Assembly (NCBI GenBank): GCA_030641525.1
Contig: DAOWHH010000010.1
Span: 1-59,697, forward strand
DNA length: 59,697 bases
Direction of reading: 5' to 3'
From: a bacterium
GTDB taxonomy: Bacteria; Patescibacteriota; Minisyncoccia; Phycocordibacterales; UBA12079
This document shows, one piece after another, positions 1-59,697 of this stretch. The translations under genes were made by a program, and so were the position numbers. Within the stretch, counting starts at the first letter, position 1, and each line of letters opens with the position of its first letter. Under the pieces are notes generated by a model. That model saw only the letters and a list, made by a program, of their open reading frames with translations. It was not told where the DNA came from and made no database searches.

Positions 1-1
1 A

Positions 2-139
2 ATAGATAATTATGAAGCGACATTAAAAAAGTTTTATAAAGAAAAAAATTTTATTAGACTACAACCCGCAAATAAAACAATTGGGCCAATTATCCTTAAA
101 AAGGATAGAGAGTTAATAATACAAGGTATTGTTATTGAT
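2..139 (+). CDS. LexA/S24-peptidase-like C-terminal segment (5'-partial), reading frame continuous with the downstream methyltransferase
   Basis: Frame 2 is open from nt 2, with no stop before the GTG at 140. The translated tail FIRLQPANKTIGPIILKKDRELIIQGIVIDVIKN fits the conserved C-terminal strands of LexA/S24 peptidases (L-x-P-x-N...P-I...I-x-G-x-V-x-x-V-I-K/R-N). The catalytic Ser/Lys would lie off-window. Confidence 0.35.
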
Positions 140-1087
140 GTGATAAAAAATGAGAAAGAAATACAAGCAAAAAATCTTTTAGTAAACAAAGAAGTGAAAA
201 GAACTAGGAAACTTCCTTTAAACAAAATTATTTTAGGTGATGCGATAAAAGAATTAAAGAAATTACCGAATGAAAGTTGTGATGTGATTATTATTGATCC
301 ACCTTATAACATTGGAAAAAATTTTGGAAATAATTTAGATAAACGAGAACTGAATGAATATGTTTCTTGGTGTAAAGAATGGATAAATGAGTCGATTCGC
401 GTAATGAAACCTACGGGGACAATGTTTATTTATGGCTTTAGTGAAATACTTGCCTATCTTTCAGTTGAGATTCCAATAAACAAACGTTGGCTTATCTGGC
501 ATTATACAAATAAAAATGTTGCCTCATTAAATTTTTGGCAAAGAAGCCATGAAGCAATAATTTGTGTATGGAAAGATAAACCTGTTTTTAATAAAGATGA
601 TGTAAGAGAGCCGTATACTAAAGGTTTTTTAAATGGAGCTGCTGGTAAAGTAAGAAAAGGAACTGCTGGGCGATTTAGTAGTGGTGGAAAAGAAACTATT
701 TATAAAGCACACGAAAGAGGAGCTTTACCTCGTGATGTAATAAAAATACCAGCTTTAGCTGGTGGTGCAGGAATGAATGAAAGATGGTTTATATGTAAAA
801 CTTGTAAGGGGCAAGTATTTGAGCCAAGAGAACTTAAAAAACATATTGGTCACGAAATAATCAAACACCCCACACAGAAACCGTTTGTTTTGTCGCGAAA
901 ATTAGTAATGTCTGCTATGCCAAAAAAAGATGGAGTTGTTCTAGTTCCTTTTGTTGGTACAGGTTCTGAGTGTGTAGCCGCGAAAGAATTAGGGCAATCT
1001 TATATTGGATTTGAGATAAATCCTGACTATATAAAACTTGCTGAAAAATATTTAAAAAATACAAAATATACCTCTAAATTATTTTAG
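140..1087 (+). CDS. Type II DNA methyltransferase, beta-class N6-adenine/N4-cytosine (N6_N4_Mtase family)
   Basis: IIIDPPYNIG (motif IV) lies near the N-terminus, followed by HPTQKP and a C-terminal VLVPFVGTGSECVAAKELGQSYIGFEINPDY (AdoMet motif I). This is the beta-class motif order. No in-frame ATG lies near the N-terminus; GTG140 is the track start, but the frame stays open to the window edge. Confidence 0.9.
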   Translation: MIKNEKEIQAKNLLVNKEVKRTRKLPLNKIILGDAIKELKKLPNESCDVIIIDPPYNIGKNFGNNLDKRELNEYVSWCKEWINESIRVMKPTGTMFIYGFSEILAYLSVEIPINKRWLIWHYTNKNVASLNFWQRSHEAIICVWKDKPVFNKDDVREPYTKGFLNGAAGKVRKGTAGRFSSGGKETIYKAHERGALPRDVIKIPALAGGAGMNERWFICKTCKGQVFEPRELKKHIGHEIIKHPTQKPFVLSRKLVMSAMPKKDGVVLVPFVGTGSECVAAKELGQSYIGFEINPDYIKLAEKYLKNTKYTSKLF

Positions 1088-1771
1088 AGAATTATTTATT
1101 TCTTCTTTCTTTTCTTCAAAGGTATAAGGAGTAAAAATCACAAAACCATTTTCAAAAGCTTTTGTCCTTTTGTCTTCTAAAAATCTTAAATAAGGTTTTC
1201 TAAATTCTCCTTTCTTTGTTTTTGGATCAGATAGACAGGTTGGTACTTCATATTTAATATCAATAGATTCTCCGTTTAACTTATTTTTTCTCGGTAACGG
1301 TTTCCTACTCATTACTCCGCTGTGACTTGTCTTTTTAACCTGATAATTTAAAAAGTGCTCTTTATATTCCACTCTTATATCAGCTCCTTGATGGTCCAAT
1401 TCTTTTGACATCAAAACTGTTCCCTCACCGAAAACAGATTCAGCGACATACCCAGCGTGTATTTGTGTAATAATACTAGCCCAAGTTCTGTAAATTCTGG
1501 CAGGCAAACCTCTATAAAAACAATCCTCACACATTGTAATTTTAATTCTAAAATTTTCAATATTTTCTCTGTATAAGTTTAAATATTCTTTATAAAAATC
1601 TTCATAGTCTAAAAAACTTTTATTGTCCCAATAAACCTTATAAAGAAGTTCAATAGCTTGTATGTCTTCTGGTAAATCCATTTCAACGAGTTTAATAGCC
1701 CTATATTTTTTTCTATAAGCAACAAGATCTATTGATTTTAAAAACTTTTCAAATTTTTCGTCTAAAACCAT
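1079..1771 (-). CDS. Type II restriction endonuclease, TaqI-like family
   Basis: 230 aa. From memory of the R.TaqI sequence it aligns along its whole length (FEKFLKSIDL..YRKKYRAIK.VE.DLP; GLPARIYRTWASIITQIH; ELDHQGADI; YQVKK; ENGFVIF). It converges on the methyltransferase and overlaps its 3' end by 9 nt. Confidence 0.7.
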   Translation of the reverse strand: MVLDEKFEKFLKSIDLVAYRKKYRAIKLVEMDLPEDIQAIELLYKVYWDNKSFLDYEDFYKEYLNLYRENIENFRIKITMCEDCFYRGLPARIYRTWASIITQIHAGYVAESVFGEGTVLMSKELDHQGADIRVEYKEHFLNYQVKKTSHSGVMSRKPLPRKNKLNGESIDIKYEVPTCLSDPKTKKGEFRKPYLRFLEDKRTKAFENGFVIFTPYTFEEKKEEINNSLK

Positions 1772-1782
1772 ATATTTTAACT

Positions 1783-2061
1783 TTAAAATTGACCATCAAT
1801 ATTATTTCTCAACCAATCCCAAGCTTTCTGTGGTAACCATCCTTTATAATTATCATTAGTAATTTCAATAACTAATAAACTATCATTATTGTCAATTTCT
1901 ATTTTTATCCTATTTGTGAAGGTTGTTATGTCCTCACTGCTTTTAACAAGCCATGTTGAATCTAGGTAGTGCCACCACGCACCTCTAGATTTTAAGGCAT
2001 TATAAAGCTCAGTGTAATTTTGCTGAGGTCTATTTAAATCATAAGTAATAAGATATAACAT
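1783..2061 (-). CDS. Small hypothetical protein (92 aa), directly upstream of the endonuclease
   Basis: Clean ORF 11 nt upstream of the REase start on the same strand. The N-terminus MLYLITYDLNRP..Y..LY..LKS.GAWWHYLDSTWLV is loosely reminiscent of Cas2-like ferredoxin-fold proteins. That resemblance is speculative. Confidence 0.55.
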   Translation of the reverse strand: MLYLITYDLNRPQQNYTELYNALKSRGAWWHYLDSTWLVKSSEDITTFTNRIKIEIDNNDSLLVIEITNDNYKGWLPQKAWDWLRNNIDGQF

Positions 2062-2084
2062 TGTTTCAAAATATATTAATTTGT

Positions 2085-2420
2085 TTAGTGATCCTTTTTT
2101 GGTACACTTTTCATTTCAGATTCTGTCAGTAATACTTCAACTTTTCCTGGTTCATTTTCTCCATATAATTTTCCTTCATCAGCTAAATGTCCTTCTTCTC
2201 CAAATGTTAGATTCTTAGGTTTGTTCCAAACTAATAAGAATACTATTGTTACGACAAGGACAAAAAGACCCGCTCCTATTAACATTCCCAAAAGTTTACC
2301 GTTTGGTGTAAGTCCAGAATAAATTAGCACAATACCCAAAAAACCTTCTACGGTTAGTAAAGACAATGCGAAAAATCCCAGTGGAGAATTTATTGTTTTT
2401 AATATTGATACTCTTGTCAT
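2085..2420 (-). CDS. Small membrane protein (2 predicted TM helices, acidic C-terminal tail)
   Basis: Two hydrophobic stretches (FFALSLLTVEGFLGIVLIY; LLGMLIGAGLFVLVVTIVFLLV). First gene of the same-strand run 2420->1079. Confidence 0.55.
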   Translation of the reverse strand: MTRVSILKTINSPLGFFALSLLTVEGFLGIVLIYSGLTPNGKLLGMLIGAGLFVLVVTIVFLLVWNKPKNLTFGEEGHLADEGKLYGENEPGKVEVLLTESEMKSVPKKDH

Positions 2421-2478
2421 ATTTTATAAACTTCATATGGAATAATTTATACGTGTCGTTTACCACCAAAATTGAGTG

Positions 2479-2551
<73 letters not shown>

Positions 2552-2676
2552 ATATTATGTATTCTATTATAAAGAATACTGCGTACATTTTACACAAAAA
2601 ACCCAAAGATGTAAATATTAGAGAGAAATGCACCTCTAAAACAATCCCTTTTTATTTTTATGTTAAAATTAAATGT

Positions 2677-3165
2677 ATGAAACTAAAGGCTAATTTATCA
2701 AAAACAATCGCAGACTCCTATATTGTTCTACTCTCAATATTTATTGCCACATTTTTTATAATAAATGAATATTTTGATTTAGAATTAGGTCCTGAAATTA
2801 TATTACCAATCACAGTATTTCTTACACTAATTTCAATTATCTTACAAAGAAAAATAAATATTTTTGATTACATATTATTACCGGTAATTATTTTTGATGG
2901 ATTTTTTCATCTAACATCCCCTCTTGAGCGTTTAGTTGAAAATTCACCAGACTGGGTTATCGCTTTCAATTTATATCAAGGTAATGGTATGCCTGTTATT
3001 GGGCACCAAATAATAGGAGCTTTCCTATTACTTACAAGTGGGTGTTTCATTTATCTTCTAATCTCGAAAAAAAAGAATTGGACATATTTTATATATAAAT
3101 ACGCAATTGTAACCATAACACTCACCATAATTTCATTTAGTTATTTAATTAAATTATTAGAATAA
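2677..3165 (+). CDS. Polytopic membrane protein, hypothetical
   Basis: The track ORF starts at 2557, right against the tRNA. The ATG at 2677 (MKLKANLSK...) is the more plausible start. Four to five hydrophobic helices. Confidence 0.55.
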   Translation: MKLKANLSKTIADSYIVLLSIFIATFFIINEYFDLELGPEIILPITVFLTLISIILQRKINIFDYILLPVIIFDGFFHLTSPLERLVENSPDWVIAFNLYQGNGMPVIGHQIIGAFLLLTSGCFIYLLISKKKNWTYFIYKYAIVTITLTIISFSYLIKLLE

Positions 3166-3270
3166 ATATCATAATATCTTTATAATAAATTTATCTAATT
3201 TAGTGTATAATTATTATTGACTAGTGTATAATTATTATTAATTATTATTAATTTAAAATATATAAAAAAT

Positions 3271-3858
3271 ATGATAAAAACTTTTATAGCATTATTCATC
3301 TTTACTTTGTTCGTAATTCCTGTTTTTAGCAATGCTCAGCAAAATCAATTAGGTGTACATGAACCAGGAACAGGTTTAATTGATCCTGAATTAAAGGCTA
3401 CAACACAGGAAGAAAATAGACAGGAAGATTTTTCACAAAAAGCGATTTCTAGAAGAAGTCGTGTTGCTAATAGTGTTCAAGAGATAGAAAGAATAGCAAC
3501 AAGAAATGCAGGAATAGGAAATCAAATTAGAGTCATTGCTCAAAATCAAAATCAAAATCAAGAACAAATGGAAAATTCTTTAGAGATTGCACAACAAAGG
3601 AAAGGTTTTACTAAATTTTTAATAGGTCCAAATTATGGACAATTAAAAGATACAGAGGAAAGATTAGAAAACCACAATCAAAATTTGGAAGAATTAAAAG
3701 GTTTGCGAGATCAAATTCAGGTTTCTAGTGATCAAATTTTACTAGACCAACAGATTCAAGTAATGGAAGATATTAAGCTTGAATTAGAAGGAGCAATAGG
3801 AGAAGAACAAAAAGGTTTTTCCCTATTTGGCTGGTTAAATAGATTAAGGGCTAGATAA
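3271..3858 (+). CDS. Secreted coiled-coil protein, hypothetical
   Basis: N-terminal signal-like segment (FIALFIFTLFVIPVFSNAQ) followed by a Q/E/N-rich heptad-like sequence. Confidence 0.65.
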   Translation: MIKTFIALFIFTLFVIPVFSNAQQNQLGVHEPGTGLIDPELKATTQEENRQEDFSQKAISRRSRVANSVQEIERIATRNAGIGNQIRVIAQNQNQNQEQMENSLEIAQQRKGFTKFLIGPNYGQLKDTEERLENHNQNLEELKGLRDQIQVSSDQILLDQQIQVMEDIKLELEGAIGEEQKGFSLFGWLNRLRAR

Positions 3859-3959
3859 TTGAAAGACTCTTCATTTATCTTTAAAATCTCCGGAGACTCA
3901 GTCTCTCTACATTTTCAAAAACTCCATATCTGAGACATCTTATTGATTATATTATTAAA

Positions 3960-3987
3960 ATAACCTTATTTTTAAGGTTATTTTTTT
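3960..3987 (+). terminator. Stem-loop plus T-run
   Basis: ATAACCTT-(loop)-AAGGTTAT followed by TTTTTTT. Confidence 0.45.
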
Positions 3988-4009
3988 ATTGAATAAAGAT
4001 GAATGTGTG

Positions 4010-4038
4010 TTGACATACAATCAATATATTTATATAAT
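4010..4038 (+). promoter_or_regulatory. Consensus sigma70-type promoter
   Basis: TTGACA (4010-4015), 17-nt spacer, TATAAT (4033-4038). It lies about 58 nt upstream of the ATG at 4096. Confidence 0.55.
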
Positions 4039-4095
4039 TAATGTTAAGATTTAATTTGTTATTTTCCAAAAACAATTAACAAGAGGAAGAAAATT

Positions 4096-4224
4096 ATGTT
4101 GCCTTTTCTTATCTATCGTCATCCACAGAAAAAGATTTCAACAACAATCATTTATCCTCAATATTCTGTTGAAGAGCTTCACAGAAGAAAAAAAAGAGTA
4201 AATTTACCAAAAAAACTTCCTTAA
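4096..4224 (+). CDS. Small ORF, 42 aa (MLPFLIYRHPQKKISTTIIYPQYSVEELHRRKKRVNLPKKLP)
   Basis: Not in the ORF track (<60 aa). It has an AAGAGGAAG Shine-Dalgarno 6-7 nt upstream of the ATG, a consensus promoter upstream and a hairpin plus T-run downstream. Confidence 0.45.
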   Translation: MLPFLIYRHPQKKISTTIIYPQYSVEELHRRKKRVNLPKKLP

Positions 4225-4237
4225 ATCGTTCAACAGA

Positions 4238-4265
4238 AACCGTTTCTGTCTGGACGGTTTTTTAT
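4238..4265 (+). terminator. Intrinsic terminator candidate
   Basis: AACCGT-(10 nt)-ACGGTT followed by TTTTTATTT. Confidence 0.45.
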
Positions 4266-4289
4266 TTCAAACAAAAGTTCATACACTGT

Positions 4290-4320
4290 AAACCTGTGGA
4301 GATCCAATCTCCACAGGTTT
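4290..4320. repeat. Palindromic element, variant of the GGAG palindrome family
   Basis: AAACCTGTGGAGAT-CCAA-TCTCCACAGGTTT, a 13-14 bp stem. The same CTGTGGAGAT arm occurs at 41663. Confidence 0.7.
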
Positions 4321-4585
4321 AAAAAATCAGTATAATTCCCTAAAACTAAACCCCAATCCCCTTTTTAATAAATTTTCTGATATAATTTAATCATTCAAAC
4401 AACCGAGCCTATTCCTAACAATATAATATTTAAACAAAATTAAGAACAATTAAATGAATCTAATAAAAACAAAATCCAACAAATAGGCATATCAGGCAGA
4501 GGTATTGCTTACACACTAAAAAATATTCAATAAATTTCCACACCCCACTCTTGATTTTTGTTTATTTATAGGTTATATTACAGAT

Positions 4586-4677
4586 GTTACTTGGATGGGC
4601 TTGCCCTCTCACGGTCAATGTTTTTCCAAACCGTAGCCAAGTAATAACAAAATACATCGCTTAGGCGATGTTTTTTG
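4586..4677 (+). ncRNA. Candidate small structured RNA (unclassified)
   Basis: TTGATT (4551)-17 nt-TATATT (4574) lies upstream. A GC-enriched three-stem fold follows: UUACUUGG/CCAAGUAA, GGG-CUUG-CCC, ACGGU/ACCGU. The hairpin ACATCGC-TTAG-GCGATGT plus T6 comes next. That terminator is bidirectional and also serves the convergent gene at 4681. Confidence 0.3.
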
Positions 4678-4680
4678 TTG

Positions 4681-5154
4681 CTAATCTTCTTCTGGATTTC
4701 CATTATGTATTTTCCTAGTACCGTTTTCCTTGTTCATTTTCCAAAATGGAATAATACTCCAAAAATATTTAGGAGAATCACCAATTTGTTTTATGACTAC
4801 CCTAGCTCTGATCCCATCAATAACAGCTATAAATTCGAAATATTGAGCATTAACCATTTTATGTTCGTTTCTGTTATTAATCCTTAATAATTCAAAAACT
4901 TTTCTTCCCGAAATACCTTGAATTGTTTTGGAAGATTTAATTATTTGTGGAGCTAAATATAATAATCTAAGACGAATAAACTGATCTTCTAAATTACGAG
5001 CAGAATTTTTTTTCTTAAATTTTAAATGTTCCAAACCTTTTGCATTAAAAATTATTTTTTCTTGAAAATATGGACATAAAACAGGTACAAGGTTTTTATA
5101 AAATCCTTCCGCTTTTAATTTTTCCTTTTTAAATTTTTCTTTGTCTATTTTCAT
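4681..5154 (-). CDS. Hypothetical protein (157 aa)
   Basis: Clean ORF. No family recognised. Confidence 0.65.
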   Translation of the reverse strand: MKIDKEKFKKEKLKAEGFYKNLVPVLCPYFQEKIIFNAKGLEHLKFKKKNSARNLEDQFIRLRLLYLAPQIIKSSKTIQGISGRKVFELLRINNRNEHKMVNAQYFEFIAVIDGIRARVVIKQIGDSPKYFWSIIPFWKMNKENGTRKIHNGNPEED

Positions 5155-5405
5155 TGTTATAATTTATTTAAATAAATTATAACAAATTTAAAATTTTAAA
5201 CTTATTTCTTAACTCCTAAACCATTAAAATATTTCGAACAATATTTGGAAGTTCAGTCTTTGGCTTATAAAAACTCTGAAAATATCACAAATCACCCAAA
5301 ATCCCCCCAATTCTACCCGATTCCCATCTGTTTAATTCGGAGAGGTCTGGAGAGGTTGAACTTTTCCAGATTCCTCTTTGGATTATTTTTTGATATCATT
5401 TAAGA

Positions 5406-6167
5406 ATGAAAAAAATAAAAACAAAAGCCATCATAACAGCTCTGTCCCTCCTACTTGCCTCTTCAGGAATTATTGGCTACAAAATAGTCAAAACAAAAAA
5501 TTATGGAGGAACATCAGAAAACCTTCACAAAGTCTTGAGAGTAATTGACGGAGACACTTTTGAAGTAGCAGGTACTTCAGAAAAAGATGACAATGTAGTT
5601 ATCAGAATACTAAACACATCAGCTCCTGAAAAATACGAATGCTATTTTAAAGAATCAACCGATTTTCTAAAAGATCTAATCCAAGACAAAGAAGTCCGTT
5701 TAGAAAAAGACATATCAGGAACAGATAATTTCGGACGCTTATTAAGACATGTCTTTGTCCCATCAGATTCAGAGGAAGAAGATAATCTATTAATCAGTCA
5801 ATACCTAATAGAAAACGGTTTCGCTAAAGCTATTCCTACCCCACCTGATTTCAGATACAAAACACATTTGGCCAATGTAGAAAACAAAGCTTCAAAAAAC
5901 GATTTAGGGATTTGGGGAAATTGCCAAGGACAATTACCTCACGATTTTCAAGAAGGAGTTGATGAACAACCCAAGTATCCAAATTGCATCATTAAAGGAA
6001 ATATATCAACAAATGGTGGATTAAGATGGTTATATTACACTCCCGATTGCTCAAATTATACCCAAACCAAAATTAATACCGAAAAAGGAGAAGCCTATTT
6101 CTGCACCGAAGAAGAAGCTCAAAATGCTGGTTTTACTCGCTCTCCTTCTTGTGATAATTCTTTTTAA
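5406..6167 (+). CDS. Membrane-anchored thermonuclease (staphylococcal nuclease homologue) with Cys-containing C-terminal extension
   Basis: N-terminal TM segment. SNase-like motifs are present: VLRVIDGDTFEV, IRILNTSAPE, GRLLRHVF, ENGFAKA. The C-terminal IKGNIS..G...YYTPDC..Y..T.I....GE.YFCTEEEAQNAGF motif is typical of secreted nucleases. Confidence 0.85.
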   Translation: MKKIKTKAIITALSLLLASSGIIGYKIVKTKNYGGTSENLHKVLRVIDGDTFEVAGTSEKDDNVVIRILNTSAPEKYECYFKESTDFLKDLIQDKEVRLEKDISGTDNFGRLLRHVFVPSDSEEEDNLLISQYLIENGFAKAIPTPPDFRYKTHLANVENKASKNDLGIWGNCQGQLPHDFQEGVDEQPKYPNCIIKGNISTNGGLRWLYYTPDCSNYTQTKINTEKGEAYFCTEEEAQNAGFTRSPSCDNSF

Positions 6168-6265
6168 AATTTCTTAAGGAATTTATTGACAAATATATCT
6201 ATATATAATATATTTTATCTACGCAAGTAAATTATTTCAAGAACCATATAAACCAAAGGGGAAAA

Positions 6266-6565
6266 ATGGAAGTAGTAGAAATAACGAATAAGAGCTCTTC
6301 TCCTGTAATTGCTGTGGCTTGGACTTTTGAAAAAGGCTTAGGTGATGAGGTTAAAGTTGACCCAAACGAAACAAAAACAGTTTCCATTTCTTATCTTGGC
6401 ATATATATAGAAGTTCCTAAAAAAATAATTTGTCATGAATTAAAAAATGAAGATAATTGTTATCAGGTTTTAAAAGGAAAACAAATAAGTCTTTATATCA
6501 AAAACACTGAATGTTATATAACTATTCGTCATCATTCTGAATCAATGGGAATTGGTATTGGTTAA
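6266..6565 (+). CDS. Hypothetical protein (99 aa)
   Basis: AAAGGGG SD. TTGACA-17-TATATT promoter at 6186-6214. A strong terminator follows. Confidence 0.6.
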   Translation: MEVVEITNKSSSPVIAVAWTFEKGLGDEVKVDPNETKTVSISYLGIYIEVPKKIICHELKNEDNCYQVLKGKQISLYIKNTECYITIRHHSESMGIGIG

Positions 6566-6571
6566 ACAAAA

Positions 6572-6614
6572 TCGTTCGGTAGAAATTGGGTAATTTCTAC
6601 CGAACGACTTTTTG
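6572..6614 (+). terminator. 16-bp stem terminator, copy A of a repeated hairpin
   Basis: TCGTTCGGTAGAAATT-GGGT-AATTTCTACCGAACGA followed by CTTTTTG. Confidence 0.75.
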
Positions 6615-6767
6615 TTTATTTCTCAGCTCCCCATTTTCAAAAATCCCATATCCGAAGTCCCAGATTCTATTTTATTGACTTTCATAATAAAAGATGTTAA
6701 AAACAATTAAATCTTTATTTTTTATAAATGAATTGTTCTGTTCAAATTAAACTAAAATGAGGAAATT

Positions 6768-6998
6768 ATGGGAACAAGATTTAGAAGTGATATAGATGAT
6801 ATAATGGTTTGTATCGGACATTTCCAGCAATTTGATCAAGGGGAAGAAATAAATAAGATTTTATCTACAGATCAAAATCTACAACCTGGAGATCTGGTGA
6901 ATTGGTATTGTGGTCAATTCAGCGGTCTCCTAGAGGTTGTAGAATGTGAAAATCCATCAGGAAGCCAACAATTTGTTACAATCAAAAAGATTAATTGA
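6768..6998 (+). CDS. Hypothetical protein (76 aa)
   Basis: GAGGAA SD upstream of the ATG. Terminator at 7023. Confidence 0.55.
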   Translation: MGTRFRSDIDDIMVCIGHFQQFDQGEEINKILSTDQNLQPGDLVNWYCGQFSGLLEVVECENPSGSQQFVTIKKIN

Positions 6999-7022
6999 TG
7001 GATGTTTCCATCAACAATATAT

Positions 7023-7047
7023 CCGCCTTTAATTAAGGCGGGTTTTT
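7023..7047 (+). terminator. Intrinsic terminator
   Basis: CCGCCTT-(5 nt)-AAGGCGG followed by TTTTTT. Confidence 0.65.
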
Positions 7048-7161
7048 TATTTAATAATAACTCTCATTTGATTTATATAAAATACAATGTTAACTTATTA
7101 TATAAGTTTAATATATTGTTCGTAAAATCTTGAAATAACTTTTTAAAAAGGAGCTTTAAGA

Positions 7162-7365
7162 ATGAGTAGAAAAAAAAGGGGTAAACACACAGATCCTGAG
7201 AGAATAACACAGGCTCTTGATAATGCTATTGTGCAATTAAAAGCTTTAGAAGAAAAAATAAAAAATTGCTCATTAAATAAAAAAACGCTTTATCAAAATG
7301 ATCTTAGCCGTTTACGTAATGAAACAATTCCTAAGCTAAAAAAACAAAAAGCAAAAATAGCATAA
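7162..7365 (+). CDS. Hypothetical basic coiled-coil protein (67 aa)
   Basis: AAGGAG SD 8 nt upstream. Terminator at 7398. Confidence 0.55.
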   Translation: MSRKKRGKHTDPERITQALDNAIVQLKALEEKIKNCSLNKKTLYQNDLSRLRNETIPKLKKQKAKIA

Positions 7366-7397
7366 GCTCCGGAGGTCATATTTCCAGAAGAAATACA

Positions 7398-7441
7398 ATC
7401 GTTCGGTAGAAATTACCCAATTTCTACCGAACGATTTTTTA
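7398..7441 (+). terminator. 17-bp stem terminator, copy B (inverted copy of 6572-6607)
   Basis: ATCGTTCGGTAGAAATT-ACCC-AATTTCTACCGAACGAT followed by T6. The ACCC loop is the reverse complement of the GGGT loop in copy A. Confidence 0.75.
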
Positions 7442-7530
7442 TTTATCTGCAGAAATTCAACTTCTGTATTTGTAAAAACACCAAATAGATATATCCATTT
7501 GGTGTTTTGTTTTAAATATCTTTAAAGAAT

Positions 7531-8427
7531 CTAGTTGATAACATTACCTCCTGCCTCACGAATCTGATCGCGTAATTTCTTGGCTTCAAGGGCTGCTGCT
7601 TCAGCATAATCTTCTCCATCACTAGCAAAGATAATTCCTGAAGAAGAATTGATTGCTATTGAACCAGCTCCCATAAAGGATGCTCTTATTGTTTCCTCAA
7701 TAAACCCACCTTGTGTTCCAATTCCGGGAATAAGTAACCATAATTTATCTCCTACTAATTCTCGGATTCTTTTGAGATGGTAGGAAAAAATTTTTCCAGA
7801 CCCTTTTGGCTTTTCGTAAGCCGCTGCCATAACTAATCCAGCATTTTCCACTACACCGAGATCTTCTGCCCATTTGAGTATCTTTTTAGCCATGAATTCC
7901 CAATAAGGATAACCGGATGGTAATGACACATCTTGAACTTCTCTTGCTGACGGATTACTTGTATAACAAAGACCGACAATAGCCCTTCCTATATTTTCGG
8001 GATCGATGAGAAATTCCATACAATCCTTACCCATATATGGATTGAAATTCATGCCATCAACACCATCTAAATCAAATTGAGCAGTTCGATAACACTTCTG
8101 CGTCCTTCCAATATCACCACGTTTACAGTCGAGAAAAACGGGAATGTTTTTGTAAAACGAATGGATGTAATTAACGATTCCTCGAAGAACTTCTTCTCCA
8201 TTTGGAGTAGCTTCATAATGAGCTCTTTGAAGTTTAAACATTGAAGTAAATGGAGCTGTATTGTCTATAATCCGATACATCCAGAATCTAATTATTTTCC
8301 AAATATATCTTTGTCCTTCAGGGATACATTTAGGAAGTTTTTCTGGTAGAGGATCAAGTCCTACACACACCAACGAATTTATCTCTTTCTGTCTTTCTGT
8401 AAGCATTTTTCGAAATTCCATAATCAT
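7531..8427 (-). CDS. pyrF: Orotidine 5'-phosphate decarboxylase (type 2)
   Basis: VCVGLDP and FLDCKRGDIGRTQ motifs. 16 nt downstream of the pyrE-like gene on the same strand. Confidence 0.85.
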   Translation of the reverse strand: MIMEFRKMLTERQKEINSLVCVGLDPLPEKLPKCIPEGQRYIWKIIRFWMYRIIDNTAPFTSMFKLQRAHYEATPNGEEVLRGIVNYIHSFYKNIPVFLDCKRGDIGRTQKCYRTAQFDLDGVDGMNFNPYMGKDCMEFLIDPENIGRAIVGLCYTSNPSAREVQDVSLPSGYPYWEFMAKKILKWAEDLGVVENAGLVMAAAYEKPKGSGKIFSYHLKRIRELVGDKLWLLIPGIGTQGGFIEETIRASFMGAGSIAINSSSGIIFASDGEDYAEAAALEAKKLRDQIREAGGNVIN

Positions 8428-8443
8428 TTACCTCCTTTGCTTG

Positions 8444-9199
8444 TTATTGTTTACTGGTAAGTTTCGACCAGTTTTGTTTCGGACGATAAGGTGTGGAACC
8501 TTGTTTGCAAAGAGCGCAATCTTCAGGGTTTGTTGCCCATATTTCCTTTTCAATAGCCGAAATGACTTTTCTTCCGTTATACTCAGGAACTGGAAGTTTT
8601 GCAGGTCGATGAACCAAGACACCAATAAAAGGTAAAAAATTTATAGGATGAGGGTTTCCCTCAATGATTGCTTCTTGAACATTGTCTAATGTTTGGGCTG
8701 TAGTTATTAGTTCTTCAATTTGGAGAACTGTTTCCCCTTCAGGAATAACCGTTCTATTCCAGAGCATTTTCTTTGATCTCGTATAGTCTTTTTCAGTAAA
8801 GAAACTGATTTTAGCACCTAAAGCTCGACAGACATCATGAGCAAAAGTAATTCCTGCCATCGGTGAACCAATAACCCAATCTATACTGATATTTCCAAAT
8901 TCTTTTCGAATTAGCAAAGCAAGTTGCTGAGCCAAGAAATTTGAAAATTGAGAATATTTTAAAACTTCCAAACAATTGAAAAAACCATTACTACAATAAC
9001 CAGAAGTAAGCATAGCATGTGGTTTTTTCGGGTTTCCATTGTGCATCCAATATGCATCGCACAAATCAAAGATTTTGAGAATACATTCCTCAGAAAACAT
9101 TTTACAGAGTGTATTAGCTCTCTTTACAACAAGAAGTAAATCCTCCAGACTTGAACTCTCCATGATTTCTTTCTCGTAATCTGTTACGAAATTTGTCAT
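8444..9199 (-). CDS. pyrE: Orotate phosphoribosyltransferase-like protein
   Basis: LTSGYCSNGFFN and a PRPP-binding-like VLQIEELITTAQT motif. Operonic with pyrF. Confidence 0.65.
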   Translation of the reverse strand: MTNFVTDYEKEIMESSSLEDLLLVVKRANTLCKMFSEECILKIFDLCDAYWMHNGNPKKPHAMLTSGYCSNGFFNCLEVLKYSQFSNFLAQQLALLIRKEFGNISIDWVIGSPMAGITFAHDVCRALGAKISFFTEKDYTRSKKMLWNRTVIPEGETVLQIEELITTAQTLDNVQEAIIEGNPHPINFLPFIGVLVHRPAKLPVPEYNGRKVISAIEKEIWATNPEDCALCKQGSTPYRPKQNWSKLTSKQ

Positions 9200-9364
9200 A
9201 ATGATTATCCTTTTTATAAATTAACTTCAATGAACAAGAGATTAAATACCATATCTAATCCCCTTCTTTCTTATTCAAAAGATATCAAATTCATATATAA
9301 AAAGCAAAGAAAATAAAAACAAGGTTTTTTGTTTTTATTTTTTAAATTTTGATATAATTTTAAT

Positions 9365-9826
9365 ATGTCCAAAAAATACATTAATTTAAAAATAATAAGT
9401 CTAATTTTTTTAGTATTTATATTATTTGGCTTCATATCAAAATATAAATCAGATGATTTAGTTTTAGTTTGTTATAATGATAATTGTTTTAAAATAGAAT
9501 TAGCTATAACTATACAAGAACAAATAATAGGTCTTATGTATAGAGAAGAATTACCAAAAGATTCAGGAATGCTCTTTGTATATAATGACAATGAGATACG
9601 TTCTTTTTGGATGAAAAACACATTAATTCCTCTTGATATAATTTGGATAGACGAAAACAAAAAAATAGTTGATATTAAAAAAGATGTTCAACCTTGTCAG
9701 ACAGAAAAATGTTCTCTAATAACTCCTAAAAACAAAGCCAGATATATACTTGAATTAAATGCTGGAATTAGTGATGAAATAGGATTAATTATTGGTAATA
9801 ATTTAATATTTAAAAACATTTTATGA
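9365..9826 (+). CDS. DUF192 family protein with N-terminal membrane anchor
   Basis: GLMYREELPKDSGMLFVY and FWMKNTLIPLDIIWID are characteristic of DUF192. Confidence 0.8.
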   Translation: MSKKYINLKIISLIFLVFILFGFISKYKSDDLVLVCYNDNCFKIELAITIQEQIIGLMYREELPKDSGMLFVYNDNEIRSFWMKNTLIPLDIIWIDENKKIVDIKKDVQPCQTEKCSLITPKNKARYILELNAGISDEIGLIIGNNLIFKNIL

Positions 9827-10443
9827 AAATAATAGCCTTATCATGTTCACCTTCCAAAGGAAGGAATTCCGACTCTATGCTTGATTATTTTATCAAAGGG
9901 GCTTCTCAAATTAATGGAATTAATATAGAAAAAATTTATTTAGATGATCTAGAAATAGATTATTATTGTTACGAAAATAGAAATGGAGCAGAAGAGCACG
10001 AAAAAGAATTTGCCAGAATAAGTAATATTCTCCAAAAAGAAGCCGTTGGAGTCATAATTTCCTCCCCTACTTATAATTTTTCAGTTCCAGCCAAATTAAA
10101 AAATTTTATAGATAGAATCGGTTTTTTTGCATTAGATTTTTCTAAAAAAACAAAATTAAACCAACCAATTGGAACTCTAAAACATTTAAATTTTTATTTC
10201 ATAGTATCAGGTGGTACTCCTATATGGGTTCAAAAAATAATATTTTTTATTCTTCCTCTCTTTTGGCTAAAAATAGTTTTTAAATATTTTGGGGCGAATA
10301 ATTTAGGATCCTTTTATAGTGGAGATATAAAAGCATTTAAAAATAAAAAAATCTTAGATAAATGTTATAAAAAAGGAATTAAATACGCCAAACAATTATC
10401 TAAAAAACAAGAAAAGAAAATCTCCAGAATGTTCTTCTGGTGA
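9823..10443 (+). CDS. Flavodoxin-like fold NAD(P)H-dependent FMN reductase family protein
   Basis: MKIIALSCSPSKGRNSDSML... and SPTYNFSVPAKLKNFIDR motifs. 4-nt overlap with the upstream gene. Confidence 0.7.
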   Translation: MKIIALSCSPSKGRNSDSMLDYFIKGASQINGINIEKIYLDDLEIDYYCYENRNGAEEHEKEFARISNILQKEAVGVIISSPTYNFSVPAKLKNFIDRIGFFALDFSKKTKLNQPIGTLKHLNFYFIVSGGTPIWVQKIIFFILPLFWLKIVFKYFGANNLGSFYSGDIKAFKNKKILDKCYKKGIKYAKQLSKKQEKKISRMFFW

Positions 10444-10480
10444 TTTTCACGGATTTTTTTATTAACTTAAACAAAAATTT

Positions 10481-10527
10481 AATCTCCGGAGGTCCAACCT
10501 CCGGAGGTTGGACCTCCGGAGATTTTT
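10481..10527. repeat. GC-rich compound palindrome (CCTCCGGAGG family), double unit
   Basis: AATCTCCGGAGGTCCAACCTCCGGAGGTTGGACCTCCGGAGATTTTT. A 48-nt stretch (10481-10528) is identical to the copy at 57374. It sits between convergent genes. Confidence 0.9.
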
Positions 10528-10598
10528 AACCACTCACCAGACGAAAACCATGTCTATGAGTGGTTTTCTTTTTACCCCACACCAATTAATAAAAAATA

Positions 10599-10627
10599 AA
10601 AGGGTGGCCGCGAAGCGGCCACCCTTT
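10599..10627 (-). terminator. GC-rich intrinsic terminator for the gene at 10671
   Basis: AAGGGTGGCCGC-GAA-GCGGCCACCCTT. On the minus strand it is followed by TTTTATTTTTT. Confidence 0.75.
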
Positions 10628-10670
10628 CACTTTCAACAAACCAAACCATCCAAAACCTTATTTTACATTT

Positions 10671-11831
10671 CTATCTATCATTCCACAATTTTCTATGAAC
10701 CACATCCACCAAACTTCCAAGAGTCACCAAAAATATAAATAACCCAAGAATCCATCCAATAAAAGGGATAAACCTTATCGCTACCAATAAAACAAAACCA
10801 CCAATTATATTTTTATATGTTATTACTGCACGATCAGATTTATGCATAATTTTACTTAACCATGCCCCTGTTATAATTCCAGAATACATACATGCAACAA
10901 ACAAAAGTAATATATAAGTAAATATTGTCATGATACCAAGCGGAATCCCAAATAATGTTATAAATAAAAGAATTGAAGCAGCTGGTATAATTATAAGAGC
11001 AACAAACCCTTTACCAAGCATTTTAAATGGGTTTTTCACAACACTTTGAAGAACCGAATTTGAAAATCTTTTAAATAACCAAACAAAAAGAAATGCAGTA
11101 AGAATAAATGCTAATAATTTAAAAAGAACAAAAACTCCGATAATTGCAAATATAAAATTCTTTATTCCTTCCATCTCAATTCCAGCAATACCTATTTCTT
11201 TAAATATCGTTTCACCTGTAATAACAGCACCTTCACTCATTTTCAATACCTCAGAACTTTTTGCGCTATATTCCAAATTTCCATCAATAATAGCACCATC
11301 ACCTATGATTAATTTTTCATCAATTTTTATTTTTACATCTCCTTTTATATGTCCATTAATTGTGATAATTCCTCCAGCAATTTGAGCATCACCCATGACA
11401 TCACCGTCAATAGCAATCTGTCCACCAGCAATTATAAGATCATCACCAACCATAACATCAGAAGAAACGACAACAGACCCACCTGTCACAATCAATTCTC
11501 CCGCTACATTTCCAGCAATTAAAATATCTCCTCCTACTACTCGCATATCACCCCCACTATTTCCTAAGATTTTAACAGCCCCACCAACCACGGCCATATC
11601 ATCAGATACATTCTCTGTAATCAAAACATTTCCACCGGCAGTAAGTAAGTCACCAAAAATAATACTGTTTATAGAAACATTTCCACCGGCAACATATAAA
11701 TTATCTTTAATATCATCACCTTTTCTAATAGAAACACTCTCTCCCACTTTCATAAAAGCACCAAAACTAAGCATCGGTATAAGTACCATTATAGCCAATA
11801 TTGGTATTAAAAAACTTTTTATATTTCGCAT
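10671..11831 (-). CDS. Exported bactofilin-like beta-helix repeat protein with C-terminal polytopic membrane domain
   Basis: Start moved to ATG 11831 (MRNIKSFLIPILAIMVL, signal-like). About 150 aa of G-G-x-V/I repeats follow (GGNVLI, GGAVKI, GGDILI, GGSVVV, GGQIAI, GGIITI). Five hydrophobic helices come after that. Confidence 0.7.
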   Translation of the reverse strand: MRNIKSFLIPILAIMVLIPMLSFGAFMKVGESVSIRKGDDIKDNLYVAGGNVSINSIIFGDLLTAGGNVLITENVSDDMAVVGGAVKILGNSGGDMRVVGGDILIAGNVAGELIVTGGSVVVSSDVMVGDDLIIAGGQIAIDGDVMGDAQIAGGIITINGHIKGDVKIKIDEKLIIGDGAIIDGNLEYSAKSSEVLKMSEGAVITGETIFKEIGIAGIEMEGIKNFIFAIIGVFVLFKLLAFILTAFLFVWLFKRFSNSVLQSVVKNPFKMLGKGFVALIIIPAASILLFITLFGIPLGIMTIFTYILLLFVACMYSGIITGAWLSKIMHKSDRAVITYKNIIGGFVLLVAIRFIPFIGWILGLFIFLVTLGSLVDVVHRKLWNDR

Positions 11832-11956
11832 ATCATTTTTTAAAATAAAATTAATAATAATATTATTATACCTTAACATTTCAATTATTAATACATCTTT
11901 ATTTTATCCACCGCTTTAAACCTTTTAGGGTATATTATTGTTATAATTATTAAGAA

Positions 11957-13243
11957 ATGTTTCTATATTCTTTAAAAAATAAATTGATAATTACTATAAT
12001 GACAGTAATTTTGATAATGGGTTTAACAGCTACCTATACTGTTTTTTTATATTCAAAAAACATATTATTAGAAAATGAAAAAGAGTCATTGATTATTATC
12101 GCTTCAGAACATGCACAGCAAATTGCTGCAGTGTTAAAGCAGTCCACTGATTTATCCGAAATTTTTTCTCAACAAGATTTTGTTGTAAATTACTTAAATA
12201 ATGAAGAAAGAGAATTGCAAGATGAAGAAGTTTTAAGCAGATTTGAAGCATATAATATAGGAGACAATTATTCTTCTATTTATTTATTAGATCAAGAAGG
12301 AACAACTTTGGTCTCTACAGACAAGTCCTTTGTGTCCAACAATTATTCTTTTAGAGACTATTTCAAAAAAGCAATATTAGGTGGAAAATATACAGATATT
12401 TCTGTAGGAATCACTTCAAAAGAATTAGGTTATTATTTTTCTGCTCCAATTAAAGATAAAAATAATAAAATTATAGGGGTTGTGGTCTTAAAGATGAAAC
12501 CTACCATTATAGATGATTTAATAATAAATCCTTATCTTAAGACCAGTCATGATAAACTCGGATTATTAGCTGTTATAGATGATTATAGTGTAATTTTTCA
12601 TTCCAATGATAAATCAAAATTATTTAAAAGTGTGGCATATCTCAACTCAGAAATTCTGTTAGAAATATCTGAGAAAAAAAGATTTGCTGACTATAAGATT
12701 GATCCTTTAGATTATGAAATTGATTTAGCAGAAATTAGAACAATGGATAATTCTTTATTCAAAAATATTTTGAGTAACACATCAAATGATAGTTTCTTGA
12801 TGGATATTGTTCAAATAGAGGGATATCCTTTTAATTTAGTTATCATAAAAAATGAGAGTGAATTAATATCAGAAGCAGTCAGCATTTCTCGTACATTAGG
12901 TTTTTTTGTTTTATTTTCTGCTATTCTTGCTTTGATTATAATTAATTTTTTAATTGGACGACATCTTAAACCTTTATCAGAATTAAATAAAATTGTAATT
13001 AAAGCAACAGAAGGAGATTTAGGGCAAAGAGTTTTGGTTGACTCAAAAGATGAAATTGGAATCTTAGGTAAAAATTTTAATAAATTAATAGAAAAATTAC
13101 ACAAAACTTTAATTAATATAGAGAAAAAAATTAATCAAAGAACAGAACAATTAGAAAAAACTAATAAATCTATGGTGGGAAGAGAAATGAAAATGATAGA
13201 ACTTAAAAAAAAATTAGAACAAAAGGAAAAAAATGAAGATTAA
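11957..13243 (+). CDS. Cache-like extracellular sensor plus HAMP domain protein without output domain
   Basis: TM1, a ~270-aa extracytoplasmic domain and TM2. The HAMP domain reads LKPLSELNKIVIKATEGDLGQRVLVDSKDEIGILGKNFNKLIEKL and is followed by a coiled coil. The protein ends there, with no kinase or MCP domain. Confidence 0.75.
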   Translation: MFLYSLKNKLIITIMTVILIMGLTATYTVFLYSKNILLENEKESLIIIASEHAQQIAAVLKQSTDLSEIFSQQDFVVNYLNNEERELQDEEVLSRFEAYNIGDNYSSIYLLDQEGTTLVSTDKSFVSNNYSFRDYFKKAILGGKYTDISVGITSKELGYYFSAPIKDKNNKIIGVVVLKMKPTIIDDLIINPYLKTSHDKLGLLAVIDDYSVIFHSNDKSKLFKSVAYLNSEILLEISEKKRFADYKIDPLDYEIDLAEIRTMDNSLFKNILSNTSNDSFLMDIVQIEGYPFNLVIIKNESELISEAVSISRTLGFFVLFSAILALIIINFLIGRHLKPLSELNKIVIKATEGDLGQRVLVDSKDEIGILGKNFNKLIEKLHKTLINIEKKINQRTEQLEKTNKSMVGREMKMIELKKKLEQKEKNED

Positions 13244-15512
13244 AACAAAAATAATTTTACCAATTGTTTTGACTGCTGTGATTGTATTAACAGCAGCAAC
13301 TTTTTATTCTTATTTTTTTAATGTAAATGCTCTAAAAACAACAATCGAAAGTCATCTAGAAACAACTACTCAATCAAGGGCTCGAAGTGTTGATATTTTT
13401 TTAGAAGAACAGGTGGATAAAATAAGAATAGCAGCTACACATAGTTCATTATCTAACGAAGAATTAAAAATAATTAGAGATTCTAATACTGAATTTTCTG
13501 AAGTATTTCTTTTAGATGCTACTGGAAAAATAATTAAATCCTCAAATGAAATACGAATTGGATTAGACCGTTCTACTGATGATTATTTTATCAATACCAA
13601 AGAAGGGGGGTATATTAAAGATGCTTACGTTTCTAAAATAACAGGCGAACCATCAATTGCAGTTTCTATTCCTTATGGTCAAGAGATATTAGTTGCTAGA
13701 ATGGGGTTAGAAGTTTTAAATGATATTACCACTGACAAAACAGGATTAGGAAATAAAGGAGAAGTTTATTTAATAAATAGCGGAGGATATGCTATCACCC
13801 CACTATTATTTAAAGAAGATACCTTTTTAAATTTTAAGATTGAATCAGAAAATGCTGAAAATTGTTTAAGTATGAATGGGTTTAAAAATAAAGAAATTAT
13901 AACACATAGCGAACCTGAACATATTGGGCATAAGCCCTCAATCATATACACAGATTATAGAGGAGTTGGTGTTTTAGGTTCCCATTATCCTTTGAGGACT
14001 ATGAGTTGGTGTTTGTTGGCAGAAGTTAATGAGGTAGAAGCATTAGCTTCAACAAAAGATTTATTAAGATTTTCTATAATTAGAATTTTAATCGTTTTGT
14101 CCACATTTTTTATAATCACTTATTTATTAGCTAAAACTATTAGTAAGCCAATTATAACCTTAAGTCAAGGAACGAAAATTATAAAAAAAGGTAATTTAGA
14201 TTATAAGGTTGGAATTGATTCACAAGATGAGATAGGTCAATTATCCCGAGATTTTGATGAAATGACAACCGCTATTAAAAAATCTCGGGCTGAGGTTGAT
14301 CAAAAAGTTAAAGTACAAACAAAAGAAATTATAGAGAAACAAAAAGATATTGAAAATCAACAGCTGGCTACTTTAAATATTTTGGAGGATGTTAAAGAAG
14401 AAAAAGAACTAACTGAAATTGAACGAGATAAAATAGATACTATCTTACAAAGTATTGGTGATGGAGTGTTTGTGGTAGATAAAGATTATAAGATTTCAAT
14501 CTTTAATAAAGTGGCTTCTAAAATTTCAGGTTTCTCTTTGGAAGAAGCTCTTGGACAAGATTGTAGAAAAATATTGAAATTTCTTGATGAAAAAAATAGA
14601 ACGCCTAATTATAGTTTCCTAGAAGAAACATTTTCCACAGGTAAGATCCAAATGATGAAAAATCATACTATTCTCATTAGAAAAGATGGTAGTGAGGTAG
14701 CTGTAGCTGATAGTTCTGCACCTATAAAAGATAATGCTGGACATATAATTGGGTGTATAGTTGTTTTTAGAGATGCTTCTGCAGAAAGAAAAGCTGAACA
14801 AATAAAATCTGACTTTGTCTCAATTGCTTCCCATCAACTGAGAACCCCTTTAACAGGAATTCAGTGGGTGACAGAAAGATTATTAAAAAAATCAAGTGCT
14901 TTACCAGAAAAAGATAAACAATATATAAATGACATTAATCTTTCTTCAAAAAAATTATCTCGACTTGTAGATAATTTGTTAAATGTTTCTAGAATAGAAG
15001 GTGGAAGAATTGGTATTAAACCTCAAGAAATAGATTTGATTGATTTTATAAATAGTTATTTAAGTGAGACTAATTCTTTAACTGAAAAGAAAAATATTCA
15101 ATTGAGTTTTGAAAAACATCCAGAAAATCTAAAAATTTCAAATGATCCATCTGCTTTAAGAAATATAATTCAATCTTTAGTTTCTAATGCGATTGAATAT
15201 ACTCCTCAAGGTGGGAAAATAAATGTTTTTGTAGAGGATTTAGAAAATAATTTCTTGTTTAAAGTAAGTGATACTGGAATAGGAATCCCCCCTCAAAATC
15301 AAGCTACTATTTTTGATAAATTTACTAGAGGAGAAAATGCACAACAAGTTAAAACAGATGGAACAGGTTTCGGTCTTTATATTGCTAAGCAAACAGTTGA
15401 TCTTTTAGGAGGAAAGATACATTTTGAATCTGTTTTGGATGAAGGAACTACTTTCTTTGTAGAATTACCTAAAAAGGTTAAAACTATAGTTGGTGGAAAA
15501 AGTTTTGTTTAA
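13233..15512 (+). CDS. Sensor histidine kinase (Cache-like, HAMP, PAS, HisKA, HATPase_c)
   Basis: H-box SIASHQLRTPLT, N-box NAIEYT, G1 DTGIGI, G2 GTGFGL. HAMP reads ISKPIITLSQGTKIIKKGNLDYKV..DEIGQLSRDFDEM. The start overlaps the upstream gene by 11 nt. Confidence 0.9.
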   Translation: MKIKTKIILPIVLTAVIVLTAATFYSYFFNVNALKTTIESHLETTTQSRARSVDIFLEEQVDKIRIAATHSSLSNEELKIIRDSNTEFSEVFLLDATGKIIKSSNEIRIGLDRSTDDYFINTKEGGYIKDAYVSKITGEPSIAVSIPYGQEILVARMGLEVLNDITTDKTGLGNKGEVYLINSGGYAITPLLFKEDTFLNFKIESENAENCLSMNGFKNKEIITHSEPEHIGHKPSIIYTDYRGVGVLGSHYPLRTMSWCLLAEVNEVEALASTKDLLRFSIIRILIVLSTFFIITYLLAKTISKPIITLSQGTKIIKKGNLDYKVGIDSQDEIGQLSRDFDEMTTAIKKSRAEVDQKVKVQTKEIIEKQKDIENQQLATLNILEDVKEEKELTEIERDKIDTILQSIGDGVFVVDKDYKISIFNKVASKISGFSLEEALGQDCRKILKFLDEKNRTPNYSFLEETFSTGKIQMMKNHTILIRKDGSEVAVADSSAPIKDNAGHIIGCIVVFRDASAERKAEQIKSDFVSIASHQLRTPLTGIQWVTERLLKKSSALPEKDKQYINDINLSSKKLSRLVDNLLNVSRIEGGRIGIKPQEIDLIDFINSYLSETNSLTEKKNIQLSFEKHPENLKISNDPSALRNIIQSLVSNAIEYTPQGGKINVFVEDLENNFLFKVSDTGIGIPPQNQATIFDKFTRGENAQQVKTDGTGFGLYIAKQTVDLLGGKIHFESVLDEGTTFFVELPKKVKTIVGGKSFV

Positions 15513-15563
15513 AATATAGAAATTTTGCTATAATATTACTAATTAATAATTTAAAAAAACATT

Positions 15564-15983
15564 ATGAAAATTAAGATAGTTTTAATAGAAGATGATGAGA
15601 TTTTATCTAAAGTAATCAAAGAAGAATTAGAAGAAGCTAATTTTAAGATTTATTCAGCTCTTGATGGAGAAAAAGGGTTAGAAATGGTAAAAGCAAAGAA
15701 ACCTAATTTAGTTCTTTTGGATTTAATGCTTCCTAAAATGCACGGATTTGAAGTCTTGGAAAATCTAAAAAAATCTCTTGAGACAAAACAAATTCCAGTG
15801 ATGATTTTAACTATGTTAGGAAGTGATGATGATATAAAGAAAGGACTGCAATTAGGAGCTAATGATTATATTGTAAAATCACAACATGCCGTGGGAGAGA
15901 TTGTGGATACAGTAAAAGATTTTTTTGCCAAAGAAAGCAACCCTGCTGGGAAAAAATCCGCTAAAAATAATGAAGAGAAATAA
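15564..15983 (+). CDS. Single-domain response regulator (receiver only)
   Basis: EDDE acidic pocket, LVLLDLMLP phospho-acceptor Asp, conserved T and K (YIVK). No output domain. Confidence 0.9.
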   Translation: MKIKIVLIEDDEILSKVIKEELEEANFKIYSALDGEKGLEMVKAKKPNLVLLDLMLPKMHGFEVLENLKKSLETKQIPVMILTMLGSDDDIKKGLQLGANDYIVKSQHAVGEIVDTVKDFFAKESNPAGKKSAKNNEEK

Positions 15984-16012
15984 GTAAGAATTTATTTAGA
16001 TAAAATAAATAG

Positions 16013-19000
16013 ATGTTTTTTTTAAAAAATATTATAAGAATATTTATATTTTTTTTGTTGAGTGTTTTTCCTATTGCTCAGGTACTTGCAGATACAACAA
16101 CTTATGATTTTTTAGGGGTAGATAATTCAAATCAAGGAACTAATAACTACCCTATCGCTATAGAGCATGATTCTGATATTTTCCCATGGACAATTTCATT
16201 AGAGCAAAATGATTCTGCTAATCCTACTGATGCAGAGTATATAAATATATCTACCGATAATACTTCAGAATGGATAACTGATGACTCTGGCCAAAAGGAT
16301 GAAATGGCCATTACTTTTAGATTCTTTATTCAAGAAATTATAAGTGATATTTCCAATATTCAAATAAGGTGGAATGGAAATACTGGAGGAACTACAGCTA
16401 GTAACCATTCAATTTGGTTAAGGAAAGATGGTTTAGATGAATTTGGAGGAACAAATACATGGGTTCAATTAGGGTCCTCTTTATCTATAGATCCTAATGT
16501 TGACACAGATTTAATCAGAAACTTAATTTCTGATTTTTCTACTTATATTAACGGATCTTCTGGACAATTTGAATTTGTTGTCACAACAGACGGAAATTCA
16601 GAAAGTTTAAAAACTAATTATATTGAAGTTATAACTACTTATATTACCACCCCTTTGCCTGACACAACTCCCCCATCAACCATCTCAGATTTATCCACAT
16701 CAGGTGCAACAACATCAACCATAGATTTAGATTGGACAGCTGTAGGAGATGATGCTAATTCAGGAACAGCTACCACTTATGACATCAGATATTCAACTTC
16801 AAATATTACCAATGATACTGATTTTAATAATGCTACTCAAGTATCTGGAGAACCTTCACCGAGTATAGCAGGAACTCCAGAGTCAATGACTATCACAGGA
16901 TTAAGTTCTAACACCTTATATTATTTCGCAATTAAAACATCTGATGAAGTTCCCAACACTTCTACTCTTTCTAATGTATCTAGTCTTTCAACTACAATCA
17001 TTCCAGACACAATAGCTCCTTCAGTTATTTCTGACTTAGCTCTTTCTAATCCGTCTGATTCAGCCATTACGGTTTCTTGGACAGCTCCTGGAGATGATGG
17101 AAGTACTGGAACAGCCACTATTTACGATTTAAGATATTCAACAAGCAATATCACTAATGACACTGATTTTAATAATGCTACTCAAGTATCAGGTGAACCA
17201 ACCCCTTCTATAGTTGGTTCATCTGAAAATAAAATAGTCGCAGGTTTAGATTCCAATACACTTTATTATTTTGCAATTAAAACATCTGATGAAGTTCCTA
17301 ACACCTCTACTCTTTCTAATGTATTTAGTCTTTCCACCACAGCCACTCCAGATATTACAGCTCCTGCTACAATTTCTGATTTAATCACTTCTGGAATAAC
17401 AAATAATTCAATTAATTTAGATTGGACAGCTCAAGGAGATGATGGAAGTACGGGAACAGCTAGTACTTATGACATCAGATATTCAACTTCAAATATTACA
17501 AATTTAAATTGGTCTTCAGCTATTCAAGCCACAGGTGAACCCTCACCAAGTGTAGCTGGTTCATCAGAATCATTTACAATTTCTAGTCTTTCTCCAAGCA
17601 CCTTATATTATTTCGCTATAAAAACTTCTGATGAAGTCCCTAATGAATCAGCTCTTTCTAATGTCCCAACTGGTACAACATCTGCTATTGCCGACACCAC
17701 TCCCCCATCAACCATCTCAGATCTATCTACATCAGGAGCAACTACTTCAACTATAGATTTAGATTGGACAGCTGTAGGAGATGATGCTAATTCAGGAACA
17801 GCTACCACTTATGACATCAGATATTCAACTTCAAATATTACCAACGATACTGATTTTAATAATGCTACTCAAGTATCTGGAGAACCTTCACCATCTATCG
17901 CAGGATCAAATGAATCAATGACAGTCACAGGATTATCTGATAGTACTTTATATTATTTCGCAATTAAAACATCTGATGAAGTTCCTAATACATCAGCATT
18001 ATCTAATATACCTAGTCTTTCAACTATCACTTCTATTGATAATATAGCACCGAGTTCAGTTTCAGATTTAACAACATCAACTCCAACACAAACATCAATA
18101 GATTTAGATTGGACTGCTCCTGGAGATGATGGAAGTACTGGAATAGCTACTACTTATGATATTAGATATTCAACAAGTAATATCACCAATGATACAGATT
18201 TTGATAATGCTACTCAAGTAGCCAACGAACCCATTCCGTCTACAGCTGGTTCTTTTGAATCAATAACTATATCAGGACTTTCTTCAAATACAACTTATTA
18301 TTTTGCAATTAAAACATCTGATGAAGTTCCTAATGAATCAACTCTATCAAATATCACTTCTTTAAGTACTAATGAAGAACCAAACATAGTAATTCCTATT
18401 GGTGGAGTATCAGGAGGAATATCAGCTACTAGTATTGTATTTTCAGGGCAAGCTTATCCAGGATCTAAAATTATTGTTCAAATGAAAGATGATCTTAGTT
18501 CTCTTTATAAAAATGTTCCTCTTTCTGTTTACCAAATGTCAAATACAGGAGAATTTTATATTTCCTATACTGCTCTTTTATCAGGACAATATTTTTTAAC
18601 ATTAAAAGCTAGAGATAAAAAAGGTCAAGAAACAGGTATTCAATCTTTTAATGTTGACTTTAGGACAGATAAAAGATTATTAGTTGAAAATATTATAATA
18701 CCTCCTACAATTAGTTTTAATTATGATTTATTAAAATTAAGTGATGCTTTAGAGATCAGTGGTTATTCATCCCCAGATTCAAAGGTTGAATTAAAAATAG
18801 ATGATATAATAAAAAAAGAAACTACTGCAGATAGTTCAGGTTATTATTCTTTTCTTTTTAATCCAGGAGATTTTATTTTAGGATTACATAGAGTTAAAGT
18901 TAAACAAAGTAAAGGAGAAAACGAAAGTAATTTTTCTTTCCCCCGTACTTTTAAAGTATCTTCTCTTATATATCCCCAAGCCGATTTTAATAAAGATGAT

Positions 19001-19150
19001 GAAGTGAATGTTAATGATTGGAGTATTTTCTTATTTAGATGGGGAGGATCTGATACTAATTTAAGATCTAAATTAGATCTAGATTCCAATGGAAGTGTTG
19101 ATATTAGAGATTTCAGTATATTTTTAAAAGCCATAAAAACAAGAATTTAA
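16013..19150 (+). CDS. Secreted Fn3-repeat surface protein with Ig-like domains and C-terminal dockerin
   Basis: Signal peptide and a unique ~200-aa N-domain, then five ~114-aa repeats (PS.ISDL...DL.WTA.GDDG.TGTA..YDIRYS...YYFAIKTSDEVPN). Two Ig-like modules follow. The C-terminus carries two dockerin Ca-loops, DFNKDDEVNVNDWSIFL and DLDSNGSVDIRDFSIFL. Confidence 0.85.
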   Translation: MFFLKNIIRIFIFFLLSVFPIAQVLADTTTYDFLGVDNSNQGTNNYPIAIEHDSDIFPWTISLEQNDSANPTDAEYINISTDNTSEWITDDSGQKDEMAITFRFFIQEIISDISNIQIRWNGNTGGTTASNHSIWLRKDGLDEFGGTNTWVQLGSSLSIDPNVDTDLIRNLISDFSTYINGSSGQFEFVVTTDGNSESLKTNYIEVITTYITTPLPDTTPPSTISDLSTSGATTSTIDLDWTAVGDDANSGTATTYDIRYSTSNITNDTDFNNATQVSGEPSPSIAGTPESMTITGLSSNTLYYFAIKTSDEVPNTSTLSNVSSLSTTIIPDTIAPSVISDLALSNPSDSAITVSWTAPGDDGSTGTATIYDLRYSTSNITNDTDFNNATQVSGEPTPSIVGSSENKIVAGLDSNTLYYFAIKTSDEVPNTSTLSNVFSLSTTATPDITAPATISDLITSGITNNSINLDWTAQGDDGSTGTASTYDIRYSTSNITNLNWSSAIQATGEPSPSVAGSSESFTISSLSPSTLYYFAIKTSDEVPNESALSNVPTGTTSAIADTTPPSTISDLSTSGATTSTIDLDWTAVGDDANSGTATTYDIRYSTSNITNDTDFNNATQVSGEPSPSIAGSNESMTVTGLSDSTLYYFAIKTSDEVPNTSALSNIPSLSTITSIDNIAPSSVSDLTTSTPTQTSIDLDWTAPGDDGSTGIATTYDIRYSTSNITNDTDFDNATQVANEPIPSTAGSFESITISGLSSNTTYYFAIKTSDEVPNESTLSNITSLSTNEEPNIVIPIGGVSGGISATSIVFSGQAYPGSKIIVQMKDDLSSLYKNVPLSVYQMSNTGEFYISYTALLSGQYFLTLKARDKKGQETGIQSFNVDFRTDKRLLVENIIIPPTISFNYDLLKLSDALEISGYSSPDSKVELKIDDIIKKETTADSSGYYSFLFNPGDFILGLHRVKVKQSKGENESNFSFPRTFKVSSLIYPQADFNKDDEVNVNDWSIFLFRWGGSDTNLRSKLDLDSNGSVDIRDFSIFLKAIKTRI
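16661..18380 (+). repeat. Five tandem ~342-bp intragenic repeats (Fn3-like modules)
   Basis: Repeat starts are at about 16661, ~17005, ~17350, 17693 and 18038. Repeats 1 and 4 share a ~140-nt stretch with a single mismatch by eye. Confidence 0.9.
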
Positions 19151-19180
19151 AAATTATTATTAAAAAATATTAATTAATAT

Positions 19181-19450
19181 ATATGCAAAGCATATAATTC
19201 CATCGCTCGGATATAGTAAAAATAATCATTAACATAATCATTTTTACTAGTCCTCACTCGAAATTAGATGAAACAAGCATATAATTCCATCGCTCGGACA
19301 TAGTAAAAATAAATATTAACATAATCATTTTTACTAGTCCTCACTCGAAATTATATGAAACAAGCATATAATTCCATCGCTCGGACATAGTAAAAATAAA
19401 TATTACCATAATCATTTTTACTAGTCCTCACTCGAAATTATGAAGCAGTA
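19181..19450 (+). repeat. 3.1 x 87-bp tandem repeat covering the 5' region and start codon of the cohesin gene
   Basis: Units start at 19190, 19277 and 19364. Each carries GCATATAATTCC and the hairpin TAGTAAAAAT-(16 nt)-ATTTTTACTA, then CCTCACTCGAAATTA-ATG-AAA-CAA. Units 2 and 3 differ by 1 nt before the 2-bp indel at the genuine start. Confidence 0.95.
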
Positions 19451-21164
19451 CCTTTTATTAACACCTTTTATATTTTTATATTTCGGTATTTTTGGTGTTG
19501 CCAATTCTGCCACTCTTTATCTTCTTCCCGAATACAGGAATATGGATATAGGGCAGGAATTTTTTGTAGATGTAAAAGTAGATACTAATGAAGATTTTAT
19601 CAATGCTGTTCAAAGCACTATTGATTTTCCTAATAATATAGAAATTATTGGTTCAGATAAACAGAATTCTGTATTTAATTTTTGGATAGAAGATCCAGAA
19701 ATTTCAGAAAGCAAAGATCAAATTATTTTTATTGGAGGAACTGCTAAAGGAGTTTCTGGAGAATCTATTCAAATTTTAAGAATAAAATGTAAATCAATTG
19801 GTACCGGTACAGGAACAATAGAAATGACAGAATCCGTTGTGACGGCTAATGACGGAAAAGGAACAAATATTTTGTCTGATATAAAAAATACTAGTATCAA
19901 TGTAGGTACCAATATTCAAGTATCAGAAGATATAAGTATAGCTGAAGCACCTAGAATTATTCCTCAAATAATTGAAAGAAAAGCTGTTATTGCTAAAGAT
20001 TTACCGGCCAAACCAGAATTAAAAGTTTCTTTATATCCAGATCAAGAAACTTGGTATAATCACCAAGGAGAAACAACAATTTTATGGGAAATAACAGATG
20101 ATGTTATAAAAACAGCTATTAGTGTAGATAATAATCCAAATTCAGAACCAGATACATCTGAGGATGCTCTATATACTGGTAAGAATATCGGTGTTTTAGA
20201 AGAAGGGATTCATTATATTCATGTTCAATTTAAAAATAATAAAGGTTGGGGTGAAGTAGCTCATTATAAAGTATTTATAGATACAACTTCCCCATTAGCT
20301 TTTGAAACAGAAATTAGTTCTTTTACTTCTACAAATCCTAGTCCAGAAATAACTTTTAAAAGTGGAGATGCTCTTTCTGGTTATTCTCACGCTTTAATAT
20401 ATGTAGATGAAAAAGAACCAATCTTTACTAAGGATAATTTCTTAACTCTTCCTATTCAAAAATTAGGAGGTCATTCATTAACAGTTCGTGTTTTTGATTT
20501 TGCAGGCAATAGTATAGAAGACGATTTAAATTACGAAATACTTCCTCTTGAAACCCCCACAATTAGTTTTTTTACAGAAAAAATATCTCAAGGTGAGATG
20601 ATATTTATTTCAGGAATTTCTATACCAGAAACTATTGTAATTTTAAAGATTCAAAAAGATGAACAGATAATATCTGAAGAAATTATAGAAACTGATGAAA
20701 CAGGAAAATGGGAATTGGCTTTGGATAAATTATTAGCTAAAGGTAATTATCTTCTTTCGGTTAAAGCTAGAGATAATAGAGGAGCTATTAGTTTAGATTC
20801 AGAAACAATTAATGTAAAAATTACTGCTCAAATAATATTTTCTTTAGGTTTGATGGATTTAGGTTGGTTTGAAATTTTTATTATAATTATGTTAACTTTA
20901 TCCATAGGGGGAACAATTGGAGTTTGGTATTATTTATCACAGAAAGAAGTCAAAGAAGCTTATAAAATTATAGCTAATAGAGATGTCAAAAAAATGAGCA
21001 AATTATTAGATGAAGATGTTTCTTTTATAGAAAAAGAATTTAAAAAAGAGAAAAAAATATCTTCAGAAGGAAAAGTGTCAATTGAAAGTTATATTAAGAA
21101 AATAAAAGATAATATTAAGAAAATGGATAAATATTTAGGTATTGAAATTAATAAATCAAAATAA
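19440..21164 (+). CDS. Cohesin-domain surface protein with C-terminal TM anchor
   Basis: Signal peptide, then a cohesin-like N-domain (ATLYLLPE...DIGQEFFVDVKVDT...INAVQSTIDFP...VVTANDGKGTNIL). Ig-like modules follow, then a TM helix FEIFIIIMLTLSIGGTIGVWYYL and a K/E-rich cytoplasmic tail. Confidence 0.8.
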   Translation: MKQYLLLTPFIFLYFGIFGVANSATLYLLPEYRNMDIGQEFFVDVKVDTNEDFINAVQSTIDFPNNIEIIGSDKQNSVFNFWIEDPEISESKDQIIFIGGTAKGVSGESIQILRIKCKSIGTGTGTIEMTESVVTANDGKGTNILSDIKNTSINVGTNIQVSEDISIAEAPRIIPQIIERKAVIAKDLPAKPELKVSLYPDQETWYNHQGETTILWEITDDVIKTAISVDNNPNSEPDTSEDALYTGKNIGVLEEGIHYIHVQFKNNKGWGEVAHYKVFIDTTSPLAFETEISSFTSTNPSPEITFKSGDALSGYSHALIYVDEKEPIFTKDNFLTLPIQKLGGHSLTVRVFDFAGNSIEDDLNYEILPLETPTISFFTEKISQGEMIFISGISIPETIVILKIQKDEQIISEEIIETDETGKWELALDKLLAKGNYLLSVKARDNRGAISLDSETINVKITAQIIFSLGLMDLGWFEIFIIIMLTLSIGGTIGVWYYLSQKEVKEAYKIIANRDVKKMSKLLDEDVSFIEKEFKKEKKISSEGKVSIESYIKKIKDNIKKMDKYLGIEINKSK

Positions 21165-21173
21165 AATAATTAT

Positions 21174-21554
21174 ATGCAAAAAACTATTGTACAAGTTATA
21201 GAAGATGATGAGATTTTATCTAATACTATAAAAGATGAGTTAGAGGGTGAAGGGTTTGAAGTTATTCAATCTTTTGATGGAGAAGAAGGTTTAAAAATAG
21301 CGAAGGAAAATAAGCCTGATATTATTCTATTAGATATAATAATGCCCAAACTTGATGGTATAGCTGTATTAAAAATGTTAAAACTTGATGCTAATATAAA
21401 AAATATTCCAGTTATTATTTTGACAGTATATGGAGATATGGATAAAATTTCAGATACAATAGAATTGGGAGCCAAGGCTTATTTCATTAAAGATCAACAA
21501 AAACTCTCAGAAGTTGTCAAAACTGTTAAAGAAATTTTAAATAATAAAAATTAA
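21174..21554 (+). CDS. Single-domain response regulator (receiver only)
   Basis: EDDE, IILLDIIMP, T and K (YFIK) receiver signature. 9 nt after the cohesin gene. Confidence 0.9.
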   Translation: MQKTIVQVIEDDEILSNTIKDELEGEGFEVIQSFDGEEGLKIAKENKPDIILLDIIMPKLDGIAVLKMLKLDANIKNIPVIILTVYGDMDKISDTIELGAKAYFIKDQQKLSEVVKTVKEILNNKN

Positions 21555-21555
21555 T

Positions 21556-21660
21556 ATGTTAATAGAGTGGAAGGGTGGATATAATGTAAATGTAAAAGAA
21601 TTAGATAATCAACACAAAATATTTGTTGGTATGATTAATAAATTATCTCAAAATCATTAA
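21556..21660 (+). pseudogene. Truncated hemerythrin-like N-terminal fragment (34 codons)
   Basis: MLIEWKGGYNVNVKELDNQHKIFVGMINKLSQNH* matches the canonical bacteriohemerythrin N-terminus (W...Y..G...iD.qHk.lf..iN.L). It stops after helix 1 and overlaps the 3' end of acyP. Confidence 0.6.
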
Positions 21661-21910
21661 ATTCATTTTGAGGTTTTTTATAAACAACCTCAATATTATC
21701 CACTCGTGAAAGGATAGGACCTTTATGTAAATATCCAAGTAATTCTTTCAAAATATTCTCCTCCCCTTCTGCCACCAAAAATACAGACTTATCTGATAGG
21801 TTTTGAACAAAACCAACTAAACCCAAAGAACGAGCTTTTCTTTGCGAAAAATCACGAAACATAACCACTTGCACCCTCCCTGTTATTCTACATTCTAGTC
21901 TTTTTTTCAT
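21635..21910 (-). CDS. acyP: Acylphosphatase
   Basis: 91 aa. ITGRVQVVMFRDF and GFVQNLSDKSVFLVAEGEE match the acylphosphatase signatures. Confidence 0.85.
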   Translation of the reverse strand: MKKRLECRITGRVQVVMFRDFSQRKARSLGLVGFVQNLSDKSVFLVAEGEENILKELLGYLHKGPILSRVDNIEVVYKKPQNEFNDFEIIY

Positions 21911-21938
21911 ACAAAAATTATTGCTTTTATCATATTAG

Positions 21939-22493
21939 TTATTGTTCATAAACTACAAATTTATATTCAGATAACCGTACAGTTTCTAGTTCAGGATACA
22001 TATCATCGAGTTTATTTTTAAATTTATCTTCATAGTGAGGAATAAGTTTAATAGGTAATAACCCAAGACCTTCAAATACTTTATCAGATAAAAAACTATA
22101 GAAAACTTTAGTAAGAACATTTGCTCCAGCAGAATCCCCTGCAATTATCTTACCTTCAAATAATTTCTGTAGATTAGGAAATCTTTTCATAATTTCCAAT
22201 ATTTTTGGAGATAATCCTCCGTGTAGATATATAATATCAGCTTCTTTTATTTGATCTTCAAATGATTCTTCAGTAGCAACTTTAAATGATAATCCTTTAT
22301 CCCCTTTATTTTTATTAAATTGATTAATATCTTCTTCTTTGTTTTTAGGAATCCTATCTTTTTCTTTAGCAAAATATACAAGTAATATTTCAGCTTTTTC
22401 AGGAGCGTCTTTTAATATTTCTTTAGTGAATTCATCGTTTCCTTGTTCTTCTCCAAAAGTGAATCCCCCGTGTAAAATAAATTTAGTTTTCAT
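21939..22493 (-). CDS. Peptidase S51/class I glutamine amidotransferase-like protein
   Basis: IYLHGGL and AGDSAGANVL motifs resemble the peptidase E family. Confidence 0.55.
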   Translation of the reverse strand: MKTKFILHGGFTFGEEQGNDEFTKEILKDAPEKAEILLVYFAKEKDRIPKNKEEDINQFNKNKGDKGLSFKVATEESFEDQIKEADIIYLHGGLSPKILEIMKRFPNLQKLFEGKIIAGDSAGANVLTKVFYSFLSDKVFEGLGLLPIKLIPHYEDKFKNKLDDMYPELETVRLSEYKFVVYEQ

Positions 22494-22504
22494 AGTTATT
22501 TTTG

Positions 22505-22575
22505 TTGCCGGACTAGGATTCGAACCCAGATTAGCGGAACCAAAATCCGCGGTCCTACCATTAGACGATCCGGCA
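22505..22575 (-). tRNA. tRNA-Gln (anticodon TTG)
   Basis: Reverse complement: TGCCGGA-TC-GTCT-AATGGTA-GGAC-C-GCGGA-TTTTGGT-TCCGC-TAAT-CTGGG-TTCGAAT-CCTAG-TCCGGCA-A. 71 nt. CCA is not encoded. Confidence 0.93.
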
Positions 22576-22668
22576 ATATATGTTATTTACTCCTATTTTA
22601 CCTTTAAAAAGATGTTTTTTCAATACTTAAATATTTATCCATTTTTTTTAATTTTATAATTACATACC

Positions 22669-22845
22669 ATGAAAACAACAAAAAACTATATTGTAGTAAA
22701 TAACATAAAATATCCTTATTCTTTAACCGAAAAGAATAAAAAGATAGTATTTTTTAAATGTCCCAAAGCTAATATATTCCAAGAGTTTTTAGCTGAAGAT
22801 ATTCCTAATTTATTAAAAGATTTACCCAATTTGATTTTGAGTTAA
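22669..22845 (+). CDS. Small ORF, 58 aa (MKTTKNYIVVNNIKYPYSL...)
   Basis: Below the track cutoff. ATG-initiated ORF that fills an otherwise empty 290-nt gap. No clear SD. Confidence 0.35.
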   Translation: MKTTKNYIVVNNIKYPYSLTEKNKKIVFFKCPKANIFQEFLAEDIPNLLKDLPNLILS

Positions 22846-22861
22846 TTTAAAAAACAATTGA

Positions 22862-23341
22862 TTAAACATTTTTTATTTCAAGAGGTATCTCATAACTTAT
22901 TTTAAAATTTTTATCATTCAATTGTTTTATTGATATTCTATATACATAATCACCTGGAATTGTGATAGTAATACTATCCATCTTAAATTTGAAACGCATA
23001 ATTCTTTTACCTTTTTCAAAATTTAAAGGGGTATAAATCTCTCCTATTATTTTGTTTTTTGGATCAATAATCTCTAGTTTTACATCAATATTAAATTCTT
23101 TATCATCTATATCAAGATTTAATATTCTTCTAAACAAAACAATAATCTCATGATTGAAAAGGATTGTTTTGTTTTTATTTTCTTGAGAAAAAGTTTTTTT
23201 AGGTAAATTTATTTGACTAATAATATTAAATAGAGAAATATTATTTAATTCTTGGTCAATTGATGCTTGGCTACAAATTAATCCCCATTCAGATTTAATT
23301 GGTAAAAATGGTGTTTTTTTTGATATTTTTTTTCTCTCCAT
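22862..23341 (-). CDS. Hypothetical protein (159 aa)
   Basis: Clean ORF. Last gene of the same-strand run dnaX-DUF4258-DUF2283. Confidence 0.6.
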   Translation of the reverse strand: MERKKISKKTPFLPIKSEWGLICSQASIDQELNNISLFNIISQINLPKKTFSQENKNKTILFNHEIIVLFRRILNLDIDDKEFNIDVKLEIIDPKNKIIGEIYTPLNFEKGKRIMRFKFKMDSITITIPGDYVYRISIKQLNDKNFKISYEIPLEIKNV

Positions 23342-23357
23342 AATAATAAATATTAAG

Positions 23358-23651
23358 TTAAGTAAATGCTGGTACCTTCATTAAATCAGTAATGTAATCA
23401 GTATATTCAGAACCAATTTTAGATTTAGGTTGTTTGATTGTTTTTACTATTCCCAAATTTATAAATTTTTCTCCCACAGCAAATACACTAATAGGATGTT
23501 TTTTTGCATCCAATATCTCTATTCCAATAACCTCACCGTTTTTATCATAATCAAAAAGAAGCCAATCTTTTTCTTCTTTAGTATTTACAACTTTAGCCTT
23601 TTTTAAACAGATGTATTTTACATCTATTTCTTTGTCATAATTAATTTTCAT
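23358..23651 (-). CDS. DUF2283 family protein (putative antitoxin)
   Basis: MKINYDKEIDVKYICL...DYDKNGEVIGIEILDAKKH is the typical DUF2283 pattern. Confidence 0.75.
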   Translation of the reverse strand: MKINYDKEIDVKYICLKKAKVVNTKEEKDWLLFDYDKNGEVIGIEILDAKKHPISVFAVGEKFINLGIVKTIKQPKSKIGSEYTDYITDLMKVPAFT

Positions 23652-23862
23652 AATAACAAGTAATTACCATTATTTTATTTTTTAAATCATTATAAATAAC
23701 CACTAAAATTCTTCCATCATCTAAAATTCCCTTTATTTTAATATTACCACAAGATTGATTTTTAATCTTGATATAATTTTTTAGAACATATTTGATTTGT
23801 GGAATTTCAAAACCACGATCTAATAGTCTGCATTTTGCATGATTTGATAGAATTATCTTCAT
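23641..23862 (-). CDS. DUF4258 family protein (putative toxin)
   Basis: ILSNHAKCRLLDRGFEIPQIKYVL...ILVVIY...IMVITCYY fits DUF4258. 11-nt overlap with the DUF2283 gene. Confidence 0.75.
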   Translation of the reverse strand: MKIILSNHAKCRLLDRGFEIPQIKYVLKNYIKIKNQSCGNIKIKGILDDGRILVVIYNDLKNKIMVITCYYEN

Positions 23863-23899
23863 TATATTAAATTATATCAAAATTCAATTAAAAACAATA

Positions 23900-24937
23900 T
23901 TATTCTACCTTTTTTGACAATTTTATCAACATCAATTCTAAAGGTAATTGAGAAATATGAGCAGATTTTATTTGTTCGTAAGCATCCAATAATTCTTTTA
24001 TAGTTTCTGAATTTATATTAGATTCTTTTTCTTTACTTAATTTTTGAATAAATTCAAAATCTTTTTCTGAAAAATCATTTTCTATTTTCTTTTCCATATC
24101 TTTAGCAAAACGCAATAATAAAATAGCTCTGATTTTATGTAATATTAATTTTGCAAAAACTTGCATATCAATACTATTTCCAACAGATTTTTCAACTACT
24201 TCCAACCCTTTTTCCAAATTCTTATCAGACAAAGCAGAAATAAAATCATTCACTAATTCGTTTTTAGGAGCTCCTGTGATTTTTTCTACTTCACCAATGC
24301 TTATCTTAGAATCTTTAGAAGCACTTATCACTTTTTGTAAAATTCCAAGAGTATCACGAAAAGAGCCATCTCCTAATAAAGCAATCAAATCCTCTGCCCC
24401 GTTTTCCAATTCCAATTTTTCTTTTTTACAAATATCCAAAATAGCTTTTTTTAGAATTTCTTGAGTTGGTTTTTTAAATGTAAATGTCTGACAACGAGAA
24501 AGAATTGTATCTGGAATCTTTTCAATTTCGGTTGTAGCCAAAACAAATACAACATGTTTAGGAGGTTCCTCAAGGGTTTTCAAAAGGGCATTAAATGCCT
24601 CTTTAGTAAGCATATGGACTTCGTCAATAATATATACTTTGTAAGGAGATTCAAAAGGTAAAACATTCACAGCTTCTCTTAATTCTCTTATATCGTCTAT
24701 TCCTCTATTTGAAGCCGCATCCATTTCATTCAAGTCATTAAGAGAGCATTTTATCTCCTGAGCCAATAACCGAGCAATACTAGTTTTTCCCGTTCCTCTA
24801 GTACCTGAAAAAAGATAAGCATGGGCAATATTCCCTAAAGAAATCGCTTTTTTTAAAGTATCAGTAATATGTTCTTGCCCCAAAACTTCCTTAAAATCTC
24901 GGGGACGATATTTTCTATATAATACTAATTCGCTCAT
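23900..24937 (-). CDS. dnaX: DNA polymerase III subunit gamma/tau (short form)
   Basis: Start moved to ATG 24937 (MSELVLYRKYRPRDF). Walker A GTRGTGKTS, DEVHML, SRCQ.F.F. Confidence 0.9.
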   Translation of the reverse strand: MSELVLYRKYRPRDFKEVLGQEHITDTLKKAISLGNIAHAYLFSGTRGTGKTSIARLLAQEIKCSLNDLNEMDAASNRGIDDIRELREAVNVLPFESPYKVYIIDEVHMLTKEAFNALLKTLEEPPKHVVFVLATTEIEKIPDTILSRCQTFTFKKPTQEILKKAILDICKKEKLELENGAEDLIALLGDGSFRDTLGILQKVISASKDSKISIGEVEKITGAPKNELVNDFISALSDKNLEKGLEVVEKSVGNSIDMQVFAKLILHKIRAILLLRFAKDMEKKIENDFSEKDFEFIQKLSKEKESNINSETIKELLDAYEQIKSAHISQLPLELMLIKLSKKVE

Positions 24938-25110
24938 TGGGTGTATTATACCAAAAATTACCATATTTGAATAATAAAAAGCCTACTTATACCGGAGTAT
25001 ATAGTAGACTTAGTTTGAAAAAATATCGTTTATTATCCTTATAAGTGTCGTATTTTTAGAAGATCTCCACCATTACACTCATATTCTATATTATTTATAT
25101 TAACGTAATT

Positions 25111-25141
25111 AGAAAAAAGAAAAACTCCGTATAAAACGGAG
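25111..25141 (-). terminator. Intrinsic terminator on the minus strand
   Basis: The minus strand reads CTCCGT-TTTAT-ACGGAG followed by TTTTTCTTTTTTC. Confidence 0.6.
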
Positions 25142-25409
25142 CTAAATAATAAAATTTTGTTTTAATATTTATTGTGGAGGGTAGAAATTATTTTCGTAAT
25201 TAAGTAATGGTGTGGTCTGAGAGAAAAGGAGGAAGTTCTCTCTTTACGATGAACAATTCCTACCCTTTAAAAGTACTACTTATGTCCAAAGGAGGAGTTT
25301 ATTCCAAAAAAGCAATGGGAGTCCTGCTCCACGCCGCCCGAAGGGAAGTCTTTAATGACCATAGACTCCATCCCTATTTCCGTGACACGTAATCTGTTCT
25401 TCCTTGAAC
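25142..25409 (-). ncRNA. Candidate structured RNA upstream of dnaX (unclassified; SRP RNA is one possibility on synteny alone)
   Basis: The 500-nt gap has no credible CDS. A locally GC-rich core is present (GGAGTC...CTTCCCTTCGGGCGGCGTGGAGCAGGACTCC on the minus strand). A minus-strand TTGACA (25444-25439)-17 nt-TAGTAT (25421-16) lies upstream and the terminator at 25141-25111 lies downstream. Confidence 0.35.
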
Positions 25410-25467
25410 ATAGATATACTATTATCTATTAACATATTTGTCAACCTCTCTACACCAATTACAATAT

Positions 25468-26160
25468 TCAACCCCATTGTTTCGCTTCCAAAGCTTTTTT
25501 AGCTGCTACTTGTTCAGCTTCTTGTTTAGAAATCCCCTCTCCCTCTGCAATTATTTTATTTTTTAATAAAACTCCCACTCTAAATCTTTTATTATGGTCA
25601 GGTCCAACTTCTTTTATTATTTCATAAGAAGGTGTCTCTTTTTCTATTTCCTGTGCTTTTTCTTGGAAATGACTTTTAGCATCTTGCCATAATTGTTTTT
25701 CCACTACATCGTCAGTTTTTTGTAAGAAATTATTTTCTATAAATTCTGAAGCCTTTTCATATCCTTGGTCTAAATAAATAGCCCCAATAATAGCTTCTAT
25801 TACATTCGCTATAATAAAATCTCTAGCTCGTCCGGTGTCTTTAGATTCCCCTTTAGATAAAAGTAAAAATTCATTTACATCTAAATCCTGAGCTATACTC
25901 AAAAGTGATGGAGTATTTACAATTGCAGAACGATAGGATGTTAAAACACCTTCTGTTTCGTTTGGAAATTTAGTAAATAAATAATAAGTAGATACCAATT
26001 CTAAAACAGCATCTCCTAGAAATTCTAACCTCTCATTATGTTCCATATTTTCCCCTCTATGTTCGTTTAAATAGGAACGATGTGTTAAAGCTGTTTTTAA
26101 TAATTCAATATTTTTAAATTTCACCCCAATCTTTTCTTCTAATTTTGTAAAATCAATCAT
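25468..26160 (-). CDS. rnc: Ribonuclease III
   Basis: ERLEFLGDAVL signature and a C-terminal dsRBD (GPDHNKRF...GEGISKQEAEQVAAKKAL). Confidence 0.93.
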   Translation of the reverse strand: MIDFTKLEEKIGVKFKNIELLKTALTHRSYLNEHRGENMEHNERLEFLGDAVLELVSTYYLFTKFPNETEGVLTSYRSAIVNTPSLLSIAQDLDVNEFLLLSKGESKDTGRARDFIIANVIEAIIGAIYLDQGYEKASEFIENNFLQKTDDVVEKQLWQDAKSHFQEKAQEIEKETPSYEIIKEVGPDHNKRFRVGVLLKNKIIAEGEGISKQEAEQVAAKKALEAKQWG

Positions 26161-26240
26161 AATATTATATTAGCTTATAGCTAATTAGCTTTCTAGCTAG
26201 TTAGAGGAAAAACCGCTTTGCGATTTTTCTATCCTAAATC
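26161..26240. repeat. Long intergenic hairpin element, CGCTTTGCG-core family
   Basis: Core GGAAAAACCGC-TTTG-CGATTTTTC at 26206-26229. It is flanked by TAGCT-rich short repeats and fills the whole nusB-rnc spacer. Confidence 0.8.
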
Positions 26241-27152
26241 TTAAATCTTTTTTATTATCCCAATTCCTTTTTCTATAATAGGTTTCATATCTTCATATAA
26301 TTCAATTTTTTCTATTTCAGGAAAAGAGAACCAACGAATATCATCTATACCTTTTGATTTTTTTTCTGAATCATCTTTAATGATATCTTTAAAATCACTT
26401 TCAGCCAAAAAATAAACAATTTTTTTCTTTATATGACCATCCTCAGTATTAAAAGCCACATACTCATTTTCACCTATTTGATCTTTTAAAATTATATCCA
26501 ATCCTGTTTTTCTTTTAGCTTTCTTTACTATAGATTCATCAGCACTTATACCCTCTTCTGTTTTCCCTTTTAATAATGACCAATATCCAAAAATATTATG
26601 AGTCAACATTATAACCATAGTATCATCAGGTTTTTTTGAATAAACCAATACACCTCTTAATATATGAGTAGGTAAATCTTTTGTGCTAATAGCTTTTTTA
26701 CGAGAAGCACTTGTTTCATGTTTTTGAGGTTCACCTAATTCTTTATAAATAGTTCCCATTACCCCACTAATAAATTTACCACTATTTTCACCTCCAAATG
26801 CTTTTGCTAATTCAATAGCCTCGTTGATTGCTACTTTAGGAGGGACTTCATCTCTGTTCGAAAACAAAAGTTCACTAATTCCCATTCTTAAAATATTTCT
26901 ATCAACAATAGAAATTTTTTCTATCGGCCACTGAGGAGCAGCTTTTTTAATAACATTATCTAAATCACTTTGCTTTTCTAAAACATTATCGATAATATTT
27001 TGAGCAAAGGTGGGGATATTGTCTATTTGAGCAAACTCTTTCATATTATTTGCTAAAATCTCCCCTATTTCAAACTTTTTTTTGTCATCTCTAGCATCCC
27101 ATTCAAAAAGAGTTTGTAACACTATTGATCTTAATAGATGTCTATCTAACAT
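26241..27152 (-). CDS. nusB: NusB-like antitermination factor fused to a degenerate Nudix-fold domain
   Basis: N-terminal ~140 aa is NusB-like (LRSIVLQTLFEWD...VAINEAIELAKAFG). The C-terminal ~150 aa has the Nudix topology. Its Nudix-box positions read G-KTEEG-I-SADESIV-KK-A-K-RK-T-G-L, so every catalytic Glu/Arg-Glu position is replaced. Confidence 0.75.
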   Translation of the reverse strand: MLDRHLLRSIVLQTLFEWDARDDKKKFEIGEILANNMKEFAQIDNIPTFAQNIIDNVLEKQSDLDNVIKKAAPQWPIEKISIVDRNILRMGISELLFSNRDEVPPKVAINEAIELAKAFGGENSGKFISGVMGTIYKELGEPQKHETSASRKKAISTKDLPTHILRGVLVYSKKPDDTMVIMLTHNIFGYWSLLKGKTEEGISADESIVKKAKRKTGLDIILKDQIGENEYVAFNTEDGHIKKKIVYFLAESDFKDIIKDDSEKKSKGIDDIRWFSFPEIEKIELYEDMKPIIEKGIGIIKKI

Positions 27153-27219
27153 AAAAAATGAACTCTAAATTAATAAAATATTTATTTTATTTTTGCCTAC
27201 TGGCAGGTAGGTTGAAAAA

Positions 27220-27525
27220 CTATTTTGTCTTTTTTGATAATTGTTTTGGATCTAATGCTTTAGCTTCTTTATCATCATCTTTAATTTTATTAGGATCTAG
27301 ACCTAATTCTTTCATTTTGGCTACTCTTCTCTCATTTTTCTTTGCTAATTTTGCATCCATATCAACTACTACTCTATCTTTATATGTTCCACATACTCCA
27401 CACATTCTATGTCTTAAATGTGAAGAACCACACTTTTTACAGCTTGATAATCTAGGAGCCTTCAAACCATGATGGGATCTCCTGTTTTTAGTATGCCCAC
27501 TTGTATGTCTCATTCTCACTGTCAT
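27220..27525 (-). CDS. rpmF: 50S ribosomal protein L32 with K/D-rich C-terminal extension
   Basis: HTKNRRSHHGLK and CKKCGSSHLRHRMCGVCGTY zinc-ribbon pattern. Confidence 0.9.
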   Translation of the reverse strand: MTVRMRHTSGHTKNRRSHHGLKAPRLSSCKKCGSSHLRHRMCGVCGTYKDRVVVDMDAKLAKKNERRVAKMKELGLDPNKIKDDDKEAKALDPKQLSKKTK

Positions 27526-27600
27526 AATAACCCAAATTATAAACTATTTTGATAAAAAAGCAACAAAAAAGGGGTGTATACATAGAATTACCTATATTTG

Positions 27601-27653
27601 AATCTCCGGAGGTTCAACCTCCGGAGATTCCCGGAGGTTGGACCTCCGGAGAT
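27601..27653. repeat. GC-rich compound palindrome (CCTCCGGAGG family), two units
   Basis: AATCTCCGGAGGTTCAACCTCCGGAGATT-CCCGGAGGTTGGACCTCCGGAGAT. Here it lies between divergent genes (rpmF/dnaE), so it is not in a terminator position. Confidence 0.9.
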
Positions 27654-27693
27654 AATAATTGAGATTTAGTTTTTGATATTATATACTGTGCTT

Positions 27694-30600
27694 ATGCACA
27701 AATTCTCACACCTTCACACTCATAGTCATTACAGCCTTTTAAATGCTTTGCCTAAAATAAAGGCTCTAGTTTCTTTAGCGAAAGAATACAAAATGCCTGC
27801 TTTGGCTTTAACTGATAGCGGAAATATGTATGGAACCATTGAGTTCTATAATGAATGTCTAAAACAAGAAATCAAACCTATTATAGGGGTAGATTTTTAT
27901 GTGGCTCTAAAAACTCGTCATGATAAAAGATCAGGAATAGATAATAGAAATAATCGCTTAATTCTTTTAGCTAAAAATGAAAAGGGTTACAAAAATCTTA
28001 TTCGACTTGTGACAGATTCTCATATACAAGGATTTTATTATAAAGCTCGTGTTGATAAAGAACTTTTAGAAAAATATAAAGAAGGTTTAATTTGTATAAT
28101 GCCTCATTTTAGTGGAGAAATATCTAAAGCTTTAGTGGTTAATGATTTTGAAAAAGCTAAAGAAATAGCAGATTGGTACAAAAGTATTTTCCCCAATTTC
28201 TTTTTAGAAATTACTCATCATCCAGAATTAGAAGGACAATTAGATTTAAAGAAAAAAATTATCGATTTCGCTAAAAAAGAAAATATAGAATTAATAGCAG
28301 GACAAGATGTTTATTATCTAAAACCAGAAGATAAAACAGCCAGAGATATTTTAATGTCAATTCAAGCCTCAGGAAGAAGTCCTTATAAAGATCAAAAAGA
28401 TAATTTCTCTTTCATTGATCAAAAAACAGCCAATGAATATTTTAAAGATACACCGTCAGCTTTAGAAAATATTCAAAAAATTATTGATTTATGTAATCTA
28501 GAATTAGAAATAGATTCTTGGATTTTTCCTGATATAGATATCCCCGAAGGAGAAGATTATAATACTCGTTTAAGAAAACTTACTTATAAAGGAATCGCAA
28601 AAAGAGGTCTTGAAGATACAGAAAAATTAAGAGAACGAATAGAATACGAATTAGAAATCATAAAAAACAAAGGCTATTCCTCGTATTTTTTGATAGTAGC
28701 TGACCTATTAAAATATGCAAGAAAGGCAGAAATATATACTAATACGAGAGGTTCAGCTGCTGGAAGTATTGTTTCTTATTTAAATTTTATCACAAGAATA
28801 AATCCTATAGAATTAAAGATTCCTTTTGAAAGATTTATGAATCCCCAACGTCCAGGAATCCCTGATATAGATGTTGATATTGCTGATATTAAAAGAGATG
28901 ATGTCATAAATTATTTAAGAGCAAAATATGGCAAAAAAGCCGTGGCTCAAATTGGAACTTTTGGAACCATGGCGGCTCGTGGTTCTGTGCGTGATGTGAC
29001 GCGAGCCCTAGGTCTTCCTTATGAACTTGGAGATAAAATTGCAAAATTAATCCCAATGGGTTCACAAGGTTTCCCCATGACAATTGAAAGAGCATTAGAA
29101 ATGGAAGAAGATCTAAGAAAATTACACAAAAATGACAAAGATGTCCAAGAAATTATTAAATATGCCAAACAAATTGAAGGTTGTGCTAGACATATTTCTA
29201 CTCATGCAGCAGGAGTGCTTATCTCTCCTACTCGTGTTGATGATTATACTCCTGTGCAATTAGATAAGGACGGTCAAATAATTACCCAATACGATATGTA
29301 TACAGGTGGTCGTGATGGGGTAGTTAATTTACCCAAATTTGATATTTTAGGAATTAAAAATCTCTCTATTCTTTCTAATACAGTTAAATTAGTCAAAAAA
29401 TTAAGAGGAATAGAAGTAGATTTAGATAATGTAGATTTAGAAGATAAAAAAACTTATGAAATGTTAGCTCGAGGCGAAACTTTGGGAACCTTTCAATTAA
29501 GTGGGCAAGGAATGACACAATATCTTAAGGCTCTAAAACCCAAATCTATTTGGGATATTATGGCTATGGTAGCTCTTTATCGTCCAGGACCAATGGCTTT
29601 TATTCCAGATTATATAAAAAGAAAAGAAAATCCAAGATTAATAAAATATCTTGTTCCTGAATTAAAAGATATCTTAGAGCCAACCTATGGAATTATAATC
29701 TATCAAGATGATGTGATGCTTATTGCTGTAAATCTAGCAGGTTATACTTGGGCAGAAGCCGATAAATTCAGAAAAGCTATGGGAAAGAAAATTCCAGAAA
29801 TGATGCAAGAACAAAAAGAGAAGTTTTTTAAAGGTTGTCTTGAACATGGTATAGAAGAAAAGAAAGTCCAAGAATTATGGGAAACAATTGAGACCTTTGC
29901 AGCCTATGGGTTTAATAAAGCTCATTCGGCCTCCTACGGACGAGTAGCCTACGAAACATCTTATATGAAAGCTAATTACCCTATTGAATATATGACAGCT
30001 CTTTTAATGGCTGATTCAGGTGATGCAGAAAAAGTAGCTGAAATAATATCTGAATGTAAAAAAATAGGTGTTCCTGTTCTTCCGCCAGATATAAATGAAT
30101 CTTTTGCAGATTTTACAATTATTAAGGATGAAGATAATAATGAATGTATTCGTTTTGGACTTCAAACCATAAAGAATTTTGGAGAAGGAATTGCTAATGC
30201 AATAATAACTGAAAGAAAAAACAATGGAAAATTCAAATCTCTAATAGATTTTATAGAAAGAATTAATAATAGAAATTTAAATAAAAAATCACTAGAAGCC
30301 TTGACCATGTGTGGAGCAATGGATTCTTTGGAGGAAAGAGGTCAGATTATGGGTAATATGCCAGAATTATTAAATTACAATAAAGAAAATGCCCAAAAAT
30401 CAAAAGATCAAATATCACTTTTTGGAGATGATGATACAGTATCCAAAATAACATTAGAAAAAACAGAACCAGCTTCTATGGAAGAAAAATTAGCTTGGGA
30501 AAAAGAATTATTAGGTTTATATATTTCAGGCCATCCTTTAGATAAATATAAAACCCAACTTGAAAAAGCTAAAACAAGTATTAAACAAATAAAAGCTGAA

Positions 30601-30858
30601 TTAAATGAAAATACAACCACAGTAGTCGCAGGAATAATAGAAGAATCAAAAGAAATTTTAACAAAAAAAGGAGAAAAAATGGCTTTTGTAAGGTTATCTG
30701 ATTTTAGTGACACATTAGAAGTTGTAGTTTTTCCTAAAATATTTAAAGAGTTTAATGAATTTTTAGAAACTGAAAAATGTGTACTTATCAAAGGTCGTTT
30801 ATCTAAACGACAAGGAGAAACATCTTTATTAGTAGAAAAAATCAAAGAATTAAAATAA
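27694..30858 (+). CDS. dnaE: DNA polymerase III alpha subunit
   Basis: PHP motif FSHLHTHSHYSLL, polymerase core and C-terminal OB fold. Start set at the first ATG (27694) rather than the track TTG at 27673. Confidence 0.95.
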   Translation: MHKFSHLHTHSHYSLLNALPKIKALVSLAKEYKMPALALTDSGNMYGTIEFYNECLKQEIKPIIGVDFYVALKTRHDKRSGIDNRNNRLILLAKNEKGYKNLIRLVTDSHIQGFYYKARVDKELLEKYKEGLICIMPHFSGEISKALVVNDFEKAKEIADWYKSIFPNFFLEITHHPELEGQLDLKKKIIDFAKKENIELIAGQDVYYLKPEDKTARDILMSIQASGRSPYKDQKDNFSFIDQKTANEYFKDTPSALENIQKIIDLCNLELEIDSWIFPDIDIPEGEDYNTRLRKLTYKGIAKRGLEDTEKLRERIEYELEIIKNKGYSSYFLIVADLLKYARKAEIYTNTRGSAAGSIVSYLNFITRINPIELKIPFERFMNPQRPGIPDIDVDIADIKRDDVINYLRAKYGKKAVAQIGTFGTMAARGSVRDVTRALGLPYELGDKIAKLIPMGSQGFPMTIERALEMEEDLRKLHKNDKDVQEIIKYAKQIEGCARHISTHAAGVLISPTRVDDYTPVQLDKDGQIITQYDMYTGGRDGVVNLPKFDILGIKNLSILSNTVKLVKKLRGIEVDLDNVDLEDKKTYEMLARGETLGTFQLSGQGMTQYLKALKPKSIWDIMAMVALYRPGPMAFIPDYIKRKENPRLIKYLVPELKDILEPTYGIIIYQDDVMLIAVNLAGYTWAEADKFRKAMGKKIPEMMQEQKEKFFKGCLEHGIEEKKVQELWETIETFAAYGFNKAHSASYGRVAYETSYMKANYPIEYMTALLMADSGDAEKVAEIISECKKIGVPVLPPDINESFADFTIIKDEDNNECIRFGLQTIKNFGEGIANAIITERKNNGKFKSLIDFIERINNRNLNKKSLEALTMCGAMDSLEERGQIMGNMPELLNYNKENAQKSKDQISLFGDDDTVSKITLEKTEPASMEEKLAWEKELLGLYISGHPLDKYKTQLEKAKTSIKQIKAELNENTTTVVAGIIEESKEILTKKGEKMAFVRLSDFSDTLEVVVFPKIFKEFNEFLETEKCVLIKGRLSKRQGETSLLVEKIKELK

Positions 30859-30972
30859 CCCCAAAATCAGCGAACTTCTTCGTCAGCTTCGGAAAAGTTA
30901 TTTTCACCTTATCGTCAGTAAGGCTCAAAAAACTTTTCTTCGCTTTCTCAAATTTCATCTGATTTTGGGGTT
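30857..30972. repeat. Long imperfect palindrome after dnaE
   Basis: AACCCCAAAATCAG (30857-70) and CTGATTTTGGGGTT (30959-72) flank 88 nt containing further complementary blocks (GAAAAGTT/AACTTTTC; CCTTA-TCGTCAG-TAAGG). Confidence 0.8.
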
Positions 30973-31051
30973 ATTTCATAGTTGGATAGTTCGTGGTTTA
31001 TTTTAATGTAAGAATGATATTTTATATCCTATAAAAACTCCTTTAAATAAT

Positions 31052-31093
31052 AAAACTGCACAAAAACTACGATCGTAGTTTTTGTGCAGTTTT
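31052..31093. terminator. Perfect 42-bp palindrome (bidirectional terminator candidate)
   Basis: AAAACTGCACAAAAACTACGA|TCGTAGTTTTTGTGCAGTTTT, with A/T runs on both sides. It lies between convergent transcription units. Confidence 0.7.
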
Positions 31094-31183
31094 ATAAAAT
31101 GTACATAAAATATTATCTAATAAATTTAATAGCCATTAAAATAAAAAAACTCTTAAAACTTTTTAAGTCTTAAGAGCTTATCT

Positions 31184-31414
31184 TCAGTATACATCTTCGT
31201 CTGTTTTTGGATTTTTGGACCAACCCTTCGAGGCTCCATAAATATTAAGTAATAAAAAGAAGATTATTCCCTTGATTACCCCAAGAAGACAAATTTCTTT
31301 ATGTAAAGGTTGCTCTTCTGATATTCTGTTAAAAAGAAGAAGAACCCTCACTATTATTATTAACGGAAACAAGAAAAAAATAGGTGTTGTAATTTTTTTC
31401 GTAGTTAACTTCAT
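31184..31414 (-). CDS. Small membrane protein (76 aa), paralogue of the adjacent gene
   Basis: Two TM helices. It shares the N-R-S/I-SE-Q and KKGW/SKGW motifs with the 73-aa neighbour. Confidence 0.55.
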   Translation of the reverse strand: MKLTTKKITTPIFFLFPLIIIVRVLLLFNRISEEQPLHKEICLLGVIKGIIFFLLLNIYGASKGWSKNPKTDEDVY

Positions 31415-31417
31415 TAC

Positions 31418-31639
31418 CTACTCCTGTATTTCTGTGTTATTGGTTTTTTTGAACCATCCTTTTTTAATTCCAAAAAACCAGAGGCAAAAAAAGAAAATTA
31501 ACCATATTAACATCCCCAAAACAAGTTCTTTATCCAAAGATTGTTCCGATCTATTTATAAAAGGAAAAATTAATCCTCCTATAAATATCCATGGAAAACC
31601 TAAAATAAAGCATACCAATCTCTTTTTTGTTATTTTCAA
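31418..31639 (-). CDS. Small membrane protein (73 aa), paralogue of the adjacent gene
   Basis: Same architecture as 31184..31414. The gap between them is 3 nt. Confidence 0.55.
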   Translation of the reverse strand: MKITKKRLVCFILGFPWIFIGGLIFPFINRSEQSLDKELVLGMLIWLIFFFCLWFFGIKKGWFKKTNNTEIQE

Positions 31640-31853
31640 TGTTTACCCCCCATGTTTTTATTATGTTGTTTTATGTAAAATAACTGTTTCTTGTATTGTA
31701 CAATTTATATATTTATAAAGCAATTTTTTTACTTTTACCTAAATTACTGGTATAATACAGTTAATTAAGGCTAAAACATCCAATATTTGAATTTTAACCA
31801 AAATTCAAATATTGGGTGTTCGCCTGAACATCTTTTAATAAAAGATGTTTTAG

Positions 31854-31925
31854 GGCCCCTTCGTCTAACGGCTAGGACATCACCCTCTCACGGTGGAAAT
31901 AGGAGTTCGATTCTCCTAGGGGTCA
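31854..31925 (+). tRNA. tRNA-Glu (anticodon CTC)
   Basis: GGCCCCT-TC-GTCT-AACGGCTA-GGAC-A-TCACC-CTCTCAC-GGTGG-AAAT-AGGAG-TTCGATT-CTCCT-AGGGGTC-A. 72 nt. CCA is not encoded. Confidence 0.9.
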
Positions 31926-32116
31926 CAAAAATACAAAAACAAAGCGATAGCTTTGTTTTTGTTAATTTTTGTAGATCTCTAGGGGAATCGAAAGACGGAG
32001 GCGCGAAGCCAATTTGTGAGCTTGCGAACAAATTGTAGCCGAGTCCGGGCAGGAGCCACTTGATAAAATATGAGTGAGTTTACGAACGAAATATTTTATC
32101 TTAGTGAGCTGACGCC

Positions 32117-32137
32117 ATTCTCCTAGGGGTCACAAAA
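32117..32137 (+). repeat. Exact 21-bp duplicate of the tRNA-Glu 3' end
   Basis: ATTCTCCTAGGGGTCACAAAA at 31910-31930 and again at 32117-32137. A degenerate third copy (TCTCTAGGGGA) lies at 31976-31986. Confidence 0.9.
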
Positions 32138-32260
32138 CGTTAAGAAAAAGTAAACTACTTTACTTTTTTAGTTTTGTGAAGGCGCAGGCATATTTTTACG
32201 ACCCATTAGGGAGTAAAAAAGCCGAGCCGAGGTCACGAACACTTATGACTTAATGATTAT

Positions 32261-33892
32261 TCATTTTCTCTTTCCTCTAACAAAACTCAAAATCTCCCCC
32301 ACTTCCCTATTCTTCATAAGCACAAGAATAAAAATCAAAATAATAGATCCTCCCAACCCTGCAAATAAACTTTGAAGAAAGACTCCACTAAATGTATTCA
32401 CATTAAGAAAATTAGCAAAAAACCCCAGTATAAAATATGTAACGATTCCTATAATAACAGAAGCAATTAAAACTTGAAAAAAAGACCTTCCTAAATCTTT
32501 TAAAGAATAGCCAAAATCTTTCTTAAATAAAAATAATAATAAAGAAATGTTTATTATCATTCCTAATGAATAACTTAATGGTAATATTAAAATATTTAAA
32601 TTATCAATATTATTTACATTTAAAATGCCTCCTAAATTTTCTTGAAAAAAAGAATTAATCACAAAAAGTTTTTTGAATAACAAAACAAAAATCACAATAC
32701 TAGCAGAAGACATAATATTTATTATCACAGGTCTTTTGGTTATGCCCATAGCATAATACCCTCTAGTAAAAAATAAGATTAAACTTTGTGCAGTCATAGA
32801 TATAGCAAAAATAGCTATACAAGCTGCTGTTAATCTAATATCTTCCAAACCAAATTTTCCCGACCCCAAAACAATTTTTACTATCTGGTCTCTTAATACT
32901 ATAAAGAAAACAGAAACAATAATTGTCCAGAAAATTATATATCTAGCAGTAATTGTTATTTGTTTTAAAAAATCTTCTTTTTGATGAATGGTAAATTTAG
33001 AAAGAGTAGAAAAAGATGCTATTGAATAACTTATCCCTATAATATTCAAAGGCACCATCTGTAGTCCTAAAGCAAAATTAAAAATAGTAATAGAACCTTC
33101 TTTCATTAATGAAGCCATTGATATTAATATCAAAATAACTAAAGATCCTGAAGAAAGAGCTAGAGTTCTTGGTAAGGATAAAGCAATTATCTTTTTGATT
33201 TTATGAAAATGAAAAACAAAGTCTGGTCTAGGGATAAATCCTAATTTATATATACTTGGAAATTGGATTAATAAATGAAGAAGAGCTCCTAAAATAACAC
33301 CAAAAGCCAATCCTTTAATCCCCCACAATGGATAAAAAGCTATAATACCCATTATTATTCCTAAATTATATAAAATTGGGCTAAGAGCATAGACAAAAAA
33401 CTTTTTTTGAACTTGTATAATACTTGTAAAAAAGTTAGAAAAACCCAATAAGATTGGTGATAAAAGCATTATTCTTGTTAATAAAATAACCTTCTCAAGA
33501 GACTCCACTGAAAAACCTTTAAAGATAAGTGGTGTTAATTTAGGAGTTACAAAGAATATTAGCAAACTAACAGACATAATAACAAGAAAAAAGAATGAAA
33601 AGATTTCATTCATAAATTCCTTACTATCTTGTTCATTCTTTTCCTTAGCTAAGAATGGAATCAAGACAGATATAGATACCATAGAGGCTACAGAGATAAA
33701 TATAAAATCAGGTATTCTAAAAGAAGCATAATAAATATCCAAGATTTCTCCTGCCCCGAATGAGTGAGCAAGTAGCCTATCTCTTAATAAAGCAAGAAGT
33801 AACGAAAGAAAAGATGATATTCCAAGAATATAAGCTGCTTTATGAAGCCCATCTATATCTTTATGTAGTAAATTAAAAAAGTTTTTAATCAT
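32261..33892 (-). CDS. murJ: Lipid II flippase MurJ/MviN
   Basis: 543 aa with ~14 TM helices. The N-terminal LLALLRDRLLAHSFGAG..LDIYYASFRIPDF matches the MurJ signature. Confidence 0.85.
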   Translation of the reverse strand: MIKNFFNLLHKDIDGLHKAAYILGISSFLSLLLALLRDRLLAHSFGAGEILDIYYASFRIPDFIFISVASMVSISVLIPFLAKEKNEQDSKEFMNEIFSFFFLVIMSVSLLIFFVTPKLTPLIFKGFSVESLEKVILLTRIMLLSPILLGFSNFFTSIIQVQKKFFVYALSPILYNLGIIMGIIAFYPLWGIKGLAFGVILGALLHLLIQFPSIYKLGFIPRPDFVFHFHKIKKIIALSLPRTLALSSGSLVILILISMASLMKEGSITIFNFALGLQMVPLNIIGISYSIASFSTLSKFTIHQKEDFLKQITITARYIIFWTIIVSVFFIVLRDQIVKIVLGSGKFGLEDIRLTAACIAIFAISMTAQSLILFFTRGYYAMGITKRPVIINIMSSASIVIFVLLFKKLFVINSFFQENLGGILNVNNIDNLNILILPLSYSLGMIINISLLLFLFKKDFGYSLKDLGRSFFQVLIASVIIGIVTYFILGFFANFLNVNTFSGVFLQSLFAGLGGSIILIFILVLMKNREVGEILSFVRGKRK

Positions 33893-36242
33893 CGGTCGAA
33901 TCTATTTCTGGAATTTCAATCTGTTGTTGAGGATTATAAAATGGCTCTCTTCCACTTTTTATATTATCCAAAATAATAGCAATATCTGTATTGTCTGGGA
34001 TCAAGATTTTCAAATCTTCAAATTGACCCACAGCTTTAGTTTTTTCTCCCAAAATATCGTAATTAAGTCCAAGAAGATATTTAGCATCTGCAAAATATGG
34101 ATTTAAAGTGACAGCTCTTTCCAAAAAGGCTTTTGAATTTTCATAATTTTTTAAATTATAATTTAATGATCCTAATTGTAAGAATACTTGTGGATCATTC
34201 GGAGTCACATTTGCTAAAGTTCCAATTATTTGCAAAGCATTTTCATTATTTCCCTCATTCAGTTCTAATTGAGTTAATAAATAATATGCATCAGAATAAT
34301 TATTTTTCATTTGTATAGCGATTTTTATATATTCTTTTGCTTTTTCTGTATCTTCATTACCTATTTCCAAATTAGCTAAATTTAATGCTAATAACGGATT
34401 ATTTGGATTTAATTTTATTGCTTGAGTGTAAGCTTGATTTGATGCACCATAAAAACCTTCTAATTTTAGTGGAACCACAGACCCATAAACCTTAGCTAAA
34501 GTTGCCCAATTTTGATAATTATCAGGGCTATAATCTACAGCCGACTGTGCACCTAAAATACTTTGTTCTAAAGTGATTTGAAATTGTTGTTGTAATACTT
34601 CTTGTGATACATCTGTTTGATTAAAAATTGCTTGTAATTGAATTAAATTTAATTCTGTTAGAGCACGATAATACAAGTCATTTTTAAAATTTCCTAAAGC
34701 TTTATTTATATATTCAAAAGATTTTTGAATATTATTTTCGTTATTTAAAGAAATTAAAGATTTTTGAAATTGTATAGTAGCCAGAGTTTTTCTTACGAAT
34801 AAGTATCCGTTAGCAATAATTACTGCTGATATGGCAGACATAATTACAATAAATAATATTTTAGTTAATTTATTTTTCTTTAATGAAATCTTTTTTACCC
34901 TTACTAATCTTTCCTGATATAGAAGAGATAATAAAATTCCTAAGAATAAAAATGTTAATCCTAATATTGCTACTCCTGGAATATAGAACATTAGAAAAAT
35001 TAATAAATATAAAGTAATTGAAAAAATTGATAGAGCAATATAATGGTCAAAAGTATCTTTTTGTGAGATTTTTAACAATTTTAATCCTAAAAAGATAATT
35101 GTTCCTATAAATAGAATCCAAGAAAGGAAACCAAATAAACCAATTGTTGTTAATGATGTTAAAAGAAAACTAGTTCCATAATTAAAATCCACATTCCAAA
35201 ATTGAGTATTATTAACTCCTATTGGTTTATTTATTACCCACTGGTTAACAAATTTTGTAGGTCCAACTCCAAAAATAGGATCTTTTGCCAAAGTTGTTTT
35301 TGCTATATCAATAGTACTAGAAATTGTAGGTCTTACTTCTACATTAGAAATTTCAAAGAAAGAAGGAAGGTAACTACCTATAGATCCTTTGGTAAAAAAG
35401 AACAATAAAGCTAAAGAAAATACAATTAATGAAATTATAGGAAGCCTTTTTTTGTTAAATGATAATCCTGATTTAGGTTTATTTATAAATAATTTATAAA
35501 TTATCAATAATAGAGATAATCCAGCTATTGAAATCCAGACTAAACTAAAATTAACCAAAGCTACAAAAAATAAAGATAGAGTTAAAGTAATATAAGAAGT
35601 TATTTTTAAAATCCTATTCTTTCCTAAAAATTCTGCCGTTATTAAAGATAATATAGTAATTAAACCGAAGAAAATACCCAATTCATTCCAAGTGCCCAAT
35701 AAATTTGAAGTCGGATTATTTAACATCCCTCCAAAAGATAAGAAATTAGGTCCAAATATTAATCTTAAAGTGTGGAATATCATCATTATAAAAGTGGAAG
35801 TCAAAAGTACCCCGTATAACGGCAATATATCTTTTTTAGGTGAAAAAAATTGACTTACAAAAAACATCAATAAAAATAACCCTAAAATGAAAACAAAAGT
35901 ATTTGTCTCAAAATTTATTCCCATTATTTCATTCATTATAGATCCAGAAAAAAGAGCTGAAAATAAGTAAGACAAAGGAACAAGCCCAGCAAATATAATT
36001 AATATATTCTTTGAAACATTTAGATATTTATTTTTTATTCTTTCAATGATTGCAATGGTAAATAAAATATAAATAGCTAAGCACAAAATCACTGCCTTTC
36101 CTGTCAAGAAAGGAAAAAATATTGATGGAATAACGAAAATAGGTAATAATAATGCTAAACCAATTACTACAAAAAAAGATATTTTTTTTGATAAAGAATT
36201 TGTTAATAAATGTATTTTGTTTGAATTATTTTCTGATTCCAT
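33885..36242 (-). CDS. Polytopic O-antigen-ligase-like membrane protein with C-terminal TPR repeats
   Basis: ~12 TM helices followed by ~300 aa of TPR-like repeats (AYTQAIKLNPNNP..., AIQMKNNYSDAYYLL..., AVTLNPYFADAKYLLG). 8-nt overlap with murJ. Confidence 0.7.
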   Translation of the reverse strand: MESENNSNKIHLLTNSLSKKISFFVVIGLALLLPIFVIPSIFFPFLTGKAVILCLAIYILFTIAIIERIKNKYLNVSKNILIIFAGLVPLSYLFSALFSGSIMNEIMGINFETNTFVFILGLFLLMFFVSQFFSPKKDILPLYGVLLTSTFIMMIFHTLRLIFGPNFLSFGGMLNNPTSNLLGTWNELGIFFGLITILSLITAEFLGKNRILKITSYITLTLSLFFVALVNFSLVWISIAGLSLLLIIYKLFINKPKSGLSFNKKRLPIISLIVFSLALLFFFTKGSIGSYLPSFFEISNVEVRPTISSTIDIAKTTLAKDPIFGVGPTKFVNQWVINKPIGVNNTQFWNVDFNYGTSFLLTSLTTIGLFGFLSWILFIGTIIFLGLKLLKISQKDTFDHYIALSIFSITLYLLIFLMFYIPGVAILGLTFLFLGILLSLLYQERLVRVKKISLKKNKLTKILFIVIMSAISAVIIANGYLFVRKTLATIQFQKSLISLNNENNIQKSFEYINKALGNFKNDLYYRALTELNLIQLQAIFNQTDVSQEVLQQQFQITLEQSILGAQSAVDYSPDNYQNWATLAKVYGSVVPLKLEGFYGASNQAYTQAIKLNPNNPLLALNLANLEIGNEDTEKAKEYIKIAIQMKNNYSDAYYLLTQLELNEGNNENALQIIGTLANVTPNDPQVFLQLGSLNYNLKNYENSKAFLERAVTLNPYFADAKYLLGLNYDILGEKTKAVGQFEDLKILIPDNTDIAIILDNIKSGREPFYNPQQQIEIPEIDSTDD

Positions 36243-36345
36243 ATTTTTTTAGTTTATAGATGAGTAGCTTACTAGCTTTTTAGGAGAAAAATCGCTTTGC
36301 GATTTTTCCTCTAACAAGCTAATCAGCTAACTCTCTAATTTAAAT
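36243..36345. repeat. Long intergenic hairpin element, CGCTTTGCG-core family
   Basis: Core GAGAAAAATCGC-TTTG-CGATTTTTCCTC. The arms TAGATGAGTAGCTTACTAGCTTTTTAGGAG / CCTCTAACAAGCTAATCAGCTAACTCTCTA are imperfectly complementary. Confidence 0.85.
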
Positions 36346-36399
36346 TTTTTATTAATAATAAAAATTATAATATTTTTTACTTTATTTTTAAAGGGGATA

Positions 36400-37455
36400 T
36401 CATCCTATCAAGGTAATTATCATACCTATGATAGCAAAAATAATACTTACTATCCAATATCTCATAACTACTTTATGACTAGGCCAACCCAACGCTTCAA
36501 AATGATGATGGATTGGAGCTACCAGAAATACTTTTTTACCACCACGTAATTTTTTTGAAGAAACTTGTATTATATTTGAAATTACAGTAGCAAAAAGGGG
36601 AAAGGCTATGATAGGTAAAACCATTATTTGTCCTGTTAAGAAAACTACTATAGTTAATGTTGTTGTTAATCCCAACATACCCGTTTCTGTCATATAAAAA
36701 CTAGCGGGTGGGATATTAAACCACAAAAAAGCCAAAATACCTCCAACTATTACCGTACAAAATGCTGCTAAATCTATTTGATTCTGGAAAAAAGCTATTC
36801 CAGCATATGCCGAAAAGATTATAGCCATAACTCCACCCGATAAACCATCTATTCCGTCTATAATACCACTTGCAAATAATGATAGCATTATAAATATAAA
36901 AAGAGGTATAAAAAATAGACCTAATTGCAATTCTCCCCAGAAAGGAATCAATATACTAGAAACATCTAATTTAAAGAAAAACCAACTAGCACTGACTAAA
37001 GCTATTCCTAATACCATTAATATTCTTATTTTTAAAGACAATCCCCCAGCCATATATTTCCCTTTCCCAGTAATTACCAATAAATCATCAATAAGTCCTA
37101 CAATAGAACCAGCTATCAGTGTAAATAAAGGTAACCAAGTTTGTCCTCTACTCATAAAATCCATTTTTTGAGTAAAATCACTTGGAAATACTCTTGAGAT
37201 TAACCAAAATATAAAAATAGTCAAAATTACACTCATCCAAATAATAACCCCTCCCATACGAGGGGTTCCTGTATCTTTTTCTTTATGTAATTTATTAAAA
37301 ATAGGAGTTCCTCCACCCCCTAAACCCTTTTCTTTTCCGGGCTTCTTTTTCCACATCTTATATTTATATAAATAATGTATCAATATAGGACTTAAAGCTA
37401 ATCCTATAAGAAAAGAAATTACCCAGGGTGCAAATATTTTTACTATACTAAGCAT
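36400..37455 (-). CDS. mraY: Phospho-N-acetylmuramoyl-pentapeptide transferase
   Basis: VGLIDDLL and APIHHHFE motifs. 10 TM helices. Confidence 0.93.
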   Translation of the reverse strand: MLSIVKIFAPWVISFLIGLALSPILIHYLYKYKMWKKKPGKEKGLGGGGTPIFNKLHKEKDTGTPRMGGVIIWMSVILTIFIFWLISRVFPSDFTQKMDFMSRGQTWLPLFTLIAGSIVGLIDDLLVITGKGKYMAGGLSLKIRILMVLGIALVSASWFFFKLDVSSILIPFWGELQLGLFFIPLFIFIMLSLFASGIIDGIDGLSGGVMAIIFSAYAGIAFFQNQIDLAAFCTVIVGGILAFLWFNIPPASFYMTETGMLGLTTTLTIVVFLTGQIMVLPIIAFPLFATVISNIIQVSSKKLRGGKKVFLVAPIHHHFEALGWPSHKVVMRYWIVSIIFAIIGMIITLIG

Positions 37456-37639
37456 GATGAAATTAAATTTAAAATTTTTTTAGTTTATAAAATTATAAAA
37501 GTTATTTAATGATAAATTAAAAGTTTAATAAATAGTTTTCAATTCATTAAGTAGTTTTAATTTAAACTTTATGAATTTTATTAGATGAATTAGAAATTTT
37601 TAAGTATTATTTAATGTTTAAATCACCATTTTTCTTATT

Positions 37640-38584
37640 CTACTTACTATTTTCTAATATGCTTGCCCAAATCAATTTTTCCATATCTTTAAAACGGCCT
37701 TCTTTCGTTGAGCCTAGCACAACAGCTATTATATTATGTCCTATTCCTATGTCAAAAGCCATAGCGAGATTTCCGCCTGCTAAATCTGTAAAACCTGTTT
37801 TAGATGCAATCACTCCAGGTATTTTTTCAACAAGCTCGTTAGTGTTGTTAACTTGATGTAAAAGTAAATCAGAACTAATTTCTGCTTGTTTGTAAGCACT
37901 AGCTTCTAATAGTCTAGGATTGGTTTGCAAAATGTACTCTATTAATATAGCTACATCTTTTGCCGAACCATAAGCTCCACTTTGTAATTCATCTATATCT
38001 AATCCTGATTCATTAAGAAAAAAGGAATGCTTCATTCCTAATTCTTTTGCCTTTATATTCATTTTTTTAACGAAAGTTTTTCGGGAATCGTTTTGATCAA
38101 AAATCAATCCTATGGAAGCTAAAGCACGAGCTCCGTCATTTGAAGATGAGATTAAAACAAAATCAATAAGATTAGATAAAGACCATTTCTCTCCATTTAT
38201 CAAACCATTATCACCTTCTTCTTCTAGATAATTTTCATTAATAGTAATAACACTTTCATTTAATGCGATTTCTGAAGCAATTAAAGAGGTCATCAATTTT
38301 GTTAAAGAAGCTAAGGGTAATTGTTCTTTTTCGTTGTGTCTAGAAATTATTTCTTCTTTTTCAATATCCCAGACATAATATGCTAAAGCTGATAAAGATA
38401 AATCTTCAAAATAGTTTTTTTTATGTACTCTATCTATACGGTTTTCATCAGTAAGTAATGAATATTCATATTGTAATTGATAATGCAAAATAACCTGAAG
38501 GGATAAATAAACAAAAACAGAAAATACCCCTAATAAAAATATTACTTTAAATTGCCGTTTTGTTATGTTGAAATTGATTAACAT
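37640..38584 (-). CDS. D-alanyl-D-alanine carboxypeptidase (peptidase S11, PBP5-like)
   Basis: SLTKLMT (SxxK), SSNDGA (SxN) and KTGFT (KTG). Confidence 0.88.
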   Translation of the reverse strand: MLINFNITKRQFKVIFLLGVFSVFVYLSLQVILHYQLQYEYSLLTDENRIDRVHKKNYFEDLSLSALAYYVWDIEKEEIISRHNEKEQLPLASLTKLMTSLIASEIALNESVITINENYLEEEGDNGLINGEKWSLSNLIDFVLISSSNDGARALASIGLIFDQNDSRKTFVKKMNIKAKELGMKHSFFLNESGLDIDELQSGAYGSAKDVAILIEYILQTNPRLLEASAYKQAEISSDLLLHQVNNTNELVEKIPGVIASKTGFTDLAGGNLAMAFDIGIGHNIIAVVLGSTKEGRFKDMEKLIWASILENSK

Positions 38585-38681
38585 AAATTAAGTATTAAGT
38601 ATCAGGTATTAAGTATTAAGTATGTAAAATTCGCTTTGCGAATTTTGGCTTGATACTTGATACTTACTACTTGCTACTTTG
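38585..38681. repeat. Long intergenic hairpin element, CGCTTTGCG-core family (AAGTAT-arm subfamily)
   Basis: Core AAAATTCGC-TTTG-CGAATTTT at 38626-38646. The left arm is built of AAGTAT(T/C)A repeats and the right arm of (T/C)GATACTT repeats. Confidence 0.85.
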
Positions 38682-39236
38682 TTATTCATTAAAATTATCT
38701 TCTTTTTTGTCATTATTTGTGAATTTATCTAATTCCTTATTTGTTTCACTATATTCTGGTAAATCCTCAATCTTAGATATTCCTAAAAATGATAAAAGTT
38801 TAAAAGAAGAAGTATATAAATAACTTCTTTGATCATCTGGATTAGGAATTCTTTCAATTAATCCTCTAATATGTAAATTTCTTAAAATAAAATTAGAATT
38901 AACCCCACGAATATAATCAATTTTTGCCCGAGTGATAGGACCTTTATACAAAATTATAGACAAAGTCTCCAATCCAGCTTTACCTAAATCTCTATTCAAT
39001 TCTTCCTTTCTCATTGATTCTATTAAAGAAGATAATTCTGGTGCAGTACCCAAAGAAACTTCATCATCTTTCAATAATAGAACAATCCCTCTGTCTTTTA
39101 ATTTTTCTTCCAAAATACCCAAAGAATTTTCTATATCAGGTAATTCTTTTTCTAGAATAGTAGATAATTTCTTTTTTGAAATTGGCTCATTATTAAAAAA
39201 TAAAATTGCCTCAATTTGTGATTCTAAACTTAACAT
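38682..39236 (-). CDS. scpB: Segregation and condensation protein B
   Basis: IEAILFFNNEPISKKKL and the tandem winged-helix pattern. Downstream of scpA. Confidence 0.88.
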   Translation of the reverse strand: MLSLESQIEAILFFNNEPISKKKLSTILEKELPDIENSLGILEEKLKDRGIVLLLKDDEVSLGTAPELSSLIESMRKEELNRDLGKAGLETLSIILYKGPITRAKIDYIRGVNSNFILRNLHIRGLIERIPNPDDQRSYLYTSSFKLLSFLGISKIEDLPEYSETNKELDKFTNNDKKEDNFNE

Positions 39237-39243
39237 ATTATAT

Positions 39244-40005
39244 CTATAAATAATTAGGGATATTAACTTCTTGTGTATTTATATCAATATCACCAAATTG
39301 ATATTCCTGTTTAACAGCGACTGTTCCTTGTTTTACAAGTTCCAACATTGCCAAAAAACTAATTACGATATTTACTTTATCTTCTTTTGTTATAGTATCT
39401 CCGTTATTTTTTCTTCCCGAAAATTTATTGAAAGAAATTTTCAAAGAAGATTTTATCCTTTCACTTAAATTATCAATTACCTCTTCTAAAGAAATTACTT
39501 TGTCAATAATAACTTTAGGTGTAATAATTTTTTGAGGTATATTTTTTAATACATCTCTAATTGAAAAATATATGTTTTCTATATTAGTATTTTTATCTGG
39601 AGAAAATATAATTTCCCTTCTCTTTTCTGGTTGACGAAAAAATATCACATTGTTTCCAAAACTGCTTTTGATATGAATACTCAGTCTTTTTATCTTTTGG
39701 TATTCTTTAAGACGAGTTTCTAATTCCTCAATACTTTGTTCTTCTTCAACACTTAAATCTAAAGATGGAAGAATAGATTTAGATTTAATCAACATCAATA
39801 TAGAAGCTGTTAAAATAAAATCAGCAGATGCTCTTATAGAAAATTCCTTCAATTGCTGAAGGTAATTTATATAATCATCAGTTATTTGTGATAAAGAAAT
39901 ATCACAAATATGCATCTTCCTACTCTCAATTAAATGCAATAATAAGTCAAGAGGACCTTGAAAGGTCTCTAAATTTACTTTATATTTTTGACCATCTACC
40001 AGCAT
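39244..40005 (-). CDS. scpA: Segregation and condensation protein A
   Basis: FQGPLDLLLHLIESRKMHICDISLSQITDDY signature. Confidence 0.9.
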   Translation of the reverse strand: MLVDGQKYKVNLETFQGPLDLLLHLIESRKMHICDISLSQITDDYINYLQQLKEFSIRASADFILTASILMLIKSKSILPSLDLSVEEEQSIEELETRLKEYQKIKRLSIHIKSSFGNNVIFFRQPEKRREIIFSPDKNTNIENIYFSIRDVLKNIPQKIITPKVIIDKVISLEEVIDNLSERIKSSLKISFNKFSGRKNNGDTITKEDKVNIVISFLAMLELVKQGTVAVKQEYQFGDIDINTQEVNIPNYL

Positions 40006-40102
40006 TGCCTTATTATACAGGATTTCATGATTTTTTCCAAAATAAAAAACCGTGTGTTATCCATATACACACGATTACACAATTGTTTTTTTATAAATAC
40101 CC

Positions 40103-40131
40103 TTGACAATAGGATGTATATCATATATGAT
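40103..40131 (+). promoter_or_regulatory. Sigma70-type promoter candidate
   Basis: TTGACA (40103-08), 17 nt, TATGAT (40126-31). About 50 nt upstream of ATG 40180. Confidence 0.45.
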
Positions 40132-40179
40132 TCTAGTCAGAAGTCAGAGTTGTATTTTTTAAAAAAAATAGGGGGTATT

Positions 40180-40464
40180 ATGAACAACCTTTTTGGAATA
40201 CCTGATGTTCTTGTTAACGAATACGCTAAATTTGCTGCAGGACACATCAAAGAACTTAAATCTTCTAAAAGATTTAATCTTCTTCAGTCTAACATCGAGT
40301 TTTCTCAAAAGATCATTCTTTTGAAATCAAAAATCAATTCTTTTAAAAGAGAAATGGGAGGAACTCCAGAAAGATTAAGCTATAAAGATTCTTTAAAGTT
40401 AGCAACCAAGGCAATTTTCTGGAATAAAAAATGCCTTGAAGAGCTGAACAAGAAGGAGGTTTGA
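40180..40464 (+). CDS. Hypothetical protein (94 aa)
   Basis: Start moved from the track TTG at 39988 (which overlaps scpA antisense) to ATG 40180, which is preceded by GGGGG. A palindromic element follows. Confidence 0.55.
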   Translation: MNNLFGIPDVLVNEYAKFAAGHIKELKSSKRFNLLQSNIEFSQKIILLKSKINSFKREMGGTPERLSYKDSLKLATKAIFWNKKCLEELNKKEV

Positions 40465-40475
40465 TGTTTAAAAAC

Positions 40476-40510
40476 AAAATCTCCGGAGGTTGGACCTCCG
40501 GAGATTTTTT
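40476..40510. repeat. GC-rich palindrome (CCTCCGGAGG family), single unit
   Basis: AAAATCTCCGGAGGT-TGG-ACCTCCGGAGATTTTTT. Between convergent genes. Confidence 0.9.
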
Positions 40511-40551
40511 ATTTGTATTTATTCGCAGAATTTATATATCCGTATGTTTAC

Positions 40552-41634
40552 CTATTCTTCCCTCTCTGGTTTTTCTAAAATATCTAAATCAGAACCATTA
40601 GATTCTCCTGTGATTTTTAAAACATCTTTATCAATTTTCTTGAATTCCTTATTTGATAAATTATATTGATTAACCACAGTAGAAATTGAAGCCCCTAATT
40701 TTCCAATAAATTTTTCATATACTCCTATATGTTTATTTAGATTCCCTACATGTTTTATAATATCTTTTGCTTTCTCTTCTATTTGTAATGATCGTAACCC
40801 TTGTAAAACAGTTTGAAGATAAGCTAAAAAAGAAGTAGGAGAAACAATAATTACTTTCTTTTTTTGAAAAGCATATTCAATTAAAGAAATATCATCCATT
40901 ACCCCTACCCTACCAACTAATAAATCATAATAAATTCCTTCAGACGGAATAAACATAAAAGCAAAATCCATAGTTCCCTCTTTAGGTTTAATATATTTAG
41001 CAGTTTCGTCAATTCTAGTTTTTAAATCATTTTTAAATAATTTCTCCAGTCTTTCTTTTTCAATAGGATCATTAATCTGAATTAATTTATTGTAATTTTC
41101 TAAAGAGAATTTAGAATCCACAGGAAGAATTTTTCCTTTATCTAAAATAACCACAGCATCTACAATAACTCCATCTTCAAATTTATATTGCATTTGATAA
41201 CCACCAATAGGTAAAACATTTTTTAAAACACTTTCTAAATAATACTCCCCCAATACCCCTCTTTGTTTCGGATTTTTTAGGATATCTTGTAAATTTTTCA
41301 ATTGATCTGCAAAGCCAACAACTTGTCGACTAGTTTCTTTTACTTGTGATAATTCTCCTGTTATTTCCTTAATTAATTTTTGAGATTCACCAAATTGAGA
41401 TCTCATTGACTCATTCATCATCTTACTAGATTCCCCCATTTTAGAATCCATAGTTTTAGTCAATTCATTCATTTGATTTTGCAAGAGTAAAAAACTTTTT
41501 TCGTCCTTGTTTTCAGGACCTTGTCCTTTTTTAATGAGATTATAAATAAACCACAAAAAAGCTCCGTTTAATACAAAAATAAGAATTATCCCAAAAATGA
41601 CAATAAAATTCATCAATATAGACATTAAAAACAT
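40552..41634 (-). CDS. rmuC: DNA recombination protein RmuC
   Basis: N-terminal TM, coiled coil and a C-terminal RmuC nuclease-like domain (VDAVV...LPVDSKF...FMFIPSEG). Confidence 0.85.
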   Translation of the reverse strand: MFLMSILMNFIVIFGIILIFVLNGAFLWFIYNLIKKGQGPENKDEKSFLLLQNQMNELTKTMDSKMGESSKMMNESMRSQFGESQKLIKEITGELSQVKETSRQVVGFADQLKNLQDILKNPKQRGVLGEYYLESVLKNVLPIGGYQMQYKFEDGVIVDAVVILDKGKILPVDSKFSLENYNKLIQINDPIEKERLEKLFKNDLKTRIDETAKYIKPKEGTMDFAFMFIPSEGIYYDLLVGRVGVMDDISLIEYAFQKKKVIIVSPTSFLAYLQTVLQGLRSLQIEEKAKDIIKHVGNLNKHIGVYEKFIGKLGASISTVVNQYNLSNKEFKKIDKDVLKITGESNGSDLDILEKPEREE

Positions 41635-41660
41635 TATACACTAACAACCCAAATTATAGA

Positions 41661-41717
41661 ATCTGTGGAGATCGGATCCCCACATTCCTATCCGGAGAGG
41701 TTGAACCTCTTTGGATA
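41661..41717. repeat. Composite palindromic element (degenerate family member)
   Basis: TGTGGAGATC-G-GATCCCCACA followed by CCGGAGAGG-TTGAA-CCTCTTTGG. Confidence 0.7.
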
Positions 41718-41720
41718 TCA

Positions 41721-44360
41721 TTAAATATTGATAAGATTTTTAGATTGAACATCCTCTCTCTTTTGTAAAAAGAAATATTTAGCTATTTCTATTAAGAATA
41801 AATTAAAGATACCCAACATCATAATTATCAAAAAATCTAATCCTTTAAGCGGTGTAGTATGAAGAACTATTTGTAAAAACGGAACATAAAGAGCGAGAAT
41901 TATCATTAAAATACTTAAAAACCATGCATATATTAAATATTTATTTGAAAATATTTTTATTTTCCAAATAGGTTTATAAAACGATTTAAGAGATATAGCG
42001 AAGAAAAGTGAATCTATTGATAAAGCTACAAACATAATAGTTCTGATTTCTTCAAGTGGTAATCCGATTTTAGTAAGAAGAAAATAAAATCCTATCAAAA
42101 ATGTCCCAGTAATTAAAGAGATGGTTAAAATCATTTTTCTTAACGGAGTGTTCAATATTTCTTTCTTAGCTAAATGATCCCCGTTGCTTTTTGAATATTT
42201 TTCTTTAGGTTCAAAAACAAAAGCAAAATTCATAAAACCCTCTTCTATAATATTGATATATAAAATCTGAGAAGCCAAAATAGGTAAAGGTAAACCAAAA
42301 AACAAAGCCCCTCCAATTACAAAAACTTCACTAAAACTAGTTGATAAAAGATAAGAAACTATTTTTTTTAAATTATCTATTATCCGCCTCCCCTCCTCAA
42401 TAGCAAAAACAATAACTGAAAAACTATTATCTAATAAAATCATATCTGCTGATTCTTTTGCCACCTCTGTTCCACTTTCTACTGCTATCCCAACATTTGC
42501 ATTTCGTAAAGCAGGCGCGTCATTAATTCCATCTCCTGTCATAGCTATTATTTCTCCTTTTTTCTTTAATATTTTAGAAACTCTTAATTTTTGACTTGGA
42601 CTCATTCTTGCAAAGACATTAATTTTATCCAGAACCTCTTCTAATTCAATATCACCCATTTTATCAATATCCTCTCCTTTTAGAACCCACTCACCTTCTT
42701 TTATAATCCCAGCTTCCTCGGCTATTTTTCTGGCTGTTCCAGCATTATCCCCAGTAAGCATAATAGTTCTTACACCCAATTCTTTAGTAATATTTACCGA
42801 TTCTTTTACATCTTTTCTTATGGGGTCGTTAAAGGCTAATAATCCTCCAAAAACCAATTCATCAGGAGATTCGTCCTTTATTTTTTTCCAATTTACATCT
42901 TTATAAGCTACGGCGGTTAGCCTCATTCCTTGATTAGTTTTTTCATTTAATAATCTTTTAAAATGAAGTATGTCTTTTTTAGTTATTTTTCTTTTTTTAT
43001 CATTCTCCAATACAAATTTGGATTTAGCCAAAATTACTTCAGGATTACCTCCAATATATATTTTTTTATCTTCATTTAAAGATATAGCAAAACCCCTAAT
43101 TGATGAAAATGATAAAAAGTCTATTCTCTTATTTTCCCTTTTTAGTTCATCTTGACTAAATCCTTTTTCCCAACCAGCAGATACTATCGCTTTTTCAAGA
43201 GGACGTCCATGTATTATTAATTCTCCATTTTCCTCTCTTTCTATAAAAGCGTCTGATCCTGTAATTGCCATTTTTAATACCTCCCCCTTCTCTTCATCAC
43301 TATTTTTTATTGTAAAAATATTATCTAATTTCATTTTTGCTTCAGTAATAGTTCCTGTTTTATCAGTCAAAATAACAGAAACATTTCCTAAAGTTTCAGA
43401 AGCTAATAAATTCTTCACCAAACCACCTTTCTTTAATATTTCTTTCATACCTACAGCCAATACAGAGGTAGTAGCAATAGGTAAACCTTCTGGAATAATA
43501 GAAATAGCCACTGCAATAGCGACTAAAAACATATCGGTATAAGTTTCTCCTTTAAAAATTCCTAATAAAAATATTGAAATAGTGGCTACAAAAACCGTTA
43601 TAGTCAAAAACCTAACTAAACGATTCATTTTCCTCTTCATAGGTGTCACTCTTTCAAACTCTGTGATCTCTTTAGAAATACTTCCTAATTCTGTATCACT
43701 TCCAATTCTAACTACTACAGCATTTCCATAACCAGCAGAAATAGATGTTCCCATCCATAACATATTTGATTGATCTCTAGTAGATACCTTTTCTTTATAT
43801 AAAACTTTTTCATTTTTCATCACCCCAATCCATTCTCCTGTCAGAACTGATTCATTAACTAATAGATTTTTTCCCTTTATGATTCTCACATCAGCAGGAA
43901 CATATATTCCAGCTGTTAAAATGACAATATCTCCTACTACCAAATTTTCAATAGGAATAACTTTTTGTTTTCCTTCTCTCAATACGACAGTTGTCTTTTT
44001 TTGAGCAGTATTTAATTTTTCAAAAGCTTCATCAGCCTTATCTTCTTGGATAATCCCCACTATTAAATTAATAATTACTGCTACAAAGATTACTAGGGTA
44101 TCTAAAAAGTGACCCAATATCATTGCTATAATACCAGCTATTATTAAAATTAAATTAAGAGGGCTTTTAATATGTAAAAGTATTTTAAATAAAAAACTTT
44201 TTTTTGCCTCTTTTTCTAAAATATTACTTCCGTATTTTTCTCTATTTTCTAAAACTTGGCTTTGGCTCAATCCTTTTTTTAAATTAGTATTCAGGGTTTT
44301 TTCTAAATCCTTTTTCTCGAAGCTATACCAAATTTCTTTTTGATTTGTTATCATTGACAT
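41721..44360 (-). CDS. Cation-transporting P-type ATPase (P2-type, Ca2+/Mg2+-like)
   Basis: DKTGTIT phosphorylation site, TGDNAGTA and GDGINDAPAL. 8-10 TM helices. Confidence 0.92.
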   Translation of the reverse strand: MSMITNQKEIWYSFEKKDLEKTLNTNLKKGLSQSQVLENREKYGSNILEKEAKKSFLFKILLHIKSPLNLILIIAGIIAMILGHFLDTLVIFVAVIINLIVGIIQEDKADEAFEKLNTAQKKTTVVLREGKQKVIPIENLVVGDIVILTAGIYVPADVRIIKGKNLLVNESVLTGEWIGVMKNEKVLYKEKVSTRDQSNMLWMGTSISAGYGNAVVVRIGSDTELGSISKEITEFERVTPMKRKMNRLVRFLTITVFVATISIFLLGIFKGETYTDMFLVAIAVAISIIPEGLPIATTSVLAVGMKEILKKGGLVKNLLASETLGNVSVILTDKTGTITEAKMKLDNIFTIKNSDEEKGEVLKMAITGSDAFIEREENGELIIHGRPLEKAIVSAGWEKGFSQDELKRENKRIDFLSFSSIRGFAISLNEDKKIYIGGNPEVILAKSKFVLENDKKRKITKKDILHFKRLLNEKTNQGMRLTAVAYKDVNWKKIKDESPDELVFGGLLAFNDPIRKDVKESVNITKELGVRTIMLTGDNAGTARKIAEEAGIIKEGEWVLKGEDIDKMGDIELEEVLDKINVFARMSPSQKLRVSKILKKKGEIIAMTGDGINDAPALRNANVGIAVESGTEVAKESADMILLDNSFSVIVFAIEEGRRIIDNLKKIVSYLLSTSFSEVFVIGGALFFGLPLPILASQILYINIIEEGFMNFAFVFEPKEKYSKSNGDHLAKKEILNTPLRKMILTISLITGTFLIGFYFLLTKIGLPLEEIRTIMFVALSIDSLFFAISLKSFYKPIWKIKIFSNKYLIYAWFLSILMIILALYVPFLQIVLHTTPLKGLDFLIIMMLGIFNLFLIEIAKYFFLQKREDVQSKNLINI

Positions 44361-44503
44361 TATTATAACCTAAAAAAGTATTAAGTAGAAAGTATCAAGT
44401 ATCAGGTATGGAAAAATTGCAAAGCAATTCTTTCTGATCTATAAAATTCGCTTTGTGAATTTTAGCTTAATGCTTCCTGCTTGATACATAATACTTAATC
44501 ATT
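44361..44503. repeat. Two adjacent copies of the CGCTTTGCG-core hairpin element (AAGTAT-arm subfamily)
   Basis: Cores GGAAAAATTGC-AAAG-CAATTCTTTC (44410-34, opposite orientation) and AAAATTCGC-TTTG-TGAATTTT (44444-64). The arms AAGTATTAAGTAGAAAGTATCAAGTATCAGGTAT / CTTGATACATAATACTTAAT resemble those of the 38585 copy. Confidence 0.8.
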
Positions 44504-44965
44504 ATGTTATCAGAACAAATAAGAAGTGAATTAAAAGAATCAATGAAAAATAGAGATGAACTTTCTATGACAGTATTAAGAAGCCTCTTGTCTGGTTTCA
44601 CAAATGAATTAGTGGCTCAAAAAAAGAAACCACAAGATGAAATTTCAGATGAGGATGCTTTAAATGTCATCAAAAAAGCAGTCAAACAAAGAAAAGACTC
44701 CATTGAACAATTTGAAAAAGGAGGAAGAGATGATTTAGTTCAAAGTGAGAAAAAAGAATTAGAAATTCTTAATAAATATCTTCCTGAAATGATGCCTATT
44801 GAAGAAATCAAAAAAATCGCTGAAAGCAAAAGATCAGAATTAGGGATTGAGGATCAATCTAAAATGGGAATTTTAATCGGAGCAGTAATGAAAGAAATAA
44901 AAACAAAAGGAGAAGAAGCTGACGGCTCTGATGTAAAACAGGCTGTAGAAGAACTTTTCACTTAA
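44504..44965 (+). CDS. GatB/YqeY domain protein
   Basis: IRSELKESMKNRDELSMTVLRSLLS...E.E.L..YLP pattern. Confidence 0.85.
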   Translation: MLSEQIRSELKESMKNRDELSMTVLRSLLSGFTNELVAQKKKPQDEISDEDALNVIKKAVKQRKDSIEQFEKGGRDDLVQSEKKELEILNKYLPEMMPIEEIKKIAESKRSELGIEDQSKMGILIGAVMKEIKTKGEEADGSDVKQAVEELFT

Positions 44966-45110
44966 TATTTAAAAAAAAAGCTATCCGATAGCCACTGGCT
45001 ATCGGATAACTGCTTTTTTGTTTTATTAGAGTCTATATTCTACATTCTAATATCCCAAAAATGTAAATATGTACACAAACATAGCGACTACTCTATTTGT
45101 GTATATGTTT

Positions 45111-46859
45111 TTATAATTTTTCCAAAACATGCAATTCATTAATTGCTCGAGTTAATCCTACATATAAAATATCTTTCTCAATCTTTATCCATTCTTCTTC
45201 TATATTATTTAATCGTATATTCTCTAAAAATTCTTTTTTATTAAAGCCGACAATAAAAACAATATCAAATTCAACTCCTTGTGCTTGTCTAATACTAAAT
45301 AAATGAATATTTTTTTGTTTATTAAATTTTTTCTGAAATTCTTCCAAATAATCCTTATCTCGAGATAATATTCCTATATTTGCGTATTTTTTACCTAATA
45401 AATATTTTTTAATATAACCAATCTCTTGCTTCTTGTTCTGGAAACTTTTTTCTACAACAGGGACACCTTCTCTTGTTTTTTTGGAGATTTCAATTTCGTA
45501 GCCCATCTTTTTTATATATTTTAATATTTGTTTTGTACTTCTATAAACCTTGTTCAAAACAACCTTTCTTTCGTTAGGAATAATCTCTTGGATTTGTTCT
45601 AAAGAATATATAGTCCCAAAATATATCTTTTGAGCAATATCTCCAACATAAATAATTGATCTATTATCTTTGTTAATATAATTTTGGATTATTTTTATTT
45701 GATCTGGTAAATAATTTTGAAATTCATCTATTAATATCAAAGAATATGTAAGTAAATCTTTTATTTTATTATGATGAATTTTTAGTAATAAGGTTAAATC
45801 AAACCTATCTAATGTTTTTTGTTTCTTTTGTTGTAAAAATAATTTAAAACTTTGTTTTGATAATGATTTTTTATAAATTTCTTCTAATACTAAATGTGGT
45901 TTTTTTGAATCATATTTAAATTTTTTGAGGTTATTATTTTCTAATCCTAAAAGTGTTTGATTTTTCTCATATTTAAATTGTCTTCTTTCTTCTTTAGAAT
46001 CTCCATAAGTTATTGAAAACTCAAGATTTTTAATTTTTAAAATATTGATAGCCCATTCTGAAAATGTAGTAATCTCAACCTTGTCTATACCTAATTCGGG
46101 CAAGAGGTGAGAAAAATATTCTTTAGTTTTTGTGTCTTGTACAAAAACGATAATGCTTTTACTTGGATATAAAAGATTAGTTTCAGGAGATTGTTTAAGA
46201 TAAGCGATCCTATGTAAAGCTAATGTAGTTTTTCCAGATCCAGCTGCTCCTGTAATTAAAAATGGTCCATTATGTTTAGCTCTAATTACTTTATCTTGAG
46301 CCTTTTCCATTTGACTAACAATTTCAGGTAAAAGAAATTTTTTCTTTTTTGTTGAAAAATATTCTTGATAAATTAATTCTTTAGGATAATCTTTAGTTTC
46401 GGATGTTAAAAATAAGATTTTTCCATCAACAATCATAAAATTGTCTTTTCGAAGTAATTTCCCAAATCTTTTTTTGTTATTTTGTAAAGTAAAAGAAAAT
46501 TTACCTATATTTTCAAAACGTAATTGAGCAGCTGGAGTTGTCCAAGAATAAATAGATTTTTTATCAAAATTAAATTTGGCAAAATAAATTGTTTTTTCTT
46601 GTTTTTCGTCTTCAAAAATAACATCACATCTAATAAAATAAGGGTTGGGATAAAGTTTCTTTAATTCTACTTTTCTTGATGAATCAAAACGAATAATTTG
46701 TTGTAATGTTGCCGATTCCGAAGGAGAAGAGATTGAGAGTTTCTTGATATTTTTTTCATATCTTTTTTCACGATTTAATAGAGATTTTTTGATATTTTTT
46801 TGGACAAAAGAAATATGAGTTTTACTTTTCTGTAAAATTTCTTTTTTATTTATTTTCAT
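45111..46859 (-). CDS. UvrD/Rep-family (HelD-like) helicase, short form
   Basis: Walker A GAAGSGKTTLALHRIAYL, LIDEFQN (motif II), and C-terminal GVEFD / VGLTRA motifs. Confidence 0.8.
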   Translation of the reverse strand: MKINKKEILQKSKTHISFVQKNIKKSLLNREKRYEKNIKKLSISSPSESATLQQIIRFDSSRKVELKKLYPNPYFIRCDVIFEDEKQEKTIYFAKFNFDKKSIYSWTTPAAQLRFENIGKFSFTLQNNKKRFGKLLRKDNFMIVDGKILFLTSETKDYPKELIYQEYFSTKKKKFLLPEIVSQMEKAQDKVIRAKHNGPFLITGAAGSGKTTLALHRIAYLKQSPETNLLYPSKSIIVFVQDTKTKEYFSHLLPELGIDKVEITTFSEWAINILKIKNLEFSITYGDSKEERRQFKYEKNQTLLGLENNNLKKFKYDSKKPHLVLEEIYKKSLSKQSFKLFLQQKKQKTLDRFDLTLLLKIHHNKIKDLLTYSLILIDEFQNYLPDQIKIIQNYINKDNRSIIYVGDIAQKIYFGTIYSLEQIQEIIPNERKVVLNKVYRSTKQILKYIKKMGYEIEISKKTREGVPVVEKSFQNKKQEIGYIKKYLLGKKYANIGILSRDKDYLEEFQKKFNKQKNIHLFSIRQAQGVEFDIVFIVGFNKKEFLENIRLNNIEEEWIKIEKDILYVGLTRAINELHVLEKL

Positions 46860-46873
46860 TTTAGTTTTAATGT

Positions 46874-48829
46874 TTATTCCAATATAGCTTTAATTCTCCT
46901 CACTCCAGCAGAACTACTTTGTTCTTTAATTATTTTAAATTTACCCAATTCTCCAGTATTTTCAACATGAGGTCCACTACATATTTCATGAGAGAAATCC
47001 CCTATTTCATATACTTTTACTTTTTCTCCGTATTTAGAATCAAATACTCCAGAAGCCCCTTTTTCTTTAGCCTCATCTACAGTCATTTCGTCACAATTAA
47101 TATTTATTTTTTTAGAAATAACCTCATTTACCAATCTTTCCACTTCTTCTTTTTGCACATCAGTTAATTTTTCATCCCAAGAAAAATCAAATCTTAATCT
47201 CTCTGCAGTAATATTAGAACCTTTTTGTTGAACTTTTTCTCCTAAGACTTTTTGTAAAGCTGCCAAAAGTAAATGAGCAGCAGTATGTAATTGAGTAGTC
47301 TCTTTAGAAGTATCTGCTAAACCACTTTTAAATTTTCCAATAGTTGCTGTTCGTGAAAGTTCTTGGTGTTTTTTCATAGCTTCATTAAATAGTGTTATTA
47401 TCCTTTCTTTGTTATCTCCTTCCATTAAGTCTAAACCTGCGCCTTTTCTTATTTTATTTATTTCCTCTAAACTCATTTCAATAGGAAATCCGTAAGTAGT
47501 AAATAAAGTAAAAAGAATTTTCCCTATCTTTCTATTATAAGGAGACTTATATTCAGAAAACTCCTCTCCTTCTTCAACTTTATCAATTATAGTCCCAGAC
47601 CATTTTTCTAATTCCTTCAAACCTTTCTCTAAGGTTTGAGAAAATTTATATTCTTCTTTTACCAAACTATCTTGAATAAAAACTTTGTTTCTTTCTAACT
47701 CAGGGTAAACATCTTTGTATTCTTCTATCACTTTTTCTGCGACTAAAAATGTAAAATGTGGTTCTTTTATACCAATAGTTTTAGCATACCGAATAGCACG
47801 ACGAATTAATCTTCGTACAATATATCCTTGGTCAGTATTGGAAGGACTAATTCCTTTATCGTCTCCCATAATAAAAACAGCTCCTCTCAAGTGATCCATG
47901 ACCACTCTAAAAGAATAAGTAATTTTTTCTGATTCATTATATTGTTTACCAGATAATTCCTCTAATTTACTCTTCACTCCAGAAAACAAATCTCCCATAA
48001 AAATATCTGGATTATCTAAAATAGCTACAGCCATTCTTTCTAATCCTCCACCAAAATCAATATTTTTATTCTCAAGTGGCTCAAATCCAGTTTCTGTTTT
48101 TATATATTCCATGAAAACATTATTTCCAATCTCTAAAAATCTCCCGCAATCACAAGTAGGATGACAAACCTGATCTTTATAAGGAGAATTTTCATGGATC
48201 TGTCTATTAGCCCCAAAATCCCAAAATATCTCAGAATCTGGTCCCCCAGGCTCTCCTACAGGCATTTTATCTGGAGTTCCTGATCTAGACCACCAATTTT
48301 CTTTTTCATCATAATAGAATATTCTTCCTTCTTGCATTCCATCTTTTTCAGCCATATCTACAACTTTAGCTTTTATTCCAACACTCTCAAATCTTTCTTG
48401 CCATAATTTTACAGCTTCTTCGTCTCTAGGAATTCCTAATTTTTTATCTCCCCTAAAGGTTGTCACATAAATTCTATTAGGATCTAATTTTAATTCTTTT
48501 ATTAAAAATTCAAAGACCCATTCTATTTGTTCTTTTTTAAAATAATCACCCAAAGACCAATTACCTAACATTTCAAAAAAAGTAGTGTGACGATTATCAC
48601 CAACATCTTCAATATCTAGAGCCCTAAAAGATTTTTGAGAATTTGTTATGCGAGTTCCCTCAGGATGTTTTTCTCCTAATAAATACGGAAGGATTGGCTG
48701 CATTCCTGAACCAGTAAATAAAGTAGTAGGGTCATTATCAGGCATTATAGAAGCACTGGGAATAATTTTATGTCCCTTATCCTTAAAAAATTTCAAATAT
48801 TTTTCTCTTATTTTTTTAGTAGTTAACAT
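46874..48829 (-). CDS. alaS: Alanine--tRNA ligase (short form lacking the C-terminal C-Ala/DHHA1 region)
   Basis: IREKYLKFFKDKGH, FTGSGMQP, NVFMEY, and editing-domain HTAAHLL...CSGPHV. 651 aa. Confidence 0.92.
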   Translation of the reverse strand: MLTTKKIREKYLKFFKDKGHKIIPSASIMPDNDPTTLFTGSGMQPILPYLLGEKHPEGTRITNSQKSFRALDIEDVGDNRHTTFFEMLGNWSLGDYFKKEQIEWVFEFLIKELKLDPNRIYVTTFRGDKKLGIPRDEEAVKLWQERFESVGIKAKVVDMAEKDGMQEGRIFYYDEKENWWSRSGTPDKMPVGEPGGPDSEIFWDFGANRQIHENSPYKDQVCHPTCDCGRFLEIGNNVFMEYIKTETGFEPLENKNIDFGGGLERMAVAILDNPDIFMGDLFSGVKSKLEELSGKQYNESEKITYSFRVVMDHLRGAVFIMGDDKGISPSNTDQGYIVRRLIRRAIRYAKTIGIKEPHFTFLVAEKVIEEYKDVYPELERNKVFIQDSLVKEEYKFSQTLEKGLKELEKWSGTIIDKVEEGEEFSEYKSPYNRKIGKILFTLFTTYGFPIEMSLEEINKIRKGAGLDLMEGDNKERIITLFNEAMKKHQELSRTATIGKFKSGLADTSKETTQLHTAAHLLLAALQKVLGEKVQQKGSNITAERLRFDFSWDEKLTDVQKEEVERLVNEVISKKININCDEMTVDEAKEKGASGVFDSKYGEKVKVYEIGDFSHEICSGPHVENTGELGKFKIIKEQSSSAGVRRIKAILE

Positions 48830-48922
48830 AACAATAAATTTGATTTAAAATAATAAACACAATTTACAGGGTCGCAGAGGCGACCTTTATAGCTATTGCG
48901 TTTCTGTTTATTATGTTTAATT

Positions 48923-49144
48923 TCACCTTAATTTATCATATTCCTCAATAGACAATTGAATATCATTTAAAATTTTTCTAGTTAAACCTTTACCCATTTC
49001 TCTATTATGAATAGAAATTACAGTTGTTCTACCATCTGGATGTTTAAAAAATAAATGAGAACTTTCTGCATCTCTTTCCCTAAAACCTAAAATCAAAAGA
49101 ATTTTTACAAATTTCCTTGGTTTAATAGGAATAAGTTTAGGCAT
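48923..49144 (-). CDS. hicA: HicA-family toxin
   Basis: KFVKILLILGFRERDAESSHLFFKHPDGRTTVISIHNREMGKGLTRKILNDIQLS fits the HicA/YcfA pattern. 8-nt overlap with hicB. Confidence 0.8.
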   Translation of the reverse strand: MPKLIPIKPRKFVKILLILGFRERDAESSHLFFKHPDGRTTVISIHNREMGKGLTRKILNDIQLSIEEYDKLR

Positions 49145-49367
49145 ATTCCATTTTTAAATTCTGAATACCAATAAATTTTGTCTTTTCTAAATCTTTTTTC
49201 TTTATTTTAGAATTTCTCAAGCATAATTTTAAAACCTCTTGTAAATTTTCAAACATTTTTTCTTGAGTTTTACCTTCTGCATAACAACTATTCACAGCAG
49301 GAATAGACCCGATATAAATACCATCTTCATCCTGTTCTATATAAACTGTAAAAAATTTATTTTTCAT
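49137..49367 (-). CDS. hicB: HicB-family antitoxin (UPF0150-like)
   Basis: FTVYIEQDEDGIYIGSIPAVNSCYAEGKTQEKMFENLQEVLKLCL. Confidence 0.8.
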   Translation of the reverse strand: MKNKFFTVYIEQDEDGIYIGSIPAVNSCYAEGKTQEKMFENLQEVLKLCLRNSKIKKKDLEKTKFIGIQNLKMEYA

Positions 49368-49448
49368 ATTGATATATTACACATATTTAAATAAAAAAAC
49401 AAACGACTCAATCATAGAGTCGTTTTAATTTTCTGAAACAGAATCTTC

Positions 49449-49736
49449 TTAAAGATTTTCAGGTATTAATTCTCTTAAATCATTACCTTCTATTTGAACA
49501 AGTTTAAGATTTTTTTCTATTGTACATCCTTTTCTCATTTCCTTTACCAAGGCAAAGGTTTCCGATGGTTTGAAAAAACCAACCTTTCCCTCTTTGAAGA
49601 CAATTACCAAGCTTGAATCGTCTTTTTCCCTTACTGTTATAAAGGACCCCAAATCCAATTTTTTCCCATTTAAAAAAGCCGAAGCTTCTTTATTTGTAAG
49701 GTTTTTCTTAATGTCTTTAATCGTTTCAATAGACAT
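49449..49736 (-). CDS. Hypothetical protein (95 aa)
   Basis: Clean ORF with its own terminator (ACGACTC-(7 nt)-GAGTCGT at about 49397-49417, T-run on the minus strand). Confidence 0.55.
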   Translation of the reverse strand: MSIETIKDIKKNLTNKEASAFLNGKKLDLGSFITVREKDDSSLVIVFKEGKVGFFKPSETFALVKEMRKGCTIEKNLKLVQIEGNDLRELIPENL

Positions 49737-49904
49737 TTTACCCCCTATATTGAAATAAGTTTATTAGAACTTTCAAGATCTCTTGATTGACATATTAATA
49801 CTTATTTCTATCAAAGTCAAAATATAAAAAACGTAAAAAATATTTCTCTATTAAATAGGTTATAAACCATTTAAATCAAATGATTTATATTATATTAAAG
49901 AATT

Positions 49905-50516
49905 TCAGAAATTTTTCAAAATCTCAAAATCCTTCTTCAAATCATCCCGACTAAAAGAATTATACAAAGCTACTGCAGGATGAAGTAATGGAATTATCTT
50001 TATATCTCCATAAGGAGCTTTAGCTCCAAAAGCCTTGCCCCGCATTTTCCCTATTGGCTCTATTTCAAAATCTAAATCAAATTTTTTCATAATATATTCC
50101 GCAGAATATCTCCCTAAAGTTGCTATCACCTTAGGTTGAATTATATCTATCTGTCTATCCAAAAAAGGTCCATAAATTTTTATTTCTTCTAAGGAAGGGT
50201 CACGATTGGCTGTTGGTCTATCCTTTACTATATTTGTCACATAAACATCTTTTCTATCCATTTTTATAGATTCCAAAAGTTCATCCAATACTCTACCGGA
50301 AGCTCCACAAAAAGGTCGTCCTTGTTCAGCTTCATTTTTTCCAGGAGCTTCACCCACAAACATTATTTTAGCATTATGGTTTCCTGCTCCTAGCACAGGA
50401 AAAACCTTATTTTTAACCCTTTCTTTGTACAAAGGAGACCTTTTGAGATTTAATACCTCATCTTTTATCTCTTTTAATTTTTCAGTTTTAGGCATATTTT
50501 TTAGCTTATTAGTCAA
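49905..50516 (-). CDS. Uracil-DNA glycosylase, family 4
   Basis: MFVGEAPGKNEAEQGRPFCGASGRVLDELL and HPAVALYN motifs. Confidence 0.9.
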   Translation of the reverse strand: MTNKLKNMPKTEKLKEIKDEVLNLKRSPLYKERVKNKVFPVLGAGNHNAKIMFVGEAPGKNEAEQGRPFCGASGRVLDELLESIKMDRKDVYVTNIVKDRPTANRDPSLEEIKIYGPFLDRQIDIIQPKVIATLGRYSAEYIMKKFDLDFEIEPIGKMRGKAFGAKAPYGDIKIIPLLHPAVALYNSFSRDDLKKDFEILKNF

Positions 50517-50657
50517 TTAATTAGTAATCTAATCCTCTAACCCTTAACTTTCTAAATATAATAACATATATTATAAATGACGAAGGTTGATATTCTAATA
50601 AAAAAGAGTATTCTATAGAAATAAGTTATTTATAAAAACCTTTTTTCAGGAGCTTTT

Positions 50658-50921
50658 ATGTTTTTTTTGACACTCTTAGACGGAACCAATATTACTCAAT
50701 CTGAGTTTAGAAATAATTTAAATTCAAATGGATATTCATTGGATCTAAGTCCTCCATTATATATGGGTGATAAAGTTGATATATTTTATTTTGTAAAGAA
50801 TAATGGAAATCCTTTTTGTAAATTTCAAATAGTTTTTACAAAAGATAAAACATATTCATATCCTCGTAGCTCAGAAGAAAAGAATTTTTTGAGACTTTTA
50901 AAGGATTGTTCAATATTTTAA
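50658..50921 (+). CDS. Hypothetical protein (87 aa)
   Basis: ORF with a CAGGAG SD. No family recognised. Confidence 0.5.
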   Translation: MFFLTLLDGTNITQSEFRNNLNSNGYSLDLSPPLYMGDKVDIFYFVKNNGNPFCKFQIVFTKDKTYSYPRSSEEKNFLRLLKDCSIF

Positions 50922-50933
50922 TTGGTGTGGAAA

Positions 50934-51656
50934 TTAAATGATAGGAATAATTTGAGAAATATGTTCTAAAATCATTTTGACTGAAGGAGAACTATCATTC
51001 AAATATGAACGACATTTTATAATCTCATTAAAAACCTCCTTCTGATTAATCTGTGAAGATCCGATCTTCACAGACCTACCTATCGGACAGGCAGTTTTGA
51101 ATTTATTATAAAGAATTTTTTCTAAATCATTTAAAAAAGAAATAGCACCTGATTTATCTGCTTTTTCGTTTGTTTTTTGGGGCAGAAATATCTTAATTAA
51201 ATCAAATCTTTTAGATATATTTGATTTAAGAAAATCTTCCACCAAACCACTCTTACTTGGACCTCCAAGGTCCAAGTGTTTAATTATATTTAATCGTGAT
51301 TTTAATGTAGGTAAAATAGCTTCCGATGAAGGCATTATCAAGAATATATGAGTATTTATAGTCGGTTCCTCAAAAACTTTTAAAAGAGAATTCTGTGCTT
51401 GGACAGTAATAAAATTAGTTTTTATAACAATGATTTTATTTTCACCACCAATAGCTTTTTTAGATTGAAAATTATTTATATACCTCCCATCTTCTATTCC
51501 AAAGGTATCAAAATCTCCTAGATAGAAATCAGGATTAGATTTTATTTTAAAATCAATTTTATCTTCCAAAAAAAATAAAAGTTCTTTAAAAATATTTTCC
51601 TTATCCCCCTCTAAAAGATAAGCATGATGGAGTTTATTATCTTTTTGAAATAACAC
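50934..51656 (-). CDS. holB: DNA polymerase III delta' subunit-like clamp-loader protein
   Basis: LHHAYLLEG, AQNSLLKVFEEP and LPTLKSR motifs. It lacks an intact Walker A, as is typical for delta'. Confidence 0.8.
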   Translation of the reverse strand: MLFQKDNKLHHAYLLEGDKENIFKELLFFLEDKIDFKIKSNPDFYLGDFDTFGIEDGRYINNFQSKKAIGGENKIIVIKTNFITVQAQNSLLKVFEEPTINTHIFLIMPSSEAILPTLKSRLNIIKHLDLGGPSKSGLVEDFLKSNISKRFDLIKIFLPQKTNEKADKSGAISFLNDLEKILYNKFKTACPIGRSVKIGSSQINQKEVFNEIIKCRSYLNDSSPSVKMILEHISQIIPII

Positions 51657-52650
51657 TTTTCCTATAAATATTTAAATGTTGTAAAGCTATTCCTGTTCCT
51701 TTAGAAACACAAAAAAATGGATCTTTAGCTAATTGAGCTTTTACCCCTGTTCTTTTAAAGATTAATTCGGGAAGATTTCTTAATTGAGAAGAACCTCCTG
51801 TCATGATGATTCCTTTTTGAATAATATCGGCCGATAATTCAGGTGGTGTTTCTTGAAAAACAACCTTTATTGCTTTAACCATTTCTTTCAACTCTTTATT
51901 TAAAGCTTTCACTACCTCGTTTGTTTTTATTTCAATAGATTTAGGTAATCCAGAAATAAAATCTCTTCCTCTTATTTCCATTCTTAATTCATCTTCTAAA
52001 AGTAATGCTGATCCAATATTTATTTTAAGATTCTCAGCTGTTTTATCTCCTATAGATAAATTATAATTTTTTTTCACAAAATCCATAATAGCTCTATTCA
52101 TTTTATCCCCAGCACATTTTACAGAGGTTGAAGCAACTATGCCCCCAAGAGAAATTACCGCTACATCTATTGTTCCCCCTCCGATATCAACTATCATATG
52201 CCCTCCTGCCTCTTCTATTGTAACACCAGCTCCAATAGCAGCTAAAATAGGTTCTTTAACCACAAAAGCTTTTTTAGCTCCTGCTTTCATTGTAGCCTCT
52301 ATAACAGCTCTTCTTTCCGTAGATGTCACTCCCGCAGGAACAGATATAATAACTTCTGGTTTAAAAATATTCCATTTTCCTAATGCTTTATTTATATAAT
52401 AATTTAGCATAGCTTCTGTCACTCTATAATCTGCTATAACACCATCTTTCATAGGTCTGTAAGTTACGATACTTTCAGGGGTTCTTCCTACCATTTTTTT
52501 TGCTTCTACTCCAACAGCTAAAATTTTATTATCAATTTCAGAAACAGCGACAACAGACGGTTCACTTAAAACAATTCCTCTTCCAGGAGAAAAAACTAAA
52601 GTATTTGCTGTTCCTAAATCTATTCCTAATTTTTTTGTAAATAAAGACAT
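51637..52650 (-). CDS. mreB: Rod shape-determining protein MreB
   Basis: LGIDLGTANTLV, VDIGGGTIDVAV and IIMTGGSSQLRNL actin-fold motifs. Confidence 0.95.
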   Translation of the reverse strand: MSLFTKKLGIDLGTANTLVFSPGRGIVLSEPSVVAVSEIDNKILAVGVEAKKMVGRTPESIVTYRPMKDGVIADYRVTEAMLNYYINKALGKWNIFKPEVIISVPAGVTSTERRAVIEATMKAGAKKAFVVKEPILAAIGAGVTIEEAGGHMIVDIGGGTIDVAVISLGGIVASTSVKCAGDKMNRAIMDFVKKNYNLSIGDKTAENLKINIGSALLLEDELRMEIRGRDFISGLPKSIEIKTNEVVKALNKELKEMVKAIKVVFQETPPELSADIIQKGIIMTGGSSQLRNLPELIFKRTGVKAQLAKDPFFCVSKGTGIALQHLNIYRKSVISKR

Positions 52651-52733
52651 AATGTTTCAGTTATTGGTTTTTAGTTATTATTTGTTAGTGGAAAAATCAC
52701 TCTGCGATTTTCTTTACTAAAAACTAGAAACTA
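52651..52733. repeat. Long intergenic hairpin element, CGCTTTGCG-core family (diverged core)
   Basis: Core GGAAAAATCAC-TCTG-CGATTTTC at 52690-52712. The arms GGTTTTTAGTTATTATTTGTTAGTG / CTTTACTAAAAACTAGAAAC are partly complementary. Confidence 0.75.
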
Positions 52734-54029
52734 TCAATTAATAACTCTTTCAATATTTGCCCCAATTGCCTGTAATCTATTTTCTATATTTTCATAACCC
52801 CTATCTATATAATAAATATTATTTATTATGGATTCATTTTCTGCAACCAAAGCAGCTATTACGAAAGCAAAACCAGTTCTAATATCAGGTCCGTCAAGTT
52901 CTCTACCTTTTAAATAAGTTTTACCTTTTACGGTAGCTCGGAGAGCATCCCATAATTTTATATCTGCCCCCATCTTGATTAAATCATCTACATAATTTAA
53001 ACGACCTTCAAAAATAGTTTCGAAAACAAGTGATTCTCCATTAACTTGAGTTAAATAAATTAATATAGGAGATTGCAGGTCTGTGGGAAAACCAGGATAT
53101 TCGTGAGTCTTTATATCAAAGGTTTTATAATTTTCTTTATTTTTATTATTAACCTTTATATAATTTTTTCCTAATTCTATATTAACACCCGAATCTTTTA
53201 ATGTTTCTATCAATACTTCTAAGTGAAAGGGGTCACAATTACAAATCTCTAAATCCGAAGCACATAAGGCTCCAAGAATCAAAAAAGATCCTGTTTCTAT
53301 TCTGTCAGGAATATTTTCATAAACAAATCCATTAGATTTTAATAAGTCTCCTCCTTTTATTTCCAAAACGGGAGTTCCTGCTCCTTTTATTTTGGCTCCA
53401 CATTTATTTAAATAATCTATCAAAGAAATAATTTCTGGTTCCATAGCTACATTTGATAAGACAGTTTTTCCCTCAGCTAATACTCCCGCCATTATAAAAG
53501 TTTCCGTAGCTGTCACACTGATTAATTTTTTAAAAAATATATTTGCTCCCTTTAATTTTTTTCCTTTTACTTTTATATAATACTTTTCATTTTTATGTTC
53601 CCAAGTTGCTCCCATTTTTTCAAAGCCTTCTAAAAACAGATCTATAGGACGAGCACCAATAACACACCCTCCAGGATGAGGAAAAACTAATTCACCAAAT
53701 CGAGCTAATATTGGTCCAGCAAAAATTATAGAAGCTCTCATCATTTTTGATGCTTTCTCATCCATTTCTCCACTTCTTACTTTTTTAGTATTAATAAAAT
53801 AAGAATCATTTGATAATTTATCCATTTTTATTCCTAACCCTTCATAAATTTCTTTTATTCTATCTAAATCCTTAATGAGAGGGACATTCGTCATTTTTAT
53901 TCCATCTTCAAATAAGACACTTGCAGCCATTACAGGTAAAACAGCATTTTTTGAACCACTTATCTTTATTTTTCCAGATAAAGATTTTTCTTTACCTAGT
54001 CCTTGAATAATAAATTTTTCTTTTTCCAT
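52734..54029 (-). CDS. murA: UDP-N-acetylglucosamine 1-carboxyvinyltransferase
   Basis: GSKNAVLPVMAAS and the active-site loop HPGGCVIGARPIDL. Confidence 0.95.
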   Translation of the reverse strand: MEKEKFIIQGLGKEKSLSGKIKISGSKNAVLPVMAASVLFEDGIKMTNVPLIKDLDRIKEIYEGLGIKMDKLSNDSYFINTKKVRSGEMDEKASKMMRASIIFAGPILARFGELVFPHPGGCVIGARPIDLFLEGFEKMGATWEHKNEKYYIKVKGKKLKGANIFFKKLISVTATETFIMAGVLAEGKTVLSNVAMEPEIISLIDYLNKCGAKIKGAGTPVLEIKGGDLLKSNGFVYENIPDRIETGSFLILGALCASDLEICNCDPFHLEVLIETLKDSGVNIELGKNYIKVNNKNKENYKTFDIKTHEYPGFPTDLQSPILIYLTQVNGESLVFETIFEGRLNYVDDLIKMGADIKLWDALRATVKGKTYLKGRELDGPDIRTGFAFVIAALVAENESIINNIYYIDRGYENIENRLQAIGANIERVIN

Positions 54030-54331
54030 TTTATTATGAGCTTCGCGAACTTGCCTGCTGGTAAGCAGGTTAGTAAAATAACATTCTGTTAAATCAAATT
54101 TCGACTAAAACATCTTTTTAAAATGTTCGTTCAACCAAAATCTTATTTTGGTTTAGGAAGAAATTTAAATCATTTGATTTTTATCAAAAAATTAAATGAT
54201 ATTTAACACGGGTTATTTTGTTAATTCTTAAGATTATATACTTTATTTCTACTTTTCACCCCATATAATACAATTATTTTGACTAATTTACAATTGATTT
54301 CAATCAAAGTAATGGTATTATTAAGTATATT

Positions 54332-54997
54332 ATGAAAGAAAAACATAACCAAAAAAATATAAAATTACCTAAATATTCACCTATTATAATATTAATCATA
54401 TTTATAGTAATGAGTGCTTTTTTATATAACTTTAAACAATATGGTTTTTTACAGATCAATAATATTGACGAAAATATAAGTATTTTTATTGATAACAATG
54501 AAAAAGAATCAGATTTTAATTTTAAATTAAGAAAAGGAGAGCATAATATTATTCTATCAAAAGAAGGATATTGGCCATGGGCAAAAGATATAAATATAAT
54601 AAAAAAAGAAAATATAGAAATTACTCCCTTTTTTGTTCCTCAAAATAGTAGTGGAGTTTTGATTGGTGAAAATGATTCAGAATATTATAAATTATTAAGT
54701 TTATTTAATAAAAATTTAATTTCAACAGAAGTTTTTGAAAAAATTACGAATTCTGTAATAAAAACACAAATAAAAGCTATTGATTTTTATAAAGATAGAA
54801 CTGATGTTGTTCTTGTTGCTGTAAACGAAGGAGTTTATGCATTAGAAATTAATGAACAGAACATTAATCAAATTGATAATTCTATAAATCAAAATCTTCA
54901 GCCTATTTATAAAGGTAATGATCCTTTATTTGTAAAAAACGATAATAATTCTTTGTATATTTTAGATAATAATAATCTTATGATGGTTAATTATTAA
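54332..54997 (+). CDS. Membrane-anchored PEGA-like domain protein
   Basis: N-terminal TM. FKLRKGEHNIILSKEGYWPWAKDINI resembles a PEGA domain. Confidence 0.55.
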   Translation: MKEKHNQKNIKLPKYSPIIILIIFIVMSAFLYNFKQYGFLQINNIDENISIFIDNNEKESDFNFKLRKGEHNIILSKEGYWPWAKDINIIKKENIEITPFFVPQNSSGVLIGENDSEYYKLLSLFNKNLISTEVFEKITNSVIKTQIKAIDFYKDRTDVVLVAVNEGVYALEINEQNINQIDNSINQNLQPIYKGNDPLFVKNDNNSLYILDNNNLMMVNY

Positions 54998-55037
54998 ATC
55001 TGGAGAGGTTGAGCCTCTCCGGATACCTTTCTGGATT
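54996..55037. repeat. Palindromic element (GGAGAGG variant)
   Basis: AAATCTGGAGAGG-TTGAG-CCTCTCCGGATACCTTTCTGGATTT. Confidence 0.7.
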
Positions 55038-55070
55038 TATTTATTGTGGTTAATTATTAAAATCTAAGTA

Positions 55071-55922
55071 ATGAAAATAATTACAACTATACCAATATAT
55101 AGAAATAATTTTCAAAAACCTCTTATATTTTTTTCTAATTTTGGTTTTTCAATAGGGTCAATAATCTTAATCCCCTTTTCTAAAACCGAAAAACCAGCAA
55201 TAATTATTGATATTTCTGATCTTAAAGAGAGTAAATTCTTTTTAAGAAAAAATAAAATTGATATAAAAAACATAGATAACCCTTTTGAATTAAAATTTCT
55301 CTCTAAAGAAATTGTAGAAAATTTATACAAATGGTCTAAAAAATTAAATAAACCTATAGAAGAAGTTTTCAAAAAAACCATCCCCAAAAAAACAACCAAA
55401 ACTCTAAATAATATCCGGAGGTCCAACCTCCGACAAAACCTCTGGAGGTCCAACCTCCGGCAATTGAAAGCTGAGCATAGCGAAGTCCGCCTCAAGCAAG
55501 AAGTGGATGAAAATAATATCCAAAAGATAAGGAAATCAATCAATTTAGAATTTATTAATAAAAAACTTCAACCTGCCCACCGGCAGATAGGAAATATAAT
55601 TCAAAAAAAAGAAACTAAAACTAAAAAACCTAGAGAAATAAAAACTATTCAATCTATTCTTTCACAAAAAAAGCCCAAAAAATCCTCTTTGCACTCAGAA
55701 AAACATTATTTAGTAGACGAAATCAGAAATTATTTTGGAGAAAAAGAATCTAAAGGAAAAGGATCTTTTAGTTTTTATTTAGGATTCTTTAAGCGAATTC
55801 CTGAAGCTACTATTTATCAATATTGGTCAGAAGTCAAAGAAAGTCGTAAATCAATCAAAGATCAACAAAAAATATTTTGGTGGAAAATTGGCCAATACCT
55901 AAAAAATAAAAATCAAAAATAA
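55071..55922 (+). CDS. Hypothetical protein with PriA-N-terminal-like region, no helicase core; carries an in-frame palindromic-element insertion
   Basis: The N-terminus MKIITTIPIYRNNFQKPLIFFSNFGFSIGSIILIPFSKTEKPAIIIDI resembles the PriA 3'-DNA-binding domain. It occupies the position upstream of def-fmt that priA holds in many bacteria. There is no Walker A. The middle encodes RRSNLRQNLWRSNLRQ, derived from repeat DNA. Confidence 0.5.
   Translation: MKIITTIPIYRNNFQKPLIFFSNFGFSIGSIILIPFSKTEKPAIIIDISDLKESKFFLRKNKIDIKNIDNPFELKFLSKEIVENLYKWSKKLNKPIEEVFKKTIPKKTTKTLNNIRRSNLRQNLWRSNLRQLKAEHSEVRLKQEVDENNIQKIRKSINLEFINKKLQPAHRQIGNIIQKKETKTKKPREIKTIQSILSQKKPKKSSLHSEKHYLVDEIRNYFGEKESKGKGSFSFYLGFFKRIPEATIYQYWSEVKESRKSIKDQQKIFWWKIGQYLKNKNQK
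55414..55460. repeat. Two CCGGAGGTCCAACCTCCG units inside the CDS
   Basis: TCCGGAGGTCCAACCTCCGACAAAACCTCTGGAGGTCCAACCTCCGG. Same sequence family as the intergenic palindromes. Confidence 0.9.
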
Positions 55923-55933
55923 ATCCGTAGAAA

Positions 55934-55953
55934 TCCGGAGGTTGAACCTCCGA
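55934..55953. repeat. GC-rich palindrome (CCTCCGGAGG family), short unit
   Basis: TCCGGAGGT-TGA-ACCTCCGA followed by ATTTT. Confidence 0.8.
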
Positions 55954-55992
55954 ATTTTGACAAATATCTTATTTTATGGGAATATTAAAGTA

Positions 55993-56487
55993 ATGTTTGA
56001 AATATTACAAAAAGGCAATAAAATTTTAGAAAAAAAAGCCAAAGAAATTATATTGGAGAATATTTCTGGTTCCGAAATTAAAAATATAATTTCAGAAATG
56101 AAAGATATTATTAAAAATACTAATGATGCAGTTGCTCTATCAAGTCCTCAAATAGGTAAATCTTTAAGAATCTTTATTGTATCTAAAAAGATTTTTAATG
56201 ATGAAGAAAACAATGATCATTTAGTTTTTATAAATCCCAAAATTATCAAAACATCTAAAGATAAAGCTTGGCTTGAAGAAGGATGTTTAAGTGTTAGAAA
56301 TATATACGGAGAAGTTGAAAGGTTTAAAAAAACCACAATAAGAGCTTATGATGAAAATGGAAAAATATTTACATTTGGAGGTAGTGGTTTATTAGCTCAA
56401 GTTTTTCAACACGAAATAGATCATCTTAATGGAATTTTATTTACAGATAAAGCTAGAAATATTAAAGAAGTGTTAGTTAACGAATAA
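55993..56487 (+). CDS. def: Peptide deformylase
   Basis: Start set at ATG 55993 (MFEILQKGNKIL). EGCLS and QHEIDHLNG motifs. Confidence 0.93.
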   Translation: MFEILQKGNKILEKKAKEIILENISGSEIKNIISEMKDIIKNTNDAVALSSPQIGKSLRIFIVSKKIFNDEENNDHLVFINPKIIKTSKDKAWLEEGCLSVRNIYGEVERFKKTTIRAYDENGKIFTFGGSGLLAQVFQHEIDHLNGILFTDKARNIKEVLVNE

Positions 56488-56495
56488 ATATATTA

Positions 56496-57368
56496 ATGGA
56501 AAAAATAAATACTAAATCAAATATTGTTTTTTTTGGAAGTCCTGAATTTTCAATATGTATTTTAAAAGGATTAAAAGATAAAAATATATTACCTTCATTG
56601 ATTATAACTATGCCAGATAGAGCTACTGGTAGAAAACTCAAAATCACTCCCCCGCCTGTCAAAATTTGGGCTGATAAAAATCAGATACCAACAATACAAC
56701 CAGAAAAATTAGATAATGATTTTATAGATAAATTAAAGAAAGAAAAAAGAGATTTATTTCTTATAGCAGCCTATGGAAAAATAATTCCTCAAGAAATTTT
56801 AGATATACCTAAATTAGGAACATTAAATGTTCATCCTTCATTACTTCCCAAATATAGAGGAGCTACTCCAATTCATAGTGTGATTTTAAATGGAGAAAAG
56901 GAAACGGGGGTATCAATTATGCTTATAGATGCGAAAATGGATCATGGGCCTATTATAAAACAAGAAAAAATAAGTCTTTATAAAAATTCTATCTCTGAAT
57001 TAACCACTAAAATTGAATTAGAAAAAGAATTAGCAATTTTGGGAGGAAAAATGCTTGCTGATATTATTCCTAAATGGATAAATAACCCTAATTCTACGGA
57101 CGGGCAAGGAGAAATAAAAGCTGAAGAACAAAATCATGAAAAAGCCACTTATTGTACAAAATTAAAATCAGATGATGGGTTAATAGACTTAAACGACAAT
57201 CCAGAATTAAATTTCAAAAAAATACGAGCATTCGATAAATGGCCCAGAGCCCATTTTTTCAAAAATGATAAAAGAATCATCATTAAAAAAGCTCGTTTAG
57301 AAAATGGAAAATTAATCATCGACAGAATTCTACCAGAAGGAGGTAAAGAAATCGCTTACATAAAATAA
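56496..57368 (+). CDS. fmt: Methionyl-tRNA formyltransferase
   Basis: VFFGSPEF, LNVHPSLLPKYRGATPI and the C-terminal domain. Confidence 0.92.
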   Translation: MEKINTKSNIVFFGSPEFSICILKGLKDKNILPSLIITMPDRATGRKLKITPPPVKIWADKNQIPTIQPEKLDNDFIDKLKKEKRDLFLIAAYGKIIPQEILDIPKLGTLNVHPSLLPKYRGATPIHSVILNGEKETGVSIMLIDAKMDHGPIIKQEKISLYKNSISELTTKIELEKELAILGGKMLADIIPKWINNPNSTDGQGEIKAEEQNHEKATYCTKLKSDDGLIDLNDNPELNFKKIRAFDKWPRAHFFKNDKRIIIKKARLENGKLIIDRILPEGGKEIAYIK

Positions 57369-57370
57369 AT

Positions 57371-57420
57371 AAAAATCTCCGGAGGTCCAACCTCCGGAGG
57401 TTGGACCTCCGGAGATTTTT
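57371..57420. repeat. GC-rich compound palindrome (CCTCCGGAGG family), double unit
   Basis: AAAAATCTCCGGAGGTCCAACCTCCGGAGGTTGGACCTCCGGAGATTTTT. Same 48 nt as the copy at 10481. Between convergent genes. Confidence 0.9.
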
Positions 57421-57434
57421 ATTTATTTTATAGA

Positions 57435-58907
57435 TTATAATTCTCTTATCAATTCAAATATTTTCAACATTGCTTCAGTATCTAATTCACAATATTTTAA
57501 TAGATTTTCTCTAATCTTTTTTTTTCTATTAACATCCTTTTCACCCAATAATTCTTCCCAAGCAGACATAGCCATTGTTCCATCTTGCACATCTAAATCT
57601 TTATAAGAAAGTTCTGGAATTAAAACAGGTAATACTTTTTTAATAGAAGCACTTCCGTAAAATCTTGGATCTAAATAATCTTTTTGAAAAATTATTTTTA
57701 AATCAAAAATTCTTCTATTGATATCCTCAAAAAACCCTTTAAATTTAGGGTGTAATTTACCTAATTCATCATTTCTACCTTTTTCAAATGTTTGATGCCA
57801 AACTATCACTGTTCCAATATTCCCTATATTTTGCTTTAAAGATTCAACTAATCCTTCGGTGGATGTCTCTAAATCATCAGCTAAATATTCAAAATGTTTT
57901 AATTTCCCATCTTTCTCTAAAATATGAAGAGAATATTGAAAAACAATTTGTTGATTAGGATTATATCCATCTAATTGAGGAATCGGTTTTAAAAGAGTTT
58001 CATAATCCAAAAAATATAAAGGATATTGTAAATCACTTAAAGTATCTCTTATGTTTTCAATATTTATCTGTTCAACACCTATCTTTTGTAAATTTACTTT
58101 TAGCCTTTGAGGATCCGTCAATTTAAAATCATCAGGAATATCTTTAGGATCAAAAATATTATTATCAATTAATTCCATTAATTTTTTTCCTCGTAAAATA
58201 TGAGCTGTAGAATATTCTGGTACTTGAGGATTAAAATAAGAAAAACTATCACATCTTTGTCCAGCACTTTTATACAAACAAGAACAAGAAGTAATTTTCA
58301 AATCATCTTCTTTTAATAAATCCAAAGCTTTTTCAATATGAAAAGAAACCTCAGGATAAACTTCATTAATTTGTTCTGAAACTTCTGCAAAAATAAATAA
58401 TTTAGATAAATCCAAATCCCCTTTTCTCACGTAATCTCTATTTAAATGCACTATATATGAATTCCCTACTTCAATACTAGCTCTTTCTAAAGTAATTTTT
58501 TGAAAACAAATATCTTTGATATGATTATGAGCTAAATCAGTCTTAATTTCAGAACTAGATTTTACTTCATATAAATCCCATTTTTGAGTTTCATCATTAA
58601 ATTTTAGAATATCCACCATCACAAAAAGCCCCTCTTCTGTTTTAAAAGTAGCTTGAAAAATAATTCCTTTATTTTTTAGAGCTTCTTGAGTTTTTTTTAC
58701 CAAAACATCATCCCCTATTTCATCTATAAGTACTCCTGACGGAAATAATTCTCTAACTTTTTCTTCCACATCATAACCATCTTGAATTAATTTTTTTAAA
58801 AAATCAGTCATTTCTCCTCCTTTAAATTCTTCAGGTTTTTTCTTTTCTAACCAAAAAGATTCGGGACAAATTAAATATTTTTTAAATTCAGTTTTTGTTA
58901 ATTTCAT
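57435..58907 (-). CDS. DUF2779-family protein (PD-(D/E)XK/Cas4-like nuclease N-domain plus exonuclease-like C-domain)
   Basis: N-terminal LTKTEFKKYLICPESFWL, a Cys cluster CSCLYKSAGQRCDSF, and YFLDYETL in the C-terminal half. Confidence 0.65.
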   Translation of the reverse strand: MKLTKTEFKKYLICPESFWLEKKKPEEFKGGEMTDFLKKLIQDGYDVEEKVRELFPSGVLIDEIGDDVLVKKTQEALKNKGIIFQATFKTEEGLFVMVDILKFNDETQKWDLYEVKSSSEIKTDLAHNHIKDICFQKITLERASIEVGNSYIVHLNRDYVRKGDLDLSKLFIFAEVSEQINEVYPEVSFHIEKALDLLKEDDLKITSCSCLYKSAGQRCDSFSYFNPQVPEYSTAHILRGKKLMELIDNNIFDPKDIPDDFKLTDPQRLKVNLQKIGVEQINIENIRDTLSDLQYPLYFLDYETLLKPIPQLDGYNPNQQIVFQYSLHILEKDGKLKHFEYLADDLETSTEGLVESLKQNIGNIGTVIVWHQTFEKGRNDELGKLHPKFKGFFEDINRRIFDLKIIFQKDYLDPRFYGSASIKKVLPVLIPELSYKDLDVQDGTMAMSAWEELLGEKDVNRKKKIRENLLKYCELDTEAMLKIFELIREL

Positions 58908-59010
58908 ATAATTTTTATGTTGTTTATAAGTTATTGACTTTTTTTTTATTTCCTATATTATATAAGTATAAATTCCTTCGGGATCGCCCTCATTTTGAGG
59001 GAGTTAAAAT

Positions 59011-59424
59011 TTAAGAAAAATCAGTAAGTTTTAATAACTTACTGATTTTTCTTTTTAAACCTTTAAAATCAGGATTAGAAATAACACCCTTTTTATTAAC
59101 TAATCTTTTAGCGTCTAAAAGTCTGATTTGAGATAAAATAGCCCCATTCTCTTTATTATTAAAGATAAACCTAAAATGAAATTGGTTATTTTTAGGTTTA
59201 GTAGTTAATGGAATACACAAAAATATATCATTATTAAATTTTTTTAAAATAATTACAGGTCTAGCAAAATCAGTATTTTTCCCATTCTGTTCGTAACCAA
59301 TATTTTTACCTAATTGAACATAAAAAATGTCTCTTTCTTTATAAAAAATATTTTTATCTTTTTCCTCTATTATTTTTTTAAGTTGATTCCATTTATCAAA
59401 ATCTTTTTCATGTTCTTGTTTCAT
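59011..59424 (-). CDS. PemK/MazF-family toxin, no adjacent antitoxin ORF
   Basis: RDIFYVQLGKNIGYEQNGKNTDFARPVIILKKFNNDIFLCIPLTTK fits the MazF fold signature. TATAAT-like -10 upstream. No ORF lies between it and the IS fragment. Confidence 0.75.
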   Translation of the reverse strand: MKQEHEKDFDKWNQLKKIIEEKDKNIFYKERDIFYVQLGKNIGYEQNGKNTDFARPVIILKKFNNDIFLCIPLTTKPKNNQFHFRFIFNNKENGAILSQIRLLDAKRLVNKKGVISNPDFKGLKRKISKLLKLTDFS

Positions 59425-59563
59425 AAATATAGGTATTTTATTATTAAATGATAGGTTCCCAAGTAGGGAGTACCTACATTATATAAAATAAAAATACACA
59501 AAACAACCCTATTTAAAATAAGAATACATGATTTTAGTTTGGTCAATAAGTTATTTCTTGAAT

Positions 59564-59697
59564 TCAACCTCTTACTGCAACACTTCTAAAAACTTCTAAT
59601 GGGGTTTTCCAACCAAGTCGTTTTCTCGGTCGGTTGTTTAGAGCATTTTCGACAAATCTAATCTCTTTGTTTGTTATTGTATCAAAATCAGTTCTCT
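59564..59697 (-). mobile_element. IS30-family transposase, C-terminal end only (continues off-window)
   Basis: The minus-strand translation ...DFDTITNKEIRFVENALNNRPRKRLGWKTPLEVFRSVAVRG* contains the characteristic LNNRPRK.LG.KTP motif. Confidence 0.8.

What the first reader, a model, noticed from the sequence alone, without database searches (positions are those of the whole stretch)
11957..21554. Seven-gene same-strand cluster couples two Cache/HAMP sensors, one kinase and two receiver-only regulators to the surface proteins, with no DNA-binding output
The gene order is Cache-HAMP protein without output, Cache-HAMP-PAS histidine kinase, CheY-like receiver, dockerin protein, cohesin protein, CheY-like receiver. 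The first two genes overlap by 11 nt. The gaps are short except for the repeat-filled spacer at 19151-19439. Neither regulator has an effector domain, and no transcription factor is encoded in the cluster. Signal output is therefore probably protein-protein; one possible target is the K/E-rich cytoplasmic tail of the cohesin protein. The output-less sensor may heterodimerise with the kinase. A sensory system wired directly to a surface-display module would be unusual.
Basis: partly seen in the sequence, partly recalled or inferred. Interest (0 to 1): 0.7.

Follow-up and report, generated by a model that had tools for sequence, protein, structure and literature searches.

The report
Sensor kinase wired to cohesin–dockerin surface module
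In this tiny-genome (Patescibacteria/CPR) bacterium and hundreds of related species, a sensor kinase and an effector-less receiver protein are always encoded beside a secreted dockerin fibre protein and its membrane cohesin anchor, and several indirect lines of evidence suggest the signal reaches the surface module by protein contact with the anchor's conserved cytoplasmic tail rather than through a DNA-binding regulator.

Summary
They are: Cache-HAMP accessory sensor, Cache-HAMP-PAS histidine kinase, stand-alone receiver (REC-A), secreted FN3/Ig protein ending in a dockerin, membrane anchor with an N-terminal cohesin, and a second stand-alone receiver.

The dockerin and cohesin calls hold by motif and fold, although the window's own sequences fall just below the Pfam cut-offs.

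The cluster is strongly conserved. 441 species-representative genomes encode the anchor family. In 42 loci with at least 3 kb of flank on both sides, 41 carry a signature REC-A on the same strand, at a median of 30 nt from the dockerin–cohesin pair, and 38 carry a kinase. Gene order and kinase input domains vary between lineages. No DNA-binding or Hpt partner recurs within 10 kb.

The anchor's "K/E-rich tail" is a conserved 73–90-aa helical hairpin found in 230 of 239 family members. Members without it also lack the kinase and receiver, and in one clade a PAS domain replaces it. The tail co-varies with REC-A and the kinase but not with its own cohesin domain.

Best reading: a two-component system coupled at protein level to a surface-display module. 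The direction of signalling and the direct contact are inferred, not shown. I found no prior description.

The parts
11957..13243 (+). g1: accessory membrane sensor (428 aa), TM-dCache_1-TM-HAMP followed by a coiled-coil tail, with no output domain
   Evidence: Pfam dCache_1 71.5 bits and HAMP 43.2 bits. TM segments flank the Cache domain. 22% identical to the sensor half of g2, E 2e-7. Orthologues occur only in the closest clade; other clades have different output-less HAMP proteins at this position.
13233..15512 (+). g2: sensor histidine kinase (759 aa), TM-dCache_1-TM-HAMP-PAS-HisKA-HATPase_c
   Evidence: All domains score above Pfam cut-offs. H-box SHQLRTPL, N-box, G1 DTGIG and G2 GTGFGL are present. 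A kinase lies within 6 kb of the pair in 38 of 42 well-flanked species loci.
15564..15983 (+). g3: REC-A, the conserved stand-alone receiver (139 aa) with a short charged C-terminal extension
   Evidence: Response_reg only. E9, D10, D53, T83, Y102 and K105 are invariant. Carries the orthogroup signature LG.D.DIK+.L.LGA.DY[IF]VK[ST]QH[AP]. Present in 41 of 42 well-flanked loci, at a median of 30 nt from the pair.
16013..19150 (+). g4: secreted surface fibre protein (1045 aa) with signal peptide, N-terminal domain, 5 FN3 domains, 2 Ig-like domains and a C-terminal dockerin
   Evidence: fn3 x5 at 112.9 bits. Big_6/Big_13-like C-terminal Ig pair. Hydrophobic N-terminus. An orthologous dockerin-bearing gene abuts the cohesin gene in 72 of 80 species loci.
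18977..19147 (+). Dockerin module of g4 (aa 989-1045): two Ca-binding loop + helix repeats (DFNKDDEVNVNDWSIFL / DLDSNGSVDIRDFSIFL)
   Evidence: Pfam Dockerin_1 E 3.7e-4, 21.1 bits against a cut-off of 22.9. The same duplicated motif ends every orthologue.
19188..19448 (+). 87-bp tandem repeat x3 filling the g4-g5 spacer and running into the g5 start codon. Each unit has a 16-nt-arm palindrome, and the unit junctions create TCGAAA-N16-TATAAT.
   Evidence: TRF: 2.9 copies at 97% matches. Copy coordinates and sequences. Promoter-like junctions. Hairpin of -14.5 kcal/mol, z = -4.1. No Rfam match. Absent from all 94 related loci.
19440..21164 (+). g5: membrane anchor (574 aa) with signal peptide, cohesin, three Ig-like beta domains, one TM helix and a cytoplasmic helical hairpin
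   Evidence: AlphaFold model of the full protein, pLDDT 85.4. 441 species-representative genomes encode a relative.
19509..19904 (+). Cohesin domain of g5 (aa 24-155)
   Evidence: Domain model pLDDT 95.2. Foldseek top hits are almost all cohesins; 2xdh at TM 0.78/0.79. 11 of 31 family members hit PF00963.
20934..21161 (+). Conserved cytoplasmic tail of g5 (aa 499-574): two amphipathic helices, consensus R.AY..IA.RD..K...LL..DL..LE ... K.K....KMKKYL..EI.K.K. This is the proposed docking site for REC-A or the kinase.
   Evidence: Conservation profile. Present in 230 of 239 family proteins, with length 73-90 aa. No Pfam or PDB match. Co-varies with REC-A (0.27) and the kinase (0.29) but not with the cohesin or dockerin.
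21174..21554 (+). g6: REC-B, a second stand-alone receiver (126 aa), 9 nt downstream of g5
   Evidence: Response_reg only. Catalytic residues conserved. This receiver type is much more variable across lineages than REC-A.

Best explanation
This is a dedicated two-component system that is functionally, and probably physically, coupled to a cohesin-dockerin surface-display module of a Patescibacteria (CPR) bacterium.

Shown:
- g4 is a secreted FN3/Ig fibre protein ending in a dockerin.
- g5 is a single-pass membrane protein that presents a cohesin outside the cell and a conserved two-helix hairpin inside it.
- g2 is a catalytically complete sensor kinase.
- g3 (REC-A) and g6 (REC-B) are phosphorylatable receivers with no effector domain.
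- The four-part core (kinase, REC-A, dockerin protein, cohesin anchor with tail) is inherited together across hundreds of species, while gene order, kinase input domains and accessory genes change.

Inferred:
- The dockerin of g4 plugs into the cohesin of g5, so g5 holds the fibre on the cell surface.
- The kinase, tuned by the accessory sensor g1, phosphorylates REC-A.
- REC-A, and/or the kinase itself, contacts the cytoplasmic hairpin of the anchor, so the signal acts on the surface module directly rather than through transcription.
- I favour the inside-out direction, from kinase input to REC-A~P to the anchor tail, changing anchor oligomerisation, conformation or fibre retention. The kinases carry their own very diverse input domains, and anchors with a fused cytoplasmic PAS domain look like the one-component equivalent.
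- REC-B is most likely a modulator, either a phosphate sink or a second branch.

Approximate confidence by layer:
- Functional coupling of the TCS to the module: about 0.9.
- Coupling through the tail: about 0.5.
- Inside-out direction: about 0.3.
For: Conservation:
- In 42 species loci with at least 3 kb on both sides, 41 have a signature REC-A, always on the same strand, at a median of 30 nt from the pair. It sits upstream of the dockerin gene in 36 loci and downstream of the cohesin gene in 27.
- 38 of 42 have a kinase within 6 kb.
- Receiver density is about 100-fold enriched next to the pair.
- Flanking genes differ between loci.

Reverse test: 0 of 70 generic-receiver metagenome loci contain DOC or COH, against 6 of 10 REC-A-signature loci.

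No DNA-binding output:
- 116 of 119 receiver ORFs are stand-alone, and the one OmpR-type regulator lies 5.6 kb away beside its own kinase.
- Unbiased clustering finds no other family in more than 15 of 80 loci.

Tail:
- It is a conserved module of fixed length, modelled as a helical hairpin continuing from the TM helix.
- Tail-less anchors (L008, L039, L093/94) have the DOC-COH pair but no kinase or receiver.
- A clade of five protein clusters replaces the tail with a PAS domain, and no kinase or receiver is found in the flanks available.
- Tail versus REC-A association: Fisher p = 2.8e-4, uncorrected for phylogeny.

Partial Mantel tests controlling for the anchor's Ig region (52 loci):
- tail-REC-A 0.27 and tail-kinase 0.29 (p = 0.001 each).
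- Positive controls: cohesin-dockerin 0.31 and REC-A-kinase 0.66.
- tail-cohesin, tail-dockerin and REC-A-cohesin are about 0.
- Robust to GC content and redundancy filtering.

REC-A stays 66-80% identical where the anchor has dropped to 41-64%. Its alpha4-beta5-alpha5 face, the usual output surface of receivers (general knowledge), is the most conserved part.

Kinase inputs vary between Cache with 2 TM, soluble PAS-only and 6-10 TM, while the rest stays constant.
Against: - Nothing here shows binding, phosphotransfer or co-transcription. All evidence is comparative.
- Mirror-tree and partial Mantel statistics have inflated false-positive rates. They can also reflect shared constraints of cytoplasmic versus extracellular proteins.
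- After mutual control the tail signal is weak and cannot be assigned (0.11 with REC-A, 0.15 with the kinase).
- The tail-versus-TCS association rests on few, possibly non-independent, loss events.
- Exceptions exist. L009 and L050 have a tail, but no REC-A signature was found close by. L101 and L129 have a REC-A-like receiver without the pair.
- A single TM helix is a poor conduit for conformational signalling unless oligomerisation changes.
- The tail shows no similarity to any known receiver-docking domain. HHalign against the DHp gives probability below 1%, and there are no Pfam or PDB hits.
- The promoter-like tandem repeat in front of g5 would fit transcriptional control equally well.
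Confidence: 0.45

Rival explanations
1. Ordinary transcriptional control by an unusual route. The kinase and REC-A regulate expression of the adjacent dockerin and cohesin genes. REC-A would act through a partner encoded elsewhere (a sigma factor or RNA polymerase, an Hpt plus a remote DNA-binding regulator, or an anti-sigma-type switch). The anchor tail would have an unrelated role such as localisation or secretion.
For: - Two-component genes commonly sit next to the operon they regulate. XydS/R next to the xyl-doc dockerin-enzyme cluster is a documented case (PMC3572039).
- The g4-g5 spacer carries repeated promoter-like elements and a stable 5' hairpin.
- These organisms do encode OmpR-type regulators (L030).
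- Sigma-factor genes lie within 10 kb in a minority of loci. The family containing L011's copy of the sigma-factor gene seen in L001 recurs in 8 of 80 loci.
Against: - No DNA-binding, Hpt or sigma gene recurs with the module: at most 15 of 80 loci for any other family.
- This model does not explain why tail-less and PAS-fused anchors lack the kinase and receiver.
- It does not explain why the tail co-varies with REC-A and the kinase but not with its own ectodomain.
- The repeat-bearing spacer is private to this genome, and relatives have 2-65-nt gaps there.
Confidence: 0.25
2. Outside-in contact sensing. The dockerin fibre and cohesin anchor are the input rather than the output. Binding or tension on the fibre (for example on touching a host cell) is relayed through the anchor's TM helix and tail to the kinase or REC-A. 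The stand-alone receivers then act on an unlinked target such as type IV pili or the division machinery.
For: - The tail co-varies with the kinase at least as well as with REC-A (0.29; 0.15 after controlling for REC-A).
- Many lineages pair the module with soluble PAS-only kinases that have no extracellular sensor of their own.
- PAS-fused anchors look like transmembrane receptors.
- Two of the PAS-fused loci lie beside a type IV pilus cluster, and L008 has a pilin-like gene next to the anchor.
Against: - In this window and many relatives the kinase has its own extracellular Cache domain plus an accessory Cache sensor. This is superfluous if the fibre were the sensor.
- The variable-input, constant-partner pattern is what is expected of a conserved output.
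- PAS domains are typically inputs, so a PAS fused to the anchor reads more naturally as an input acting on the anchor.
- No conserved downstream target is linked to the module.
- The window has no pilus genes.
Confidence: 0.2
3. No functional link. The kinase and receiver genes and the dockerin and cohesin genes are neighbours only through inherited synteny in small, gene-dense genomes.
For: CPR genomes are compact, and some housekeeping genes (for example TGT) also recur near the module in several loci.
Against: - Linkage survives repeated rearrangement: REC-A is upstream in 36 loci and downstream in 27, and the flanks differ.
- About 100-fold local enrichment of receivers.
- The reverse test is specific to the REC-A orthogroup.
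- Correlated loss of the tail and the TCS.
Confidence: 0.03

Closest known systems
XydS/XydR two-component system upstream of the xyl-doc cluster of Clostridium (Ruminiclostridium) cellulolyticum (PMC3572039)
   Same: A sensor kinase and a response regulator are encoded directly next to genes for dockerin-bearing secreted proteins, and control that surface/extracellular assembly.
   Different: - XydR is a 532-aa REC + AraC-type HTH regulator that binds DNA upstream of its targets. Here both regulators are receiver-only, and no DNA-binding partner is linked to the module.
- The xyl-doc proteins are cellulosomal enzymes. g4 has only FN3/Ig modules.
- The xyl-doc cluster contains no cohesin anchor with a cytoplasmic tail.
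Single-domain response regulators that act by protein contact: CheY-FliM, DivK-DivL/PleC, CpdR-ClpXP, Spo0F (general knowledge; Jenal & Galperin 2009 review)
   Same: A receiver of about 120-140 aa with all phospho-acceptor residues and no effector domain, whose output must go through a protein-protein interface. The most conserved face is alpha4-beta5-alpha5.
   Different: - The proposed target, the cytoplasmic hairpin of a cohesin-bearing surface anchor, is not a known receiver target.
- There are no chemotaxis, flagellar, Hpt or ClpXP genes in the module.
- The NCBIfam CheY equivalog score is far below its cut-off.
LapD-LapG-LapA inside-out signalling in Pseudomonas fluorescens, and integrin inside-out activation (general knowledge)
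   Same: A cytoplasmic signal binds the intracellular part of a transmembrane protein and thereby controls whether an adhesin is displayed or active on the outside. This is the logic proposed here.
   Different: - There are no GGDEF/EAL/c-di-GMP domains, no LapG-type protease and no type I secretion.
- The signal would be a phosphorylated receiver.
- Retention would be through a cohesin-dockerin plug.
- The resemblance is functional analogy only, with no homology.
Non-cellulosomal cohesin-dockerin pairs, e.g. Archaeoglobus fulgidus cohesin 2xdh and Clostridium perfringens cohesin 2jh2 (PDB; Peer et al. 2009, general knowledge)
   Same: The g5 domain model is closest in TM-score to exactly these non-cellulosomal cohesins (TM 0.78 to 2xdh). 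The partner carries a canonical duplicated dockerin, and no glycoside hydrolase is involved.
   Different: Those pairs have not been described together with a dedicated two-component system or with a conserved cytoplasmic tail on the cohesin protein.
RsgI/SigI anti-sigma sensors controlling cellulosome genes in Clostridium thermocellum, and auxiliary membrane regulators of kinases such as YycH/YycI-WalK and BceAB-BceS (general knowledge)
   Same: - RsgI/SigI: sensory machinery dedicated to a cohesin-dockerin system.
- Auxiliary regulators: a membrane protein without catalytic output that modulates a kinase, which is a possible role both for g1 and for the anchor tail.
   Different: - No sigma/anti-sigma pair is present.
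- g1 is a Cache-HAMP protein unrelated to YycH/I.
- The anchor is not a transporter.

Membership tests
Two-component sensor histidine kinase (HisKA family) | DHp domain with the phospho-accepting His in an H-box, and a CA domain with N, G1 and G2 boxes | tested here: met
   HisKA 62 bits and HATPase_c 99.5 bits, both above cut-off. SHQLRTPL, N-box, DTGIG and GTGFGL are present.
Response-regulator receiver (REC) domain, phosphorylatable | Acidic pair, phospho-acceptor Asp, conserved Thr/Ser, aromatic switch residue and Lys | tested here: met
   E9/D10, D53, T83, Y102 and K105 are invariant or near-invariant in g3, g6 and ten orthologues.
Single-domain (stand-alone) response regulator | No effector domain attached to the receiver | tested here: met
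   g3 is 139 aa and g6 is 126 aa, with Response_reg as the only Pfam hit. 116 of 119 receiver ORFs in the 80 related loci are shorter than 215 aa.
CheY (chemotaxis response regulator) | Equivalog-level similarity to CheY and association with che/flagellar genes | tested here: not met
   CheY_Halo scores 53.8 bits against a cut-off of 200. No che, flagellar or MCP signalling-domain genes are in the window. 'CheY-like' applies to architecture only.
Cohesin domain (PF00963) | Nine-stranded jelly-roll beta-sandwich of the cohesin fold | tested here: met
   Domain model pLDDT 95.2. The top ~46 Foldseek PDB hits are nearly all cohesins, TM 0.65-0.78.
Cohesin domain (PF00963) | Sequence match above the Pfam gathering score | tested here: inconclusive
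   The window protein itself has no hit. 11 of 31 family members hit at E < 0.01, best 1.9e-10. L088's homologue scores 26.6 against a cut-off of 24.1. The family profile's best PDB sequence hits are R. flavefaciens cohesins at E 0.005-0.008.
Type I dockerin (PF00404) | Two tandem 22-24-residue segments, each an EF-hand-like Ca-binding loop (D-x-[ND]-x-D-x-x-[IV]-x-x-x-D) followed by a helix | tested here: met
   DFNKDDEVNVNDWSIFL and DLDSNGSVDIRDFSIFL lie at the extreme C-terminus. The same duplicated motif occurs in all orthologues.
Type I dockerin (PF00404) | Sequence match above the Pfam gathering score | tested here: inconclusive
   21.1 bits against a cut-off of 22.9, E 3.7e-4. Orthologues carry precomputed PF00404 hits.
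Cohesin-dockerin complex | Ca-dependent high-affinity binding of this dockerin to this cohesin | not testable with these tools
   Supported only indirectly. The two genes are adjacent in 72 of 80 species, and the two domains co-vary (partial r = 0.31, p = 0.001).
Cellulosome | Dockerin-bearing glycoside hydrolases/CBMs assembled on a multi-cohesin scaffoldin | tested here: not met
   g4 has only FN3/Ig modules and no GH or CBM family above threshold. g5 has a single cohesin.
dCache_1 / HAMP membrane sensors | Extracytoplasmic Cache domain between two TM helices, followed by a cytoplasmic HAMP | tested here: met
   g1 and g2 both score above cut-off for dCache_1 and HAMP, and TM segments flank the Cache domain.
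Orthodox transcriptional two-component system (XydS/R, OmpR/PhoB type) | Response regulator with a DNA-binding effector domain | tested here: not met
   No HTH or winged-helix domain in g3 or g6. None recurs in the 80 related loci.
LapD-type inside-out adhesin control | Degenerate GGDEF-EAL c-di-GMP receptor with a periplasmic domain that sequesters the LapG protease | tested here: not met
   No GGDEF, EAL or LapG-like domains in the cluster or the window. Functional analogy only.
Histidine-kinase DHp-like / Hpt-like receiver docking bundle (for the g5 tail) | Profile similarity to DHp/HisKA, or a conserved His | tested here: not met
   HHalign of the tail against the DHp gives probability below 1%. 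There is no conserved His in the tail consensus and no Pfam or PDB hit.

The most novel reading that the evidence does not exclude
Patescibacteria possess a previously undescribed signalling output. A phosphorylated stand-alone receiver, or its kinase, docks on a conserved cytoplasmic hairpin of a cohesin-bearing membrane anchor. This switches, from the inside, the display or grip of a dockerin-tethered surface fibre that may be up to 3,300 aa long. It would be a bacterial counterpart of integrin-style inside-out signalling, plausibly controlling attachment of these episymbionts to host cells. PAS-fused anchors would be its one-component version.
Probability: 0.3. Interest if true: 0.85.

Novelty: new variant of a known kind. 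Interest (0 to 1): 0.72.

Why it matters
CPR/Patescibacteria are a large, mostly uncultured part of bacterial diversity. Their lifestyle is thought to depend on attaching to other cells, yet almost nothing is known about how they sense and regulate attachment.

This module is one of the few signalling systems conserved across many of their lineages. At least 441 species-level genomes carry the anchor family.

If the receiver or kinase acts directly on the cohesin anchor, that would add a new output class to two-component signalling. It would also give cohesin-dockerin pairs a regulated, non-cellulolytic role, and provide a concrete molecular handle (kinase, REC-A, tail, cohesin, dockerin) for studying host attachment.

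Even under the conservative reading, it defines a conserved regulon and sensor set for the main predicted surface fibre of these organisms.

Tried and rejected
1. Full-length g5 model against the PDB. The hits were generic multi-Ig chains and said nothing about the cohesin. A domain-only model solved this.
3. Promoter and terminator scan. Promoter-like sites are no more frequent than in shuffles in this AT-rich DNA (68 against 68.2), so it says nothing about operon structure.
4. Rfam scan of the cluster, looking for a riboswitch in the repeat spacer. Nothing was found there.
5. Hierarchical clustering of all receivers did not separate orthogroups. A motif-based view did.
6. The idea that the tail is a His-less DHp or Hpt-like bundle was rejected at sequence level, and there is no Pfam or PDB similarity.
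It was usable only as a signature versus non-signature contrast.
8. Type IV pilus linkage, seen beside two PAS-fused loci and in L008, is not general and is absent from the window.
9. A hidden conserved partner (sigma factor, Hpt, HTH) was not found by unbiased clustering.
10. AlphaFold modelling of a REC-tail complex was not attempted. The tool folds single chains, only two jobs were allowed, and paired orthologue alignments could not be submitted.
11. Literature searches on cohesin/dockerin with Patescibacteria, CPR, Parcubacteria, response regulator and single-domain response regulator returned no description of this module. This shows absence only from the searchable library.

Full report
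**1. What is in the window**

Six ORFs lie on the + strand at 11957-21554, not seven. Their spacing is an 11-nt overlap followed by gaps of 51, 29, 289 and 9 nt. Pfam gives the following:
- g1: dCache_1 + HAMP with no output domain.
- g2: dCache_1-HAMP-PAS-HisKA-HATPase_c.
- g3 and g6: receiver only (139 and 126 aa).
- g4: five FN3 domains.
- g5: Big_13.

The kinase has a complete H-box and N, G1 and G2 boxes. Both sensors have the TM-Cache-TM-HAMP topology. g1 is a distant paralogue of g2's sensor half (22% identity, E 2e-7).

Both receivers keep the acidic pair, the acceptor Asp53, Thr83, Tyr102 and Lys105, so they look phosphorylatable.

The rest of the 59.7-kb window is housekeeping (DnaE, DnaX, RNase III, NusB, MurJ, MreB, AlaRS, pyrimidine genes) plus a TaqI-like restriction-modification pair. 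It has no transcription factor near the cluster and no other kinase or receiver. Homologues name the organism as Patescibacteria, of the Pacebacteria/Paceibacterota group. GC content is about 29%.

**2. Dockerin and cohesin**

Pfam does not call either domain above threshold in the window's own proteins.

For the dockerin, the last 57 residues of g4 score 21.1 bits against a cut-off of 22.9. They show the textbook duplicated Ca-loop-plus-helix motif, which ends the orthologous protein in every related locus.

For the cohesin:
- 11 of 31 sampled family members hit PF00963, and it is the only family hit.
- The family profile's best PDB sequence hits are Ruminococcus cohesins.
- A domain-only AlphaFold model (pLDDT 95.2) retrieves almost exclusively cohesin modules. 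The highest TM-score (0.78/0.79) is to the non-cellulosomal cohesin of Archaeoglobus fulgidus.

The full-length g5 model (pLDDT 85.4) has this order: signal peptide, cohesin (24-155), linker, three beta domains, one TM helix that continues as a long cytoplasmic helix (476-535), and a second helix (542-573).

g4 has a signal peptide, a clade-specific N-terminal domain, five FN3 domains, two Ig-like domains and the dockerin. It has no glycoside hydrolase or CBM. This is therefore a non-cellulosomal, one-cohesin/one-dockerin surface tether.

**3. Conservation**

The anchor family is large. There were 163 and 491 hits in two capped protein searches, and 441 species-representative genomes encode a relative.

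Neighbourhoods of seven homologues at 31-64% identity showed the dockerin gene before the cohesin gene in all seven (directly abutting in six; one intervening gene in L009). The kinase and receivers were present in five, and flanking genes differed throughout.

I then annotated the 80 species-representative loci with profiles from the window's proteins:
- 72 of 80 have a dockerin-bearing ORF abutting the cohesin gene.
- Of 42 loci with at least 3 kb on both sides, 39 have a stand-alone receiver on the same strand within 3 kb, 38 have a kinase within 6 kb, and 35 have both.
- Stand-alone receivers occur at 10.3 per 10 kb within 500 nt of the pair, against 0.06-0.12 per 10 kb at 5-10 kb.

One receiver orthogroup (REC-A, the g3 type) has the signature LG.D.DIK+.L.LGA.DY[IF]VK[ST]QH[AP]:
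- It is present in 41 of 42 well-flanked loci, always on the same strand, at a median of 30 nt from the pair.
- It sits upstream of the dockerin gene in 36 loci and downstream of the cohesin gene in 27.
- The loci that lack it are nearly all cut off by a contig end.

The second receiver type (REC-B, the g6 type) is much more variable. REC-A stays 66-80% identical where the anchor has fallen to 41-64%.

Reverse test. Among 80 metagenome loci retrieved by receiver similarity, none of the 70 without the signature contains a DOC or COH gene. Six of the 10 with the signature do, two are too short to judge, and two (L101, L129) are true exceptions.

Unbiased clustering of all ORFs in the 80 loci finds only COH, DOC, REC and HK as near-universal. 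The next real family is an ABC-type ATPase in 15 of 80 loci, and the family containing L011's copy of the sigma-factor gene seen in L001 is in 8 of 80. Of 119 non-kinase receiver ORFs, 116 are stand-alone. The single OmpR-type regulator is 5.6 kb away beside its own kinase.

**4. What varies**

Kinase input domains differ widely. Some have Cache with two TM helices, as here. Others are soluble PAS-only kinases of 350-550 aa, and others have 6-10 TM helices.

The output-less accessory sensor g1 has true orthologues only in the closest clade. Other close relatives carry a different Cache-HAMP or a short HAMP-only protein at the same position. Several relatives insert a hemerythrin gene between the accessory sensor and the kinase. 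It is absent here.

The dockerin proteins range from 191 to 3,309 aa and share only the Ig-Ig-dockerin C-terminus.

**5. The cytoplasmic tail**

K.K....KMKKYL..EI.K.K). It is present in 230 of 239 retrieved family proteins. It matches no Pfam family or solved structure.

The exceptions are informative:
- Three anchors with short unrelated tails (L008/P0077, L039, L093-94/P0074) keep the dockerin-cohesin pair but have no kinase or receiver in the flanks available. That is about 10 kb for L008 and L093, and limited upstream for L039.
- In a clade of five protein clusters (P0121-P0125), a cytoplasmic PAS domain replaces the tail. No kinase or receiver appears in the flanks available for these loci, some of which are short. 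One has a stand-alone GAF protein overlapping the dockerin gene, and two lie beside a type IV pilus cluster.
- Well-flanked loci with the tail have REC-A in 41 of 42 cases. Well-flanked loci without the tail have it in 0 of 3 (Fisher p = 2.8e-4, not corrected for phylogeny). The tail-less anchors are only 39-42% identical to each other, which is no closer than to tailed members.

Counter-examples: L009 has a tail but no kinase or receiver in the 2.8 kb upstream or 10 kb downstream that are available. In L050 the kinase and receivers lie about 3.5 kb away.

**6. Covariation**

I used 52 loci having all parts, Kimura-corrected distances, and partial Mantel correlation controlling for the anchor's Ig region as a phylogeny proxy.

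| Pair | Partial r | Note |
|---|---|---|
| cohesin - dockerin | 0.31 | positive control, p = 0.001 |
| REC-A - kinase | 0.66 | positive control |
| tail - REC-A | 0.27 | p = 0.001 |
| tail - kinase | 0.29 | p = 0.001 |
| tail - own cohesin | -0.01 | |
| tail - dockerin | -0.01 | |
| REC-A - cohesin | -0.02 | |
| REC-A - dockerin | -0.09 | |
| kinase - cohesin | 0.02 | |

The pattern survives control for GC content and removal of near-duplicates. After mutual control, the tail signal cannot be assigned to REC-A (0.11) or to the kinase (0.15). The module thus splits into an extracellular co-evolving pair and a cytoplasmic co-evolving trio that includes the tail.

This statistic is known to be liberal. 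It may partly reflect compartment-specific constraints, so I treat it as supportive rather than decisive.

**7. Mechanism**

Shown:
- The identities of the parts.
- Competence of the kinase and receivers, judged by motif.
- Absence of any effector or DNA-binding domain.
- Tight, rearrangement-resistant linkage of kinase, REC-A, dockerin protein and cohesin anchor.
- Conservation of the tail.
- Correlated absence of the tail and the TCS.

Inferred:
- The dockerin binds the cohesin, so g5 tethers g4 to the cell surface.
- The kinase phosphorylates REC-A.
- REC-A and/or the kinase contacts the tail.

I favour signal flow from kinase inputs to the anchor (inside-out) for two reasons. The inputs are diverse while the partner is constant. 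An anchor with a fused PAS input domain reads as the one-component version of the same logic.

The outside-in alternative has the fibre as contact sensor, the tail feeding the kinase, and an unlinked output. It is not excluded, and it is favoured by the soluble PAS-only kinases and by the tail-kinase covariation.

A transcriptional route through an unlinked partner remains the conservative rival. It explains the adjacency and the promoter-like spacer, but not the tail evidence.

REC-B is probably a sink or second branch. g1 is probably an auxiliary co-sensor. Heterodimerisation with g2 is possible but untested.

**8. The spacer**

The 289-nt g4-g5 gap is filled by three copies of an 87-bp unit (19188-19448, 87-100% identical) that run into the g5 start codon. 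Earlier copies carry the same ATGAA start followed by an 11-codon mini-ORF. Unit junctions create TCGAAA-N16-TATAAT. Each unit folds into a stable hairpin (-14.5 kcal/mol, z = -4.1) that partly sequesters the AUG.

It matches no Rfam family. It occurs nowhere else in the window and in none of the 94 related loci, where the corresponding gap is 2-65 nt. It is a recent private triplication of the g5 5' region. It may provide an internal promoter or translational control, but it is not part of the conserved system.

**9. Comparison with known systems, and novelty**

The closest documented case of a two-component system beside dockerin genes is XydS/R of C. cellulolyticum. It uses an orthodox REC-AraC regulator that binds DNA (PMC3572039).

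Stand-alone receivers acting on protein targets are well known (CheY, DivK, CpdR, Spo0F), but none targets a surface anchor. LapD/LapG/LapA and integrins are functional analogies for inside-out control of adhesins, without homology. Non-cellulosomal cohesin-dockerin pairs are known, but not with a dedicated signalling system or a conserved cytoplasmic tail.

Six full-text searches found no description of this module in Patescibacteria/CPR/Parcubacteria. That shows absence only from the searchable library.

I rate it a new variant of a known kind: a two-component system with stand-alone receiver output, tied to a new kind of partner. It is widespread in a major uncultured lineage, and the specific direct-coupling mechanism is still unproven.

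Noticed in passing
window 19188-19448: 87-bp tandem repeat x3 that duplicates the 5' region and start codon of g5. Unit junctions form TCGAAA-N16-TATAAT, each unit is a stable hairpin (z = -4.1), and the earlier copies encode a mini-ORF MKQAYNSIART*. Private to this genome (0 of 94 related loci) with no Rfam match.
   Followed up: partly
L082 2739-4649; L088 5193-7124; L090-L092; proteins P0121-P0125: A clade of cohesin-anchor proteins in which a cytoplasmic PAS domain replaces the conserved tail. No kinase or receiver is found in the flanks available. One locus has a stand-alone GAF protein overlapping the dockerin gene, two lie next to a type IV pilus cluster, and L088 has a Ser/Thr protein kinase gene nearby.
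   Followed up: partly
L001 4844-5266; L002 4138-4557; also L010, L013, L024: A hemerythrin gene is wedged between the output-less Cache-HAMP sensor and the kinase in close relatives, and L001 also has a rubrerythrin after the cluster. This hints at O2, iron or NO input. The gene is absent from the window, where g1 and g2 overlap by 11 nt.
   Followed up: partly
window 16732-18024 (within g4): The FN3 array is a 345-bp tandem repeat of about 3.8 copies at 69-77% DNA identity, indicating recent internal expansion. Orthologous dockerin proteins range from 191 to 3,309 aa (Wolfebacteria L072) and share only the Ig-Ig-dockerin C-terminus.
   Followed up: partly
window 10481-10524 and 10592-10634: Two long GC-rich perfect or near-perfect hairpins (20-bp stems, one a 44-nt palindrome) in an otherwise AT-rich intergenic region upstream of the cluster's divergent neighbour. 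They are probably bidirectional terminators. Weak sub-threshold Rfam hits there are likely chance.
   Followed up: no
window 10671-11879 (-): The divergently transcribed 402-aa ORF next to g1 has no Pfam family above threshold, only a weak bactofilin-like hit (E 0.0025, 18.5 bits against a cut-off of 27.9). It is not conserved next to the module in relatives.
   Followed up: no
window 140-1771: A TaqI-like restriction endonuclease (minus strand) paired with an N6/N4 DNA methylase, forming a type II restriction-modification system at the window's start.
   Followed up: no
window 22505-22575 (-): A tRNA gene (Rfam tRNA, 57.7 bits) about 1 kb downstream of the cluster.
   Followed up: no
L101 1-9270; L129: Exceptions to the rule. 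L101 has kinase + REC-A followed by a methylase-containing island instead of the dockerin and cohesin genes. L129 has a weaker-signature receiver with no partners.
   Followed up: partly
L008 11708-12163: In a tail-less, TCS-less relative, a pilin-like (N_methyl) gene follows the cohesin gene immediately. Together with the pilus clusters beside the PAS-fused loci, this hints at an occasional link between the surface module and type IV pili.
   Followed up: no

Follow-up and report, generated by a model that had tools for sequence, protein, structure and literature searches.

Palindromic spacer repeats of a Patescibacteria genome as probable gene-less members of a family of intervening-sequence-type elements

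Why do long imperfect hairpins with a conserved core fill the spacers directly upstream of genes such as rnc and mreB in a patescibacterial genome? We addressed this question in a window of 59,697 nt, the whole stretch of DNA that was analyzed, which belongs to a 585-kb genome (G000), and compared this genome with those of five congeners (G001 to G005). The first-pass annotation had seen in these hairpins candidate determinants of mRNA processing or stability upstream of essential minus-strand genes, and had named a mobile palindrome as one alternative. In our view, the hairpins are probably short, gene-less members of a family of selfish palindromes of the type of rRNA intervening sequences (IVSs), which is restricted to one Paceibacteria-like family of Patescibacteria and also settles in operon spacers.

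Hairpins in the window

The six core hairpins originally located in five spacers were recovered at the same positions, both by a core-pattern scan and by folding against shuffled sequences. The scan gave 11 strand-matches, at 26209, 36288, 38627, 44413, 44444 and 52693, where shuffles lead one to expect 0.14, and the five spacers folded with z values of -3.5 to -8.1 relative to dinucleotide shuffles, with none of 200 shuffles as good. The cores in the window have the form AAAATCGC-TTT-GCGATTTT or are compensated variants of it. The gene labels (RNase III, MreB, TPR membrane protein, D-Ala-D-Ala carboxypeptidase and P-type ATPase) hold as well, with YqeY to be added.

The first copy, S1 (26161..26243, minus strand), lies between a NusB-Nudix gene (stop codon at 26241-26243) and rnc (25468..26160, minus strand, start at 26160), which encodes the candidate processing enzyme, an RNase III with a dsRBD. 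The core of S1 spans 26209-26227; only the start-codon side carries a good array (an RCTW array at 26161-26208, made of AGCTA units on the mRNA strand), and the stop-side arm (26228-26243) is short and non-complementary. S2 (36250..36340, minus strand; core 36288-36306) is placed against the start codon (36242) of the gene for the TPR membrane protein, leaving a spacer of ~55 nt on the stop side. TAGCT/AGCTA arrays flank its core on both sides and form a hairpin at ~36257-36337 (dG -39.3, z -8.1), and a sigma-70-like TTTAAA-17-TATAAT site at 36392-36364, upstream of the element, fits S2 as part of the leader. S3 (38585..38681, minus strand) fills the gap between the ScpB and carboxypeptidase genes with a variant core at 38627-38645 (AAATTCGC-TTT-GCGAATTT) and heptad arrays of AAGTATT / AATACTT. 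S4 (44361..44503, assigned to neither strand) occupies the divergent spacer between the P-type ATPase gene (minus strand) and yqeY (plus strand). It holds two cores (44413-44431 and 44444-44462) inside one outer pair of heptad arrays (about 44376-44410 and 44464-44498), and the G.U wobble of each core is on the strand of the nearer gene. S5 (52651..52733, minus strand) fills the gap from an EPSP-synthase-fold (MurA-type) gene to mreB, with a core at 52693-52711 (AAAATCAC-TCT-GCGATTTT) and TAGTT/AACTA arrays. No window copy lies inside an rRNA gene, and the G000 assembly contains no rRNA genes.

Architecture, range and turnover of the family

The repeat is a genuine family with further copies throughout the genome. 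A fuzzy pattern found ~31 intergenic copies in G000, and a stricter hairpin scan found 46, versus 9 in reversed-sequence controls. The covariance model R1 gave 48 matches in G000, 28-44 in the five congeners and 17-40 in three sister genera represented by one genome each; further genomes of one sister genus held 17 and 12 matches in two cases and 1 in a third, a fourth genus held 1-22, and 22 other families of the order held 0-3. No Rfam covariance model matched the elements, even at E <= 1. The literature searched gave us no account of palindromic repeats or IVS-like elements in Patescibacteria spacers, nor of IVS-type elements in the spacers of mRNAs. A copy is present at about 6-8% of genes. 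The association with essential minus-strand genes turned out to be incidental, as other copies occur on either strand and precede recA, rpsH, rpsD, nusA, lysS, gap, rnpA, ybeY and pilus genes, besides lying at several ribosomal-protein operon junctions.

Read in the direction of the downstream gene, a unit runs from the stop codon through a WAGY array, the core and an RCTW array, often followed by CTAA, to 4-9 A/T-rich nt and the ATG. The core, with the formula A4-5 N2 RC / loop / GY N2 T4-5, is an apical hairpin of 8-11 bp that co-varies as a true hairpin does: 91% of cells are paired versus 83% in shuffles, and both sides have changed in 7 of 11 pairs. The arms are inverted arrays of 7-9-nt units (TAGCTnnn, AAGTATT, AAAGTYnnn), which group into subfamilies; array stems measure 25-40 bp and whole units 80-140 nt, and nested or tandem units also occur. 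The arms are thus tandem arrays and not free-form complementary sequence. The earlier proposal that they are selected for structure over sequence is not supported, since the two arms of one copy do not pair better with each other than with arms from elsewhere in the family (the native combination was best in 1 of 133 copies, with a median rank of 64 of 264). Covariation is present in the core as compensatory changes but does not extend copy by copy to the arms. In S1, S5, C7 1939, C7 6340 and C12 9447, the arms are weak or present on one side only, which would make these copies poor substrates for RNase III. Nor is pairing on the mRNA strand supported: of the folding energies, 12 favor the sense strand, 7 the antisense strand and 3 neither, and G.U-type mismatches slightly favor the antisense strand (75 sense versus 108 antisense), which gives no hint that pairing in the mRNA is selected.

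The position of the units relative to genes is strongly polar. Distances from core to ATG cluster at 30-50 nt (79 of 138 start-facing sides), and those from core to stop are broadly spread. Upstream of starts, RCTW arrays were found at 33 genes versus 8 for WAGY arrays; downstream of stops, WAGY arrays prevailed by 18 to 5, and controls gave 0-2. CTAA occupies -10 to -7 in 35 of 66 element-bearing genes versus 27 of 564 genes genome-wide, and it is an element-specific motif, not a general ribosome-binding one. The missing Shine-Dalgarno (SD) sequences, which had been listed among the features of these loci, are indeed missing before the genes but characterize the genome and lineage and not the element: no SD sequence was found anywhere in G000, and the 16S rRNA of a congener lacks the CCUCC anti-SD.

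Comparisons among relatives revealed a high turnover of copies. The site orthologous to S1 holds no copy in G001, G002, G003 and G005, and only a coreless array remnant in G004. In the S3 slot, G001 has a copy of the AAAGTC type and G004 a different core, and G003 is empty there. The S4 slot is empty in G001 and G005, holds arrays with a larger center in G002, and has received a wHTH gene in G003 and G004. At the S5 slot, G001, G004 and G005 have empty spacers of 5-16 nt, and G003 has a PF05635 gene between inverted arrays; overall, this mreB copy is missing from four of the five congeners. Since S1 and S5 are both absent from the orthologous sites of four of five congeners, these copies are not conserved leaders of essential genes, and a special link to rnc or to essential genes in general is not supported. 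S1, the copy upstream of rnc itself, is a lineage-specific insertion.

Furthermore, orthologous gene starts were occupied in both compared genomes in 14 of 58 cases, and this shared occupancy of 24% is a threefold excess over a background of about 8% and shows no decay from genus to family level. Different subfamilies can occupy the same slot, and decayed remnants exist. No target-site duplication was visible in filled-versus-empty comparisons, made at 70-80% flank identity, and one subfamily has defined ends (GAGTCAAAAGTC ... GACTAA). Exact-protein look-ups for strain-level empty sites returned only the same strain (99.95% identity), and searches for a transposase or another copying mechanism found none.

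Relation to 23S rRNA intervening sequences

Outside the window, copies also sit at helix tips in the 23S rRNA gene of G002, where R1 has four matches with core and arrays (E 4e-6 to 8e-5). One is inserted at the tip of helix 25 (LSU model position 583/584), the classical IVS site; a second replaces LSU model positions 1882-1911, and two further copies were placed by comparison with uninterrupted 23S rRNA. IVSs of rRNA are extended stem-loops at the tips of 23S helices, classically helix 25 or 45, and to our knowledge RNase III cuts every one that has been studied experimentally. Additionally, long forms of the repeat exist in which the core is replaced by a gene for a four-helix-bundle protein of PF05635 ("S23p / 23S rRNA IVS protein"), which we take not to be a known transposase. 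All 12 readable PF05635 genes of the relatives sit in stop-to-start slots between inverted arrays of 7-9-nt units, and some of these arrays share 27 nt (GACTTTATAAACTTTTGACTAAATTAT) with arms of copies that have a core. PF05635 is absent from G000 and G005, yet copy numbers there are as high as in the other genomes; consequently, the protein is not needed to keep copies.

Because copies also interrupt the 23S rRNA gene of a relative and border small genes for "IVS proteins", the window hairpins are not gene-specific control elements. For the same reason, both the mobile palindrome and the RNase III idea of the first-pass annotation gain support, family members being bona fide 23S rRNA IVSs in a congener. 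The 23S IVSs of Salmonella, Leptospira and Coxiella burnetii are likewise A+T-rich stem-loops, of ~90-150 nt or, with an ORF, ~430-760 nt, and are regarded as selfish elements with a sporadic presence among close relatives, as is also the case here; the core-plus-array units at the helix-25 tip and at three other 23S sites of G002 extend the likeness. The Coxiella IVS combines an S23p ORF with heptamers repeated in tandem in varying number, and RNase III excises it (PMC4990558); its heptamer arrays beside the ORF resemble the unit arrays that flank PF05635 genes here. In contrast to known 23S IVSs, most of our copies, including all those of the window, lie in stop-to-start gaps of protein-coding operons with a fixed polarity towards the downstream ATG, and dozens of them are found per 0.6-Mb genome, divided into several array subfamilies but alike in their co-varying apical hairpin.

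These likenesses suggest how such elements might be accommodated. Copies would be co-transcribed with their hosts, a step proposed because several lie inside ribosomal-protein operons, and the arrays would pair into a stem of 25-40 bp. By analogy with rRNA IVSs, RNase III cleavage of these stems is likely; in rRNA, the cut would remove the element, and between the genes of an operon it would split the transcript into its cistrons, so that the leader of the downstream mRNA would be very short. Such a leader should be tolerable, since the lineage lacks both SD sequences and the CCUCC anti-SD. The strict polarity towards start codons may then reflect the survival of harmless insertions or a target preference. 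A comparable case is provided by the Correia elements of Neisseria (CREE/NEMIS), palindromic non-autonomous intergenic repeats of ~100-150 bp that are co-transcribed with their neighbors and whose hairpins are cut by RNase III, changing mRNA stability. Unlike the present repeat, Correia elements end in conserved 26-bp terminal inverted repeats, duplicate a TA target and contain internal promoter and IHF sites; here the center is conserved, the arms are unit arrays, and neither a duplication nor a promoter consensus was seen.

A broader and decidedly speculative reading, which we regard as unlikely, would make IVSs more than a peculiarity of rRNA: they would belong to a wider class of hairpin elements, some with and some without an Avd-like S23p gene, which colonize places where RNase III can excise them from the transcript, namely rRNA helix tips and the stop-to-start gaps of operons. 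In this anti-SD-less lineage, cleavage at the stem base would make the ribosome's short-leader mRNAs, the elements would be operon spacers "excised at the RNA level", and the 7-9-nt arrays would be read by a pentameric S23p during copying or maintenance.

The IVS-type interpretation links rRNA intervening sequences, orphan S23p/PF05635 genes and the palindromic fillers of tiny Patescibacteria spacers, which have hitherto been treated apart. If RNase III cuts the stems, a sizeable share of operon junctions, at the 6-8% of genes given above, would become separate mRNAs, and such processing in a lineage without SD and anti-SD would bear on how ribosomes find start codons. It also calls for caution in annotation: the hairpins resemble gene-specific leaders, such as an RNase III autoregulatory site at rnc, yet are not conserved there.

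Competing explanations

A host-useful function could equally be read from the constant spacing to the ATG, the terminal CTAA and the threefold excess of shared occupancy. The hairpins would then be an intercistronic or 5'-leader module kept by host selection, in which array and CTAA aid translation initiation or mRNA stability without SD and anti-SD and the core protects RNA ends. The sharp 30-50-nt spacing and strict polarity speak for it, as do the location of CTAA where an SD would lie, an orthologous occupancy that does not decay from genus to family, and the copies in ribosomal-protein operons. However, most congeners lack a copy at the same gene starts, only a small fraction of genes carries one, different subfamilies fill the same slot, decayed remnants occur, and the same units are found within 23S rRNA, where there is no start codon; hence, we hold this explanation to be possible but rather unlikely.

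Copying as REP/BIME-type repeats by a RAYT (Y1 HUH) transposase is very improbable. G000 has two RAYT-like PF01797 genes, and most relatives have similar ones; HUH enzymes recognize hairpin shape and would tolerate compensatory changes. Nevertheless, the palindromes beside both genes of G000 (C2 73858-74535 and C9 28435-29103) belong to another family, which is G+C-rich (CCGGAGGT / GGAGGTC type), and RAYT-like genes also occur in families without our repeat. REP/BIME and ERIC/IRU repeats of enterobacteria, which affect mRNA stability, are similar in being dispersed imperfect palindromes of mosaic build in transcribed spacers. REPs, however, measure 20-40 nt, share a conserved GTAG foot, are found mainly downstream of genes and are associated with RAYT genes beside them, whereas the present units of 80-140 nt lack a GTAG-type foot and adjoin starts. 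Two other candidate partners were also discarded: genes for small GIY-YIG nucleases are not adjacent and sit among other repeats, and for an autonomous MITE partner with a transposase, the only gene-bearing form found carries PF05635.

Control at the DNA level, with the core as the operator of a dimeric regulator ~52 nt upstream of the ATG and the arrays as phased binding sites or a promoter, is very improbable. It would account for the perfect 8-3-8 dyad symmetry of the core and its fixed position relative to the ATG. Against it, both half-sites have changed in step in at least eight compensated core variants, a pattern that fits base pairing and not a fixed protein contact; the 7-9-bp periods of the arrays do not keep phase with the DNA helix, and copies occur within rRNA genes and operons. 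Sigma-70-like sites are no commoner than in shuffles, with none inside the elements, and hand searches for -35/-10 pairs yielded nothing consistent.

Finally, ordinary intrinsic terminators or chance palindromes in A+T-rich spacers are almost certainly not the explanation and are already contradicted by counts far above shuffled and reversed controls and by positions within operons and rRNA, by the confinement of the repeat to one lineage, by the two cores between divergent genes at S4, and by the stems themselves, which, as initially observed, are followed by no clear T-run, none of the six cores being called terminator-like while the other palindrome family is called. The exact 23-nt core does occur in unrelated genomes, never within rRNA genes, and in at least one of these (L002) it resembles a terminator, its long stem being followed by a T-run.

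Core hairpin and extent of the repeat family

The six cores claimed by the first-pass annotation for the five copies of the window were all recovered, at 26209, 36288, 38627, 44413, 44444 and 52693, each with an 8-bp stem and a 3-nt loop. The core pattern gave 11 strand-matches in the window, where 0.14 were expected, and the five spacers folded far more strongly than shuffles (z -3.5 to -8.1). Our annotation check agreed with the earlier labels of the genes beside the copies, and, in line with the reported lack of a clear T-run, none of the window copies resembles an intrinsic terminator. An Rfam search of the elements returned no match, even at E <= 1. The host genome (G000; 585 kb, 30% G+C, 18 contigs, the window being contig C3) has related loci and a near-identical assembly labeled Candidatus Paceibacterota or Patescibacteria. 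Separately, a 36-nt near-palindrome (TAGTAAAAATAAnnATTAnCATAATCATTTTTACTA) occurs three times at 87-nt spacing at 19214-19423, upstream of the gene at 19440.

Across the genome, a fuzzy search found about 31 intergenic copies, a stricter hairpin scan found 46 (9 in reversed controls), and the covariance-model search that had been proposed as a check (model R1, of the core) yielded 48 matches. Matches to R1 numbered 28-44 in the five other genomes of the genus. In each of three sister genera a single genome had 17-40, and further genomes of one of these genera had lower counts (17, 12 and 1); a fourth genus ranged over 1-22, and 22 additional families of the order gave 0-3. Covariation of the core, also proposed earlier, was borne out by 91% paired cells versus 83% in shuffles; 7 of 11 pairs had changed on both sides, with compensated variants including ATTGC/GCAAT, ATCAC/GTGAT, AATTCGC/GCGAATT and CGT/ACG. 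The exact 23-nt core GAAAAATCGCTTTGCGATTTTTC was also present in unrelated genomes, some of them G+C-rich (loci L001-L021; about 0.02 matches expected by chance), from Rhizomicrobium, a Rickettsiales MAG (twice, 107 nt apart), a Proteobacteria MAG, Saprospiraceae, Woesearchaeota and Omnitrophica; none of these copies lies inside an rRNA gene.

Arms, polarity and turnover of the copies

From the core outwards, each arm is a G-poor array of 7-9-nt units in tandem; the array subfamilies (nnAGCTAn, ATACTTn, AACTTTnnn, AACTAnnn and CCTAAnn) go with the core variants. The variable but self-complementary arms had been read as suggesting selection for structure, a reading that was not supported. Pairing of a copy's own arms exceeded that of random partners (mean score 7.5 versus 5.1); the own partner came first in 1 of 133 copies, and its median rank against foreign arms was 64 of 264. 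Because own arms are no better than many foreign arms, arm variability reflects array subfamilies and not compensatory evolution. Some copies combine arms of unlike types or miss one arm, and G.U-type mismatches show no mRNA-strand preference (75 versus 108). Composite units (G000 contigs C2 16864-17076, C1 7697-7856, C9 2274-2406 and C8 about 4567) represent insertions nested in the loop of the core: the core-stem halves (GAGAAAAATTTGC ... GCAAATTTTTCC) are separated by about 115 nt of other small hairpin repeats, namely three copies of TAAATTAAAACTTTGTTTTAATCC plus GGACGAACATCAAAGATGTTTTAGTC-type units.

The copies are polarized towards start codons. For 135 intergenic cores from nine genomes, distances to the outward-facing start codon peak sharply at 30-50 nt (79/138), and stop-codon distances spread widely. 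Read on the sense strand, 33 genes have an RCTW-type array before the start and 8 a WAGY-type one; after stops, WAGY-type arrays number 18 and RCTW-type arrays 5 (controls 0-2 in both cases). The tetramer CTAA, a frequent end of the start-side array, occupies positions -10 to -7 in 35 of 66 element-bearing genes versus 27 of 564 genome-wide, and nearly all copies of the AAAGTY subfamily end in ...GACTAA, followed after 4-9 nt by ATG. Loop orientation is weakly biased, the purine loop lying on the sense strand 57:34.

The lack of a Shine-Dalgarno (SD) sequence noted earlier downstream of the copies stands as an observation but is a genome-wide feature of the lineage. An SD signal was absent upstream of G000 genes of any class, G reaching at most 15% at every position from -40 to -1; AAGGAG nevertheless occurs near the start of 18 genes. 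The anti-SD has been lost in the genus, because the 16S rRNA of a congener (G004, locus L151, contig C14) ends in ...GGTGGTCGTGGATTATTTCAAAATG, without CCTCC and with GGATTATTTCAAAA in place of GGATCACCTCCTTA.

Gene order around the window is kept in five congeners at 70-80% nucleotide identity. The copies at rnc and mreB occur only in G000, and the orthologous spacers of four congeners measure 5-25 nt and carry no copy, which argues against the suggested tie to essential-gene leaders. The carboxypeptidase slot holds different subfamilies in three genomes, and the P-type ATPase/yqeY slot is empty in two. Genes downstream of copies are housekeeping genes of all kinds, including rpsH within its ribosomal-protein operon. 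Among 58 gene starts with a copy in a relative, 14 are also occupied in G000; shared occupancy is about three times the background and shows no genus-to-family decay. Decayed remnants of copies also occur. The start-side array may have a host-useful role, since its fixed spacing, its ending in CTAA and the surplus of shared slots point to some constraint. In two congeners (G003 and G004; L035, L039), the divergent ATPase/yqeY spacer orthologous to 44361-44503 contains an inserted small ArsR-like winged-helix gene (~100 aa) with long A+T palindromes on either side.

Relation to PF05635 genes and 23S rRNA insertions

The hairpin repeats are ORF-less elements of the intervening-sequence (IVS) type, mostly in operon spacers, because the same arrays flank PF05635 genes and the same units interrupt the gene for 23S rRNA in congener G002. 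The mreB slot of G003 holds a PF05635 gene ('23S rRNA intervening-sequence protein', S23p) flanked by inverted arrays. With this case counted, all 12 readable PF05635 genes in relatives (longest-ORF calls, as for all genes outside the window) are co-oriented in a stop-to-start slot with inverted unit arrays on both sides, the downstream array directly adjoining the next ATG. At one of them (L162), the arms match those of core-bearing copies across 27 nt.

The 23S rRNA gene of G002 contains four R1 matches. One insertion sits precisely in the loop of helix 25 (LSU model position 583/584) and another replaces positions 1882-1911; two more were placed against an uninterrupted 23S. Of the four helix assignments, two are approximate. 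Paired arrays also occur inside the 23S gene of a genome from another family (G021). Since the relatives are metagenome bins, mis-binning of their 23S contigs is conceivable in principle, but these contigs contain family-specific arrays. The repeats are thus identical in kind to the rRNA insertions and the PF05635-flanking arrays. The Coxiella IVS, described as selfish and RNase III-excised, likewise combines an S23p ORF with tandem heptamers in variable number (PMC4990558); in the relatives studied here, PF05635 genes lie between arrays of 7-9-nt units.

The G002 gene (L171; contig C9 27919-33742) is 5.8 kb long and, besides the four hairpin elements, carries an insertion encoding a LAGLIDADG-type protein (...NYISGFTDGEGSFNV). 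A protein-gene spacer of G003 (L092, contig C11; before the orthologue of G000 C10 40248) contains CCCCTCACCCAGA...TCTGGGTGAGGGG, the same 13-bp stem as around a 113-nt insertion in the G002 23S rRNA (L085/L171; LSU model about 1765). An rRNA helix tip appears to have moved together with its insertion.

Proposed mechanism and candidate copying sources

Judging from their position inside conserved operons, copies of these IVS-type elements would be co-transcribed with their hosts. The arrays are predicted to fold into a stem of 25-40 bp, which G000's own RNase III, encoded at 25468-26160, could cleave, and the short leader left behind would probably be tolerated, since initiation here proceeds without SD pairing.

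Three candidate copying sources gained no support. A search for PF05635 found no gene in G000, small GIY-YIG genes are not adjacent to the repeats, and RAYT-like (PF01797) genes are flanked by a different palindrome family. Members of this G+C-rich family (ATCTCCGGAGGTnnAACCTCCGGAGAT and related sequences) occur at gene ends and score as bidirectional terminators; those of the window are at 10481-10524, 27602-27653, 40470-40514 and 57360-57431. Both RAYT-like genes of G000 have related G+C-rich hairpins on either side (C2 73822-73850 and 74552-74581; C9 28285-28375), as in a REP/RAYT pair.
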